Source: an uncultured Holophagaceae bacterium (lineage in GTDB: Bacteria; Acidobacteriota; Holophagae; Holophagales; Holophagaceae). Taken from it: a stretch of 43,567 nucleotides of DNA. The notes beneath the pieces were generated by a model, which had not been told where the DNA came from, searched no databases, and saw only the letters and a program-made list of their open reading frames with translations. This document shows positions 1 through 43,567 of the stretch, piece after piece. The DNA is taken from NCBI GenBank assembly GCA_903890595.1, contig CAITBU010000053.1, forward strand, positions 1 through 43,567. The letters are read 5' to 3'. Each line of letters begins with the position of its first letter. The first letter of the stretch is position 1. The position numbers and the translations under genes are program-made.

Positions 1-2
1 AG

Positions 3-1334
3 GCTGCCGCGATAGTTCACCTGGGAGAGATCCCGGGTGGCGGGCTGATCTCCGGAGATCGTGGGATCCACGCCGGGATTGGACGTGGAGGTGGCGTTGT
101 CGTAGCGCTGCTGGATATAGGTGTTGCGGGAGTAGCCAAATTCCAACTGCTGGGTGGGGCCAATCTGCCAGAAGAGCTTGTACTGGTTGAAGTCGTCGGT
201 CGCAGGCCCATCAATCTGGGTTGAGATGGTGGGGGTCGCCGAGTTCACCCCCCAGCTATAGGCGGCCAGAGGGTTTCCGGTGAGGGCCGTGGTGCCAACC
301 GTCGCGGGGATGTAGGTCCGATAGTTCGTCGGATTGCTGCCCAACAAGTTGGTGGGCGGTCCGTAGTTGTTGATGAGGGTTCGGCTGGGCGTGATCCGCT
401 TGCCATAGCTGAAGGTCAGGCGGTCCTTGATGATGGGCCCCAGGATGGAGATCTCCCAGGTTTTGCTCATGTCGTCCGAGTTGACCGTCGACGGGGTCAG
501 GGCGTAGGGACTGCCATTGGTCGAACCACTCATCGGGGAGTTGAAGCGGTTGCCCGCCGTATTGGGATAGGCGCTCCAGTCGGCACGCGATAACCGGGCC
601 CGAATCGAACCAGAGAAGTTGTTGCTGCCCGTCTTGGTCACCACATTGACGATACCGGCGGAGGTATGGCCGTACTTGGCGTTCACGGGACTCTGGATGA
701 TTGCGATGTCCTCGATGAGATCGTCCAGGATCCAGGCGCTGCTGCTGCCCTGACCCGTGGCGGGATCTCGGACCACGATGCCATTGACGGTGTACTGGGC
801 CGAGCCCGCGATGCCCCCGCGGATAACGGCGTAGTCGGTGGTACCGGTAACGCCCGGCGCGATGGTCAGGGCGCCCAGTGCATTGATGCTGCCCCCCATG
901 GGGAGGGTCTGCAGCTCGTCAAACGTCAGGGTGGTAGCTGTCTTTGTGTCGGTCTTATCCAGCGCCGCAGACGTGCTGGTCACTTCTACCACTGCCCCCG
1001 TGGTTTCCACAGGGCGAAGCCGAAGGTCCTGACGAAGGGTCTGGCCTGCGGCCAGGCTGAACAGGGCCTTGGAGCCAATGAAATTAGCCTTGGTGACATT
1101 CAGCTGATAGCTGCCGGGTAGTAGCAGCGGCAACCGGTATTCCCCCTTGTCGTCGGTCGTGACGATACGGCCGCCCAGAAGGGCCTCCCCGGCGAGCGAG
1201 ACGAGGGCCCCCGTTATGGGTTTACCACTGGGATCGGTCACCGATCCACGGACTGTGCCCACGCTCTCCTGGCCGGAGAGCACGGTTCCCACGATCATCG
1301 CGCCCAGTAGTGTGAGTCGATTCAAGTGCTTCAT
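3..1334 (-). CDS. TonB-dependent receptor, Oar-like, with N-terminal carboxypeptidase-regulatory-like domain (runs off left edge; C-terminus missing)
   Basis: Hand translation of an open minus frame absent from the ORF track: ATG at 1334 with AGGAG upstream; MKHLNRLTLLGAMIVGTVLSGQESVGTVRGSVTDPSG...GEYRLPLLLPGSYQL; plug motif AKYGHTSAGIVNVVTKTGSNNFSGS; WEISILGPIIKDRL. Confidence 0.9.
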   Translation of the reverse strand, partial: MKHLNRLTLLGAMIVGTVLSGQESVGTVRGSVTDPSGKPITGALVSLAGEALLGGRIVTTDDKGEYRLPLLLPGSYQLNVTKANFIGSKALFSLAAGQTLRQDLRLRPVETTGAVVEVTSTSAALDKTDTKTATTLTFDELQTLPMGGSINALGALTIAPGVTGTTDYAVIRGGIAGSAQYTVNGIVVRDPATGQGSSSAWILDDLIEDIAIIQSPVNAKYGHTSAGIVNVVTKTGSNNFSGSIRARLSRADWSAYPNTAGNRFNSPMSGSTNGSPYALTPSTVNSDDMSKTWEISILGPIIKDRLTFSYGKRITPSRTLINNYGPPTNLLGSNPTNYRTYIPATVGTTALTGNPLAAYSWGVNSATPTISTQIDGPATDDFNQYKLFWQIGPTQQLEFGYSRNTYIQQRYDNATSTSNPGVDPTISGDQPATRDLSQVNYRGS

Positions 1335-1374
1335 CTGAAAATCTCCTCGTGCATTCCTGCTGTCATCAAGAGGG

Positions 1375-2145
1375 CTAGAAGTTGAAGCCGGCGCTGAATT
1401 CGAGAACCACCTTGGTGCGGTTTCTCAGCTCAGTGGTTGCCGCCTGCCCGGTGTAGCTGAAGGGCAGGTAGTTGACCTCCTTGAACCCAAGGAGGCTGAG
1501 GTTGGCTTCGAGGAAGAAGACCCTCGTGGCGTCGTAGCGAAGCCCAGCGAAGGCACCAGGAGTGATGCTGTTCTTAACGGGCTGGATGAAGAAATTCTCG
1601 GAGCCCAAAACCGTTGGCGTGGTGACATTCCGGTTGACCACGACATTGATGCCCCCCGACACATCCTGTTGGGAGCGCAACAGGCTCAGGTGGATGCCGG
1701 CGTGAGCAGAGAGGCCTTCCTGCCAGAAGGGAGCACGGTAGCCCAGGTTGAGCGTGAGGCTCTCGAGGTTGTTCCGCCGGATGTCCACCGAATCGTACCT
1801 GCCATCGGCCTTGGGGAGCCCATCGGGGCCGAGTACGTAGCGTGTTATCTGGCCCGTGACCACTTGCCCCAGGCTATCCAAGGCATAGCCTTGCCCAAAC
1901 CGGGTGCCGTCATAACTCGTGTTGCGGAACACGCGATAGTCGGCGCCCAGGAAGACCTTGCCCCGACGGAAGGGCATGGCCAGCTCGGCGCCCATGAGAA
2001 GGTCGTAGCGGGAGCGGCTCTCCCCGGGATCCCCAATGAATCGCCCTGGTCCAAGTTTAAAGCTCAAATCCAGGTCTTGCGCCGTGCTTGGGACGGCCAA
2101 TGCGAGCAGGAATAACGCAGAAACAAGTCTGTTCCGGGTGTGCAT
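1375..2145 (-). CDS. Outer-membrane beta-barrel protein
   Basis: Signal peptide (LFLLALAVPSTA|Q), alternating amphipathic strands, C-terminal ...SAGFNF typical BAM signal; GGAGG RBS; 40 bp upstream of the TBDR on the same strand. Confidence 0.75.
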   Translation of the reverse strand: MHTRNRLVSALFLLALAVPSTAQDLDLSFKLGPGRFIGDPGESRSRYDLLMGAELAMPFRRGKVFLGADYRVFRNTSYDGTRFGQGYALDSLGQVVTGQITRYVLGPDGLPKADGRYDSVDIRRNNLESLTLNLGYRAPFWQEGLSAHAGIHLSLLRSQQDVSGGINVVVNRNVTTPTVLGSENFFIQPVKNSITPGAFAGLRYDATRVFFLEANLSLLGFKEVNYLPFSYTGQAATTELRNRTKVVLEFSAGFNF

Positions 2146-2204
2146 TGTGTCCCTCCGAAATGTGGATGTAAGTGGTTACTCGGCCGTGCATTCGTAGGTA
2201 TCAG

Positions 2205-2243
2205 AGTGTGTGTCTGGGTTCGGTTAAAGCCTGTTAAATTTTC
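2205..2243 (-). promoter_or_regulatory. Tandem direct-repeat box plus -10-like hexamer, copy 1 (upstream of beta-barrel/TBDR genes)
   Basis: Minus strand GAAAATTTAACAGGCTTTAACCG-N10-CACACT; TTAAC repeats 10 bp apart; same architecture at 9296-9334 and 11123-11160. Confidence 0.75.
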
Positions 2244-2289
2244 CTGAGCCCACACTTTCGTGGGCCGGCAGAGCAGAGGAGCGCCCACC

Positions 2290-2979
2290 ATGTACCGGAT
2301 CCTGATCGTGGATGACGATCAGAACCTGCGAGCCGTCCTGGAAAAGGCCCTTAAGAAGGCGGGCCTGATACCGGTCGTCGCGGAAAACGGTGCCATCGCC
2401 CTGGAACTGCACCGAGCCGAGCCTGCCGATCTTCTGCTCCTGGACCTCATGATGCCCACCATGGACGGGTTCCAGGTGCTGAAGGCCCTGCGTCCCCGGG
2501 ACGAAGTCCCCGTGCTCATGCTCACCGCCGAGGGACAAGAACAGAAGCGCGTGGAAGGCTTCCGACTGGGCGCCGACGACTACCTGGTGAAACCCTTCAG
2601 CATTGAGGAACTGCTGGGGAGGATCCGAGCCATCCTGAAGCGCTCTGCCCGCTACAAGGAGGTCAAGTCACTCTGCTCCGGCCCCTTCGAGTTGGATCGC
2701 ATGCACAAGTGCCTCCTGAGGGAGGGGGAGTCGGTGGGGCTGTCTCCGGTGGAATACCACATCCTAGAAGCACTTATGGCGCATGCCGGGCAGTCCCTCA
2801 CCCGCCTGGATGTGCTCAGGCTCGCCTGGACAACTGATTCCCGGCCGTCCCCGCGCACCGTGGATGTGCACATGGTCAGCCTGCGTCGCAAGCTCATCCT
2901 GGAAGGCGATCCCAGATGGATCCTGACCTCCGGAATCCACGGCTACTGCTGGACCAGCCCCATCCAGGAGAAGGCCTGA
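2290..2979 (+). CDS. OmpR/PhoB-family response regulator
   Basis: Receiver motifs ILIVDDD, LLLLDLMMP, LMLTA, YLVKPF; winged-helix RTVDVHMVSLRRKL; ATG 2290 preceded by GAGGAG. Confidence 0.93.
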   Translation: MYRILIVDDDQNLRAVLEKALKKAGLIPVVAENGAIALELHRAEPADLLLLDLMMPTMDGFQVLKALRPRDEVPVLMLTAEGQEQKRVEGFRLGADDYLVKPFSIEELLGRIRAILKRSARYKEVKSLCSGPFELDRMHKCLLREGESVGLSPVEYHILEALMAHAGQSLTRLDVLRLAWTTDSRPSPRTVDVHMVSLRRKLILEGDPRWILTSGIHGYCWTSPIQEKA

Positions 2980-2984
2980 CCCAG

Positions 2985-5900
2985 TCAGGGGGCCTCGCGG
3001 AAGTGAATGCGGAAAGTGGACCCTTCTCCCACGGTGCTCTCCAGTTCGAGCCGGGCACCCATGGCATCGAGTATGGTCTTCACGATGCTCAGGCCCAGCC
3101 CTGTGCTGCTCTCGCCCGCAGTCGGCTGTGCCGATAACCGGTTGAAGCGGCCGAAGACCTGAGCCTGGTCGTGGGCGGTGAAACCAGGCCCCTGGTCGCT
3201 CACCTCGATGATCCCTGGCTTGAGGACCACGCGGATGACCCGGGTGGGCGGCCCCGGCGCGGTGAACTTCACGGCGTTGGAGATGAGGTTATCCAGCACC
3301 TCCCTGAGGAAGAAGGGATCCACCCAGAGTGGCGGCAGGGTCTCTTCAGCAAGCACTTCCAGCAGGATGTCCTTGGTTGCGGCCCGGTGGAAGTAGGGCT
3401 CCACCAGCGAAGCCACCAGGGCTCGAGGGTCTACGGAGCCCATTTGAAGATCGAGCTCACCGGCCTCGACATGAGAGCTGTCCAGCAGGCGCCGGATCAT
3501 CTCCTCCATCTCGCGCGAGATCCGGAGGATTTCCCGGGAACCTTCGTCCAGCTCTCGAAGGTCGACCTCGCCCCCGAGGAGTTCCGCATGGAGCTGAATG
3601 GTGTGCAGCGGATTCCGGAGATCGTGGGCGACGATGCCCAGCAAGTGGCTCTTATCTTCGTTCATCTGCGTCAAGCGCAGGTTCACCCGCTCGAGGATCT
3701 CGGCCTTTCTGCGGATTTCCCCGGTGGCTTCATCCACCTTGATCTGCAGCTCGGCGTTCCGACGTTTAAGCCCCTGGAAGCGCAACCGCATCGCCCCCGC
3801 CAACAACCCCAGGGGCAGCATCCAGGCCAGGGCCCGCACCCAGAGACGCTCCCACCAGGCCGGCAGGACCTGAAGGGGCAGGACCGACTCAGGACCCCAG
3901 GGTCCACCCTTCCTGCGGCTTCGCACCTGGAACGTGTAGAACCCCGGAGCCAAGGCCGGATAGCGCGCACTGCGCCCCTGGGCGGTCTGCCAGTCCTGCT
4001 CGAGCCCGAGGAGTCGCACCTGATGCTCGACCTGGCTCTCGTTCAGGAAGGTCAGCGCAGAGATCTGAAACTCGAGCGTGTTCTGGTCCCTCGGAATATC
4101 CAGGCAAACAGTCAGATCGACAGGCCGAGGGTTTCCCGAGGCAAACAGTTCGCGGACAGTGCTCCTGAGGGGGGGGAGCCGGAGGGATCCTGTCTGGGGA
4201 TGAAAATGACTCAGACCCATGTTGCTGCCGATCCAGATGCCCCCATCGGCGTCGGCCAGAAAGGAACTGGCATCGCAGTCATCGCCCGCCAATCCGTCCT
4301 CAGTCGTGAGTGATTCCAGGCGACCCCCGTCCAACACCGAGACCCCCGTCCCGGTACCCAGCCAGAGTCGACCCGCAACATCCACACCCAGCATGTAGAC
4401 GTGATTTCCCACCAGCCCAGCGCTCTTGTCGAGGTGCTTGGTGATCTCGAAGCGTCCGTCTTTGATGTGGAGAATGGAAACGCCCAGTCCCTCGCGGTAG
4501 GCCACCACGATGCGATCATCCGGGAGCACGACGAGCTGGTAAAGGGCGTCATCCAAGAGCCCATCCTGGCGTGTGTAGCGGTGCCACTTCCCATGGTCCA
4601 GTACCGTCAGCCCATGCGTTCCCGCAACCAGGATCCGCCCTTGAGAGTCCTGGGCGATGCTGAACATGTCCTCGTCAGGAAGGCCCACAGGCAGCGCCAC
4701 GGACTCGAATCGCCACTTGGAGCCCGTCTTCCGCCCCCGGGAAAGACCACCGCCCTGCTGAGCGAGCCAGAGGTCCCCCTGTCTATCCAGGACCATTCCG
4801 AAGACCCCTTTGGCGTGGAAACCCGAGGCTGGTCCATGCGCTTCCAAGCGTCCGGTCCGTGGGGTGTAGCGAAGGGGATAGCCATTCCTCTGGCCGATCC
4901 AAACATCTCCATCAGGGGTGGAGGCGATGCACCGCGTGCTCCTCCCTTCCGTTCCGGGAAGCACTTCCCATCCCTGTGGCGTGGCCCGGCAGGCCCCACT
5001 CTGGGTGCCCACCCAAAGTGTCCCCTCTGGCGTGCGGTGGATGCCCAACATGAGGTTGCTGGGAAAGCCGTCTGCGGTGGAATAGATCTGGAACGCGCCG
5101 CCACCCAGCACCCGGGAGAGAGGTCGCGTCCCAATCCAAAGCGAACCCTCCTGGTCCACAAAGGCGCAGTAGGGTGAGTCAGCCTTGATGAACCTGGTGA
5201 TCCTGGGTGTCCCGTCTCCTCGCAACACGTGGAGGCCTTGGTTGGAATTCACGATCAGGGCGCCAGAAGGGTCCCGACAGAAGGCCGGTGTGCGCGCCGG
5301 AGGCAGGAGTCCAGCGTGGTCGGTAAAGCGGGAGGCACCGGCCACCAGGGAAAAGAGGGTCTGAGGCGTTCGCACCCAGAGCGCGGCCGTGCTATCCACC
5401 TCCATGACGGTGGTCTCGGAGAGCGTGAGGCCCTGCTCCTTCCCGAAGGATTGGTGGAGGCCTTCGGTGGACATGGCGTGGATGGCTTTTTGCCCGGTGA
5501 CCCAAATCCGCTGCCCGCCTTTGGCCGCCGCCAGGCCGGTCGCGGGCCCGCCGGGCCAACCGGGTGCAGGCAAAAAGTGGTGCCCATCAGTGCTCAGGAA
5601 AAGACCTTCCAGGGTGGCTACCCAGATGTGGCCACCCGCGCCTTGCGCGATGCCCCGGAAACCCGACTGTGGGAGGCCCTGGCCGGGACCGTAGGGCTCA
5701 AAGCGCCCCTGGCGGTAGCGCACCAGGCCCCGCAGGGTCGTTCCCACCCACAGACTGCCGTCTGCAGTCACCAGCAGTGCGGAGATGTTCGTGGCGGGCA
5801 GACCTTCCTCGAGTCCGAACTTGCGGAAGCGCACGCCATCGTAGCGGTAGAGGCCGCTCTGGGTACCCACCCAAAGGTAGCCGTCCCTGTCCTGGGCAAG

Positions 5901-6047
5901 GGCGCCGGTATTCAGGCTGGTTAGCCCATCCTTGGTCCCATAGACCCGGAGGGGAACCCGGCCTGAAGGAGCTGCGGGAACGCTGGGCTCTGCCTGGGCT
6001 GGGCCAAGCGCCAAGGCCACCGCCAGAAGCATTGTCCGTAGGTTCAT
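2985..6047 (-). CDS. Sensor histidine kinase with periplasmic beta-propeller (Reg_prop) repeats and Y_Y_Y domain
   Basis: Signal peptide, repeated DxxGxLWVGT and DGL motifs, Y_Y_Y-like RYPALAPGFYTFQVR, PAWWER-TM, H-box AHDLRNPL, N-box NLISNAVKF, DQGPG, STGLGL, GEGSTF. Confidence 0.92.
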   Translation of the reverse strand: MNLRTMLLAVALALGPAQAEPSVPAAPSGRVPLRVYGTKDGLTSLNTGALAQDRDGYLWVGTQSGLYRYDGVRFRKFGLEEGLPATNISALLVTADGSLWVGTTLRGLVRYRQGRFEPYGPGQGLPQSGFRGIAQGAGGHIWVATLEGLFLSTDGHHFLPAPGWPGGPATGLAAAKGGQRIWVTGQKAIHAMSTEGLHQSFGKEQGLTLSETTVMEVDSTAALWVRTPQTLFSLVAGASRFTDHAGLLPPARTPAFCRDPSGALIVNSNQGLHVLRGDGTPRITRFIKADSPYCAFVDQEGSLWIGTRPLSRVLGGGAFQIYSTADGFPSNLMLGIHRTPEGTLWVGTQSGACRATPQGWEVLPGTEGRSTRCIASTPDGDVWIGQRNGYPLRYTPRTGRLEAHGPASGFHAKGVFGMVLDRQGDLWLAQQGGGLSRGRKTGSKWRFESVALPVGLPDEDMFSIAQDSQGRILVAGTHGLTVLDHGKWHRYTRQDGLLDDALYQLVVLPDDRIVVAYREGLGVSILHIKDGRFEITKHLDKSAGLVGNHVYMLGVDVAGRLWLGTGTGVSVLDGGRLESLTTEDGLAGDDCDASSFLADADGGIWIGSNMGLSHFHPQTGSLRLPPLRSTVRELFASGNPRPVDLTVCLDIPRDQNTLEFQISALTFLNESQVEHQVRLLGLEQDWQTAQGRSARYPALAPGFYTFQVRSRRKGGPWGPESVLPLQVLPAWWERLWVRALAWMLPLGLLAGAMRLRFQGLKRRNAELQIKVDEATGEIRRKAEILERVNLRLTQMNEDKSHLLGIVAHDLRNPLHTIQLHAELLGGEVDLRELDEGSREILRISREMEEMIRRLLDSSHVEAGELDLQMGSVDPRALVASLVEPYFHRAATKDILLEVLAEETLPPLWVDPFFLREVLDNLISNAVKFTAPGPPTRVIRVVLKPGIIEVSDQGPGFTAHDQAQVFGRFNRLSAQPTAGESSTGLGLSIVKTILDAMGARLELESTVGEGSTFRIHFREAP

Positions 6048-6091
6048 ATACCGCTAGTTTGCACGCAATTGGCCGAAGAAGTTGCGTGCTA

Positions 6092-7402
6092 TTACAGGGC
6101 GGGCTCTTCCGAAGGCAAGGCTTCGGTTTCGGTGCCGAAGACACCCTCCCACTTGGCGATCACCACCGAGGCCAACCCATTGCCAATAACGTTGATCGTG
6201 GTCCGGGCCATGTCCATGATTTCGTCCACCGCGAGCAGCATGGCGATGCCAGCCTCGCCGGGCAGACCAAAGGATCCGCAGGTGCCTGCGATGATCACCA
6301 AGGTGGCCCGAGGCACGCCCGCCACACCCTTGGATGTGAGCATGAAGGTGAAGACCATGAGGAGCTGACTCCCCAGGCTCATGTGGATGCCCGCCGCCTG
6401 GGCGATGGTGAGGCTGGCGAGCACCAGATACAGGGTGCTGCCATCCAAGTTGAAGCTGTAGCCGGTGGGAATCACAAAGCTAGCTACGCGCCTGGGCACG
6501 CCAAAGCGCACGGTCTCCTCCAGGAGCTTGGGGAGGGCCGCCTCGCTGGAGGCTGTAGAGAAGGCCGTGATCGCCGGCTCCTTGATGGCCTTCAGGAAGG
6601 CGAAGACCTTCACGCGGCAGATCAGCATCACCGGCACAAAGACCAGGACGAAGAGACAGATCAGGGCGAAGTAGAGGCTGCCCACCAGCAGGGAGTACTG
6701 CTTGAGCAACTGGAACACCGCCGGCCAGCCTGCCATCGTCTGGCCGTTGACGGTGTGACCAGCGGCCATGGAGCTCACGTTGTAGGCCATGGCGCCAAAC
6801 ACGCCGAGAGGCGTAAGGGTCATCACCATGTCCGTGTACTTGAACATGGTCTGGGCCACGCCATCGAAGAAGGCAAGCACGGGCTTCCCGCGTTCGCCCA
6901 CATGGGTGAGGGCGATGCCGAAGAGGCTGGCGAAGATCACCACGGGCAGGATGTCGCCTTCCGCCGCGTGCTGGACCAGGTTCGAAGGAAAGAGATGCAG
7001 GGCGATCTCCCAGCCCGTCTTCGCCTTGACGGCCGCCACGGCGGTGTGGGCCGAGAGATCCAGCGGGAGGTGGGCGCCGGGCTTCAGCCAGTTCGCGATG
7101 GCGAGCCCAAGGAAAAGGGCAAAGGTTGTGACGACCTCGAAATAGAGCAGCGCCTTGCCGCCCATCCGTCCTACGGCCTTGATATCCCCCGTCTGGGCAA
7201 TGCCCACAACGATCGTGCTGAAGAGCAGGGGTACGATGAGGCCCTTGATGAGGGAGATGAAGGCCTTGGAGAGGAAGCGAAAGAGGTTGTAGGCCTGCGG
7301 GAACTCGTTTCGGGGCAGAGAGCCGCCGAGGACCACCCCCATGGCGAGACCAAAAAAAATCCAGAAGGTGCTCGAGCGATAGAAGGGTCTCTTGGGGGCC
7401 AT
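6092..7402 (-). CDS. Dicarboxylate/amino acid:cation symporter (GltP/DctA family)
   Basis: FSTASSEAALP and GYSFNLDGS motifs, SKGVAGVPRA, DMARTTINVIGN; start placed at ATG 7402 after GGAG. Confidence 0.93.
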   Translation of the reverse strand: MAPKRPFYRSSTFWIFFGLAMGVVLGGSLPRNEFPQAYNLFRFLSKAFISLIKGLIVPLLFSTIVVGIAQTGDIKAVGRMGGKALLYFEVVTTFALFLGLAIANWLKPGAHLPLDLSAHTAVAAVKAKTGWEIALHLFPSNLVQHAAEGDILPVVIFASLFGIALTHVGERGKPVLAFFDGVAQTMFKYTDMVMTLTPLGVFGAMAYNVSSMAAGHTVNGQTMAGWPAVFQLLKQYSLLVGSLYFALICLFVLVFVPVMLICRVKVFAFLKAIKEPAITAFSTASSEAALPKLLEETVRFGVPRRVASFVIPTGYSFNLDGSTLYLVLASLTIAQAAGIHMSLGSQLLMVFTFMLTSKGVAGVPRATLVIIAGTCGSFGLPGEAGIAMLLAVDEIMDMARTTINVIGNGLASVVIAKWEGVFGTETEALPSEEPAL

Positions 7403-7506
7403 GAGATACAACTCCAAAGCCCACGGTTGATCAACGCGCGAACCTGGGCGAACTCGCGCTCATCCTGCCTGGATCCAGCCGTGGCTCAGGTGCTGACTGA
7501 AATGGA

Positions 7507-7534
7507 GAACAGCCCCATTAGCCCGGGGCTGTTC
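7507..7534 (-). terminator. Stem-loop downstream of the Ig-repeat gene, possible weak intrinsic terminator
   Basis: GAACAGCCCC-N8-GGGGCTGTTC perfect 10-bp inverted repeat 20 bp after the stop; only a weak U-rich tail (TCCATTT) on the minus strand. Confidence 0.55.
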
Positions 7535-7554
7535 CCCTGCGGTCTGCTTGAAAG

Positions 7555-9105
7555 CTACTTGACCCAACCCTTGACCTGGAAGGGGAGCCCTTGAGGAGCC
7601 TTGGCTGTGCCGCCATCCACCCAGGCTGTCCAGGCGCTGCTCAGGATGCGAATCGCGTTACCCGTGGCGGCTGATCCGATAACCACCCGAGGCACCATGT
7701 AGACGCCGCTGGTATGGCCACCCCGGTATTCCACCCAATAGGTGCCCTGGGGCAGGGCAATGCCAAGTCCCTTGCAGCTGATGTTGTACAGGGAGCGCGT
7801 GCCGTCCGTGGCAATGGTGGTGTCGTTGGTCCGGTAGCCGATCCAGGTGACGGTCGTGGTCCGGTTGGTCGTTGTATCCCCCCAAATCACGGCACTTCCC
7901 GTGACATTGGGTGGTCCATTCCAGATCTGGATGTTGCAGGTGAAGGCCGGTGGCGTCGTGATGGAGCCGCCGGTGAGATAGAGGGAGAAGACGGCCTCAT
8001 CTACCTGCCAGCCAGTGGCATCCGTCACGGTAAAGTCATCTGCGACGGAGAACCCGTTGCCCAGCGCTGCCGTTCCCCCGTTCCCCTGAGTCGTCAAGCC
8101 CAGGGTTGTCTGCACCGCGGAAACACCCGCGCCGCCAACCCCAGCGCCGGGGTGGGAGATGAAGCTGTCCTCCACGAGCGCGATGGGATTCCCCACAGTC
8201 AGCTTCGCCTGACGGGTCGTGACATAGCCGGCGGTGTTGGTGACATCGACCTTGTAGAGCTTCCCGGTGTCACCGGTGACGGTGGCGGCCGTCGTGTAAC
8301 TGGCACTGGTGGCACCCGTGATGAGGGTGGTGCCGAGATACCACTTGTAGGTTGGGGCAGGCGTCCCGGTCGCTACGACCGTGAAGGTTGCTGTGGCACC
8401 GGGCAGAACAAAGGCATCGGAGGGCTGGGTGGTGATTGTCGGCTTAACTGCGTAGGTGATGTCCACCACGGACAGGACAGCCTCCAGGCTGGTCACGGTA
8501 CCGACGCTGTTCACGACATTTACGGTGTAGATGTTTCCGGTATCCGAAACCGCCGCGGCGGTATTCGTGTAAGAGGCGCTGGTGGCGCCCGTGATGTTCG
8601 TGCTGTTCTTCTTCCACTGGTAGGTGGGCGTGGGCTTGCCTGTGGCCACCACCGTGAAGGTGGCTGGCGAACCCGAGTTCACAGTGACGGACCGAGGCTG
8701 GGTGGTGATCTCAGGCAGGGAATTCACGGTGAGTGTGGCGGCAGTCGAAGTCACGGAAGCGACTGGATTGGAGACGGTGACGGTGTAGCTGCCCTCATCG
8801 GTGGACTGGGCGCTGGTTACCGCGTAGCTGCTGGCGTTCGCACCCGTAATGGCGATGCCGCTTTTGAACCACTGGTAGTTCAGCGGCGTCCCGGTGGCAG
8901 TCACCACCGTAAGGGTGGCGGCGGAACCCTTGGTGACGGTCACGCTCGCAGGCTGCGTGCCAATCGTCGGGGCGATCATGAAGGGCGCTGCGGGCTGGGC
9001 ATCCGTCGCGGTGAAATTGGTGCACCCGAGCGTGATGGCCGCCATGCCGAGAGCGGCGAGCAGGGCAGTCAGCCTGATGGGCGAGGTTGCGCGGGGGGTA
9101 CGCAT
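7555..9105 (-). CDS. Lipoprotein with three immunoglobulin-like repeats and an unassigned C-terminal domain
   Basis: Lipobox ITLGC; repeats starting PTIGTQP, PEITTQP, PTITTQP each with Y(Q/K)W and YxVxVxN; ATG 9105 after GGAGG. Confidence 0.85.
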   Translation of the reverse strand: MRTPRATSPIRLTALLAALGMAAITLGCTNFTATDAQPAAPFMIAPTIGTQPASVTVTKGSAATLTVVTATGTPLNYQWFKSGIAITGANASSYAVTSAQSTDEGSYTVTVSNPVASVTSTAATLTVNSLPEITTQPRSVTVNSGSPATFTVVATGKPTPTYQWKKNSTNITGATSASYTNTAAAVSDTGNIYTVNVVNSVGTVTSLEAVLSVVDITYAVKPTITTQPSDAFVLPGATATFTVVATGTPAPTYKWYLGTTLITGATSASYTTAATVTGDTGKLYKVDVTNTAGYVTTRQAKLTVGNPIALVEDSFISHPGAGVGGAGVSAVQTTLGLTTQGNGGTAALGNGFSVADDFTVTDATGWQVDEAVFSLYLTGGSITTPPAFTCNIQIWNGPPNVTGSAVIWGDTTTNRTTTVTWIGYRTNDTTIATDGTRSLYNISCKGLGIALPQGTYWVEYRGGHTSGVYMVPRVVIGSAATGNAIRILSSAWTAWVDGGTAKAPQGLPFQVKGWVK

Positions 9106-9295
9106 GGGGTGACCTCCAGGAATGATCGGCTGCGGGTGATCTCGCATTCAAGGCGCACCCTAACCAGATCGCGGGACAGTGCATGAAAGGAGCGAAGAGC
9201 ATCAGCCTGCAAAGTTCTCTGGCTGCCAGCAACCCTCTGCCTCGCAACAAGCAGGCTTCGGGATGGAATTGATTCAAAGAGACTTTCAAGGCCTG

Positions 9296-9334
9296 AGTTT
9301 GGGATAGGAGACGGTTAAATCCTGTTAAGTTTTC
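9296..9334 (-). promoter_or_regulatory. Tandem direct-repeat box plus -10-like hexamer, copy 2 (upstream of Ig-repeat lipoprotein)
   Basis: Minus strand GAAAACTTAACAGGATTTAACCG-N10-CAAACT. Confidence 0.72.
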
Positions 9335-9374
9335 AGCTCACTCGTATTCCATGGGAGCCGCCTTGAGCGTCTGC

Positions 9375-10238
9375 ATGCCACCCTCCCCCCACCTCCTCCG
9401 CTGGCGGATTCTGCCCCTCCTGGTGTTCCTGCTCGCTTCTGAAACAGCCAGCGCTTGCACCCTGTACGCAGCTCACGGCGCCCGTGTGGCTGGAGGCGGC
9501 ACCCTCATCGTGAAGGTACGTGACTGGACTCCAGGCGACCACCAAGTGCTCGAGCGGGTCACGCCTCCCAGGGGTTACTCCTACTACGCCCTGGTCACGG
9601 AGGGCGAGGATCCCGGCATCAAAGCAGGAGTCAACGAGCGGGGCCTGGTGGTGGAGAGCGCCACCGCCAGCAGCATCCCCAAGCCGGATCGCCAGGAGCC
9701 CGAGTCCACGATGGGTCTGCTGCGCAAATTGCTCGCGGAGTGCGCCACTGTGGACGATGTGCTGGCGAGAAAAGCCCTCTTCCGCGGGCCGCGCTTCCTG
9801 CTGGTGGCCGACGCGACCCAGGTCGCCTGCATTGAGATTGGACCCCTGGGCCAGGTGCGGGTGGACATTACTCGGGACGGCGTCGCCGCCCACACCAACC
9901 ACTACCTGCCCGGTGCGCTGAGCGGAGCCAACCAGAAGACCCCCGGAGCCAGTAGCCTCTCCCGCTTCAACCGAATCAAGGAGCTGCTGGAGGCGAAGAC
10001 CCCCCACACCATGGACGGCTTCCTGGGCTTCTCCCGGGACCGTCATGCGGGACCCGACCTGAGCATCTTCCGGACGGGTCTCAAGCCCACGGGCACCCGC
10101 ACCATGTCGGTGTGGGCCGTGCGACTTAAGCCGGGCGGCGGCGCGGAAATCGTCGTGCGTCTGCTCAACGCGGGGCAACCCGAGGTGCTCGTCCGGCGCG
10201 ACTTTGCTGAGATCTTCCGGAAGGACCCCGTCCGCTAA
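9375..10238 (+). CDS. Secreted Ntn-hydrolase, peptidase C45 / acyl-CoA:6-APA acyltransferase-like
   Basis: Signal peptide ending ASA directly followed by CT; KVRD, GVNERGL, HTNHY, SLSRF motifs; start could also be 9351. Confidence 0.8.
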   Translation: MPPSPHLLRWRILPLLVFLLASETASACTLYAAHGARVAGGGTLIVKVRDWTPGDHQVLERVTPPRGYSYYALVTEGEDPGIKAGVNERGLVVESATASSIPKPDRQEPESTMGLLRKLLAECATVDDVLARKALFRGPRFLLVADATQVACIEIGPLGQVRVDITRDGVAAHTNHYLPGALSGANQKTPGASSLSRFNRIKELLEAKTPHTMDGFLGFSRDRHAGPDLSIFRTGLKPTGTRTMSVWAVRLKPGGGAEIVVRLLNAGQPEVLVRRDFAEIFRKDPVR

Positions 10239-11086
10239 GGCAGTGCCCCCGTGGCCTGCAGGTGGGACTTGATGGCCGCTGCCATCCCGGCGGCAGTCGC
10301 TGCAGTGGCGGAGCTGGGCGAGCGGAAGCTTAGTCCGAACTCCAGCTGCACCGCGTTCAGGCGATTTGGCGCCGCTTCGGGAAACCCATAGGCCTGTACG
10401 ATGTAGCCGCCCGTAAAGGAGGCATGTTCGCCCGTGGCGCTGGTACCGGGATTGACCGGCAGACTCCGCGCCAGCATCTCTGTTACCAGTCCGTTGGGTG
10501 CCGTTCGATAGAGCGTTGGTAGAGCGGCAGTATTGCCGTTCTGGGTGCCCCGATAGATGAGATTCGAGGTGGTTCCCTGCCCGTGGACATCGATGAGGAT
10601 GGCGCCTGTCGAAGACTGTGCCTTGGCGGCATTCACGGCGGTCTGGATGGCCGTGTGATAGAAGGCATAGATGGGAGCTACCGTTGCTGTTTCATAGGCC
10701 TCCGCAGCACTCCGATTGAAGTCCACATACTTCCGGCTCACCTGGGACGCCACCAGATGTGCCTTCTTGCCGGTCAGTGCGAAGAGCTGACTCTGGATCG
10801 CAAGGCCGAGCTCGTACGTGTTCGTGTCGAGCACGGTGGTGGCATCCGTTGCGACCCGCTCTGGCACACCGGGTAACACGGCTGATCCACCATGTGGAAC
10901 TGAGAGCACCACCGGCAGGGTCCCGCTTTCCACCAGGACGTAACTGGCTGGGCTCAGTGGATCGATCTTGACTGCGTTCCCAGCCCCACTTCCAGCGCCA
11001 CCACAGGCGGCACCCGCCAGGACGGCTGTAAGCAGGGAGAACAGTCGAAGGACGCGACGGTGGTTTCGAATAAACGTTTGGATCAT
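10235..11086 (-). CDS. N-formylglutamate amidohydrolase-like lipoprotein (copy 1)
   Basis: SVPHGG, DTNT, RKYVDFNR, YH, IDVHG, FTGGYIV, AVQLEFG; lipobox-like LAGAAC. Confidence 0.82.
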   Translation of the reverse strand: MIQTFIRNHRRVLRLFSLLTAVLAGAACGGAGSGAGNAVKIDPLSPASYVLVESGTLPVVLSVPHGGSAVLPGVPERVATDATTVLDTNTYELGLAIQSQLFALTGKKAHLVASQVSRKYVDFNRSAAEAYETATVAPIYAFYHTAIQTAVNAAKAQSSTGAILIDVHGQGTTSNLIYRGTQNGNTAALPTLYRTAPNGLVTEMLARSLPVNPGTSATGEHASFTGGYIVQAYGFPEAAPNRLNAVQLEFGLSFRSPSSATAATAAGMAAAIKSHLQATGALP

Positions 11087-11122
11087 TTTGGGTGTCCTCG
11101 GGCAGGTGGCCCGCAAGCCTTC

Positions 11123-11160
11123 GGAAATTAACAGGGATTAACCGGCCTGTGGCACACACT
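11123..11160 (+). promoter_or_regulatory. Tandem direct-repeat box plus -10-like hexamer, copy 3 (upstream of racemase/amidohydrolase genes)
   Basis: Plus strand GGAAATTAACAGGGATTAACCG-N10-CACACT. Confidence 0.75.
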
Positions 11161-11220
11161 TCTTCATCCGCCATTCATCCAGGGGCGGCTCTGAACCCGT
11201 GTCGGAAGAAGGGTGACTGC

Positions 11221-12258
11221 ATGACCAACTGGCTTAGAAAACACCTCCACTTCAGCGCAATCTGGCTGGTCGTCGGGCTCCTCCTGCTCGTCCTTCCGCT
11301 GGGCGCTCAAGAGGACATTTCGGCACTTCGGAAGCGCCTCGAAGCCAAAGCGTCGGTCACCATCCTCGTCACGGATTCCGGTCTGGGTGGCCTCTCTGTG
11401 GTGGCCGGAATCGAAGAGCGGGCCCGGGCCAGCCGTACCTTCAGAAAGGTTCGCCTGGTGTTCGTCAACGCCATGCCAACAGCCAAGAAGGGCTACAACA
11501 AGATGTCCCCGGAGGAAAAGGTCAGCGTGTTCAACGACGCGCTGAAGGCCATGGCTACCCGGTTTAAGCCGGATGCCATCCTGATCGCCTGCAACACTCT
11601 GAGCGTCGTCTATCCCGACACGCCCTTTGCACGCACCACCAAGGTCCCGATCGTTGGCATTGTCGGCCTTGGGATCGACATGATTGCCGAGTCCCTCGTC
11701 CGCACGCCCAAGAGCGTCGCCATGATCTATGGGACGGAGACCACGATTGAGTCCAATGCCTACCGCGATGGGCTGGTGAAGAAGGGCATTCCACTAGAGC
11801 GCATCGTGTCGGTGCCTTGCTCTGGACTGGCCATCAAGATTCAGAACGATGCAGCCAGCGAGGCCGTGAAAGTGGCCATCAACGGCTTCGTTCGCGCCGG
11901 CATGACCACACGGCCCACCCCTGACGCCAAGGTTGTGGTCGGGCTCTGCTGCACGCACTATGGCTATTCCAGCACCCTCTTTTCGACGAGCACGCTGGAG
12001 GCGGGGGCCGCTGCGGTGGAGTTGGTCGACCCCAACATTCGGATGAGTGCACTCCTCTTCAGGCCGAAGCCCACCCGCAGGTACCCACGGGTGAACACCG
12101 CGGTGGAGGTCTTCTCCCGGGGCGAGCTCCTTCCGGAAGCCCGAAAGAACATCGGTGATCTGGTCCGGCCTGCCTCCCCGAAAACAGCCGAGGCACTCCT
12201 TGGCTACACCCATGATCCGGAGCTCTGGGCTTATCCGAGCCCCACCGTCCCCAAGTAA
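11221..12258 (+). CDS. Aspartate/glutamate racemase family protein with N-terminal signal peptide
   Basis: MurI-type motifs DSGLGGLSV, ACNTL, CCTHYG (both catalytic Cys present); leader MTNWLRKHLHFSAIWLVVGLLLLVLPLGA|QED. Confidence 0.87.
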   Translation: MTNWLRKHLHFSAIWLVVGLLLLVLPLGAQEDISALRKRLEAKASVTILVTDSGLGGLSVVAGIEERARASRTFRKVRLVFVNAMPTAKKGYNKMSPEEKVSVFNDALKAMATRFKPDAILIACNTLSVVYPDTPFARTTKVPIVGIVGLGIDMIAESLVRTPKSVAMIYGTETTIESNAYRDGLVKKGIPLERIVSVPCSGLAIKIQNDAASEAVKVAINGFVRAGMTTRPTPDAKVVVGLCCTHYGYSSTLFSTSTLEAGAAAVELVDPNIRMSALLFRPKPTRRYPRVNTAVEVFSRGELLPEARKNIGDLVRPASPKTAEALLGYTHDPELWAYPSPTVPK

Positions 12259-12308
12259 TCCATGGTCTGATTTTCTCGGACTGATTCCACCAAGCCCAGG
12301 AGTATGGC

Positions 12309-13172
12309 ATGCGCTTACAGCCCGCCCTTTTCGCCACCCGAAGCACGCTGGTGGCCATCCCGCTCCTGGCCTGGACGATCGCCTGCGGACCGGTATCCAC
12401 CCTTCCAACAGGGGTCGTTCAACCGGCCGTGGTGGCCCAGATGGAGTCCCTGGTACACCTCCAAAAGGGTGAATTGCCGATTCTCATCTCGGCTCCCCAT
12501 GGTGGTCGCAAGGACATCCCCGGCTCAAGGCACCGCACGGGCCAGGGTATGGCCACGGGTGGCGCGGGCTTTAGCACTGCCTGGGATGCTGGGACGGAAG
12601 AACTGGCACTGGAACTGGCGGCTGAAGTCCTGCGCCTAACCGGCAAGAAGCCCTACCTCGTGGTGGGCTCGTTCAAGCGCAATTTCCTGGACTGCAACCG
12701 GCCCCCTGCCATCGCCTATTCCGATCCGGCGGCCCGAGCGGTCTACGAGGTCTACCACGGGGCCCTCCGGGAAGACTGCAAGGAAATCGTGACCCGGTTC
12801 GGCAGCGGACTGGTGGTTGATCTGCACCGCCAGGGTACCTCCGCGAACACGGTCTATCGCGGCACGAAAAACGGCAAGAGCGTGACGGCCATGCGGGCCA
12901 AATTCGGCGACGGTATTCACGAAGGACCCGACAGCGTGTTTGGCAGACTCAAGGCCCAGGGGTGGAACGTCCACCCGGACCCCGGCGGCACGGAGCAGTC
13001 CGGATTCTCAGGAGGCTTCATCACCCAGACCTACGGCAGTGAAAGATCACCCACGGATGCCATTCAGTTCGAATTCGGCGCCGACTACTGCAAGTCTGCG
13101 GAGCAGCGTAAGGGCACGGTAAAGGCGCTTGCCTTGGTGCTGGTGGAATTGGCCAAAGGCTACCACCTCTAG
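12309..13172 (+). CDS. N-formylglutamate amidohydrolase-like lipoprotein (copy 2)
   Basis: SAPHGG, WDAGT, RNFLDCNR, YH, VDLH, FSGGFIT, AIQFEFG; lipobox-like WTIAC; AGGAG RBS. Confidence 0.82.
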   Translation: MRLQPALFATRSTLVAIPLLAWTIACGPVSTLPTGVVQPAVVAQMESLVHLQKGELPILISAPHGGRKDIPGSRHRTGQGMATGGAGFSTAWDAGTEELALELAAEVLRLTGKKPYLVVGSFKRNFLDCNRPPAIAYSDPAARAVYEVYHGALREDCKEIVTRFGSGLVVDLHRQGTSANTVYRGTKNGKSVTAMRAKFGDGIHEGPDSVFGRLKAQGWNVHPDPGGTEQSGFSGGFITQTYGSERSPTDAIQFEFGADYCKSAEQRKGTVKALALVLVELAKGYHL

Positions 13173-13241
13173 GAACTCGTCCTGATCTGGGAGCACTGCC
13201 CTCGAGCGACCTTGGGCACAGGATTGCAAGGAGACCTCGAT

Positions 13242-15233
13242 CTACCTGAGGGTCAAGCGCACGTAGCGGCCCTCGGGTGTGTTCTCGAACTGGACCTTGT
13301 TGCCCCAGGTCGCGGGCTCCGGGCTGTGCTTCAGCAGGGCAGCCTTGGCCTGATCAAACTCATCGGCAGACACGGGGCGCGGCTGGTACTTGGTCAGAAT
13401 GTTGTCCGAGACGATGGGGTACAGCTCCAGACTCAGGGCGCCAGAAGGTGTCGCCACCAGCACTGCGGGCAGACCGAATGGGTCCACGCCACTCTTGACA
13501 AAGCGGCCAGCCGAGTTGAAGGCAAAGTTGCCAATGGAATAGGCAATCCAGCGGTTCTTGTACTGCTCAATCTCACCCATCATGTGCGCGCCGTGGCCAA
13601 GCACAAGATCCACCCCCGCATCGATGGCGCCATGGGCTGTGGTCGTCTGCTCCGCATTGCGCCATTTGTAGTTCTGTCCCCAGTGGGGAAAGTAGACGAC
13701 GAAGGCATTCGTGTCTGCCTTGCGGATGGTTTCCACCTGACGCTTCAGGATGCCCAGGTCGATGGCCGCCACGCCTGGACGACTGGGCTTGGCATAGAAC
13801 TGGTACTTCGTGTCGTACTCGGCTTCGCGGTACTCGAAGGCGGTGATGACATAGAGGCTAAAGCTCCGACTCCCAACCTGGAAGCTGCGGTGCCAAGGCG
13901 CCCTAGCACCTTCCTCGTTCAGGCCGGCACCGAAGGTCGTAATGCCCTTGGCGGAGAGCGTGGACAAGGTCTGGAGGAGACCTTCCTGGCCGAGGTCAGC
14001 CGTGTGGTTATTCGCCAGTCCGACGACCGTGATGTTGTGGCGCAGCAGGGCGGCGGGAGTCTGGATTGGATCAGCGTAGTGAACATAGTCCTTCTGGCCC
14101 GCGAAGGGTGAAGTCCGGGTCTGGGCCACGGGCGTCTCGAGGTTCGCCACCACGACCTGGGCGGATTTCAGCAGGGGAGCCAGCTTCTCCAGGGAATAAT
14201 CGTAGCCCTTAGCCTTCAGGATGTGTCCCTTGCCGGCCTTTTCGTATTCATCCTGGTAGCTCTCGCCCCAACCAAGATCACCTGCGAACAGCACCCGCAG
14301 GGGGGTGGTGGCCGCCTGGAGACTCGAGGTCGGATTCCCCGCGCCGGCGAAGAGCACCCTTTCGGCATGCACCGACATCTTCTTGTCGTTATGGGGGACA
14401 CCAGGGGCCGTGACCAGCTGCCAGCGAAACGGAACCTTGAGGCGCTCTGCCTGCGTCCGCGCCGCTTCGAAGTAGGCCTTGCCACGGGCGAGGCGGAAGG
14501 CCCCCTGGGCCATGGCGCCGGGGGTTCGCCGGAGCTGCTTGTGGTTGGGATCAATGTCCTGATCGCCCAATAGGATGGTTATGGGTAGGCCAAGGACCTG
14601 TTTGAGGCGGGCATCGTCGCAGACGGTGCCACCCGTGCCATAGGGGAAGGCGATCGCTGGATCAGGGAACATGTACCAGCCCGCATTGGCGCTTACGATA
14701 CGCAGGGCCTTGGCGGTTGGCTTGAAGAAGGCCAGGCGATGTACGAACTGACTTCCAGCGGAGTGGCCGTAGAGGAGATAGCCAGGTGTCGTCAGGTTCA
14801 ACTGCGCGGCGGCTGCATCGAAGATCGGATCGAGATAGGAAAAGGTCCACTGGGCCTCTGGTATTGGCACAGGGAGCTTGTCCTCCTCATTGAAATTTCC
14901 GAAGACATTGCCGAAGTTGTACTGAGAGTCCGAGGGGAAATCGGTCTTTGAGAACTCCGGGCAAAGCAGCACAGCCCCTCGGCGTTCAGCAATCTCGCTC
15001 CAGTCGTCGCGGTAGCGGTCGGCGTCTCGGGTTACACCGTGCATGACCATGAGCACCGGCGCATCCGGTTTGCAGTTGGCGGGCACGCTGTAGAACACCC
15101 GGAGGGGACGCCCCTGGTTGATGGCAGCAGCTCTGAATGTGATGCTGCCTTTCCCAGGCTGAAGGGAAGTGGACGGGCTCTGGGCCCATACAGGCAGGAC
15201 GAGAAGGAGAGCGGTGAGACAGGCCAGCTTCAT
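13242..15233 (-). CDS. Secreted fusion: alpha/beta hydrolase plus CapA (PGA_cap, metallophosphoesterase-like) domain
   Basis: Signal peptide VLPVWA|Q; hydrolase MHG, GHSAG, GDQD, GVPH; CapA motifs FAGD, NLETPV, LANNHTAD, PHWG, VLGHGAH, YSIGNF; ATGA overlap with upstream peptidase. Confidence 0.87.
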   Translation of the reverse strand: MKLACLTALLLVLPVWAQSPSTSLQPGKGSITFRAAAINQGRPLRVFYSVPANCKPDAPVLMVMHGVTRDADRYRDDWSEIAERRGAVLLCPEFSKTDFPSDSQYNFGNVFGNFNEEDKLPVPIPEAQWTFSYLDPIFDAAAAQLNLTTPGYLLYGHSAGSQFVHRLAFFKPTAKALRIVSANAGWYMFPDPAIAFPYGTGGTVCDDARLKQVLGLPITILLGDQDIDPNHKQLRRTPGAMAQGAFRLARGKAYFEAARTQAERLKVPFRWQLVTAPGVPHNDKKMSVHAERVLFAGAGNPTSSLQAATTPLRVLFAGDLGWGESYQDEYEKAGKGHILKAKGYDYSLEKLAPLLKSAQVVVANLETPVAQTRTSPFAGQKDYVHYADPIQTPAALLRHNITVVGLANNHTADLGQEGLLQTLSTLSAKGITTFGAGLNEEGARAPWHRSFQVGSRSFSLYVITAFEYREAEYDTKYQFYAKPSRPGVAAIDLGILKRQVETIRKADTNAFVVYFPHWGQNYKWRNAEQTTTAHGAIDAGVDLVLGHGAHMMGEIEQYKNRWIAYSIGNFAFNSAGRFVKSGVDPFGLPAVLVATPSGALSLELYPIVSDNILTKYQPRPVSADEFDQAKAALLKHSPEPATWGNKVQFENTPEGRYVRLTLR

Positions 15234-16378
15234 ACTTCACCTCCTGGAACGGGGAGAGCTTTCGCTGCGAGACTTTGGATGATGGACAGGCCGATGCTCA
15301 CGGAATCCACCAGGCACTGGACGGGCATGGCTTCCTGGTGGGAGTGCACGTTGCGGTAGCCGAGGCCGAGGTTCACACAGGCGATGCCGCGGCCATTGAG
15401 GACATTGGCGTCACTGCCGCCTGGGTAACGCAGTGATTTGGGTTCAAAGCCTGCTGCGGCGATGCCTTGGGTCACGGCACAGACAATGGGTTCTTCAGGG
15501 TCCAGGGAAAACCCATCGTATTTCGGGGTCCAGGTCAGATCCACAGAACCCCCAGCCGCAGCCGCCGACTCTTCAAAGGCCTCCCGGACATGAGCCTTCT
15601 GAGTCTGCAGTTCCTCCGGGTGAGGGCTCCGGAACTCTCCAAGGATCTCCACACGGTCAGGGATCACATTGATGGCGGTCCCGCCCCGGATGGTCCCGAT
15701 GTTAAGCATTCCGGTGGTACCCCAGCGGCCCTGCTTCAGGCGAGAGATGGCCTGGGCGGCGATCTGGATGGCGTGGACGCCCTTCTCGGGCCAAACCGCG
15801 GCGTGGGCGGCCCGCCCATGCACCACGGCCTCGAAGACGACGGCGGCCGGAGCCTCGACCACGAAGCTTCCGCAGGGTGCCGAACTATCGAAGATGAGTC
15901 CCACGGTCGCTTTTAGGTTGGAGACATCCAGGGCCTTGGCGCCATGCATGCCAGCTTCTTCGCACACCGTGAAGACCAGGTCCAGTGGACCATGGGGAAT
16001 GTTGCGCTCAGAGAGCTGCTGCAAGATCTCAATGATGATGGCGATCCCGGCCCGATCGTCCGCTCCCAGGATGGTGGAACCGTCCGAGGTGATGAGGTCC
16101 TCCGCAGGGAACTGCGGTTTCAACCCCAGGGTGGGAGCTACCGTATCCAGGTGCGCACAGAGCAGGAGAGCGGGTACCGGGAGGGTCCCCGGCACGTGGC
16201 CGATGAGGTTCCCGGACTGACCTCCAAACGTAGATCCCGCCCCATCCATGGTTGTGACGATCGACAGTTCCGAAAGGCGCTGTCTCACGACCTCCGCCAC
16301 GCCACCTTCATTCCCGGAGGTACCGTCCACTTTGGCCAGCTGAAGAAACAGCTCGATGACCCGAACCTGATCTGCCAT
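15230..16378 (-). CDS. M20-family metallopeptidase, peptidase T-like (cytoplasmic)
   Basis: AHLDTV, LGADDRAG, TVCEEAG, GGSDAN, VHSHQE; no signal peptide. Confidence 0.9.
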   Translation of the reverse strand: MADQVRVIELFLQLAKVDGTSGNEGGVAEVVRQRLSELSIVTTMDGAGSTFGGQSGNLIGHVPGTLPVPALLLCAHLDTVAPTLGLKPQFPAEDLITSDGSTILGADDRAGIAIIIEILQQLSERNIPHGPLDLVFTVCEEAGMHGAKALDVSNLKATVGLIFDSSAPCGSFVVEAPAAVVFEAVVHGRAAHAAVWPEKGVHAIQIAAQAISRLKQGRWGTTGMLNIGTIRGGTAINVIPDRVEILGEFRSPHPEELQTQKAHVREAFEESAAAAGGSVDLTWTPKYDGFSLDPEEPIVCAVTQGIAAAGFEPKSLRYPGGSDANVLNGRGIACVNLGLGYRNVHSHQEAMPVQCLVDSVSIGLSIIQSLAAKALPVPGGEV

Positions 16379-16406
16379 GGAATTTTTCCAGTCAGTTTGA
16401 CTTTTT

Positions 16407-16424
16407 TTGGAACAAAGGTTCCAA
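16407..16424. promoter_or_regulatory. Perfect palindrome, candidate RpiR/MurR operator
   Basis: TTGGAAC-AAAG-GTTCCAA between the divergent peptidase and regulator genes; related TGGAA-N3-TTCCA at 16378-16390. Confidence 0.65.
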
Positions 16425-16431
16425 TGCGACG

Positions 16432-16460
16432 ATAATACCCAGGTGGTAGCCCGCTGTCAA
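16432..16460 (-). promoter_or_regulatory. Sigma70-type promoter for the M20 peptidase / CapA-fusion operon
   Basis: Minus strand TTGACA (16460-16455) - 17 nt - TATTAT (16437-16432). Confidence 0.7.
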
Positions 16461-16504
16461 AAATCAGCTCCCCCATGGGAAACCGGTGATTTCGAGGTTG
16501 GAAG

Positions 16505-17365
16505 ATGAAGAATGAGCCCTCGTTCAAACGCCTGCAGGGCGCGATTCTGGCGATCCAGGATGCCCTGACTCCCACCGAGCGCCTCATTGCCAGCTATCTG
16601 CTGGAGCATCCCCGCAGTGTGGCTCTGATGCCGATTCAGGAGTTGGCTTCCAGACTTGAGGCCGGTCCCGCCTCCATCATCCGGGTCATGCAGAAGCTTG
16701 GCTACAAGGGGTATTCCGAGCTGAAGCGAGACTTGCAGCAGGAGCTGCGAGGGAACGACTCCCCGTTGGAGCGCTTCAAGCTCGCCCTGGACCGCCGCAC
16801 CGACCTGGACTTCTCGGACATCCACGCCATCGCCAGTCAAGAGATGGATAACCTGCGGACGACGCTGGAGCGGGTGGATAGCGCCAGCCTGGCCCAGTCC
16901 GTGAAGCTTGTGAGCCGAGCGAGCCTCGTCTACACCGCAGGGGTCGGCATCTCCTCTCACCTTGCCAGCCTGGCGACCTTCGTGTTCCAGCACATCGGCC
17001 TGCGCGCCTTCCTGGTCCAGCACACCGGGCTGAACCTGGCTGAGCAGCTGGTTTCCATCAGAAAGCAGGATGTGCTCCTCGCCTTCGCCTTCCCCCCGTA
17101 TTCCAGCCAGACCATCGAAGGCGCCGCCCTGGCCAAAGCGCAAGGGGCGAGTGTTATCGGCATCACCAACCAGATCCTCAGCCCCTTGGCAGAGCATTGC
17201 GATGTTGTGCTCGTAGCCAAGACGGATAGCAGCGCGCCGTCCAACTCCCTATCCGCCCCCCTGCTGCTCATCCACGCGATCGCCTCGGCAGTGGCCTCCG
17301 CCAAGCGTCGCCAGTCCTCGAAGGCCATCGAGACGACCATCTCACTCCGCAACCGAAAGCCCTAG
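16505..17365 (+). CDS. MurR/RpiR-family transcriptional regulator (HTH + SIS)
   Basis: LTPTERLIASYLL, ASIIRVMQKLGYKGYSELK HTH; SIS domain GVGISSHLA, FPPYS, IGITN, SPLA. Confidence 0.92.
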   Translation: MKNEPSFKRLQGAILAIQDALTPTERLIASYLLEHPRSVALMPIQELASRLEAGPASIIRVMQKLGYKGYSELKRDLQQELRGNDSPLERFKLALDRRTDLDFSDIHAIASQEMDNLRTTLERVDSASLAQSVKLVSRASLVYTAGVGISSHLASLATFVFQHIGLRAFLVQHTGLNLAEQLVSIRKQDVLLAFAFPPYSSQTIEGAALAKAQGASVIGITNQILSPLAEHCDVVLVAKTDSSAPSNSLSAPLLLIHAIASAVASAKRRQSSKAIETTISLRNRKP

Positions 17366-17386
17366 CCCTGGATTCACAAGGAGCCC

Positions 17387-18730
17387 ATGCCCAACCAGTC
17401 GAACCAGGGTCCGAACGCCAGCGCCACCTTTCCTGCCGTCTTCTGGGTGGCCAATGTTCTGGAGATGCTGGAGCGGGCTGCATTCTATGGCTTCTATATC
17501 GCCATCACGCTCTATCTCACCGACCTGGTGGGGTTCAGTGACCGGGAGACGGGCGTCGTGGCAGGCCTGTTCGTGGGCCTGCTCTACTTTTTGACCCCCT
17601 TCGTCGGCGCCCTGTCGGACCGGTTGGGGTTTCGCAAGGCGCTGATCATGGCCTTCGCCCTGCTGACCGTGGGCTACACGCTGCTCGGCTTGTTTACCGC
17701 CAAGCTTCCAGCCGTCCTCTCGCTCATCGTCATCGCCGTTGGCAGCTCGTTCATCAAGCCGGTGGTGACGGGAATGATCGCGAAGACGGTTTCCGAGGCG
17801 AATCGCGCCCGAGGTTACGCCCTCTTCTACTGGGTGGTGAACATCGGCTCCTTCGGCGGTAAGACCTTCGTCCCGTTTATCCGCCTCGGGGCCGGGCTGC
17901 AGTATGTCAATTTTTTCGCCGCGGCCATGTGTCTGGTCGCGCTCCTGGGGGCCGTGATTTGGTTCCGCCCCGAGGCTGAAGTGACGCGCGGGAAGACCCT
18001 TGGAGAGGTGGCCCGTTCCCTCCAGAAGGTGGTCCGGACCCCCCGGCTCATCCTCTTCATTCTCATTATCTCGGGGTTCTGGACCACCCAATATCAGCTC
18101 TACGCAACCATGCCGAAATACGTCATCCGGTTGCTGGGAGCCTCCTCTCGGCCGGAATGGATCGCCAATATCAACCCACTGATTGTCGTGATGTTCGTGG
18201 TCCTGATCACCCGCCTGATGCAGCGGAGAAAAGCCGTTACGTCCATCTTTGTTGGCATGCTGCTGGTGCCTGCGGCGGCCCTGTTGATCGCACTGGGGCC
18301 CGCCCTCCAGTCTGTGGTCGGACCGAAGATCCTGATCCCTGGGGTGGGCTCTGTGCACCCCATGGTGCTCATGCTGGTGCTGGGGATCATGCTCCAGGGG
18401 TTCGCAGAGAGCTTTATCTCACCGCGCTACCTGGAATATTTTTCCCTTCAATCACCCAAGGGGGAGGAGGGCGCTTATCTCGGCTTCGCCTATCTCTACT
18501 CCTTCTTTGCGGCCGTGATCGGCTTTGCGCTTTCCGGGTTTTTATTAGACAAGTACTGTCCTGATCCAAAGATCCTTCCAGCGGGTCTCAGCAGCGTAGA
18601 GCGCGCAGCCTACTACCAGAATGCGCATCACATCTGGTACTACTTCATCGCCATCGGCATCCTGACAGCCTTGGCCCTCCTGGTGTTTGCGCGGGTCACG
18701 GCACGTCGCGAAAGCTCTACCTCAGCCTGA
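17387..18730 (+). CDS. MFS transporter, POT/PTR peptide-transporter-like
   Basis: EMLERAAFYG (ExxER motif), GALSDRLGFRK, FIKP, FYWVVNIGS; multiple hydrophobic helices; AAGGAG RBS. Confidence 0.88.
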   Translation: MPNQSNQGPNASATFPAVFWVANVLEMLERAAFYGFYIAITLYLTDLVGFSDRETGVVAGLFVGLLYFLTPFVGALSDRLGFRKALIMAFALLTVGYTLLGLFTAKLPAVLSLIVIAVGSSFIKPVVTGMIAKTVSEANRARGYALFYWVVNIGSFGGKTFVPFIRLGAGLQYVNFFAAAMCLVALLGAVIWFRPEAEVTRGKTLGEVARSLQKVVRTPRLILFILIISGFWTTQYQLYATMPKYVIRLLGASSRPEWIANINPLIVVMFVVLITRLMQRRKAVTSIFVGMLLVPAAALLIALGPALQSVVGPKILIPGVGSVHPMVLMLVLGIMLQGFAESFISPRYLEYFSLQSPKGEEGAYLGFAYLYSFFAAVIGFALSGFLLDKYCPDPKILPAGLSSVERAAYYQNAHHIWYYFIAIGILTALALLVFARVTARRESSTSA

Positions 18731-18771
18731 GGCTCTCCTGACCTTCAGTTCTCTTCTTGGAGCACAGAAGC

Positions 18772-21700
18772 ATGCGCTACGCCCGCATCCTGCCATTCCT
18801 CTTCATGCCCTTGGTGGTTGCCGCCCTCGAGCGGCCCATGCGCCTGCCCCAGGACCCCAGCCTTAGCCCCGATGGCCGGTCGGCGGTCTTCGCCTGGCAG
18901 GGCGACATCTGGTCGGTTCCCAGCACTGGGGGGAGTGCCACGCGCATCACGTCCCACCTGGCAGACGATTCCCAGCCCAAGGTGAGTCCTGACGGCAAAT
19001 TAGTGGTTTTCGTGTCCAGGCGCACGGGTACGGACCAAGTCTTTCTGGCCCCCATCCAGGGCGGAACGCCCCGCCAGGTGACCTTCGATGGGAACGACAA
19101 GACCCTGGTGGGTTTTACCTCCGACGGTGCCGCTGTGCTGGTGATCGAGGAGCAGGATCTCTCCCCCCACCAGGTCGAGAACCGCCGCCTCTTCAAGGTC
19201 TCCCTCACGGAGCGGAAGGCGCCGGAGCGTCTCTTCGACGCCTCTCTGGATGGCGCGGCCCTGTCTCCTGATGGCACCAAGGTCCTGTTCACGCGGGGGC
19301 GCGCCCCGTGGTGGCGAAAGGGCTACGAGAGCTCCGCCGCCTCTCAGCTCTGGGTGGCGGACGTTGCGGCTCAGCCCGTTACCTACCAGCGCTTGAGTGC
19401 CGACCACCCGCACTTCCAGAACGTCTCGGAGCGCTGGCCCATGTGGTCACCCAACGGGAAGGGCTACTACTTCGTGAGCGAGATCGACGGCATCAATGAG
19501 GTGTACTACCGCAACCTGGATGGCTCGGACCAGCGACGCGTGACCCAGGTGAGCCTGGAAAAGGGTGACGATGGCGTCGTGTTCCCCTCGCTCTCGGGCG
19601 ATGGCAAGACGCTGCTCTTCCGGCGACGCTTCGATCTGATGACAGCCGACACCGCGAACGGCAAGGTTCGTCCGCTCGCCCTGAGCGCCACGGGCGACGA
19701 GGTGGCCGCGCCCCTGGAGCCCCGGACGGACAAGGCCGCCTCGGCCGTGGCTTTCACCAAGGATGGCAAGCAGATGGCCTTTGTGGCCGGAGACGACCTG
19801 TGGGTGATGGACACCATCCTGAAGGAACCCGTTCGCGTCACCCACAATGCCGCCCGGGAAGACAGCCTCGCCTTCAGCCCTGATGGCAAGCGGCTCTACT
19901 TCGTGAGCGAGGCCGGCGGCGAGTCCGATCTCTACGTTGTCGACTGTCCCAGGGAGGACCGAGCCTGGTTCCTGGCCTCCGGCTTCACCCCCAGACCCCT
20001 CACCCGGGACAAGGCTGTGGAGGGTAGCGTCAAGCCCGACCCCACCGGCAGGACCGTCGCCTTCCTCAAGGATCACGATCTCTGGCTGATGAAAGCCGAC
20101 GGCACCGGCGCCCACAAGCTCCTCGACAGCTGGAGCAACATGGACTTCGACTGGAGCCCCGACGGCAAGTGGCTGGTCGTCGCCAAGCAGGACACGCTGT
20201 TCAACAGCGACATCTGGGTGCTGCCGGTGGACGGCAGTCGCCCGCCCTATAACCTCTCCCGACACCCCGACAACGACACCACTCCCCGCTGGAGCCCCGA
20301 CGGCACCCGCATCGCCTTCGTGGGGCACCGGGATGGGGACGAGGCCGACATCTATGTGGTGACGCTCTCCAGGGCCGTGAAGGAAGAAACAGCCAGGGAT
20401 CGGTCCCTTAAGCGAGCCACCGAAGCGCTTCAAAGCCGCCCCGCCCGCCGCGAGGCGACTCCCGCCTCGGCCGACGAGGCCTCGGCTGAGCCCGCAGTCC
20501 GTTCCGCTCGGCCGGTGGGTAAGGATGTGGTGATCGACTTCGAGGGCATTCACGACCGCATCCACCGCCTCCGTTTCTCGGGCAACGAGCGCGACCTGGT
20601 GTGGTCCCCGGACGGCACCCAGCTTGGCTTCACCCACGCGGCCTCGGGCGCTGCCGGGGAAGGCGAGGAAGACCAGCGGGTCAAGCGCCCCGCCGCAACG
20701 CCTGCCCCAGCCAAACCCCAGGCGGCACCCACCGCCCCGCACACGGCACCCGCCGCGCCCGCGGCTTCATCTGCGCCAGCCACCACCACGGGACCAGCCT
20801 TCTTCACCGTCACCTTCCCCGACAAGCTGACCCCGGTCCAGGTGTTCAGCCCGGCCCTCGCCCATCCCAAGTGGGTGGAGGCGAACACCCTGGTGGGAAC
20901 GGCTGTCGGCCTCCCCGCCACACTCGCCATCTCCTCCGCCAAGCGGACCACCTACCCCTTCACGGTCCACTTCACCCGTGACTGGCGGGACTACCGGACG
21001 GCGGTCTTTGATCAGGCCTGGCGCCACATGCGGGACAGCTTCTACGATGGGCACCACAACAACCGCAACTGGGACACGGTGCGCGCCAAGTACCGAGACC
21101 TGGCGGGAGAGTGCCTGGGGAAGAAGGAATTCGAGACCCTGGTTCAGCTGATGCTCGGCGAACTGAATGCCTCCCACCTCGGCTTCTCCAATGCTCCGGA
21201 ATTCCTCCCGGTACCGCCTGCCACGACCGTGCCCGTCCCCACCCCCTTCCAGCTGGGCTTGCGCTTCGATCGCACTGCGAACGGGAGCGGGCTGAAGGTG
21301 GCCAGCGTCATTCCGAACAGTCCCTGCAGCCTACAGCGAAGTCTGGTTCGTCCCGGAGAGACGCTGCTGGCCATCGATGGGGTGAAGGTTGCCCGGGATA
21401 CAGATCTGGCGGGCCTTCTGGCCATGCCGGAGAGCCGGGACCTGCAGCTCACCATCGCCGATGGTGCGGGTCTGGCCCGCCTGGTCACCGTGCGGCCCGT
21501 GGCTTCCGTGAAAGAGCTTCTCTACCCGGAATGGGTCGAAGCGAACCGGGCGGAAGTCGAGCGCCAGAGCGGCGGCAAGCTCGGCTATCTCCACATCAAG
21601 GGCATGAACATGCCGAGCTTCCGCCAGTTCGAGGAGGACCTCTACCACGCTGGCGTCGGCAAGGACGGCCTGGTTATCGATGTGCGCTACAACGGCGGTG

Positions 21701-22182
21701 GGAGTACAGCCGATCATGTGCTCACGGCGCTCACCCAGCCCGTGCATGCGGTGGCCGTGCCGAGGGATGGTCAGGCCGGCTACCCCCAGGACCGCATGGT
21801 CTATGCCACCTGGACCAAACCCATCGTGCTGATGTGCAACGAATACAGCTTCTCCAATGCGGAGATCGTCAGCCACGCCATCAAGACCATCGGCCGGGGT
21901 CGACTGGTGGGCATGCGCACCGCCGGAGGCGTCATCAGCACGGGTGCGTCCACCCTCCAGGACGGCAGCACCCTCCGCATGCCCTACCGGGGCTGGTACC
22001 TTCGCGACACGGGCGCTGATATGGAGCTGAATGGCGCCGAGCCGCACATCGCCCTCTGGAACCGGCTCGGTGGCCCCGATGACCAGCTGACCGCCGCGGT
22101 GAAGGCGCTGGCCGAAGATGTGGCCACGGACAAGGCCAAGCCCCGCCCCCAGCTTGTGAGTGCTGCCGAACTGCGCAAGTAG
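18772..22182 (+). CDS. Tricorn-like S41 peptidase (secreted; PD40/beta-propeller repeats, PDZ, S41 domain)
   Basis: Signal peptide, many (W/F/L)SPDG repeats, GELNASH, GYLHI, IDVRYNGGG, SFSNAE, LVGMRTAGGVI. Confidence 0.92.
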   Translation: MRYARILPFLFMPLVVAALERPMRLPQDPSLSPDGRSAVFAWQGDIWSVPSTGGSATRITSHLADDSQPKVSPDGKLVVFVSRRTGTDQVFLAPIQGGTPRQVTFDGNDKTLVGFTSDGAAVLVIEEQDLSPHQVENRRLFKVSLTERKAPERLFDASLDGAALSPDGTKVLFTRGRAPWWRKGYESSAASQLWVADVAAQPVTYQRLSADHPHFQNVSERWPMWSPNGKGYYFVSEIDGINEVYYRNLDGSDQRRVTQVSLEKGDDGVVFPSLSGDGKTLLFRRRFDLMTADTANGKVRPLALSATGDEVAAPLEPRTDKAASAVAFTKDGKQMAFVAGDDLWVMDTILKEPVRVTHNAAREDSLAFSPDGKRLYFVSEAGGESDLYVVDCPREDRAWFLASGFTPRPLTRDKAVEGSVKPDPTGRTVAFLKDHDLWLMKADGTGAHKLLDSWSNMDFDWSPDGKWLVVAKQDTLFNSDIWVLPVDGSRPPYNLSRHPDNDTTPRWSPDGTRIAFVGHRDGDEADIYVVTLSRAVKEETARDRSLKRATEALQSRPARREATPASADEASAEPAVRSARPVGKDVVIDFEGIHDRIHRLRFSGNERDLVWSPDGTQLGFTHAASGAAGEGEEDQRVKRPAATPAPAKPQAAPTAPHTAPAAPAASSAPATTTGPAFFTVTFPDKLTPVQVFSPALAHPKWVEANTLVGTAVGLPATLAISSAKRTTYPFTVHFTRDWRDYRTAVFDQAWRHMRDSFYDGHHNNRNWDTVRAKYRDLAGECLGKKEFETLVQLMLGELNASHLGFSNAPEFLPVPPATTVPVPTPFQLGLRFDRTANGSGLKVASVIPNSPCSLQRSLVRPGETLLAIDGVKVARDTDLAGLLAMPESRDLQLTIADGAGLARLVTVRPVASVKELLYPEWVEANRAEVERQSGGKLGYLHIKGMNMPSFRQFEEDLYHAGVGKDGLVIDVRYNGGGSTADHVLTALTQPVHAVAVPRDGQAGYPQDRMVYATWTKPIVLMCNEYSFSNAEIVSHAIKTIGRGRLVGMRTAGGVISTGASTLQDGSTLRMPYRGWYLRDTGADMELNGAEPHIALWNRLGGPDDQLTAAVKALAEDVATDKAKPRPQLVSAAELRK

Positions 22183-22260
22183 GCCCCGGCACCGCCTTCG
22201 GGGCGACCAAGGAGATTCCTGGCGTCCACTGGGCGGCCCCGGAGGCCCAGCCTGGGTCGG

Positions 22261-22878
22261 TCAGCCCCGGTCCCGGCGGTCGCCCACGACCACGGCCGGG
22301 ACCCCGGCCACGATGCTCCAGGCGGGCACGTCCCGAGTGACCACGGCGCCCATGGCCACCACGGCGTGGTCCCCGATGGTCACCCCGTCGGTCACGCCGG
22401 CGTTGGCACCGATCCACACATCCTGGCCGAGGGTGATCCCCCGGGAGCGGACCGGCTGATCCCGGATGGCGCGGTCCGGGGCCAGGCCGTGGTCGAAGGC
22501 GTAGAGGACGGCCCCGCTGGCGATGCGGGTGCCGTCGCCGAGGGTGATCCCCTTCCGACCGCCGTCCAGGCGGGCCCCCGCATTGATGCTGACGTCACAG
22601 CCCAGGGTGAGGGGACCGTGGAGAAAGGCCTGGGCCGCTACGGCACAGCGGTCTCCCAGGCGGACGGGTCGGCCTGGCTCGCCGAAGATGGCCGCCTCCG
22701 GGGCGATGAAGCACCCGGTGCCCAGCTCGACGGTCTCCATGGCCAGGAGGCGGGCCTGCACCTCGGCCTGCCAAGCCTCGGCCCAGGCGCGGTTCCGGGG
22801 CTTGAGGACGAAGTAGAGCCAGGGCATCCAGGCCAGTCGGCGCTGGTGCTGCTCTCTCAGGGCCAGGGGATCCCGCAT
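22261..22878 (-). CDS. Hexapeptide-repeat (LbH) acyltransferase
   Basis: ITLGQDVWIGANAGVTDGVTIGDHAVVAMGAVVTRDVP...VAGVPA. Confidence 0.88.
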   Translation of the reverse strand: MRDPLALREQHQRRLAWMPWLYFVLKPRNRAWAEAWQAEVQARLLAMETVELGTGCFIAPEAAIFGEPGRPVRLGDRCAVAAQAFLHGPLTLGCDVSINAGARLDGGRKGITLGDGTRIASGAVLYAFDHGLAPDRAIRDQPVRSRGITLGQDVWIGANAGVTDGVTIGDHAVVAMGAVVTRDVPAWSIVAGVPAVVVGDRRDRG

Positions 22879-22911
22879 GGCGTTATGGTAGCGTCCCCGC
22901 CGCCAGCGGTC

Positions 22912-23451
22912 CTACCGGAGGGCGGCCTCGATGGCGGCCCGAAGCTCAGCGCCACCGGGGGTGACCTTGCTGGGGAAGGCCTTGAGCACTTGCCCATTTC
23001 GGCCCACCAGATACTTGTGGAAGTTCCAGGCGGGCTCACCGTGGTGGGCCGTGAGGAAGCGATACACCGGGGCCTGGGTGGGACCCTTGACGTCCAGCTT
23101 CTCGAAGAGGGGGAAGGACACGCCGTAGTTCTTCTGGCAGAAGGCGCCAATCTGGGCCGGCGTTCCGGGCTCCTGCGCACCGAACTGGTTGCAGGGGAAC
23201 CCCAGCACCACCAGGCCACGGTCCGCATAGTCGGCGTGGAGCTTCTGCAGGCCTTCGTACTGAGGTGTGTAGCCGCACTCGCTGGCCACGTTCACGGCCA
23301 GGACCACCTTGCCCTTGTAGGCAGACAGGGCCAGGGGGTGGCCGTCGAGGGTGTTGAGGGTGAGCTCGTGGAGGGACACGGGGACCTTCCTTTCCTGGGC
23401 GGGCAGGAGCAGGGTGGTGGACAGGATGGCGAGGGCTAGGATCAGGCGCAC
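22912..23451 (-). CDS. Glutathione peroxidase family protein, probably with signal peptide
   Basis: C-terminal part of ORF 22912..24090: VNVASECGYTPQY, LGFPCNQFGAQEPG, WNFHKYLV; GTG 23451 after GGAG (alternatives ATG 23472, GTG 23379). Confidence 0.9.
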   Translation of the reverse strand: MRLILALAILSTTLLLPAQERKVPVSLHELTLNTLDGHPLALSAYKGKVVLAVNVASECGYTPQYEGLQKLHADYADRGLVVLGFPCNQFGAQEPGTPAQIGAFCQKNYGVSFPLFEKLDVKGPTQAPVYRFLTAHHGEPAWNFHKYLVGRNGQVLKAFPSKVTPGGAELRAAIEAALR

Positions 23452-23510
23452 GGGGACTCCAGGCTGTTGCATTGGGTGCCACCCACAGCCCTGCCGTTCC
23501 ACCACCCGGA

Positions 23511-24641
23511 CTACTTGCGCAGCTTGAGCAGGTCCATGACGATCACGAGGAGCATGAGGGAAGCCAGCAGCAGGAAGCCCGCCGTTAGGATCTTTTCCTT
23601 GAGCTCGATGGTGAGGTCTTTGCGGCGCAGCTTCTCGAAGGTCAGCATGGCCATGTGGCCGCCATCCAGGGCCGGGATGGGCAGGGCGTTGAGGATGGCC
23701 AGCTGCAGGCTGATGGCGCCACACATGAACAGGAAGACATCCCAGCCGGTCTTGGCGGCGCGGCTGCCCTGGCGGATGATGCCGATGGGCCCGGACACCT
23801 CGGCGCTGCGGGCCTGGAAGGTGACGAGCTTGCGCAGGAAGCCGAAGACCTGGCCGCTCAGCTGGTAGGACTTGAGCACGGCGTAGCGGCCGCCCTCCAG
23901 GAAGTCTCCGGGGCGATAGGCCCGGCGCTCCAAGGCAAGGGGCACGGGCACGGGCATGAAGCCCAGGCGACCCTTGCCGCCGTCCAGGCGCGGGGTGAGG
24001 GGCAGCTCGAGGGGCTTGCCTTCCCGGGTGATGGAGAACAGCACGGACTCGCCGGGACGGGCCTGGATGTAGCTCACGGCCTCTTCCCACTGGGAGCCAG
24101 GAAAGCGGAGGCTGCCGATGCCGCGCAGCTCGTCGCCAGGCTTGAGGCCACCCTGTTCGGCGGCACCTCCCGGGACGACCTCGACGACGGTCCAGGACTC
24201 CTGGACCTTGATCACCCGGGCCTGGTCGGCACCCACAAAGGTGAAGAGGACGAGGGTGGTGAGCAGGTTGGCCAGGATGCCCCCGCTGTAGAAGAGCATG
24301 CGCTTGCCGTAGGGCTGCTGCAGGAAGCCGTGGGGATCCTCGGCACCGGGTTCCTCAGGGTTGAAGCCCGCCAGCTTCACATAGCCGCCCAGGGGCAGGA
24401 GGCGTAGGCAGACATCGGTCTCCCGCCAATGGAAGCCCAGGAGGCGGGGGCCGAAGCCCAAAGAGAAGGTCTCCACAGGCATGCCCATGTACTTGGCCGC
24501 CAGGAAGTGGCCGCCCTCGTGCAGGAAGATGAGCCCACCGAGCATCAGGATGGGACCCCAGAAGCCGACGCCGGGCAGCTTGAGGGCCACCATGAAGACC
24601 ATGGCGAGGGAGAGGACAAAAGGGAGGCGCTTCATGGACAT
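23511..24641 (-). CDS. rseP: RIP metalloprotease RseP (site-2 protease with PDZ)
   Basis: HEGGH, FSLGFGP, LPLGGYVKL, NALPIPALDGGH; position after dxr. Confidence 0.93.
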   Translation of the reverse strand: MSMKRLPFVLSLAMVFMVALKLPGVGFWGPILMLGGLIFLHEGGHFLAAKYMGMPVETFSLGFGPRLLGFHWRETDVCLRLLPLGGYVKLAGFNPEEPGAEDPHGFLQQPYGKRMLFYSGGILANLLTTLVLFTFVGADQARVIKVQESWTVVEVVPGGAAEQGGLKPGDELRGIGSLRFPGSQWEEAVSYIQARPGESVLFSITREGKPLELPLTPRLDGGKGRLGFMPVPVPLALERRAYRPGDFLEGGRYAVLKSYQLSGQVFGFLRKLVTFQARSAEVSGPIGIIRQGSRAAKTGWDVFLFMCGAISLQLAILNALPIPALDGGHMAMLTFEKLRRKDLTIELKEKILTAGFLLLASLMLLVIVMDLLKLRK

Positions 24642-24650
24642 CCGAAAAGG

Positions 24651-25805
24651 TCAGGTCCGGGTTTGGACCCACCCTTCAGCATGACTCCTTGCGGCCCGAT
24701 CTGCATCCAGCACTTGAAGGAGGGAGCCTACAGGGGCGACCGGGAGGTGGGCGAGGGCCTCGCTGTTGCAGGCCTGGATGTCCCAGAAGCCGATGCGGCC
24801 CTCCAGGAAGGCCGCCACGGCCACTTCGTTGGCGGCATTGAGGATGGCGGGTGCTGTGCCCCCGGCGCGGAGGGCCGCGAAGGCCAGGCCCAGACAGGGG
24901 AAGCGCAGCAGGTCTGGGGCTTCGAAGGTCCAGGTGGCGGGCTGGTCCCAGGGGTAGGCTGGCACGGGCCCCGGCAGCTTCTCGGGGTAGAGCAGGCAGT
25001 ACTGGATGGGCAGCTTCATGTCATTGGCGCAGGCCTGGAGGTGGTAGCTGCCGTCATGAAAGCCCACCATGGCGTGGACCTGGCTCTGGGGGTGCACGGT
25101 GACGGCCACCTGGTCTGGGGTCAGCCCGAACAGGACCGAGGCCTCGATGACCTCCAGGCCCTTGTTCATGAGGGTGGCGCTGTCGATGGTGATCTTGGGC
25201 CCCATCTTCCAGGTGGGGTGGTTGAGGGCCTCGGCCACGGTGGCGGCCTGGATGCGGGCCAGCGGCCAGTCCCGGAAGGGGCCACCGCTGGCGGTGATGC
25301 GAACCTCGCGGATCGTGGCGGGATCGCGGTCCGCCAGCAGCTGATGGAGGGCCGCGTGCTCGCTGTCCACGGGCAGCAGCTCCCCGCCTCCGGCCAGAGC
25401 GGCCTCATGCATGAGGGCCCCGCCCACCACCAGGGACTCCTTGTTGGCAAGGCAGACCCGCCGGCCCCCCCGGAGGGCGGCCTCGGTGCTGGCCAGCCCG
25501 GCGCTGCCCACGATGGCTGCCACCACGGTGTCGGCGTCTGGGTGGAGGGCGCAGGCCAGGAGCCCCTCGGGGCCCCAGTGCAGCTCAGGGCGATAGGAGA
25601 GCTCTCCCCGCAGCCAGTCCGCATCCACCTGGGAGCTTACGGACACGCAGCGGGGGCGGTAGGCCTCGCACTGAGCCTTCAGCAGGTCCCGGTTGCGCCC
25701 CGCTGCCAGGGCCACCACGCGCAGCCGCTCAGGATGGGCCGCCACCACCGCCAGCGTGGCCGTGCCAATGGAGCCTGTGCTCCCGAGAATCGCGAGGTGG
25801 CGCAC
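24651..25805 (-). CDS. dxr: 1-deoxy-D-xylulose-5-phosphate reductoisomerase
   Basis: LGSTGSIG, LANKESLV, PVDSEH, TASGGPF, HPTWKMGPKITIDSATLMNKGLEVIEA, NAANE. Confidence 0.97.
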   Translation of the reverse strand: MRHLAILGSTGSIGTATLAVVAAHPERLRVVALAAGRNRDLLKAQCEAYRPRCVSVSSQVDADWLRGELSYRPELHWGPEGLLACALHPDADTVVAAIVGSAGLASTEAALRGGRRVCLANKESLVVGGALMHEAALAGGGELLPVDSEHAALHQLLADRDPATIREVRITASGGPFRDWPLARIQAATVAEALNHPTWKMGPKITIDSATLMNKGLEVIEASVLFGLTPDQVAVTVHPQSQVHAMVGFHDGSYHLQACANDMKLPIQYCLLYPEKLPGPVPAYPWDQPATWTFEAPDLLRFPCLGLAFAALRAGGTAPAILNAANEVAVAAFLEGRIGFWDIQACNSEALAHLPVAPVGSLLQVLDADRAARSHAEGWVQTRT

Positions 25806-26690
25806 CTAGTTGAAGCCATGGACGAAGTGCACGTAGGCGTAGAGGACGGGGGCGGCGAAGACGAGGCTGTCCAGGCGGTCGAGGATGCCGCCGTGACCGG
25901 GGATGCCGACCCCCACGTGGGAGTCCTTCACGCCGGCGCTGCGCTTCCAGGTGCTCTCCACCAGGTCGCCCAGTTGACCCACGGTGCCCAGGAGCAGGCC
26001 CAGGGCCACCACGTCCACGCCGGACCACTCGGGGCACACCGTGGCTTTCATCAGGAAGGCCCCCAGGAGGTTGCCCCCCAGGTTGCCAGCGGCGCCTTCC
26101 CAGCTCTTCTTGGGGCTGACCCGGCGGGCCAGCTTGTGGCGGCCAAAGGTGCTGCCGACGAAGTAGGCGAGGGTGTCCCCGAACCACGTGATGATGAAGA
26201 GGGCCAGGATGAGGCGGCTGCCGGTCTTGGGCAGGGTGCCTTCCAGCATGAAGAGCTTCTGCTGGAAGCCCAGGCCGAAGCCCAGGTAGAGGGCGCCGAG
26301 CCAGGTGATGGCCTGGCTGGGGAGGGCCTCCTCCAACTTCTCGTCAAAGAAGAGGGCCCCGAAGTGGATCATGAGGCCCGCCCCGGTGATCACCAGCCAG
26401 AGCGGCAGGGGATCCTGGTTGTGGGTGGCGAGGGTGAAGTGGGCCAGGATCGCCCAGGTGGCTAGGACGCCCGTGACCAGGGAGGGGTTGAAGCCCCGGG
26501 CCCGGGCCATGAGGGTCAGCTCTCGGATCCCCATGGCGGCGACCAGGACCATGGTGCCCAGGTAGACCCAGGGTGCCCAGGGGCGGTCGCCGAGCCAGAG
26601 GAGGCTGAAGAAGAAGACCCCAAAGACCAGGGCCGATCCTACCCGGAGGGTGAGGTTCTGGCGGTCCATCTTGGGTGCGGCCTGTTGCAT
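25806..26690 (-). CDS. cdsA: Phosphatidate cytidylyltransferase
   Basis: WFGDTLAYFVG, SPKKSWEG, GDLVESTWKRSAGVKDS, IPGHGGILDRLDS. Confidence 0.95.
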   Translation of the reverse strand: MQQAAPKMDRQNLTLRVGSALVFGVFFFSLLWLGDRPWAPWVYLGTMVLVAAMGIRELTLMARARGFNPSLVTGVLATWAILAHFTLATHNQDPLPLWLVITGAGLMIHFGALFFDEKLEEALPSQAITWLGALYLGFGLGFQQKLFMLEGTLPKTGSRLILALFIITWFGDTLAYFVGSTFGRHKLARRVSPKKSWEGAAGNLGGNLLGAFLMKATVCPEWSGVDVVALGLLLGTVGQLGDLVESTWKRSAGVKDSHVGVGIPGHGGILDRLDSLVFAAPVLYAYVHFVHGFN

Positions 26691-27376
26691 CAGAGTCCCC
26701 CGAAGCGCCGTTCACGTAGGGCAAAGTCCTCGAGAGCCTCCCTCAGCTCTGCGGGACCAAAATCAGGCCAGAGCAGGTCGGTCATGTAGAGCTCGGCATA
26801 GGCAGACTGCCAGAGGAGGAAGTTCGAGATGCGGTGCTCGCCACTGGTGCGGATCAGGAGGTCCACGTCCGGCACCCCGGCGGTCCAGAGGCGCGCACCC
26901 AGGGCGGCTTCGTCCACCTGCTCAGGGCGGAGGCCATCCTCCACGCAGCGCCGAGCGGCCACGGCCAGCTCCAGGCGGGAGCCGTAGTTCACGGCCAGAT
27001 GAAAGGTCATGCCGGTGTTGGCTGCGGTGGCGGCCTCGAGGGTGTGCATGTCCGCCTGGATGCCGGCGGGCATCCCGGAGAGATCGCCCAGGTGCTGAAA
27101 GCGAATGCCCTTGCGGGCCAGTTGGTGGACGAACATCCGGAGGTACATCCGCAGGAGCGCCATGAGGGCAGCCACTTCCTGGGGGGGGCGCTTCCAGTTC
27201 TCGGTGGAGAAGGCGTAGAGGCTCAGGTGCCGGACACCCTGGTCCGAGGCCGCCTCCAGGATCCGCTCCACGGCGACCACGCCCGCCTTGTGCCCCTTGA
27301 TCCGGGGCCACCCCCGCTGCGCAGCCCAACGGCCGTTGCCGTCCATTATTATGGCGACGTGGATTGGGATGCTCAT
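26690..27376 (-). CDS. uppS: Undecaprenyl/polyprenyl diphosphate synthase
   Basis: HVAIIMDGNGRWA, YAFSTENWKRP, LLIRTSGEHRISNFLLWQ, RERRFG. Confidence 0.96.
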   Translation of the reverse strand: MSIPIHVAIIMDGNGRWAAQRGWPRIKGHKAGVVAVERILEAASDQGVRHLSLYAFSTENWKRPPQEVAALMALLRMYLRMFVHQLARKGIRFQHLGDLSGMPAGIQADMHTLEAATAANTGMTFHLAVNYGSRLELAVAARRCVEDGLRPEQVDEAALGARLWTAGVPDVDLLIRTSGEHRISNFLLWQSAYAELYMTDLLWPDFGPAELREALEDFALRERRFGGL

Positions 27377-27504
27377 TGCAGCAGAAACCTCTATCTAGGA
27401 GAAAGGTCATGCTAACACGGGGCCTGCCGTAGAGATGGGTGAGGCGGGCCCCCTGTAGGGCCTGCCGTGATAGGCTCATAGCTAAGGAAAATTCGGCATA
27501 TCCA

Positions 27505-29871
27505 ATGGTCCAGTTCAACACCCGAGCCAACGAGATCCTACTCAAACTGGTCTATTACGGGCCGGGTCTCTCGGGCAAGACCACCAATCTGCAGTCCCTC
27601 CACGCCCGGTGCCGAGACACCCAGCGAGGAGAGATGTTCTCCGTCAACACCCAGGAGGACCGGACCCTCTTCTTTGATCTTCTGCCCATCAACCTGGGCT
27701 ACATCTACGGCAATGCCATCCACCTGCAGATCTACACCGTGCCGGGCCAGGTCCAGTACGACGCCAGTCGACGGGTGGTCCTGGGGGGGGCAGACGGGGT
27801 CGTGTTCGTGGCGGATTCCAGCGAGTCCAAGATGCAGGAAAACGTGGACTCGCTGTCGAACCTCTACCACAACCTGAATGCCAATCGCCTGAACATCAAG
27901 CAGATCCCCTTTGTCCTCCAGTACAACAAGCGGGACCTGGAAGACGCCATGGCTGTGGGGGTCATGAACCGCAGGCTCAACTTCCGGAGCGTTCCCTATT
28001 TCGAGTCCGTGGCCTGCCAGGGCATGGGGGTCCTGGAGACCTTCCTGGCGATCACCCGGGAGACCGTGGGGCACACGTTCCGCAAGTACCACCTGGACAA
28101 AAAAATCAAGGACTTCGACGAGATGCTGAACCTCATCGAGTCCAACGTGCGCACCAGCATGCAGGGACCTGCTTCAGAGGAAAATCCGGACGGTCCCCGG
28201 GCCGACACCACGGTCATCAGGCACAGCCACACCAGCACAGCCGACCTGCAGCCAGGCAAGCCCGTGGACCCCGAAGAGCTGCTGGAGGATGCTCTCAAGT
28301 CCAGCATGGAGACCGCCCGCCTCTACTCCGAGCTGAAGCAGGCCAAGGAGGCGCTGGAGCAGAAGAACCAGGAACTGAGCCTGCTGGCCGCGCAGCTGGA
28401 GCGGGCCAACCAGGACAACCTCAAGACGCGGCGTTACATGGAAGGCCTGGTCCAGAATATCGGCGAGGCCCTCATCAGCTACTCCGCCGATGGCAAGATC
28501 CTTACTTGGAATGTAGCCGCAGAGCGGATCTTCGGGTATTCCAGGCCGGAGATCGTGGGGCGGAACATGTCCCAGCTAACGCCGGACAACCTCCTGCGGG
28601 AGATGGATCAGGTGGCCCAGCAGCTGATGCGGGGGCAGGTCCTGCGGAGCGTCGCGACCACCCGTCTCCGCAAGGGGGGCGTCGCCTTTCCCGCCAGCAT
28701 TACCTATGCACCGGTGCGGGCCAATGATGACCGGATCCTGGCCTTCTCCGCCCTGGTGCGGGACCTGACCGAGCAGCGGGACCTGGAGGAACGCCTGGTG
28801 CGCTCCCAGAAGCAGGAGTCCCTGGGCCGCCTGGTCCCAGCCCTGTTCCACGAAGTCGCCAACCGACTGACCCCCGTGCTGCTCGAGTCGCGCCTGTTGT
28901 CAGACGCCCCGCTGGAACCCCGCCTGGCCGCCCAGCTCGTTCGGCTCACCGCAGCGGCCGAGGGGGTTCAGACCCTTCTTCGACCCCTCCAGACCGTGCT
29001 CAGCCCGCCCGTACCCCGGGGGGTTCCCACCCAGCTGAACCGGCTGGTGGAGGAGGCCGCCACGCTCGTTGGGCCCGGGGCCCAGCGCCTGGGGGTGTCC
29101 ATCGAGCTAAACCTCGAGCCTTCCCTCCCCGAAACCAGCCTCGACCCGGCCCTGATGGTGCAGGCCCTGGTCAACGTGATGCTCAATGGGGTCCAGGCCA
29201 TGGCCATGAGCGCCTCCAAGCGGCTGCGGGTCGGGACCCGGGTTGCAGAGGGCACCCTGCAGGTTGCCATCCAGGACACCGGCTTCCCGATGTCCGAAGC
29301 GGGCCAGAGGGGCCTCCTTGACCCCGATGCCGCCAGCTCGACCGACACCCTGGGGATGCCCATCGCCGACATCATCCTTCAGCAGCACGGCGGTCGCCTC
29401 ACCGTGCGCAGCCAGGAGGGCATGGGCAATGCCGTGCTGCTCGAGGTGCCCCTGGCAGTCTCAGCGCCCGCCCCGGCACCGCCCAGCCTGGTGGGCTACC
29501 GGGCCCTGGTGGTGGATGACGAACCCATCCTGCTGGAGTGCCTGACGGATGCCCTGGGCCTCTGGGGGATGGAGGTGGAGGCCTGCCCCGGCGCCAACGA
29601 AGCCATCGCCTGTCTGGGAGCCCGAGCGTTCGACCTCATTGTGTCGGATATCCGCATGCCGGGGCTGTCCGGGTTCGAGTTCTACGCCTGGCTGAAGGAG
29701 CAGCAACCGGCCATGGCAGGGCGCATCCTCTTCACCACCGGGGACGCCTTCGATGCGGACACCCGCAATTTCCTGGAGTCGAACCGCCTGCCCGTCCTGG
29801 GCAAGCCCTTTGACCTGAAGCAGCTTCGGGTGAGCCTGGAGCTCTTGCTGGGAACACCCGCGGGGATGTGA
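27505..29871 (+). CDS. Hybrid protein: MglA-like small GTPase + coiled coil + PAS + histidine-kinase-like + receiver domain
   Basis: KLVYYGPGLSGKTTNL, EDRTLFFDLLP, YTVPGQ, ADGVVFVADS, QYNKRDL; PAS WNVAAERIFGYS; FHEVANRL; receiver VVDDEP, SDIRMPG, GKPF. Confidence 0.9.
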   Translation: MVQFNTRANEILLKLVYYGPGLSGKTTNLQSLHARCRDTQRGEMFSVNTQEDRTLFFDLLPINLGYIYGNAIHLQIYTVPGQVQYDASRRVVLGGADGVVFVADSSESKMQENVDSLSNLYHNLNANRLNIKQIPFVLQYNKRDLEDAMAVGVMNRRLNFRSVPYFESVACQGMGVLETFLAITRETVGHTFRKYHLDKKIKDFDEMLNLIESNVRTSMQGPASEENPDGPRADTTVIRHSHTSTADLQPGKPVDPEELLEDALKSSMETARLYSELKQAKEALEQKNQELSLLAAQLERANQDNLKTRRYMEGLVQNIGEALISYSADGKILTWNVAAERIFGYSRPEIVGRNMSQLTPDNLLREMDQVAQQLMRGQVLRSVATTRLRKGGVAFPASITYAPVRANDDRILAFSALVRDLTEQRDLEERLVRSQKQESLGRLVPALFHEVANRLTPVLLESRLLSDAPLEPRLAAQLVRLTAAAEGVQTLLRPLQTVLSPPVPRGVPTQLNRLVEEAATLVGPGAQRLGVSIELNLEPSLPETSLDPALMVQALVNVMLNGVQAMAMSASKRLRVGTRVAEGTLQVAIQDTGFPMSEAGQRGLLDPDAASSTDTLGMPIADIILQQHGGRLTVRSQEGMGNAVLLEVPLAVSAPAPAPPSLVGYRALVVDDEPILLECLTDALGLWGMEVEACPGANEAIACLGARAFDLIVSDIRMPGLSGFEFYAWLKEQQPAMAGRILFTTGDAFDADTRNFLESNRLPVLGKPFDLKQLRVSLELLLGTPAGM

Positions 29872-29884
29872 CCGCCGAGGGGTG

Positions 29885-30604
29885 CTACTCCTCACCCTTC
29901 CGCTGCCGGCCCTCGGGATCGAACTGGTAGCCCACGCTCCGCAGGGTGTGCACCCAGCGCGGGTGGTGGGGATCGTCTTCCATGACCCGACGGATGCGCA
30001 CGATGAAGTTGTCCACGGTGCGGCTGGTGGGGTAGGCGTCCTCGCCCCAGACCTTGTCGAGGATGTCGGTCCGGCTCACCACCTGGCCCGGCCGCTCCAT
30101 GAGCAGCTTGAGGATCATGGACTCCTTGACCCCCAGCTGGAACGGGCCCGCCGGACCCTCCCCGCAGAAGTTGTCGAAGTCCACCCAGTAGGTGCCGAAG
30201 GTCTGGCGGCGGTTGGTGTCCCGGTTGCGATACCAGGACTCGCGGCGCAGGATGGCCCGGATTCGGAGGAGCAGCTCCTTCACCTGGAAGGGCTTGCCCA
30301 GGTAGTCGTCGCCGCCGGTCTCGAAGCCGTGGACCCGGTCATCGTCCGTGTTCTTGGCGGTGAGAAACAGGATCGGCGTGTGGTTCTTGGCCTCCCGCAC
30401 CTTCTGACAGACGGTGTAGCCGTCCATGCCCGGCAGCATGACGTCGAGGATCACCAGGTCGAAGGTCTCGGCCAGAATCTGCTTCAGGGCCAGGTCGCCA
30501 CGGGAGATCCAGGTGCAGCCCAGGCCCTCCAGCTCGAGGTTGAGCTTGATGCCCTCAGCCAGGCTGAGCTCATCTTCCACCAGCAGAATCTTGGGTTCGG
30601 ACAT
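29885..30604 (-). CDS. OmpR/PhoB-family response regulator
   Basis: LLVEDE, LDVMLPGMDG, FLTAK, GKPF, RTVDNFIVRIRR, TLRSVGY. Confidence 0.93.
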   Translation of the reverse strand: MSEPKILLVEDELSLAEGIKLNLELEGLGCTWISRGDLALKQILAETFDLVILDVMLPGMDGYTVCQKVREAKNHTPILFLTAKNTDDDRVHGFETGGDDYLGKPFQVKELLLRIRAILRRESWYRNRDTNRRQTFGTYWVDFDNFCGEGPAGPFQLGVKESMILKLLMERPGQVVSRTDILDKVWGEDAYPTSRTVDNFIVRIRRVMEDDPHHPRWVHTLRSVGYQFDPEGRQRKGEE

Positions 30605-30693
30605 GGGGGGCTCCGGGGACGGGATGGGTGCGGCAGCGCTCTGAACTGCCGCGACCTGCTCCGATCCTACTAGAATGGGGCCTCGGAGTACCC

Positions 30694-31656
30694 ATGGCCC
30701 CCCAATCCAGTCCTTTCCTCAGCATCGTGATCCCCATCTACAACGAGGAGGAGAATATCCCGACCCTCTGGGCCCGGCTGGACCGGGTGCTCGCGGAGCA
30801 CTTCGCCACCCCCGAGCGGAGCTGGGAGGTGATCTTCACGGATGATGGCAGCCGCGACCGCAGCCTCCAGCTGCTCATCGCCCTCGCGGCGAACGAGCCC
30901 CGGATCCAGGTGGTGGAGTTCAACCGGAACTACGGCCAGCACAGCGCCATCTTCGGGGCCTTCGCCGAGGTTCGGGGCCGGGTCATCGTGACCCTGGATG
31001 CGGACCTCCAGAACCCGCCCGAGGAGATCCCCAAGCTGGTGGCCAAGGTGGACGAGGGCTACGACGTGGTGGGCGGCTGGCGCCAGGGCCGCCAGGACAA
31101 CGACAGCTTCTTCCGCACCATGCCCAGCAAGATCGTCAACGCCGTCACCCGCAAGACCACCGGGGTGGTGCTGCACGACTACGGCTGCATGCTGCGGGCC
31201 TACAGCCGGGAGGTGGTGGATGCCATGCTCCTGTGCAAGGAGCGGTCCAGCTTCATCCCCGCCCTGGCCAACAGCTTCGCCAAGCGCATCACCGAGGTGC
31301 CGGTGGCCCACGCCGAGCGGTCCGCCGGGACCAGCAAGTACGGCGTCTGGAAGCTCATCAACCTCCAGTTCGACCTCCTCACCAGCTTCAGCCTCCTGCC
31401 CCTCCAGATGCTCAGCGTGTTCGGGGTGGTGACCGCTGTCTTCGGGTTCCTGCTCTTCCTGGGCCTGGTGATCTACCGCTTCCTGCACCCGGAAGGCACG
31501 GCCCAGGGCGTGTTCACCCTGTTCGCCATCCTGTTCTTCTTTGTGGGCTGCCAGTTCATCGCCTTCGGCCTGCTGGGGGAGTACATCGGCCGCATCTACC
31601 AGGAAGTCCGGGACCGGCCCCGCTACATGGTGAAAAAGGTCCATCGGGCCGAGTAG
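30694..31656 (+). CDS. GT2 polyprenyl-phosphate glycosyltransferase, ArnC/GtrB-like
   Basis: SIVIPIYNEE, DDGSRD, RNYGQH, DADLQNPPEEIP, HDYGCMLRAY, two C-terminal TM helices, GEYIGRIY; ATG 30694 after GGAG. Confidence 0.9.
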   Translation: MAPQSSPFLSIVIPIYNEEENIPTLWARLDRVLAEHFATPERSWEVIFTDDGSRDRSLQLLIALAANEPRIQVVEFNRNYGQHSAIFGAFAEVRGRVIVTLDADLQNPPEEIPKLVAKVDEGYDVVGGWRQGRQDNDSFFRTMPSKIVNAVTRKTTGVVLHDYGCMLRAYSREVVDAMLLCKERSSFIPALANSFAKRITEVPVAHAERSAGTSKYGVWKLINLQFDLLTSFSLLPLQMLSVFGVVTAVFGFLLFLGLVIYRFLHPEGTAQGVFTLFAILFFFVGCQFIAFGLLGEYIGRIYQEVRDRPRYMVKKVHRAE

Positions 31657-31737
31657 CACCCCAGAATCCCAGGTGCAAACAGGGCGGGATGCGGGAACCA
31701 TGGAGGAATCCAACCCGCAGTCCCAGAGGGGGAACCC

Positions 31738-32841
31738 ATGCCCAGCCCTGCCACCGTCCGAGCCTTCCTGCGCGCCGTCGCCACCCTGCTGCTCCTGAGT
31801 GTGCCGCTGGGGGCCGTGCCCCCGGGCTACCCGGCGGACTACCAGAAGCTCGTGGATGCGGGTCGCAAGGAGGGCAAGCTGGTGGTCTACGCCACCACGG
31901 ACAGCAAGTCCGCCGAGCCCATCGTCAAGGACTTCGAGGCCCTCTACCCGGGCATCAAGGTGGAGTACAACGACCTCAACAGTACCGAGCTGTACAACCG
32001 CTACATCAGCGAAGCAGCCGCCGGTGGGGGCACGGGCGATGTCACCTGGAGCTCCGCCATGGACCTGCAGGTGAAGCTGGTGATGGACGGCCATGCGGTG
32101 GCCTACAAGTCCCCGGAAGCGAAGAACATTCCCACCTGGGCCCTGTGGAAGGACATGGCCTGGGGCACCACCTATGAGCCCATCTCCATCCTGTACAACA
32201 AGCGCCTGCTCAAGGGCGAGGAGATCCCCCAGTCCCATGCGGACCTGCTCAGGGTGCTGGCCAACCCCCGCTTCAAGGGCAAGGTGGTCACCTACGACCC
32301 CGAGCGCAGCGGGGTGGGCTTCTCCTACCTGACCCAGGACCTGAAGAACAATCCCAAGGGCTTCTGGGACATGGCCGGTGCCCTGGGCAAGGCCGGCGTG
32401 AAGGTCTACACCAGCACCGGGGCCATGATGGAGAAGGTCAGCAGCGGGGAGGCCCTCCTGGGCTACAACATCATCGGGTCCTATGCCTTCCTCAAGGCCA
32501 AGAAGGACCCCTCCATCGGCTACCTCTATCCCTCGGACTACACGGTGGTGATGTCCCGGGTGATGTTCATCTCCCGCCACGCCAAGAATCCCAACGCTGC
32601 CAAGCTCTGGGCGGACTACATCCTCTCGGCGCGGGGCCAGCAGATCATCTCGGACAAGGCCGACCTGTTCTCCATTCGCGCCGACATCAAGGGGGAGACC
32701 ACCCTGGCCAACCTCACCAAGGTGCTTGGCTCAGGGGCCCGGCCCATCCCCATCGGGCAGGACACCGTGGAGTTCCTGGACCAGAAGAAGCGCCTCGACT
32801 TCCTGAAGAAGTGGCAGCAGGCCCTCGGCACCGTCAAGTAG
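31738..32841 (+). CDS. ABC transporter substrate-binding protein (Fe3+/FbpA-like class; substrate uncertain)
   Basis: Signal peptide, KEGKLVVY, YPGIKVEY, NPNAAKLWADYILS; first gene of SBP-permease-ATPase triad. Confidence 0.87.
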   Translation: MPSPATVRAFLRAVATLLLLSVPLGAVPPGYPADYQKLVDAGRKEGKLVVYATTDSKSAEPIVKDFEALYPGIKVEYNDLNSTELYNRYISEAAAGGGTGDVTWSSAMDLQVKLVMDGHAVAYKSPEAKNIPTWALWKDMAWGTTYEPISILYNKRLLKGEEIPQSHADLLRVLANPRFKGKVVTYDPERSGVGFSYLTQDLKNNPKGFWDMAGALGKAGVKVYTSTGAMMEKVSSGEALLGYNIIGSYAFLKAKKDPSIGYLYPSDYTVVMSRVMFISRHAKNPNAAKLWADYILSARGQQIISDKADLFSIRADIKGETTLANLTKVLGSGARPIPIGQDTVEFLDQKKRLDFLKKWQQALGTVK

Positions 32842-32844
32842 CCC

Positions 32845-34518
32845 ATGCGGAAGATGTCCCCGGCCCGGATCGCCGTGATCCTCCTCACGGCGGTGGTGGT
32901 CTTCCTGCCCATCGGCCTGCTCCTCTGGCAGAGCTTCCTGGACGCACCGTTCTTTCAGCTCCAGAAGCACTTCGGTCTGGATGCCTACCGCTTCATCTTC
33001 GAGGACCCAGACTTCAAGCGGTCCTTCCTGAACAGCCTCTACATCTCCTGCGGCATGGGCCTGATCTCGGTGCCCCTGGGCGGCCTCCTGGCCTTCCTGA
33101 TGGTGCGCACGGACCTGCCGGGCCGGGCCTGGATTGAGCCCCTGCTGCTGATCCCGGTCTTCGTGTCGCCCATGATCCTCTGCTTTGGCTACACCGTGGC
33201 CGTGGGCCCCGTGGGCTTCGTGTCCCTGTGGGTTGAGAAGCTCGTGGGCAGCGTGCCCTGGAACCTCTACTCCATGGCCAGCATCGTCCTCATCGCCGGC
33301 CTGTCCCACGTGCCCCATGTGTACCTCTACACAGCCTCGGCCCTGCGGAGCCTCAGCTCCGACGTGGAGGAGGCGGCCCGGGTGGCGGGGGCAGGCCCCC
33401 TCAAGGTCGCCGCCACCATCAGCCTGCCCATGGTCATGCCGGCCCTGCTCTACAGCGGGGTACTGGTGTTCTTCCTGGGCTTTCAGGTCTTCGGTCTGGC
33501 CCTGGTGCTGGGCGATCCCGAAGGCCACCTGGTGTTGGCGACCTACCTCTACAAGCTCACCAACAAGCTGGGCGTGCCCTCCTATCACCTGATGGCGGCG
33601 GTGGCCATGTGCATCGTCGGCATCACTGTGCCCATGGTGCTTTCCCAGCGCTTCCTGCTACGAAACGCCCACAAGTACATCACCCTCAAAGGCAAGGGCT
33701 CCCGCCAGCGGCCCCTGCCCCTGGGGGGATGGCGCTGGGTGGCGGCGGTGGTGGTGCTGGCCTGGCTGGTCCTGACGGTGGTCATCCCGGTCTCGGGCGT
33801 GATCTTCCGGGCCTTCGTCACCAACTGGGGCGAGGGCGTCATCTTCCGCGAGGCCTTCACCCTGGAGAACTTCAAGGCGGTCTTCGAGCAGACGAACCTC
33901 ATGCGGGGCGTGGTCAACACCGTGCTGCTGGGGGTCATCGGCGGCGGTCTCTCGGTGCTGTGCTTCGCCTTCATCGGCCTCTCTTCACACCGGAAGAACA
34001 ATGGCTGGACCCGGCTCCTGGACTACACCGTCATGACCCCCCGGGCCATCCCGGGCCTCCTGGCGGGCCTGGCCTTCCTGTGGGTCTTCCTCTTCTTTCC
34101 GCCGCTGGTCCCCTTCCGCAAGACCCTGCTGAGTCTCTGGCTGGCCTACACCGTGGTGTGGCTGGCCTATGGCATGCGCCTCATCAGCACCTCGCTGCTC
34201 CAGGTGGGGCCAGAGCTGGAGGAGTCCGCCCGGGTCACCGGCGCCAGCCCCGGGCAGGTGAACCGCCACATCACCGTGCCCCTGATCCGCTACGGCCTGC
34301 TGGCCAGCTGGCTGATGATCTTCATGATCTTCGAGCGGGAGTACTCCACCGGTGTCTACCTGTTGGGTCCCGGCACCGAGGTCATCGGCTCGCTGATGGT
34401 GTCCCTCTGGGGCGCGGGCGCCATCGACATCATCTCGGCCCTCTCCTTCATCAACATCCTGCTGGTCAGTGCGGGGATGGGGATCGCCCTGCGCTATGGA
34501 GTGAAGCTGCATGACTGA
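32845..34518 (+). CDS. ABC transporter permease (duplicated, FbpB-like)
   Basis: Two EAA-type loops (VEEAARVAGA, LEESARVTGA), many TM helices. Confidence 0.9.
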   Translation: MRKMSPARIAVILLTAVVVFLPIGLLLWQSFLDAPFFQLQKHFGLDAYRFIFEDPDFKRSFLNSLYISCGMGLISVPLGGLLAFLMVRTDLPGRAWIEPLLLIPVFVSPMILCFGYTVAVGPVGFVSLWVEKLVGSVPWNLYSMASIVLIAGLSHVPHVYLYTASALRSLSSDVEEAARVAGAGPLKVAATISLPMVMPALLYSGVLVFFLGFQVFGLALVLGDPEGHLVLATYLYKLTNKLGVPSYHLMAAVAMCIVGITVPMVLSQRFLLRNAHKYITLKGKGSRQRPLPLGGWRWVAAVVVLAWLVLTVVIPVSGVIFRAFVTNWGEGVIFREAFTLENFKAVFEQTNLMRGVVNTVLLGVIGGGLSVLCFAFIGLSSHRKNNGWTRLLDYTVMTPRAIPGLLAGLAFLWVFLFFPPLVPFRKTLLSLWLAYTVVWLAYGMRLISTSLLQVGPELEESARVTGASPGQVNRHITVPLIRYGLLASWLMIFMIFEREYSTGVYLLGPGTEVIGSLMVSLWGAGAIDIISALSFINILLVSAGMGIALRYGVKLHD

Positions 34519-35572
34519 CATCGAACTGAGCGTCCAAGACCTTCATGTCACCCTCGGCCAGAACCCCATCCTCAAGGGCGTCAGCCTCGAGGTGAAGCGG
34601 GGCGAGATTGTGGCCCTGCTGGGCCCCTCGGGCAGCGGCAAGACCACCCTGCTGCGGGCCATCGCTGGCCTGGAGCTGCCGGCCCAGGGGGCCATCCGCA
34701 TCGGCGAGCAGACGGTGTTCGACCAGGCGGCCGGGGTGGATGTGCCCGCGGAGAAGCGCAGCCTCGGCTTCGTCTTCCAGTCCTACGCCCTATGGCCCCA
34801 CCGCACGGTCTTCCAGAACGTGGCCTACGGCCTGAAGCTGCGGAAGGTGCCGGCGGACGAGATCCGGACCCGGGTGGCCGAGGTGCTGCGGGACCTGGGT
34901 CTGGGCGACCTGGGCCAGCGCCACCCCCACCAGCTCTCCGGTGGCCAGCAGCAGCGGGTGGCCCTGGCCCGGTCCCTGGTCTACAAGCCCCGGGTGATCC
35001 TGCTGGATGAGCCCCTCTCCAACCTGGACGCCAAGCTCCGGGAGGAGGCCCGCATCTGGCTGCGGCAGCTGATCATCGACCTCGACCTGTCGGCGGTGTG
35101 CGTCACCCACGACCAGGCCGAGGCCATGGCCATGGCCGATCAGGTGGTGCTGCTGCGGGAAGGCCTCATTGAGCAGGCGGGCACGCCCCAACAGCTCTAC
35201 GGGGAACCCGACAGCCTCTTTGTGGCCGAGTTCATGGGGGCCAACAATGCCCTGGCCGGGCGCGTCGCCAGCGTCAGTGGCACCCAGGCCCAGCTCGAGG
35301 GGGAGGGCTGGTCCCTCCAGGGCCGTCTGCGCACGCCACGGGGGGCCGGTGAGGCCGCCACCGGCGTCATCCGCCTGGAGAAGATCCGCCTGGTGGACGC
35401 CCCGGGACCGAACGTCCTGCGCATCCCCCTCCGGGCCTCGGTCTACCTGGGCCATGCCTGGGAGTACCTCTTCGACCTGGGGGGCACCACCCTGCGGGGC
35501 TATGGATCCGAGGCCCTGCCCCCCGGGGAGCGCCTCGTGGAGATCCCCGCCGAGCACCTCTGGCTGTTCTGA
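34511..35572 (+). CDS. ABC transporter ATP-binding protein (FbpC/PotA-like, TOBE)
   Basis: [40 protein letters not shown]. Confidence 0.93.
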
Positions 35573-35580
35573 CGGTTGCC

Positions 35581-35769
35581 TCAGCTGCCCTCGACCTCGC
35601 CGCTCCAGCCTTCGCCAGCCTCTTCCTGGGGTTTCTCTGGGATGCGGTAGCTCTCGCTGGACCAGGCGCCGAGGTCCTGGGTGCGGCAGCGCTCGGAGCA
35701 GAAGGGCTTGAAGGCGTTCCCTTCCCAAGAGGTGGGGATGCGGCAGGAGGGGCAGGGACGGAGGACCAT
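35581..35769 (-). CDS. yacG: DNA gyrase inhibitor YacG
   Basis: CPSC...PFCSERCRTQDLGAW..ESYRIP zinc-finger signature; start 35769 or 35781. Confidence 0.9.
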   Translation of the reverse strand: MVLRPCPSCRIPTSWEGNAFKPFCSERCRTQDLGAWSSESYRIPEKPQEEAGEGWSGEVEGS

Positions 35770-35841
35770 GGCAATCAGCATATCCGTTCAGGCCTAGATA
35801 CAGATCAAGAAGAAAATATGAGTGAATTTCAGAAGATGTAC

Positions 35842-35869
35842 TTGACGAGCCGGTTCCTTCCTCTATACT
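35842..35869 (+). promoter_or_regulatory. Sigma70-type promoter of dnaK
   Basis: TTGACG - 16 nt - TATACT, followed by AGGAGG RBS and ATG 35892. Confidence 0.65.
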
Positions 35870-35891
35870 CACTGAGAACAGGAGGAATCCC

Positions 35892-37784
<1,893 letters not shown>

Positions 37785-37828
37785 TTTCCTCCGGGGGTTC
37801 CACGCTGCGCGAACACCCCCGGACCCCC

Positions 37829-37864
37829 AAGAAGGGGCGCGGCCAAGCCGCGCCCCTTCTTTTT
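37829..37864 (+). terminator. Intrinsic terminator after dnaK
   Basis: AAGAAGGGGCGCGGC-CAA-GCCGCGCCCCTTCTT followed by TTT. Confidence 0.85.
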
Positions 37865-37880
37865 CCCCGGGCATAAGAAA

Positions 37881-37901
37881 TCTGAGTGCTTTACACTAAA
37901 C
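37881..37901. promoter_or_regulatory. HAIR-like (HspR) operator just upstream of dnaJ
   Basis: TCTGAGT-N7-ACTAAAC versus HAIR consensus CTTGAGT-N7-ACTCAAG; hspR lies directly after dnaJ. Confidence 0.55.
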
Positions 37902-37903
37902 CC

Positions 37904-38971
37904 ATGGCTCATCCTGACTACTACAAGATCCTGGGGGTGGCTCGTGGCGCCTCGGATGAGGACATCAAGAAGGCCTACCGCAAGCTGGCCCGGAAGCACC
38001 ACCCGGACCTGAATCCCGGCGATGCCAAGGCTGAGGCCGAGTTCAAGAAGCTGTCCGAAGCCAACGATGTGCTGGCGGACGCCGAGAAGCGGCGCAACTA
38101 CGACAGCTATGGGGATCCAGCGGGTCCCGGTGCCCAGGCCCCTCCGGGGTTCCCCCAGGAGGGCAACTTCTCCTTCGAGGACTTGTTCTCTGGGATTGGC
38201 GGCCGCTCCTCCCGGCACGGGCCCGAGCGGGGCGAGGACCTGGTCCACAGCGTGCGCCTGGGCTTCCGCGAGGCCTATGAGGGCACGCGCCTGAACCTGC
38301 GGGTCAACCGGTCCGAGCCCTGTCTCTCCTGCCGAGGCACCGGTGAGGTGGGCCGGCGGGCCGAGACCTGCCGGGGCTGCCAGGGCAAGGGCCGGGTGGG
38401 CGGCGGCAGCGGCTTCCTCTCCTTTGGCCGGGTCTGCCCGGACTGCGGGGGCAAGGGGTCCCGGACCCCGCCCTGTCCCGACTGCAAGGGGGCCGGCCGC
38501 CACGCCCGCCAGGACTCGGTGGCCATCAATATTCCGGCGGGGGTGGATGATGGTGCCCGCTTGAAGGTGGCTGGCAAGGGTGAGGCGGGCCGGCGCGGCG
38601 GGGGTCCCGGCGACCTCTTCCTCCAGATCAGCATGGAGCCGGACAAGCGCTTCACCCGGATGGGCGCCAACCTCAACGTGACCATCTCCATCAGCTTCAG
38701 CGAGGCTGCCCTGGGCGCCAAGGTGCCGGTGCCCACCCCCGAGGGGGAGCGCACGATCAAGGTCCCGCCGGGCACCCAGTCGGGCGCCAAGCACCGCCTC
38801 AAGGGCGAGGGCATGCCCATCCCCAAGACTGGCGGCCAGCGCGGTGATGTCATCGTCGAGTTCAAGGTGGTGACCCCTCAGTTGCACGACGAGAAGAGCA
38901 AGGCCCTGATGCGGGAATTGGGCGAACTGAACGATGAGGAATGGCACAAGCAGCGGGGTTCGCATGGCTAA
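37904..38971 (+). CDS. dnaJ: Chaperone DnaJ (class A, four CxxCxGxG repeats)
   Basis: [53 protein letters not shown]. Confidence 0.95.
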
Positions 38972-39344
38972 CTCAAGGGACCCCCGCATGGGGGCCTACA
39001 TGATCGGGGTGGTGTCTGTTCGTTACAGCGTCCACCCCCAGACCCTGCGCCTCTACGAGCGGGAGGGCCTCCTCGCCCCCAGTCGCACCGAGGGCAAGAC
39101 CCGCCTCTACAGCGACGAGGACCTGGAGCGCCTGGAGTTCATCCTGAACCTGACCCGGGACCTGGGCGTCAATCTGGCGGGGGTGGAGGTGGTGCTGGGT
39201 CTGCGGGATCGCCTGAACCGCATGCAGGAGGACATGGAGGGGTTGGTGCGGGTGATGGAAGCCGCCGGTCTCCGGGACGTGCCGCGCCCCGCCTCCTCCA
39301 CCGGCCTGGTGAAGCTGACCCCCCAGGGTCTGCGGAAGCGCTGA
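38964..39344 (+). CDS. hspR: MerR-family heat-shock repressor HspR
   Basis: [34 protein letters not shown]; overlaps end of dnaJ. Confidence 0.88.
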
Positions 39345-39411
39345 GACCTGCCCTTGGTGGCACAGTCGTTATAAAGTCTGGACACACCCCCCGTTGCGCG
39401 GGGGCCTTGCT

Positions 39412-40305
39412 ATGCTGAACCCACGACCTGGGAGTTTCGTGCCCATCCGGCATCTCGAAGAGCGTTCGCTCGACAAGTACTTCGACTCGATCCGGCACCT
39501 GCCTCTGCTCACTGCCGAGGAAGAGCGGATCAACGGGCGCTTGTGGCAAAACGACCGGAACCCCGAGGGCCTGCGCCGCTTGGTGGAAGGCAACCTCCGC
39601 TTCGTGGTCAAGGAGGCCCGCAAGTTTGAGGGCATGGGTCTCGACCTCCTGGATCTCATCAGCGAGGGGAACCTGGGCCTCATCGAGGCAGCCAAGCGCT
39701 TCGACCCCGAGCGCCTGAACAAGTTCCTCACCTACGCCTCGTGGTGGGTGCGGCAGGCGATCTTCCACGCCCTCGCTGAGCACGGCAACAAGATCCGTCT
39801 GCCCCAGAAGGTGGCGGGGCATCTGGTGCAGCTCAACCGCATCACCCAGAAGCTCAGCCAGAACCTGGGCCGGACCCCCCTGCTGCAGGAGATTGCCGAA
39901 GCGTCGGGTATGGCGGTAGAAGAGGTGGAGCGCCTGCAGCTGCTCCAGCAGACCACCTCCACTGTGTCCACCGAGCAGGGCCTGGGCGACTCCGACCTCA
40001 CCGTGGGCGACAGCCTGGAGCAGGAGGTGGAGCCCTCGGCCATGCACACCATGGACCAGGAGTCCTTCCTGGAGCAGATCGAGTTCAGCCTGGCCACCCT
40101 CACCGAGAAGGAGCGCCGGATCGTCACCCTGCACTTCGGTCTGGGGGGCGAGGATCCCCTGACCCTGGAGCAGATCGGGAAGCAGTTCCGGCCCGCCATC
40201 TCCCGGGAGCGGGTGCGGCAGCTGGAAGAGCGGGCACTGGCCCGCATCCGGGAGCGCCGCAAGGATATCCTGGGGGGGTTTCTGCGGGGGAGTGACGGGC
40301 CATGA
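39412..40305 (+). CDS. Sigma70-family RNA polymerase sigma factor (RpoD/RpoS-like, no region 1.1)
   Basis: NLRFVV, DLISEGNLGLIEAAKRFDP, FLTYASWWVRQAI, ISRERVRQLE; start may instead be GTG 39439 after GGGAG. Confidence 0.92.
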   Translation: MLNPRPGSFVPIRHLEERSLDKYFDSIRHLPLLTAEEERINGRLWQNDRNPEGLRRLVEGNLRFVVKEARKFEGMGLDLLDLISEGNLGLIEAAKRFDPERLNKFLTYASWWVRQAIFHALAEHGNKIRLPQKVAGHLVQLNRITQKLSQNLGRTPLLQEIAEASGMAVEEVERLQLLQQTTSTVSTEQGLGDSDLTVGDSLEQEVEPSAMHTMDQESFLEQIEFSLATLTEKERRIVTLHFGLGGEDPLTLEQIGKQFRPAISRERVRQLEERALARIRERRKDILGGFLRGSDGP

Positions 40306-41186
40306 AGGGAAAGCCGGACTGCCCACGCTGCCAAGGCCAGGGCCTCATCTTTGATCCCGACCCGCGCAAGCCCGTGCGGATCTGCGGCTGTACCGCAGAG
40401 GTCGCCCCGGATGCCGACACCCTGGGCCTGCCCCAGCGCTACCGCGAGGCCGACTTCACCCGGTTCTGGAAGTGGTGGAACAACGCTCAGGCCAGCACCG
40501 CCCGCACCCTGCTGGACCGGGTGGGCGATCTGGAAGACCTCCTCGCCCGCCCAGTGGACGAGGTGGGTGAGCTGGAAGGTCGGGAGGAGCTGACCAAGCT
40601 CCTGGCGGCCCTGCGCAAGCGTCCCGAGCACGGCATCCGGCCCGCCGGCGCCGAGGGCCTCGCCCAGTGGGCCACCACCGGCAAGTTCAAGTTCCGCAGG
40701 GGCTGGGAGCTGTGGTGGATCCACGGGCCCGCCCAGAGTGGCCGCAGCACCTTGGCCGCTGCCGCCCTCCGGGGCTGGGTGGAGCGCACGGGTCGGAGCG
40801 GTAGCTTCGTGTCGGTGCGCACCCTCAGCCAGGCCATCAAAGACGCCTACTACGATGTGCGCAGCTATCAGAACCAGGCCTTTCAGAGCGTGCGCGACCT
40901 GATCGAGCCCCTCCAGACACCGGCCCTGCTGGTGCTGGACGACTGGGACCGCATGGACTCGGACATCCGCGTCGCCGCCGCCCTGGCCCAGCTGCTGGAC
41001 CACCGCTACAGCGCCGAGCTGCCCACCATCCTGACGGCCGCGGCTCCGCCCGAGACCTTGGAGCGCCGGGAGGGTCACCCTCTGGCCCGCCTGGACGACA
41101 GCAGCCTGCTGGAGCGCCTGCGGGGCGCCGAGCGGGTGGAGATGGTGCCCGCCCTCAAGCCATGGATTGACCGCGTGGAGCGATGA
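40302..41186 (+). CDS. DnaC/IstB-like AAA+ protein with N-terminal Zn finger and variant Walker A
   Basis: CPRC..CGC, GLPQRYREADF, GPAQSGRST, LLVLDD, LLDHRY, PTILT, LLERL; ATGA overlaps on both sides. Confidence 0.75.
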   Translation: MKGKPDCPRCQGQGLIFDPDPRKPVRICGCTAEVAPDADTLGLPQRYREADFTRFWKWWNNAQASTARTLLDRVGDLEDLLARPVDEVGELEGREELTKLLAALRKRPEHGIRPAGAEGLAQWATTGKFKFRRGWELWWIHGPAQSGRSTLAAAALRGWVERTGRSGSFVSVRTLSQAIKDAYYDVRSYQNQAFQSVRDLIEPLQTPALLVLDDWDRMDSDIRVAAALAQLLDHRYSAELPTILTAAAPPETLERREGHPLARLDDSSLLERLRGAERVEMVPALKPWIDRVER

Positions 41187-43567
41187 AAGCCCTGCTTCGC
41201 GGCCTGCTTCGAATCCACTTGGCCCGCTCCTGGGGACTCTGGCTCCTGGTGGGGGGGCTGACCCTGCTGCTGGGCTGGGGCAGCCTGCGGGTGGAGCGCG
41301 CCCTGGACCTCATGAGCCTGCTGCCGGCGGATCATCCTGTGGTGCGCGCCAACCTGGAAGCGGGGGTGGGCCACCAGGAGCTGCTCTGGCTGGTGGCCGA
41401 GGGGGGCGAGGGGGACCTGGAAGCACGGCGGGCCTGGGTCGAAGGGCTCCTGGATCGTCTCCAGACCGACAGTGGCCTGCCCTTTAATGGCCTGGCCGCC
41501 GAAGGCCGCCTCTCTGAGCCCATGGCGGATTCCGCCGGAGTGAGTCCCTGGCCAGCCCTGCTGGCGGTGGGTGCCATCGCCGAGGGCGACCCCGCCGTGG
41601 GGCGCCTCACCACCCAGACCCTCTACACCCTGGCCCCCGCGTGGCTGGGCGACCGTCTGGGCCCGCTCACAGACCCAGCGGCCCTCCAGCGTCAGCTGCA
41701 GACCACCGCCCGAGCCCTGGCTTCACCAGATCCCTTGGCCGCGGGCCTGGCGCGCCTGGACCCCCTGGGCCTGCGGGACCTGGCCCCCCAGGACAACGAA
41801 GGCATGGCCAAGGCCCGGGAGCTGAACCGGGCCTTCACCCTGCGGATTCGTGCGGGCTACATGGAGACCAAGGACGGGCGCTTCGTCCTCCTGCCCCTGG
41901 TGGCGGCCTTCCCACCCACGGCTGCCAAGGCCACCACCCGAGCCCTGCTGTGGCTGGGCCGGGGTGCCAAGGGGATCTTGCCGGAGAAGGTCGGCCTCTC
42001 GGAGGCCGCCGCCGCCCTGGCCCCGGGCCCCGAGCGGGCCTTTGCCCTTCAGGTCACAGGCGCCCACGCCATCACCGCCTGGGAGTCCCACCGCCTCACC
42101 CTGGAGGTCCTGCAGAGCCTGGGGCTGAGCTTCCTGCTGGTGGGCCTGGTCTACTGGCTGGGCTTCCGCACCCTCGCAGGCTATGGCTTCGTCATGGTGC
42201 CCCTCCTGGTGGGCATGTTCTGGGCCCTGGGCCTCACGGGCTGGGTGCTGGGCCGGGTCAACCTCATGGCTGCGGGCTTCGGTGCCGTGCTCCTGGGGGT
42301 GGGCGACGATGTGGGCATCCTCCTCTTCAGCCGCTACCGGGATGAACGCCGGGCGGGCCGGAACCGGGGTCTGGCCCTGCGTGCCGCCCTCCTGGGTACC
42401 GGCCCCGGCGTGGTGGCTGGTGCTCTGGCCACGGCCATGGCCTTCCTGGCCCTGGCCTTCGCCCCCTTCCCGGGCATCCGGGACCTGGGCGTCACCACGG
42501 GCCTGGGCCTACTGGCCTGCCTCGTCGCCACCTTCCTGGTGCTGCCGCCCCTGCTGCTGGTGTTCGATCGCGGCACCGGGGCCTTCGCCCCGGGCCCCGC
42601 CCTGCCCCTGCCTCGGCAGCGCCGCTGGGCCCCCTGGGCCGCCCTGGCCCTGCTGGCCGTGGCCTTGGTGGGGGCTCCCCGCACCCGGTGGGAGGAAGAC
42701 CTCCGCCGCTTCCGAGCCCTGGGCAACCCGGCCCTCACCCTGCAGGAGCGCCTCAGCCGCTCCCTCGGTGCCAGCCTCCAGCCCCTCGCCCTCCAGATCC
42801 CCCTGGACGACCCGGATCGACTGCCCGCCCGGTGGAACCGCCTCAGCCCCATCCTGCGCCAGGCCGGCCTCCCCATCCCCGACTGGAAGCTTCTGGACCC
42901 GGAGCTGCGCCATGTCCTGGGCTCCGAGACCTGGCGCCACCAGGTGCTGGAAGCCGCAGCCAAGGCTGGCTTGGACCCCGCAGGCCTGGAAGGTCCCCTC
43001 ACGGCCCTGGCCGCCGCGGCCGCCGATCCCGGCCAGCCCGTGCGGGCGCTCCAGTCCCTGCTGCCCCGCACCGCGCCGCCGGAGACCCGCCGACCCTGGA
43101 CCCTGTGGGAGGGCCTCCGCCGGCGTCCCCCACCCGTCGCTGCCCCCCTCGCCCTGACCCTGCCCCTGCGCCTGGACGAAGCCACCCTGGAGCGCCTCAC
43201 CCCTGCGGTGGAGGCCGCCGGTGGGCGCTTTGTGGGCACCCAGCCCCTGTTCCGGGTGGTCAAGGGCATTGCCAAGGAGGCCGTCCAGCAGGCGGTGCTG
43301 CTGGCCCTGGCCGCCATCCTCGGGATCATCGCCTTCTTTGGCCGCAGCCTGCGCTTCATGCTCCTGGCCCTGGTGCCGCTCCTGGCCAGCCAGGCGGGGG
43401 TGCTGGGCGCCCTGGGCTGGGGCGGCGAGCCCCTGACCTTCCTGTCCCTCATGGCCATCCCCATCGCCCTGGGCGTGAGTGTGGACACCGCCTTCAACCT
43501 GCTGCACCGGGCCCGGGGCGAGGCCGATGCCCCCCGCCAGGTGGCCCGGGTGAACGCCGTCTGCGCC
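41183..43567 (+). CDS. MMPL/RND-family membrane transporter (runs off right edge)
   Basis: Hand translation of open frame from ATG 41183: MKALLRGLLRIH...DLMSLLP; TM block with VPLLVG, LLGVGDD, TAMAFLAL, PGIRDLG, LVLPPLL; second block IALGVSVD. Confidence 0.88.
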   Translation, partial: MKALLRGLLRIHLARSWGLWLLVGGLTLLLGWGSLRVERALDLMSLLPADHPVVRANLEAGVGHQELLWLVAEGGEGDLEARRAWVEGLLDRLQTDSGLPFNGLAAEGRLSEPMADSAGVSPWPALLAVGAIAEGDPAVGRLTTQTLYTLAPAWLGDRLGPLTDPAALQRQLQTTARALASPDPLAAGLARLDPLGLRDLAPQDNEGMAKARELNRAFTLRIRAGYMETKDGRFVLLPLVAAFPPTAAKATTRALLWLGRGAKGILPEKVGLSEAAAALAPGPERAFALQVTGAHAITAWESHRLTLEVLQSLGLSFLLVGLVYWLGFRTLAGYGFVMVPLLVGMFWALGLTGWVLGRVNLMAAGFGAVLLGVGDDVGILLFSRYRDERRAGRNRGLALRAALLGTGPGVVAGALATAMAFLALAFAPFPGIRDLGVTTGLGLLACLVATFLVLPPLLLVFDRGTGAFAPGPALPLPRQRRWAPWAALALLAVALVGAPRTRWEEDLRRFRALGNPALTLQERLSRSLGASLQPLALQIPLDDPDRLPARWNRLSPILRQAGLPIPDWKLLDPELRHVLGSETWRHQVLEAAAKAGLDPAGLEGPLTALAAAAADPGQPVRALQSLLPRTAPPETRRPWTLWEGLRRRPPPVAAPLALTLPLRLDEATLERLTPAVEAAGGRFVGTQPLFRVVKGIAKEAVQQAVLLALAAILGIIAFFGRSLRFMLLALVPLLASQAGVLGALGWGGEPLTFLSLMAIPIALGVSVDTAFNLLHRARGEADAPRQVARVNAVCA

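Follow-up and report, generated by a model that had tools for sequence, protein, structure and literature searches.

A candidate poly-γ-glutamate island with an exported glutamate-racemase-like enzyme in an uncultured Holophagaceae bacterium

Positions 1 to 22,182 of the window (the whole 43,567-nt stretch analysed, from an uncultured Holophagaceae bacterium) have a GC content of 62.8%, compared with 67.6% in the remainder of the window and 67.1% genome-wide. All 15 genes that the first-pass annotation placed there were confirmed as open reading frames with the stated domains, apart from a barrel-like protein with no Pfam match; export was called by a hydropathy heuristic from N-terminal hydrophobic segments and lipoboxes. 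At the left edge lie the N-terminal 444 of 1048 residues of a TonB-dependent receptor (1..1334, minus strand; Pfam CarboxypepD_reg and Plug), which continues off the window and is full length in the related genome G033 and on the independent contig L115. The barrel-like protein (1375..2145, minus) is the first gene of this leftward run; it has a signal-like N-terminus and a C-terminal Phe, is likely an exported outer-membrane β-barrel, and has a 25% identical homologue at the equivalent position in the genome G429. There follow an OmpR/PhoB-family response regulator (2290..2979, plus; Pfam Response_reg and Trans_reg_C), a sensor histidine kinase with Pfam matches to a periplasmic β-propeller (Reg_prop) and Y_Y_Y (2985..6047, minus), and, named from domain matches, a GltP/DctA-family (SDF) symporter (6092..7402, minus) and an Ig-repeat lipoprotein (7555..9147, minus), the last two thirds of whose C-terminal region have no Pfam match. 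The next gene encodes an exported C45-family Ntn-hydrolase (9351..10238, plus), in which Cys36 comes directly after the predicted signal peptide. Two lipoproteins resembling N-formylglutamate amidohydrolases (FGase), FG1 (10235..11086, minus) and FG2 (12309..13172, plus), lie on either side of an exported glutamate-racemase-like enzyme (11221..12258, plus). The right arm comprises an exported fusion of an α/β-hydrolase (GHSAG) with a CapA/PgsA/MslH-type PGA_cap domain (13242..15233, minus), a PepT-like M20 peptidase without a signal peptide (15230..16378, minus; TIGR01883 above cut-off) and, again from domain matches, an RpiR/MurR-family regulator (16505..17365, plus), a POT/PTR-type MFS transporter (17387..18730, plus) and an exported tricorn-type S41 peptidase (18772..22182, plus).

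Shared regulation of the left two-thirds of this region is supported by a direct-repeat box, GGTTAA-N4-TGTTAA, with a period of 10 bp. Its copies lie between the barrel gene and the regulator (2222..2237, plus), between the Ig lipoprotein and the C45 hydrolase (9313..9328, plus) and between FG1 and the racemase (11128..11143, minus). The core, GTTAA-N5-GTTAA, occurs three times in the 3.19-Mb genome, where 0.03 occurrences are expected, and all three are at divergent promoters of this locus, upstream of the putatively regulated genes and of the regulator itself; the box thus links the promoters of the leftward run, the regulator, the Ig lipoprotein/C45 pair and the FG1/racemase pair. The third copy is also found in G033, L028 and L029, and variant repeats precede homologous regulators in G429 and G049. 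These boxes are likely sites for the OmpR-type regulator of the locus. The kinase is 62% identical to that of a receptor-barrel-regulator-kinase cassette in G429, a genome in which neither pgsB nor the racemase was found. In the right arm, a palindrome, TTGGAAC-N4-GTTCCAA (16407..16424, unstranded), occurs once in the genome, just downstream of a σ70 promoter (16460-16432, minus strand; 11/12 match); promoter and terminator scans were overall at chance level, and only this 11/12 site was used. The palindrome arms are conserved in G033 and present as a variant in G444, and we regard this element as a likely operator of the RpiR-family regulator.

The most consequential genes lie just outside the window. 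On contig C483 of the same genome (G000), the same-strand run continues leftward past the receptor with a barrel, BPL_N, ggt, DUF6305, dctM, a small membrane ORF, an astE-like gene, pgsB, pgsC and pgsW, the last three about 8-11 kb left of the window edge. The contig-end overlap test gave no join of the window contig (C53) to C483. L115, however, matches window positions 1-2666 at 99.1% and C483 positions 4605-8871 at 99.7%; it bridges the left end of the window to C483, and the TonB receptor therefore continues into the run that ends in pgsW. Contigs from run X5 lie evenly across the stretch and also span both joins. In G444 and G102, the order from barrel to pgsC is the same, after a receptor end, and G072 carries DUF6305-ggt-dctM-astE-pgsB-pgsC-pgsW-racemase as a single run. 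The three pgs homologues are adjacent both on C483 and on contig C19 of G033; the overlap of C19 with C21 in that genome (1099 nt) is only 94% identical and so was not counted as a clean join. The run thus ends in the same three genes, in the same order, as the pgsB-pgsC-pgsW cassette (NCBIfam TIGR04012, TIGR04011, TIGR04332), but unlike a plain cassette this locus adds ggt, the astE-like gene, DUF6305, dctM, the TonB receptor, the two-component box, the exported racemase and the FGase-like enzymes. PgsW scores above its cut-off (266.8 bits). PgsB reaches 218.4 bits here against a cut-off of 222.7, and 222.9 and 233.8 bits in relatives, those of G033 and G444 being above the cut-off; PgsC reaches 92.3 against 96.45. 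GTRGKT, VECM and NARPDH, which we take to be the Mur-ligase motifs of PgsB, are intact. A PgsW model predicted from 9 sequences (pLDDT 84.7) had a best structural Z of 8.5 and no Foldseek match at E 0.001. A literature search covering few subscription journals found nothing relevant on pgsW, DUF6305 or TIGR04332.

The link to poly-γ-glutamate (PGA) suspected from the window alone is therefore upheld, the pgs genes being in the same run. It is also true that the window holds no capB, capC or hut genes; pgsB, pgsC, pgsW, HutG and urocanase all lie outside it. To conclude from the absent synthase that the locus is purely catabolic is nevertheless not supported, since pgsB, pgsC and pgsW belong to the same gene run and stand just beyond the window edge.

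The racemase was listed as an ORF of 388 residues; we reassigned its start to the ATG at 11221 (345 residues), where its homologues begin. The second, exported racemase of the first-pass annotation has held up: the N-terminus is signal-like, and the true cytoplasmic MurI is encoded on C137, which led us to reject the locus enzyme as the housekeeping MurI. The Asp-Ser-Gly motif and both cysteines of MurI (PF01177, TIGR00067) are retained, Asp52, Ser53, Cys124 and Cys244 being invariant in 54 sequences; the nearest solved structures are glutamate racemases. In contrast to MurI, this protein has a predicted signal peptide, scores 56.8 bits against the TIGR00067 cut-off of 146.65 for a cytoplasmic MurI equivalog, and belongs to a clade split 100/100 from nine MurI rows in the tree. 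The clade has G-Y-N, with Tyr92 and Asn93 invariant, in place of the P-Y-G loop of MurI, which presumably binds the γ-carboxylate. A signal peptide was called by the hydropathy heuristic in 75 of 78 clade members, and the clade extends to at least 578 genome loci; signal-less members occur in other gene contexts. BsrV and the other periplasmic racemases known so far are PLP enzymes. The literature searched, which covered few subscription journals, yielded no account of the exported racemase or of the whole module.

FG1 and FG2 have invariant His, Asp, His and Glu, and these motifs are intact in both. They score 28-52 bits against the FGase family (PF05013), as opposed to 184 for the true HutG of the genome, and 42.9 and 26.3 bits against TIGR02017, for which the HutG cut-off is 278.75. 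With such sub-cut-off scores, and with the true HutG and urocanase elsewhere in the genome, we rejected them as a hut step. The predicted model of FG2 aligns best with FGase (Z 19.5; rmsd 4.2, 213 aligned), then with PghL (Z 13.9; 3.5, 167) and PghP (Z 12.8; 3.6, 172), and with amidases at Z of at most 11.5; it would thus share the zinc-hydrolase fold that is common to HutG (PF05013) and PghP/PghL (PF05908, M86). The same FGase entries are the closest non-PghP structures to PghL (PMC6506827). However, FG1 and FG2 are lipoproteins with a His/Asp/His metal motif, whereas that of PghL is His/Glu/His, and neither the genome (at E 0.1) nor the scanned proteins gave a match to PF05908.

To see which neighbours are conserved, we ranked the racemase loci by closeness to our enzyme and took the best 80 of 578. 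Among these 80, ggt, astE, DUF6305 or dctM adjoin the racemase in 32, across phyla; by gene, the neighbours are GGT in 27, AstE in 18, DUF6305 in 17, DctM in 15, PgsB in 13 and PgsC/W in 11, with FGase-like hydrolases in 17. Two other recurrent neighbours, clusters 9 and 15, had no Pfam match. The co-occurrence anticipated by the first-pass annotation is thus found in part: the racemase, FGase-like enzymes and TonB receptors recur together in other phyla, but CapA does so in at most one of the best 80 of 578 loci. GltP, the Ig lipoprotein, M20, POT, S41 and RpiR likewise adjoin it in at most one each of the same best 80 of 578, and a conserved membership is not supported for CapA, GltP, M20, POT, S41 or the Ig lipoprotein. 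Neither GltP nor the Ig lipoprotein counts as a conserved part of the system. GltP orthologues, about 85% identical, are a family-wide gene with other neighbours, and GltP is absent between the kinase and C45 in G444 and G102. The Ig lipoprotein has several paralogues in the genome.

Among 50 genomes tested, all racemase carriers, pgsB was present in 32 and not found in 18; the salvage genes adjoin the racemase in 18 of the 32 and in none of the 18, and FGase-like genes do so in 10 of the 32 and none of the 18, although Fisher values for such co-occurrence overstate it, since related genomes are not independent. Within the genus, the two of 62 genomes with pgsB are the two with the exported racemase, and an independent class sample had pgsB in 3/17 racemase-positive versus 5/233 racemase-negative genomes. 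However, pgsB was also not found in 14/17 clade-carrying genomes of the class sample or in 8/10 of those with FGase-like genes, four of eight FGase-like carriers in the family lack pgsW, and G417 has pgsW but no racemase was found there.

The right arm, from the capA fusion to the tricorn peptidase, is under a separate likely operator and is tied less closely to the rest of the island. The fusion lies about 20 kb from pgsB with a separate promoter and operator, and is thus not a pgs-operon subunit. Its PGA_cap domain (193.5 bits) keeps the catalytic His/Asp motifs of MslH/CapA/PgsA (PF09587), matching MslH Asp11, Glu44, Asn87, His88, Asp91, His259 and His295 (for Asp11 and His259 the match is one of motif position alone), while the position of His261 appears to be Gly; it differs from those proteins in being joined to an α/β-hydrolase outside a pgs operon. 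Elsewhere that hydrolase is joined to CapA (40/90 matches), M14/AstE (22/90) or M20 (7/90). In G444, capA does not adjoin FG2, and the POT transporter has three paralogues in our genome. The arm is probably a module for peptide uptake under regulation of its own, which accompanies the island in Holophagaceae and handles short (D-containing) peptides.

With Bacillus pgsBCAE/capBCADE the locus has the PgsB/PgsC synthase and GGT in common, as well as a CapA-type domain nearby, but PgsW takes the place of the operonic PgsA. Bacillus GGT is an exo-hydrolase that frees Glu as a carbon and nitrogen source (PMC4928254). The Bacillus racemases RacE and YrpC are cytosolic, whereas ours is predicted to be exported. 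In contrast to PgdS-based turnover in Bacillus, no PgdS or PghP family gene was found and outer-membrane parts are present. Polysaccharide-utilisation loci likewise have a TonB receptor, propeller sensor, surface lipoprotein, exported hydrolases and inner-membrane carriers, but here a polymer synthase is present and the receptor is not of the SusC type; SusC, SusD and glycoside hydrolases had no match among the scanned locus genes.

Taken together, it seems rather probable that positions 1 to 22,182 are the right-hand part of an island of about 33 kb which carries pgsB-pgsC-pgsW and serves both polymer synthesis and the reclaiming of glutamate outside the cytoplasm. As the pgs genes belong to the same island, the exported racemase and hydrolases would likely trim or reclaim the cell's own glutamate polymer, and not only a foreign one. 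PgsB, PgsC and PgsW would polymerise and export PGA; the TonB receptor and barrels may carry γ-glutamyl oligomers across the outer membrane; GGT would take off the N-terminal Glu, and the AstE-like and two FGase-like zinc enzymes could cleave the N-acyl-glutamate (γ-Glu-Glu) bond. The periplasmic racemase would then convert released D-Glu to L-Glu, which the DctM-type permease or GltP would take up, with the propeller kinase and OmpR-type regulator presumably activating the system through the three boxes. Counting against this reading are the racemase clade and FGase-like genes in genomes where pgsB was not found, the FG2 model's closer fit to FGase than to PghP or PghL, the lack of PF05908 matches, the G429 cassette, the rarity of GltP and the right-arm genes beside the racemase, the G444 arrangement of capA, and G417.

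The same genes could be read otherwise. In G072 and L033 the racemase gene comes directly after pgsW, and in L106 it lies before pgsB; perhaps the exported racemase or the CapA fusion serves synthesis, epimerising chain-end glutamyl residues in the periplasm, setting the D/L ratio and replacing PgsA in a pgsBCW system. The G-Y-N loop and the MslH-type motifs of the CapA domain would suit such a role, and CapA has been proposed as the PGA epimerase (PMC8179263). We nevertheless consider it unlikely, given that many genomes in which no pgsB was found carry the racemase, that its signal-less relatives sit in other contexts, and that CapA accompanies it in one of the best 80 of 578 loci and is here under a different operator. 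A locus that mainly scavenges foreign γ-glutamyl polymer or peptides in the manner of a polysaccharide-utilisation locus, the synthase being incidental or making a minor product, would account for the receptor, surface lipoprotein, propeller kinase and many exported hydrolases, for FGase-like genes in genomes without pgsB, and for PgsB and PgsC scores at or just below cut-off in this lineage; with pgsBCW in the receptor's own strand run, intact Mur-ligase motifs and no salvage genes beside the racemase in the 18 pgsB-negative genomes, this is quite unlikely.

Peptidoglycan fragments, which the first-pass annotation had entertained as a main substrate, are disfavoured. Recycling of the stem peptide (γ-D-Glu-mDAP), with the racemase salvaging its D-Glu, draws on a signal-less clade member in G072, encoded between an M14 peptidase, a GH3/β-lactamase protein and an alanine racemase, and on the RpiR/MurR-family regulator and POT of the right arm. 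However, that regulator scores 52.6 bits against a MurR cut-off of 408, no amidase, lytic transglycosylase, NagZ or Mpl-type gene was found among the 15 genes of this region and the 9 on C483, and the conserved neighbours are PGA genes, all of which makes this explanation highly improbable. Finally, the lower-GC island might have brought together by chance a pgs operon and two generic modules, a receptor/two-component cassette and a peptide-uptake arm, that share no pathway. The parts do occur separately (the G429 cassette, the family-wide GltP, the rearrangement in G444) and two different operators are present, but a single box ties together the promoters of the leftward run, the regulator, the Ig lipoprotein/C45 pair and the FG1/racemase pair, and several phyla independently show linkage of the racemase and FGase-like genes to pgs genes; we hold this very unlikely for the island, although chance adjacency may apply to the right arm alone.

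If the preferred reading, an island for making PGA and reclaiming its glutamate, is extended beyond Holophagaceae, it is possible, if still tentative, that diderms of many poorly cultured phyla run a PGA cycle across the outer membrane: they would secrete PGA, detect its oligomers and take them back up by way of a TonB receptor, and break them down in the periplasm by means of two γ-glutamyl hydrolase families so far unrecognised (FGase-like and AstE-like) together with the first exported glutamate racemase of the cysteine type, whose substrate may be chain-end residues and not free glutamate. PGA synthesis, export and recycling in Gram-negative bacteria are little described; Fusobacterium nucleatum reportedly produces PGA, as Candela is said to have described in 2009. 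Most non-Bacillales genomes with pgsB are without a PghP hydrolase (19 species with both versus 226 putative producers; PMC4497714). This locus supplies candidates for the missing steps, namely the exported racemase clade, the FGase-like and AstE-like hydrolases, the receptor and, with its defined box, the regulator. Many such proteins are annotated plainly as "glutamate racemase" or "N-formylglutamate amidohydrolase", so that confirmation would correct these annotations and would add a route of D-glutamate turnover in freshwater and sediment microbes.

Domain searches of the window bear out all 15 genes named in the first-pass annotation, together with their stated domains. The host genome (G000; 3.19 Mb) is split into 526 contigs, of which C53 is the window, and the TonB receptor gene is truncated by the window edge, extending past base 1. 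When this genome was searched with the neighbour genes of the racemase family, ggt, DUF6305, dctM, an astE-like gene, pgsB, pgsC and pgsW were all found on a single contig, C483, where genes for a BPL_N protein and a barrel lie ahead of ggt. The two contigs are bridged by L115, an 8911-nt contig from a metagenome that is 99.1% identical to window 1-2666 and 99.7% identical to C483 4605-8871; its 1978 nt between these parts contain the remainder of the receptor. Contigs of run X5, which comes from another study than the runs flagged as possible source, cover 30 of 30 bins of the bridged stretch, with pieces crossing both joins and no single piece spanning the whole. From 2145 leftward to pgsW, every gene is on one strand with short gaps; the island measures about 33 kb. 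The argument for pure catabolism from a missing synthase therefore fails, because the receptor run continues off-window into pgsB, pgsC and pgsW.

The GC content of window 1-22182 is 62.8% versus 67.6% in the remainder, where 22261-43567 holds ordinary genes of higher GC, including a hexapeptide acetyltransferase and rseP and, by eye, dxr, cdsA, uppS, an iron-type ABC transporter, dnaK, dnaJ and a sigma factor. The PgsW model (C483 1-906; L109 1325-2316) has a confident alpha/beta fold, its best Z of 8.5 giving no clear solved relative. A short ORF (about 45-50 codons) with a hydrophobic product, which could be a small subunit of the permease, lies between dctM and the astE-like gene (C483 ~3680-3830, minus strand). 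Remnants that look like a tRNA-Ser 3' end occur at L109 781-1000 (G033:C19), directly beyond pgsW, and at G000:C461 1716; they are a possible integration site of the island.

At E 1e-10, 1199 homologues of the racemase (11221..12258, plus strand; start codon ATG 11221) were found; it retains Asp52-Ser53, Cys124 and Cys244. By a hydropathy heuristic, the N-terminus is signal-like in 95 of 120 homologues listed; of 78 ORFs that could be recovered from the best 80 of 578 loci, 75 show such an N-terminus. The clade separates from nine MurI rows with 100/100 support in a tree (51 rows, comprising the window, 39 of these 78 ORFs and 11 others); the genome's ordinary MurI is encoded on C137. Within 10 kb of the racemase, the same 80 loci carry GGT (27), AstE-like (18), FGase-like (17; 14/77 minus three near-copies), DUF6305 (17), DctM (15), PgsB (13), PgsC and PgsW (11 each) and receptor (9) genes. 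The presence of pgsB was assessed in 50 of the 80 source genomes (all but those of L027, L029, L058, L070 and L081-L106) and was found in 32. Salvage genes stand beside the racemase in 18 of these 32 versus none of the other 18, and FGase-like genes do so in 10/32 versus 0/18. Among 250 genomes drawn from the class, pgsB occurs in 3/17 clade-positive versus 5/233 negative genomes (Fisher p 0.012, overstated by kinship). On these counts the link between racemase and pgsB is real, yet not obligate. A second recurrent context, in 9-14 of the best 80 of 578 loci, pairs a histidine kinase and regulator with two exported proteins that match no Pfam family, namely clusters 9 and 15 (L042, L045, L046, L055, L067, L080, L088, L090, L102). 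Locus L079 has a DUF1611 gene (13920-15026), presumably encoding the D-glutamate acetyltransferase DgcN, within its racemase/pgs locus.

The closest match to the window is G033 (locus L027), labelled Holophagaceae, at 90.7% identity over 13.9 kb. Among the genomes of the genus searched, only G000 and G033 carry the exported racemase, and the same two carry pgsB (2/62). Across 133 genomes of the family, pgsW occurs in four (G000, G033, G444, G417), the racemase clade in nine, FGase-like genes in eight and the alpha/beta-hydrolase domain in four. All four features coincide in G000, G033 and G444, which amounts to two independent cases because G000 and G033 form one lineage. Genome G444 conserves, on separate contigs, the blocks barrel-to-pgsC, kinase-C45-FG1-racemase-FG2, M20-capA and RpiR-POT-S41; GltP and the Ig lipoprotein are both missing from its kinase-C45 interval, and different genes follow FG2 and capA. 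The survey found pgsW and an FGase-like gene but no racemase in G417, and G429 has the receptor-barrel-regulator-kinase cassette without pgsB or racemase. In L156 (G417:C84) and L158 (G427:C187), FG1 orthologues (47-49%) adjoin a gene for a peptide-binding ABC protein of family 5, and L156 also has an RpiR gene.

The two FGase-like proteins, FG1 (10235..11086, minus) and FG2 (12309..13172, plus), both have a lipobox and retain the invariant His, Asp, His and Glu. The FG2 model (pLDDT 94.6) is nearest to FGase entries (Z 19.5 and 18.4), then to PghL (13.9) and PghP (12.8); according to PMC6506827, these same FGase entries are the nearest other structures to PghL. A true HutG and urocanase are encoded elsewhere in the genome, in which a search found no PF05908. 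Chemically, the gamma-Glu-Glu bond belongs with N-formyl- and N-succinyl-glutamate among the N-acyl-glutamates, which makes the FGase-like and AstE-like enzymes plausible hydrolases of gamma-glutamyl bonds. One FGase-like homologue, P0236, is fused to BPL_N, the domain whose gene adjoins ggt in the island. Against this reading, pgsB is absent from 8 of the 10 genomes with the FGase-like family in the class sample.

The right arm (13242..22182), like the passenger gene GltP outside it, is less closely tied to the racemase: CapA, GltP, RpiR and S41 each neighbour it in 1/80, and M20 and POT in 0/80, of the best 80 of 578 loci. On these counts CapA, GltP, M20, POT and S41, counted by the first-pass annotation as parts of one pathway, are not supported as conserved members. 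GltP has ~85% identical orthologues across the family, and these have other neighbours. Structures of MslH match the CapA domain, in which the His/Asp motifs of MslH are retained (PMC10406935). In PMC8179263, CapA is proposed to be the PGA epimerase, and PMC7490850 assigns PgsA to the periplasm and PgsB to the cytoplasm. Among 90 matches, its alpha/beta-hydrolase partner is fused to CapA in 40, to M14/AstE in 22 and to M20 in seven. A second CapA-domain protein, exported and stand-alone, is encoded outside the island (G000:C383 160-1536).

A box, GGTTAA-N2-CCTGTTAA, stands at 2222, 9313 and 11143 (minus), against 0.04 copies expected in shuffles, and these are the whole genome's only copies of the core GTTAA-N5-GTTAA (0.03 expected). 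Because the pattern was first spotted by eye in the window, conservation is the stronger test: G033 retains 3/3 copies and L028 one, and in G429 and G049 variants of the repeat precede the genes for homologous regulators. Sites of OmpR-family regulators (CpxR, PhoP, PmrA) typically consist of repeats with a 10-bp period. Every copy sits between divergent genes, either side being a candidate target. The right arm has signals of its own, namely an 11/12 sigma-70 promoter ahead of M20-capA and a palindrome (16407-16424) unique in the genome, whose arms are conserved in G033 and of which G444 has a variant form.

Taken together, we are inclined to think that the island both makes and reclaims poly-gamma-glutamate, each enzymatic step being a prediction. 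PgsBCW would export the polymer, the TonB receptor would pass oligomers, GGT and the AstE-like and FGase-like enzymes would trim them, the racemase would convert D- to L-glutamate within the periplasm, and DctM or GltP would take it up. The synthase cassette (curated models) and turnover in Bacillus are already known; according to PMC4928254, GGT there frees glutamate from the polymer as carbon and nitrogen source and the racemases are cytosolic. The island's racemase is predicted to be exported. The literature searched, with incomplete coverage, gave no description of the exported clade or of this gene module.

It is unlikely that periplasmic epimerisation instead serves synthesis. Slightly less probable still is scavenging of a foreign polymer. 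Chance accretion of modules appears improbable, and peptidoglycan recycling by the island a shade more so. What looks like recycling is seen in G072:C31 (L024 13452-19045), where a signal-less clade member lies between an M14 peptidase, a GH3/beta-lactamase fusion and alanine racemase. Another signal-less member stands in a capA-racemase-Ddl (D-Ala-D-Ala-ligase)-like run in L149 (G467:C1:4082163-4086050) and L151 (G402:C63:10466-14377), a possible cassette for D-amino-acid peptide synthesis. A general salvage role is in keeping with these contexts of the clade and with its non-obligate link to pgsB.

What the first reader, a model, noticed from the sequence alone, without database searches (positions are those of the whole stretch)
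2205..11160. Three near-identical activator-dependent promoters define a hidden regulon
Seen: TTAACAGG-N2-TTAACCG occurs in three separate intergenic regions (2221-2237 minus, 9312-9328 minus, 11128-11144 plus). Each is preceded by GAAA and followed exactly 10 nt later by CACACT, CAAACT or CACACT. The box lies 75 and 76 nt from the start codons of the beta-barrel and racemase genes. Established: OmpR/PhoB regulators bind head-to-tail repeats about one helical turn apart (CpxR GTAAA-N5-GTAAA; the pho box sits about 10 nt upstream of -10). Inference: the adjacent regulator (2290-2979) activates the barrel-TBDR operon, the Ig lipoprotein (possibly reading into symporter and kinase) and the racemase-amidohydrolase pair. 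This is independent evidence that they act as one system.
Basis: partly seen in the sequence, partly recalled or inferred. Interest (0 to 1): 0.82.

Follow-up and report, generated by a model that had tools for sequence, protein, structure and literature searches.

The report
Local regulator switching on polyglutamate island
Three matching DNA boxes are real and conserved; they are likely the on-switches through which the neighbouring two-component regulator activates part of a rare gene island predicted to make and recycle the polymer poly-gamma-glutamate, an ordinary kind of switch on an undescribed cargo.

Summary
The three boxes are the only TTAAC-N5-TTAAC repeats in the 3.19 Mb assembly and are kept in two related genomes. 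Three more distant orthologues of the adjacent OmpR/PhoB regulator (63-68% identity) carry a variant 10-bp-period repeat in the same divergent promoter. All their sites are followed exactly 10 nt later by TAnnnT, so CAnACT is very likely a weak -10 of a PhoB-like class II promoter. The main rival binder, a family-wide sister regulator whose presence tracks a similar box, is deleted from this genome, and orthologues of its presumed targets lack the box here.

The regulon covers only part of the island.

New: the box-1 operon continues off the window into gamma-glutamyltransferase and pgsB/pgsC/pgsW-like genes. With the exported glutamate racemase, two zinc amidohydrolases and a CapA domain, the island looks like a poly-gamma-glutamate locus. 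Binding, start sites and substrate are untested.

The parts
2221..2237 (-). Box 1: direct repeat TTAACAGG-N2-TTAACCG (10-bp period), pointing at the barrel-TBDR operon
   Evidence: identical in G084 and G125; variant at the same place in G052, G127, G130
2205..2210 (-). Predicted weak -10 hexamer CACACT, 10 nt after box 1
   Evidence: same position holds TAGCTT, TAATGT, TATTCT in the orthologous promoters
9312..9328 (-). Box 2, pointing at the Ig-domain gene (206 nt from its ATG)
   Evidence: kept in G084, not found together with the Ig gene in G125
9296..9301 (-). Predicted weak -10 hexamer CAAACT
11128..11144 (+). Box 3, pointing at racemase and amidohydrolase 2
   Evidence: G125 keeps TTAAC-N5-TTAACCG with a changed middle
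11155..11160 (+). Predicted weak -10 hexamer CACACT
   Evidence: kept in G084 and G125
2290..2979 (+). OmpR/PhoB-family response regulator (receiver + Trans_reg_C; recognition helix RTVDVH); likely binder
2985..6047 (-). Histidine kinase with Reg_prop/Y_Y_Y sensor, HisKA, HATPase_c; likely cognate kinase
   Evidence: adjacent to the regulator in G084, G125, G127, G130
1375..2145 (-). Exported predicted outer-membrane barrel protein, first gene after box 1 (no Pfam match)
   Evidence: 25% identical to the gene at the same place in G130
1..1334 (-). TonB-dependent receptor, cut by the contig end; operon continues on contig C483 (barrel 2, BPL_N-like, GGT, DUF6305, DctM, AstE-like, PgsB-, PgsC-, PgsW-like)
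7555..9105 (-). Ig-domain predicted lipoprotein, target of box 2
7504..7537 (-). 14-bp hairpin just after the Ig stop; possible terminator (weak U tail)
   Evidence: z -4.86; pairing kept with G-U in G084, read by eye; not called by the terminator scan
6092..7402 (-). Dicarboxylate/amino acid:cation symporter (DctA/GltP-like, below both cut-offs); probably has its own upstream region
11221..12258 (+). Glutamate-racemase-like protein with hydrophobic N-terminus; DSGLGG, ACNT and CCTH motifs present
12309..13172 (+). FGase-family zinc amidohydrolase 2, 50 nt after the racemase; fold also like PghP-type polyglutamate hydrolases
10235..11086 (-). FGase-family amidohydrolase 1, divergent from box 3; no box points at it
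9351..10238 (+). C45 Ntn-hydrolase, divergent from box 2; kept without box 2 in G125
13242..15233 (-). Esterase-like + PGA_cap (CapA/PgsA) fusion; island member without a box

Best explanation
The three boxes are likely binding sites for the adjacent OmpR/PhoB regulator, which would activate three weak sigma-70-type promoters of an island predicted to make and recycle poly-gamma-glutamate. Shown: sequence, uniqueness, conservation, fixed 10-nt spacing to a -10-like hexamer, and gene content. Inferred: the beta-propeller kinase senses a periplasmic ligand, probably gamma-glutamyl peptides, and phosphorylates the regulator. A head-to-tail dimer then covers about -39 to -23, replaces the missing -35 and recruits RNA polymerase (class II, as PhoB does). 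Likely outputs are (1) barrel-TBDR-barrel-BPL_N-like, possibly on to GGT-DUF6305-DctM-AstE-like-pgsBCW (about 13 kb), (2) the Ig lipoprotein alone and (3) racemase plus amidohydrolase 2. The exported hydrolases and GGT would cut imported or self-made polymer, the exported racemase would interconvert D- and L-glutamate, and the symporter would take up the monomer.
For: The boxes are the only such repeats genome-wide. A matrix built from 6 sites of four other genomes ranks the three boxes first, second and third in this genome (37.1, 32.4, 30.1; next 24.5); 2 of those 6 sites are from the close relative G125. All 5 regulator orthologues found among 132 family genomes (63-97% identity) have a KTAAY-N5-KTAAY repeat in the promoter divergent from the regulator. 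With no -10 constraint, 13 orthologue-neighbourhood loci held 6 repeats of 10-bp period, and 6 of 6 have YAnnnT exactly 10 nt on, 4 of them TAnnnT; background is 1.0-1.4% per position. In G052, G125, G127 and G130 the full geometry occurs 6 times genome-wide, always in these loci. The E. coli pho box lies 10 bp upstream of the -10 (PMC1906773, passage). The island regulators are sister to a family-wide core regulator (96/97 support). A TTAACA-N4-TTAAC box upstream of an M16 peptidase gene is present in 30 of 37 genomes with that regulator and 3 of 13 without. G000 lacks the core pair, since nadA abuts DAHP synthase on one contig, and its M16 upstream region lacks the box. Cargo: GGT above cut-off, TIGR04332 above cut-off, PgsB 218.8 of 222.7 and PgsC 92.8 of 96.45 bits, same gene order in G084 and G125. 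TIGR04332 occurs in 4 of 133 family genomes, three being the TTAAC-box genomes.
Against: There is no binding, expression or start-site data. The loose KTAAY/YAnnnT pattern was written after looking at the orthologous promoters, so searches are partly circular. Genome-wide, the exact family motif did not track the core regulator (37 of 86 against 13 of 44, p 0.18), and genomes in these counts are kin. The more distant orthologues have boxes in front of other cargo (M4 peptidase in G127; barrel-TBDR-barrel-C45 and DsbD in G130) and no TIGR04332 gene, so the ligand cannot be read from the regulator clade. No box points at C45, amidohydrolase 1, CapA-M20 or RpiR-MFS-tricorn; CapA-M20 has an 11/12 sigma-70 consensus upstream. 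A 118-nt gap precedes GGT, so box 1 may not reach the pgs genes. PgsB and PgsC fall just under their cut-offs. The best fold match of amidohydrolase 2 is FGase (E 4e-9); PghP ranks below it (E 2.5e-5), close to peptidoglycan amidases. G144 has the TIGR04332 gene without this regulator or box.
Confidence: 0.72

Rival explanations
1. The regulatory reading is right, but the substrate is not poly-gamma-glutamate. The regulon scavenges other gamma-glutamyl or N-acyl-glutamate compounds (glutathione, gamma-D-Glu peptidoglycan fragments), and the pgs genes are a neighbouring module with their own promoter.
For: 118-nt gap before GGT, not conserved in G125; FGase is the top fold match and amidases score close to PghP; regulator orthologues sit with unrelated cargo; racemase-CapA pairs occur in 5 other family genomes, next to an ATP-grasp gene in G137, without the pgs genes.
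Against: The TBDR-to-pgs order is conserved in three genomes of two genera on one strand, other gaps being at most 48 nt; CapA domain, racemase, GGT and pgsBCW-like genes all lie in one island.
Confidence: 0.25
2. The boxes are bound by a different, distal regulator (another OmpR-family protein such as 29885-30604 or the C115 paralogue), or by the family-wide core regulator.
For: A near-identical TTAACA-N4-TTAACC motif is widespread in the family upstream of secreted-protein genes; other OmpR-family genes exist in G000.
Against: The core regulator and kinase are absent from an intact junction in G000. The remaining paralogues are 31-39% identical with different recognition helices. A global regulator would be expected to have sites outside the island, and none was found.
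Confidence: 0.08
3. The boxes act mainly on the divergent genes (autoregulation of the regulator, C45, amidohydrolase 1) or as repressor sites, and CAnACT is incidental.
For: All three lie 22-52 nt from a divergent start codon; CAnACT lacks the T at -12; CpxR can act in either orientation (PMC5063474, passage).
Against: The hexamer is conserved at a fixed distance on one side only and is TAnnnT in distant orthologues; G125 keeps C45 without box 2. A secondary effect on the divergent promoters remains possible.
Confidence: 0.1
4. The three sites are leftovers of recent promoter duplication with no present common control.
For: Spacer letters are shared between sites 1 and 3.
Against: Flanks outside about -6 to +33 do not align between the sites. 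Between G000 and G125 the repeat and hexamer are kept while the flanks diverge, which indicates selection.
Confidence: 0.04

Closest known systems
E. coli PhoB / pho box (class II activation)
   Same: OmpR/PhoB fold (best NCBIfam hit PhoB, 173 of 296 bits); tandem direct repeat ending 10 bp before a TAnnnT-type -10 (PMC1906773) and overlapping -35 (PMC3348028).
   Different: Period 10, not 11 (PMC4415409); different half-site; kinase has a Reg_prop/Y_Y_Y sensor rather than being PhoR; no phosphate genes among the targets; three local sites only.
Salmonella PhoP architecture-I promoters
   Same: Single direct-repeat box one turn upstream of -10, orientation dependent (PMC3335776).
   Different: Box lies 12 nt from the -10 and has a (T/G)GTTTA half-site.
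CpxR (GTAAA-N4-8-GTAAA), SaeR (GTTAA-N6-GTTAA), cyanobacterial SphR (CTTAACCT repeats)
   Same: AT-rich direct repeats with a TTAA or GTAAA core; the CpxR site shown in PMC5063474 has a 6-nt spacer and its range includes 5.
   Different: SaeR, SphR and ArcA have an 11-bp period (PMC5083920, PMC1906773, PMC4173790); the regulator scores far below all these equivalog cut-offs that were listed.
Bacillus pgsBCAE / DegS-DegU and Gram-negative capB-capC-pgsF operons
   Same: PgsB-, PgsC-, TIGR04332-like genes, a CapA domain, GGT and a glutamate racemase; two-component control of the synthesis genes is known in Bacillus (PMC5751247).
   Different: Gram-negative host; TonB-dependent receptor, exported racemase, FGase-like hydrolases and an OmpR-type regulator with propeller kinase (DegU being NarL-type is recalled).
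Bacteroidota polysaccharide utilisation loci with hybrid two-component sensors (recalled; not read here)
   Same: TBDR plus exported hydrolases plus a Reg_prop/Y_Y_Y sensor (best PDB hits 4a2l, 3v9f, 3va6).
   Different: Separate OmpR regulator instead of a fused AraC output; no SusD or glycoside hydrolase found; peptide-bond chemistry; carries synthesis genes as well.

Membership tests
OmpR/PhoB-activated class II promoter | Regulator with receiver and Trans_reg_C domains and intact phospho-acceptor motifs | tested here: met
OmpR/PhoB-activated class II promoter | Tandem direct repeat of about one helical turn covering the -35 position, at a fixed distance from a -10 element | tested here: met
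   10-bp period, 10 nt to YAnnnT in 3 of 3 own sites and 6 of 6 sites in four other genomes; no TTGACA-type promoter called at the sites
OmpR/PhoB-activated class II promoter | Phosphorylated regulator binds the box and activates transcription from the predicted start | not testable with these tools
   needs EMSA, reporter and start-site mapping
Pho regulon (PhoB/PhoR) | PhoB equivalog score and 11-bp pho box | tested here: not met
   173 against 296 bits; TTAAC repeats at 11-bp period: 0 in the genome
Holophagaceae core regulator regulon (nadA-kinase-regulator-DAHP locus; defined here, unnamed) | Core regulator present in the genome | tested here: not met
   island regulators form a separate sister clade
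Poly-gamma-glutamate synthesis system | PgsB and PgsC equivalogs | tested here: inconclusive
   218.8 of 222.7 and 92.8 of 96.45 bits, adjacent and overlapping by 4 nt
Poly-gamma-glutamate synthesis system | TIGR04332 system protein and a CapA/PgsA-domain protein | tested here: met
   267 against 100 bits; PGA_cap 193 against 27 bits, though encoded at the other end of the island
Poly-gamma-glutamate synthesis system | Polymer production | not testable with these tools
   no isolate or expression data
PghP-type gamma-PGA hydrolase | Family-level sequence match and zinc-peptidase fold | tested here: inconclusive
   Pfam gives FGase, not a PGA-hydrolase family; fold matches 3a9l, 21dc, 5onj rank below FGase structures
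Glutamate racemase (MurI) | Two catalytic cysteines and DSGxGG motif; equivalog score | tested here: inconclusive
   motifs present; score 57 of 147 bits; extra hydrophobic N-terminus in 90 of 120 homologues

The most novel reading that the evidence does not exclude
This is a PUL-like locus for poly-gamma-glutamate in Acidobacteriota. A propeller kinase senses gamma-glutamyl oligomers and, through these boxes, switches on a TonB-dependent importer, a new FGase-like family of gamma-PGA hydrolases, GGT and a periplasmic glutamate racemase, together with the synthase, so the cell both makes and eats the polymer under one switch.
Probability: 0.33. Interest if true: 0.72.

Novelty: new member of a known kind. 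Interest (0 to 1): 0.47.

Why it matters
The switch is of a well-known kind, but it gives a binding motif and promoter geometry for an unstudied regulator clade of Holophagaceae, including a family-wide sister regulator (86 of 133 genomes) with a candidate regulon of secreted peptidases. It also ties together genes of no tested function (exported glutamate racemase, FGase-like lipoproteins, a TBDR) and points to a substrate. If gamma-PGA is right, it would name a Gram-negative uptake and degradation route for a protease-resistant natural polymer, a new hydrolase family and a role for a large family of signal-bearing racemases (1199 clusters), each testable with purified proteins.

Tried and rejected

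Rfam: 0 matches in the window and C483, so no known riboswitch in the 206-nt Ig leader.

Sigma-54 reading of TGGCAC at site 3: rejected by eye, since there is no GC at the right distance from GG (consensus recalled). ECF -35/-10 reading of GAAA...CACACT: rejected by eye, the spacing is about 30 nt.

Pho regulon: rejected (membership test). ArcA as a 10-bp analogue: rejected, PMC4173790 gives 11 bp.

Genome-wide cross-tabulation of the exact family motif against the core regulator: not significant. The first M16 upstream run picked wrong starts and was redone. Of 54 regions, 1 had no start and 3 with wrong starts were dropped, leaving 50; three genomes whose gene was cut at its start were not fetched.

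Metagenome motif scan: 4 loci, all copies of this island (89-100% protein identity), so no independent support. Phylum search with amidohydrolase 2: no match in 400 other genomes. The regulator scan of genome contigs found only 2 close relatives. Atlas search with the Ig protein gave only leads under 0.8.

Earlier scan findings: none.

Literature: no paper held for Geothrix/Holophaga with pgsB or PGA; one irrelevant hit for poly-gamma-glutamate + TonB-dependent + utilization; searches listed nothing on this system. The library lacks most subscription journals. No complex prediction was run.
Full report
Observation. The pattern TTAACAGG-N2-TTAACCG matches three times in the window, at the stated coordinates; shuffles give 0.02 on average. 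In the whole assembly (3.19 Mb, 67% GC) there are the same three matches at up to 2 mismatches, and only these three for TTAAC-N5-TTAAC; spacings of 4, 6 and 7 give 1, 0 and 1. Each is followed after exactly 10 nt by CACACT, CAAACT or CACACT. The distances to the downstream ATGs are 75, 206 and 76 nt. All three lie between divergent genes. The region has about 62% GC against 67% for the genome. The two closest regulator relatives are labelled uncultured Holophagaceae; counts below use G handles only.

Footprinting. Among 132 other family genomes, five carry an orthologue of regulator 2290-2979 (97, 83, 68, 64, 63%), and these form one clade (100/99). G084 keeps three boxes and G125 two. In G125 the repeat and hexamer are kept while the flanks diverge, and site 3 has changed its middle letters. 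G052, G127 and G130 carry GTAAC-N5-GTAAC or TTAAT-N5-TTAAT in the promoter divergent from the regulator, preceded by GAA(A) and followed 10 nt later by TAGCTT, TAATGT or TATTCT. G130 has a second such site (TACCTT) before a DsbD gene. I first saw these by eye, so I repeated the scan without any -10 term. Thirteen loci held six 10-bp-period repeats plus one at another spacing; all six have YAnnnT at 10 nt, four TAnnnT, against a background of 1.0-1.4%. Genome-wide, the geometry occurs six times in G052, G125, G127 and G130, all in these loci. A matrix from those six sites ranks the three window boxes top in G000. This matches the pho-box geometry, 10 bp upstream of TAN3T (PMC1906773, passages) and overlapping -35 (PMC3348028, passages). 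The period is 10, not the 11 of PhoB (PMC4415409, passages), SaeR (PMC5083920, passages) or ArcA (PMC4173790, passages). PhoP architecture I is similar at 12 nt (PMC3335776, passages). CpxR is given as GTAAA-N4-8-GTAAA (PMC5063474, passages).

Which protein binds. A relaxed search found TTAAC-N5-TTAACC in 53 of 133 family genomes, often upstream of genes for secreted proteins. This raised a rival: a core regulator, 48-50% identical, found in 86 of 133 genomes. It is sister to the island clade (96/97) and has the same RTVDVH helix. Genome-wide, the exact motif does not track it (37 of 86 against 13 of 44; p 0.18). At one orthologous promoter (M16 peptidase) it does: 30 of 37 against 3 of 13 (p 3e-4, kin not independent; 54 regions examined, 4 dropped). 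Of the three exceptions, G073's contig ends inside the core kinase, G003 has the regulator in two frames, and G068's nadA was not found. In G000 nadA runs directly into DAHP synthase on one contig, so the core pair is absent. Of five G000 orthologues (over 50% identity) of box-bearing genes whose upstream region was assembled, four had no match at up to 3 mismatches and one had only 3-mismatch matches. The adjacent regulator is thus the only member found in this genome of the clade that tracks such boxes. The kinase lies next to it in G084, G125, G127 and G130; none was found in the 21 kb fetched for G052, where the contig ends 1 kb upstream.

Extent of the regulon. A 14-bp hairpin follows the Ig stop (z -4.86). 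It has a weak U tail and was not called by the scan. G125 lacks Ig, box 2 and most of the symporter but keeps the symporter's upstream region directly before the kinase, so the kinase does not need box 2. No box points at C45, amidohydrolase 1, CapA-M20 or RpiR-MFS-tricorn, although all are conserved in G084 and G125.

What the cargo is. A metagenome contig 99% identical to the window start (L111) spans the TBDR and overlaps contig C483 of the same genome. C483 carries, on one strand, barrel 2, a BPL_N-like protein, gamma-glutamyltransferase (515 against 358 bits), DUF6305, a DctM-type transporter, an AstE-like deacylase, and PgsB-like (218.8 of 222.7), PgsC-like (92.8 of 96.45) and TIGR04332 (267 against 100) genes. 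Gaps are at most 48 nt except 118 nt before GGT. The order is the same in G084 and G125. TIGR04332 occurs in 4 of 133 family genomes: these three and G144. In the window, the racemase keeps both catalytic cysteines and its best solved relatives are glutamate racemases; 90 of 120 homologues have a hydrophobic N-terminus by a crude test. The model of amidohydrolase 2 (pLDDT 90.7) matches FGase first, then phage PghP, peptidoglycan amidases and other PGA hydrolases. One homologue fuses FGase to BPL_N, linking operons 1 and 3. GGT and zinc-dependent PghP degrade gamma-PGA in Bacillus (PMC4497714, passages). Bacillus pgs genes are under DegS-DegU (PMC5751247, passages). A capB-capC-pgsF order is described for Gram-negative producers (10.1101/2025.11.11.687785, passages; its supplementary Fig. 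S12 was not seen and may bear on gene naming). Against a fixed function for the regulator clade: G127 and G130 have boxes in front of other cargo.

Mechanism and odds. I put binding by the adjacent regulator with class II activation at about 0.85, gamma-PGA or closely related gamma-glutamyl chemistry as the island's business at about 0.7, and box 1 reaching the pgs genes at about 0.55. The steps from ligand to kinase to regulator are inferred from family knowledge; none was shown.

Novelty. Local two-component regulons with such promoters are common, so the element is a new member of a known kind. My searches listed no description of this regulator clade, its motif or a gamma-PGA locus with a TonB receptor in Holophagaceae; the library is incomplete.

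Noticed in passing
L277 (G000:C483:1-8871), beyond the window's left end: Continuation of the box-1 operon: barrel 2, BPL_N-like, GGT, DUF6305, DctM, a small ORF, AstE-like, PgsB-, PgsC- and TIGR04332-like genes; GC rises from 0.62 to 0.69-0.70 over the pgs genes.
   Followed up: yes
L149-L177, L197-L250; core locus e.g. L189:6119-12026: Family-wide TTAACA-N4-TTAAC box upstream of M16, M4, subtilase- and lipase-like genes, tracking an unnamed core two-component pair between nadA and DAHP synthase. At the M16 promoter the box sits about 20 nt before a TAnGCT hexamer, one turn further out than in the island.
   Followed up: partly
G000:C356:10522-10549; L253 (G055): Clean loss of the core kinase-regulator pair, with nadA abutting DAHP synthase, in at least two genomes of the genus; in G003 the regulator is in two frames (L273).
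   Followed up: partly
window 11221-12258; L104-L109: Large family of glutamate-racemase-like proteins with N-terminal hydrophobic extensions (1199 clusters). In 5 other family genomes one follows a CapA-domain gene, and in G137 an ATP-grasp gene follows. No canonical MurI was found in G000 by tblastn with this query.
   Followed up: partly
window 13242-15233: Exported esterase-like domain (GHSAG) fused to a PGA_cap domain with a weak match to the MslH peptide epimerase model.
   Followed up: no
L295 (G000:C418:2034-14667): A second barrel-TBDR-barrel cassette followed by several redoxin proteins and DsbD, next to the end of the TIGR04332 gene, without the box. A PadR-like ORF (judged by eye) lies upstream.
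   Followed up: partly
window 16407-16460: Near-consensus sigma-70 promoter (11 of 12) toward M20-CapA, back to back with an RpiR regulator; a probable second control layer of the island.
   Followed up: no
L191:3296-3417 (G125): Remnant of the symporter's first codons left in front of the kinase after loss of Ig and symporter.
   Followed up: yes
G000:C170:5441-5583 and C346:3356-3380: AT-rich TTAACAGGA-containing repeats on two other contigs, with different spacing from the box; not examined.
   Followed up: no
window 27439-29871: The ORF as called has a Ras/Arf-like N-terminal part ahead of PAS, HATPase and receiver domains.
   Followed up: no
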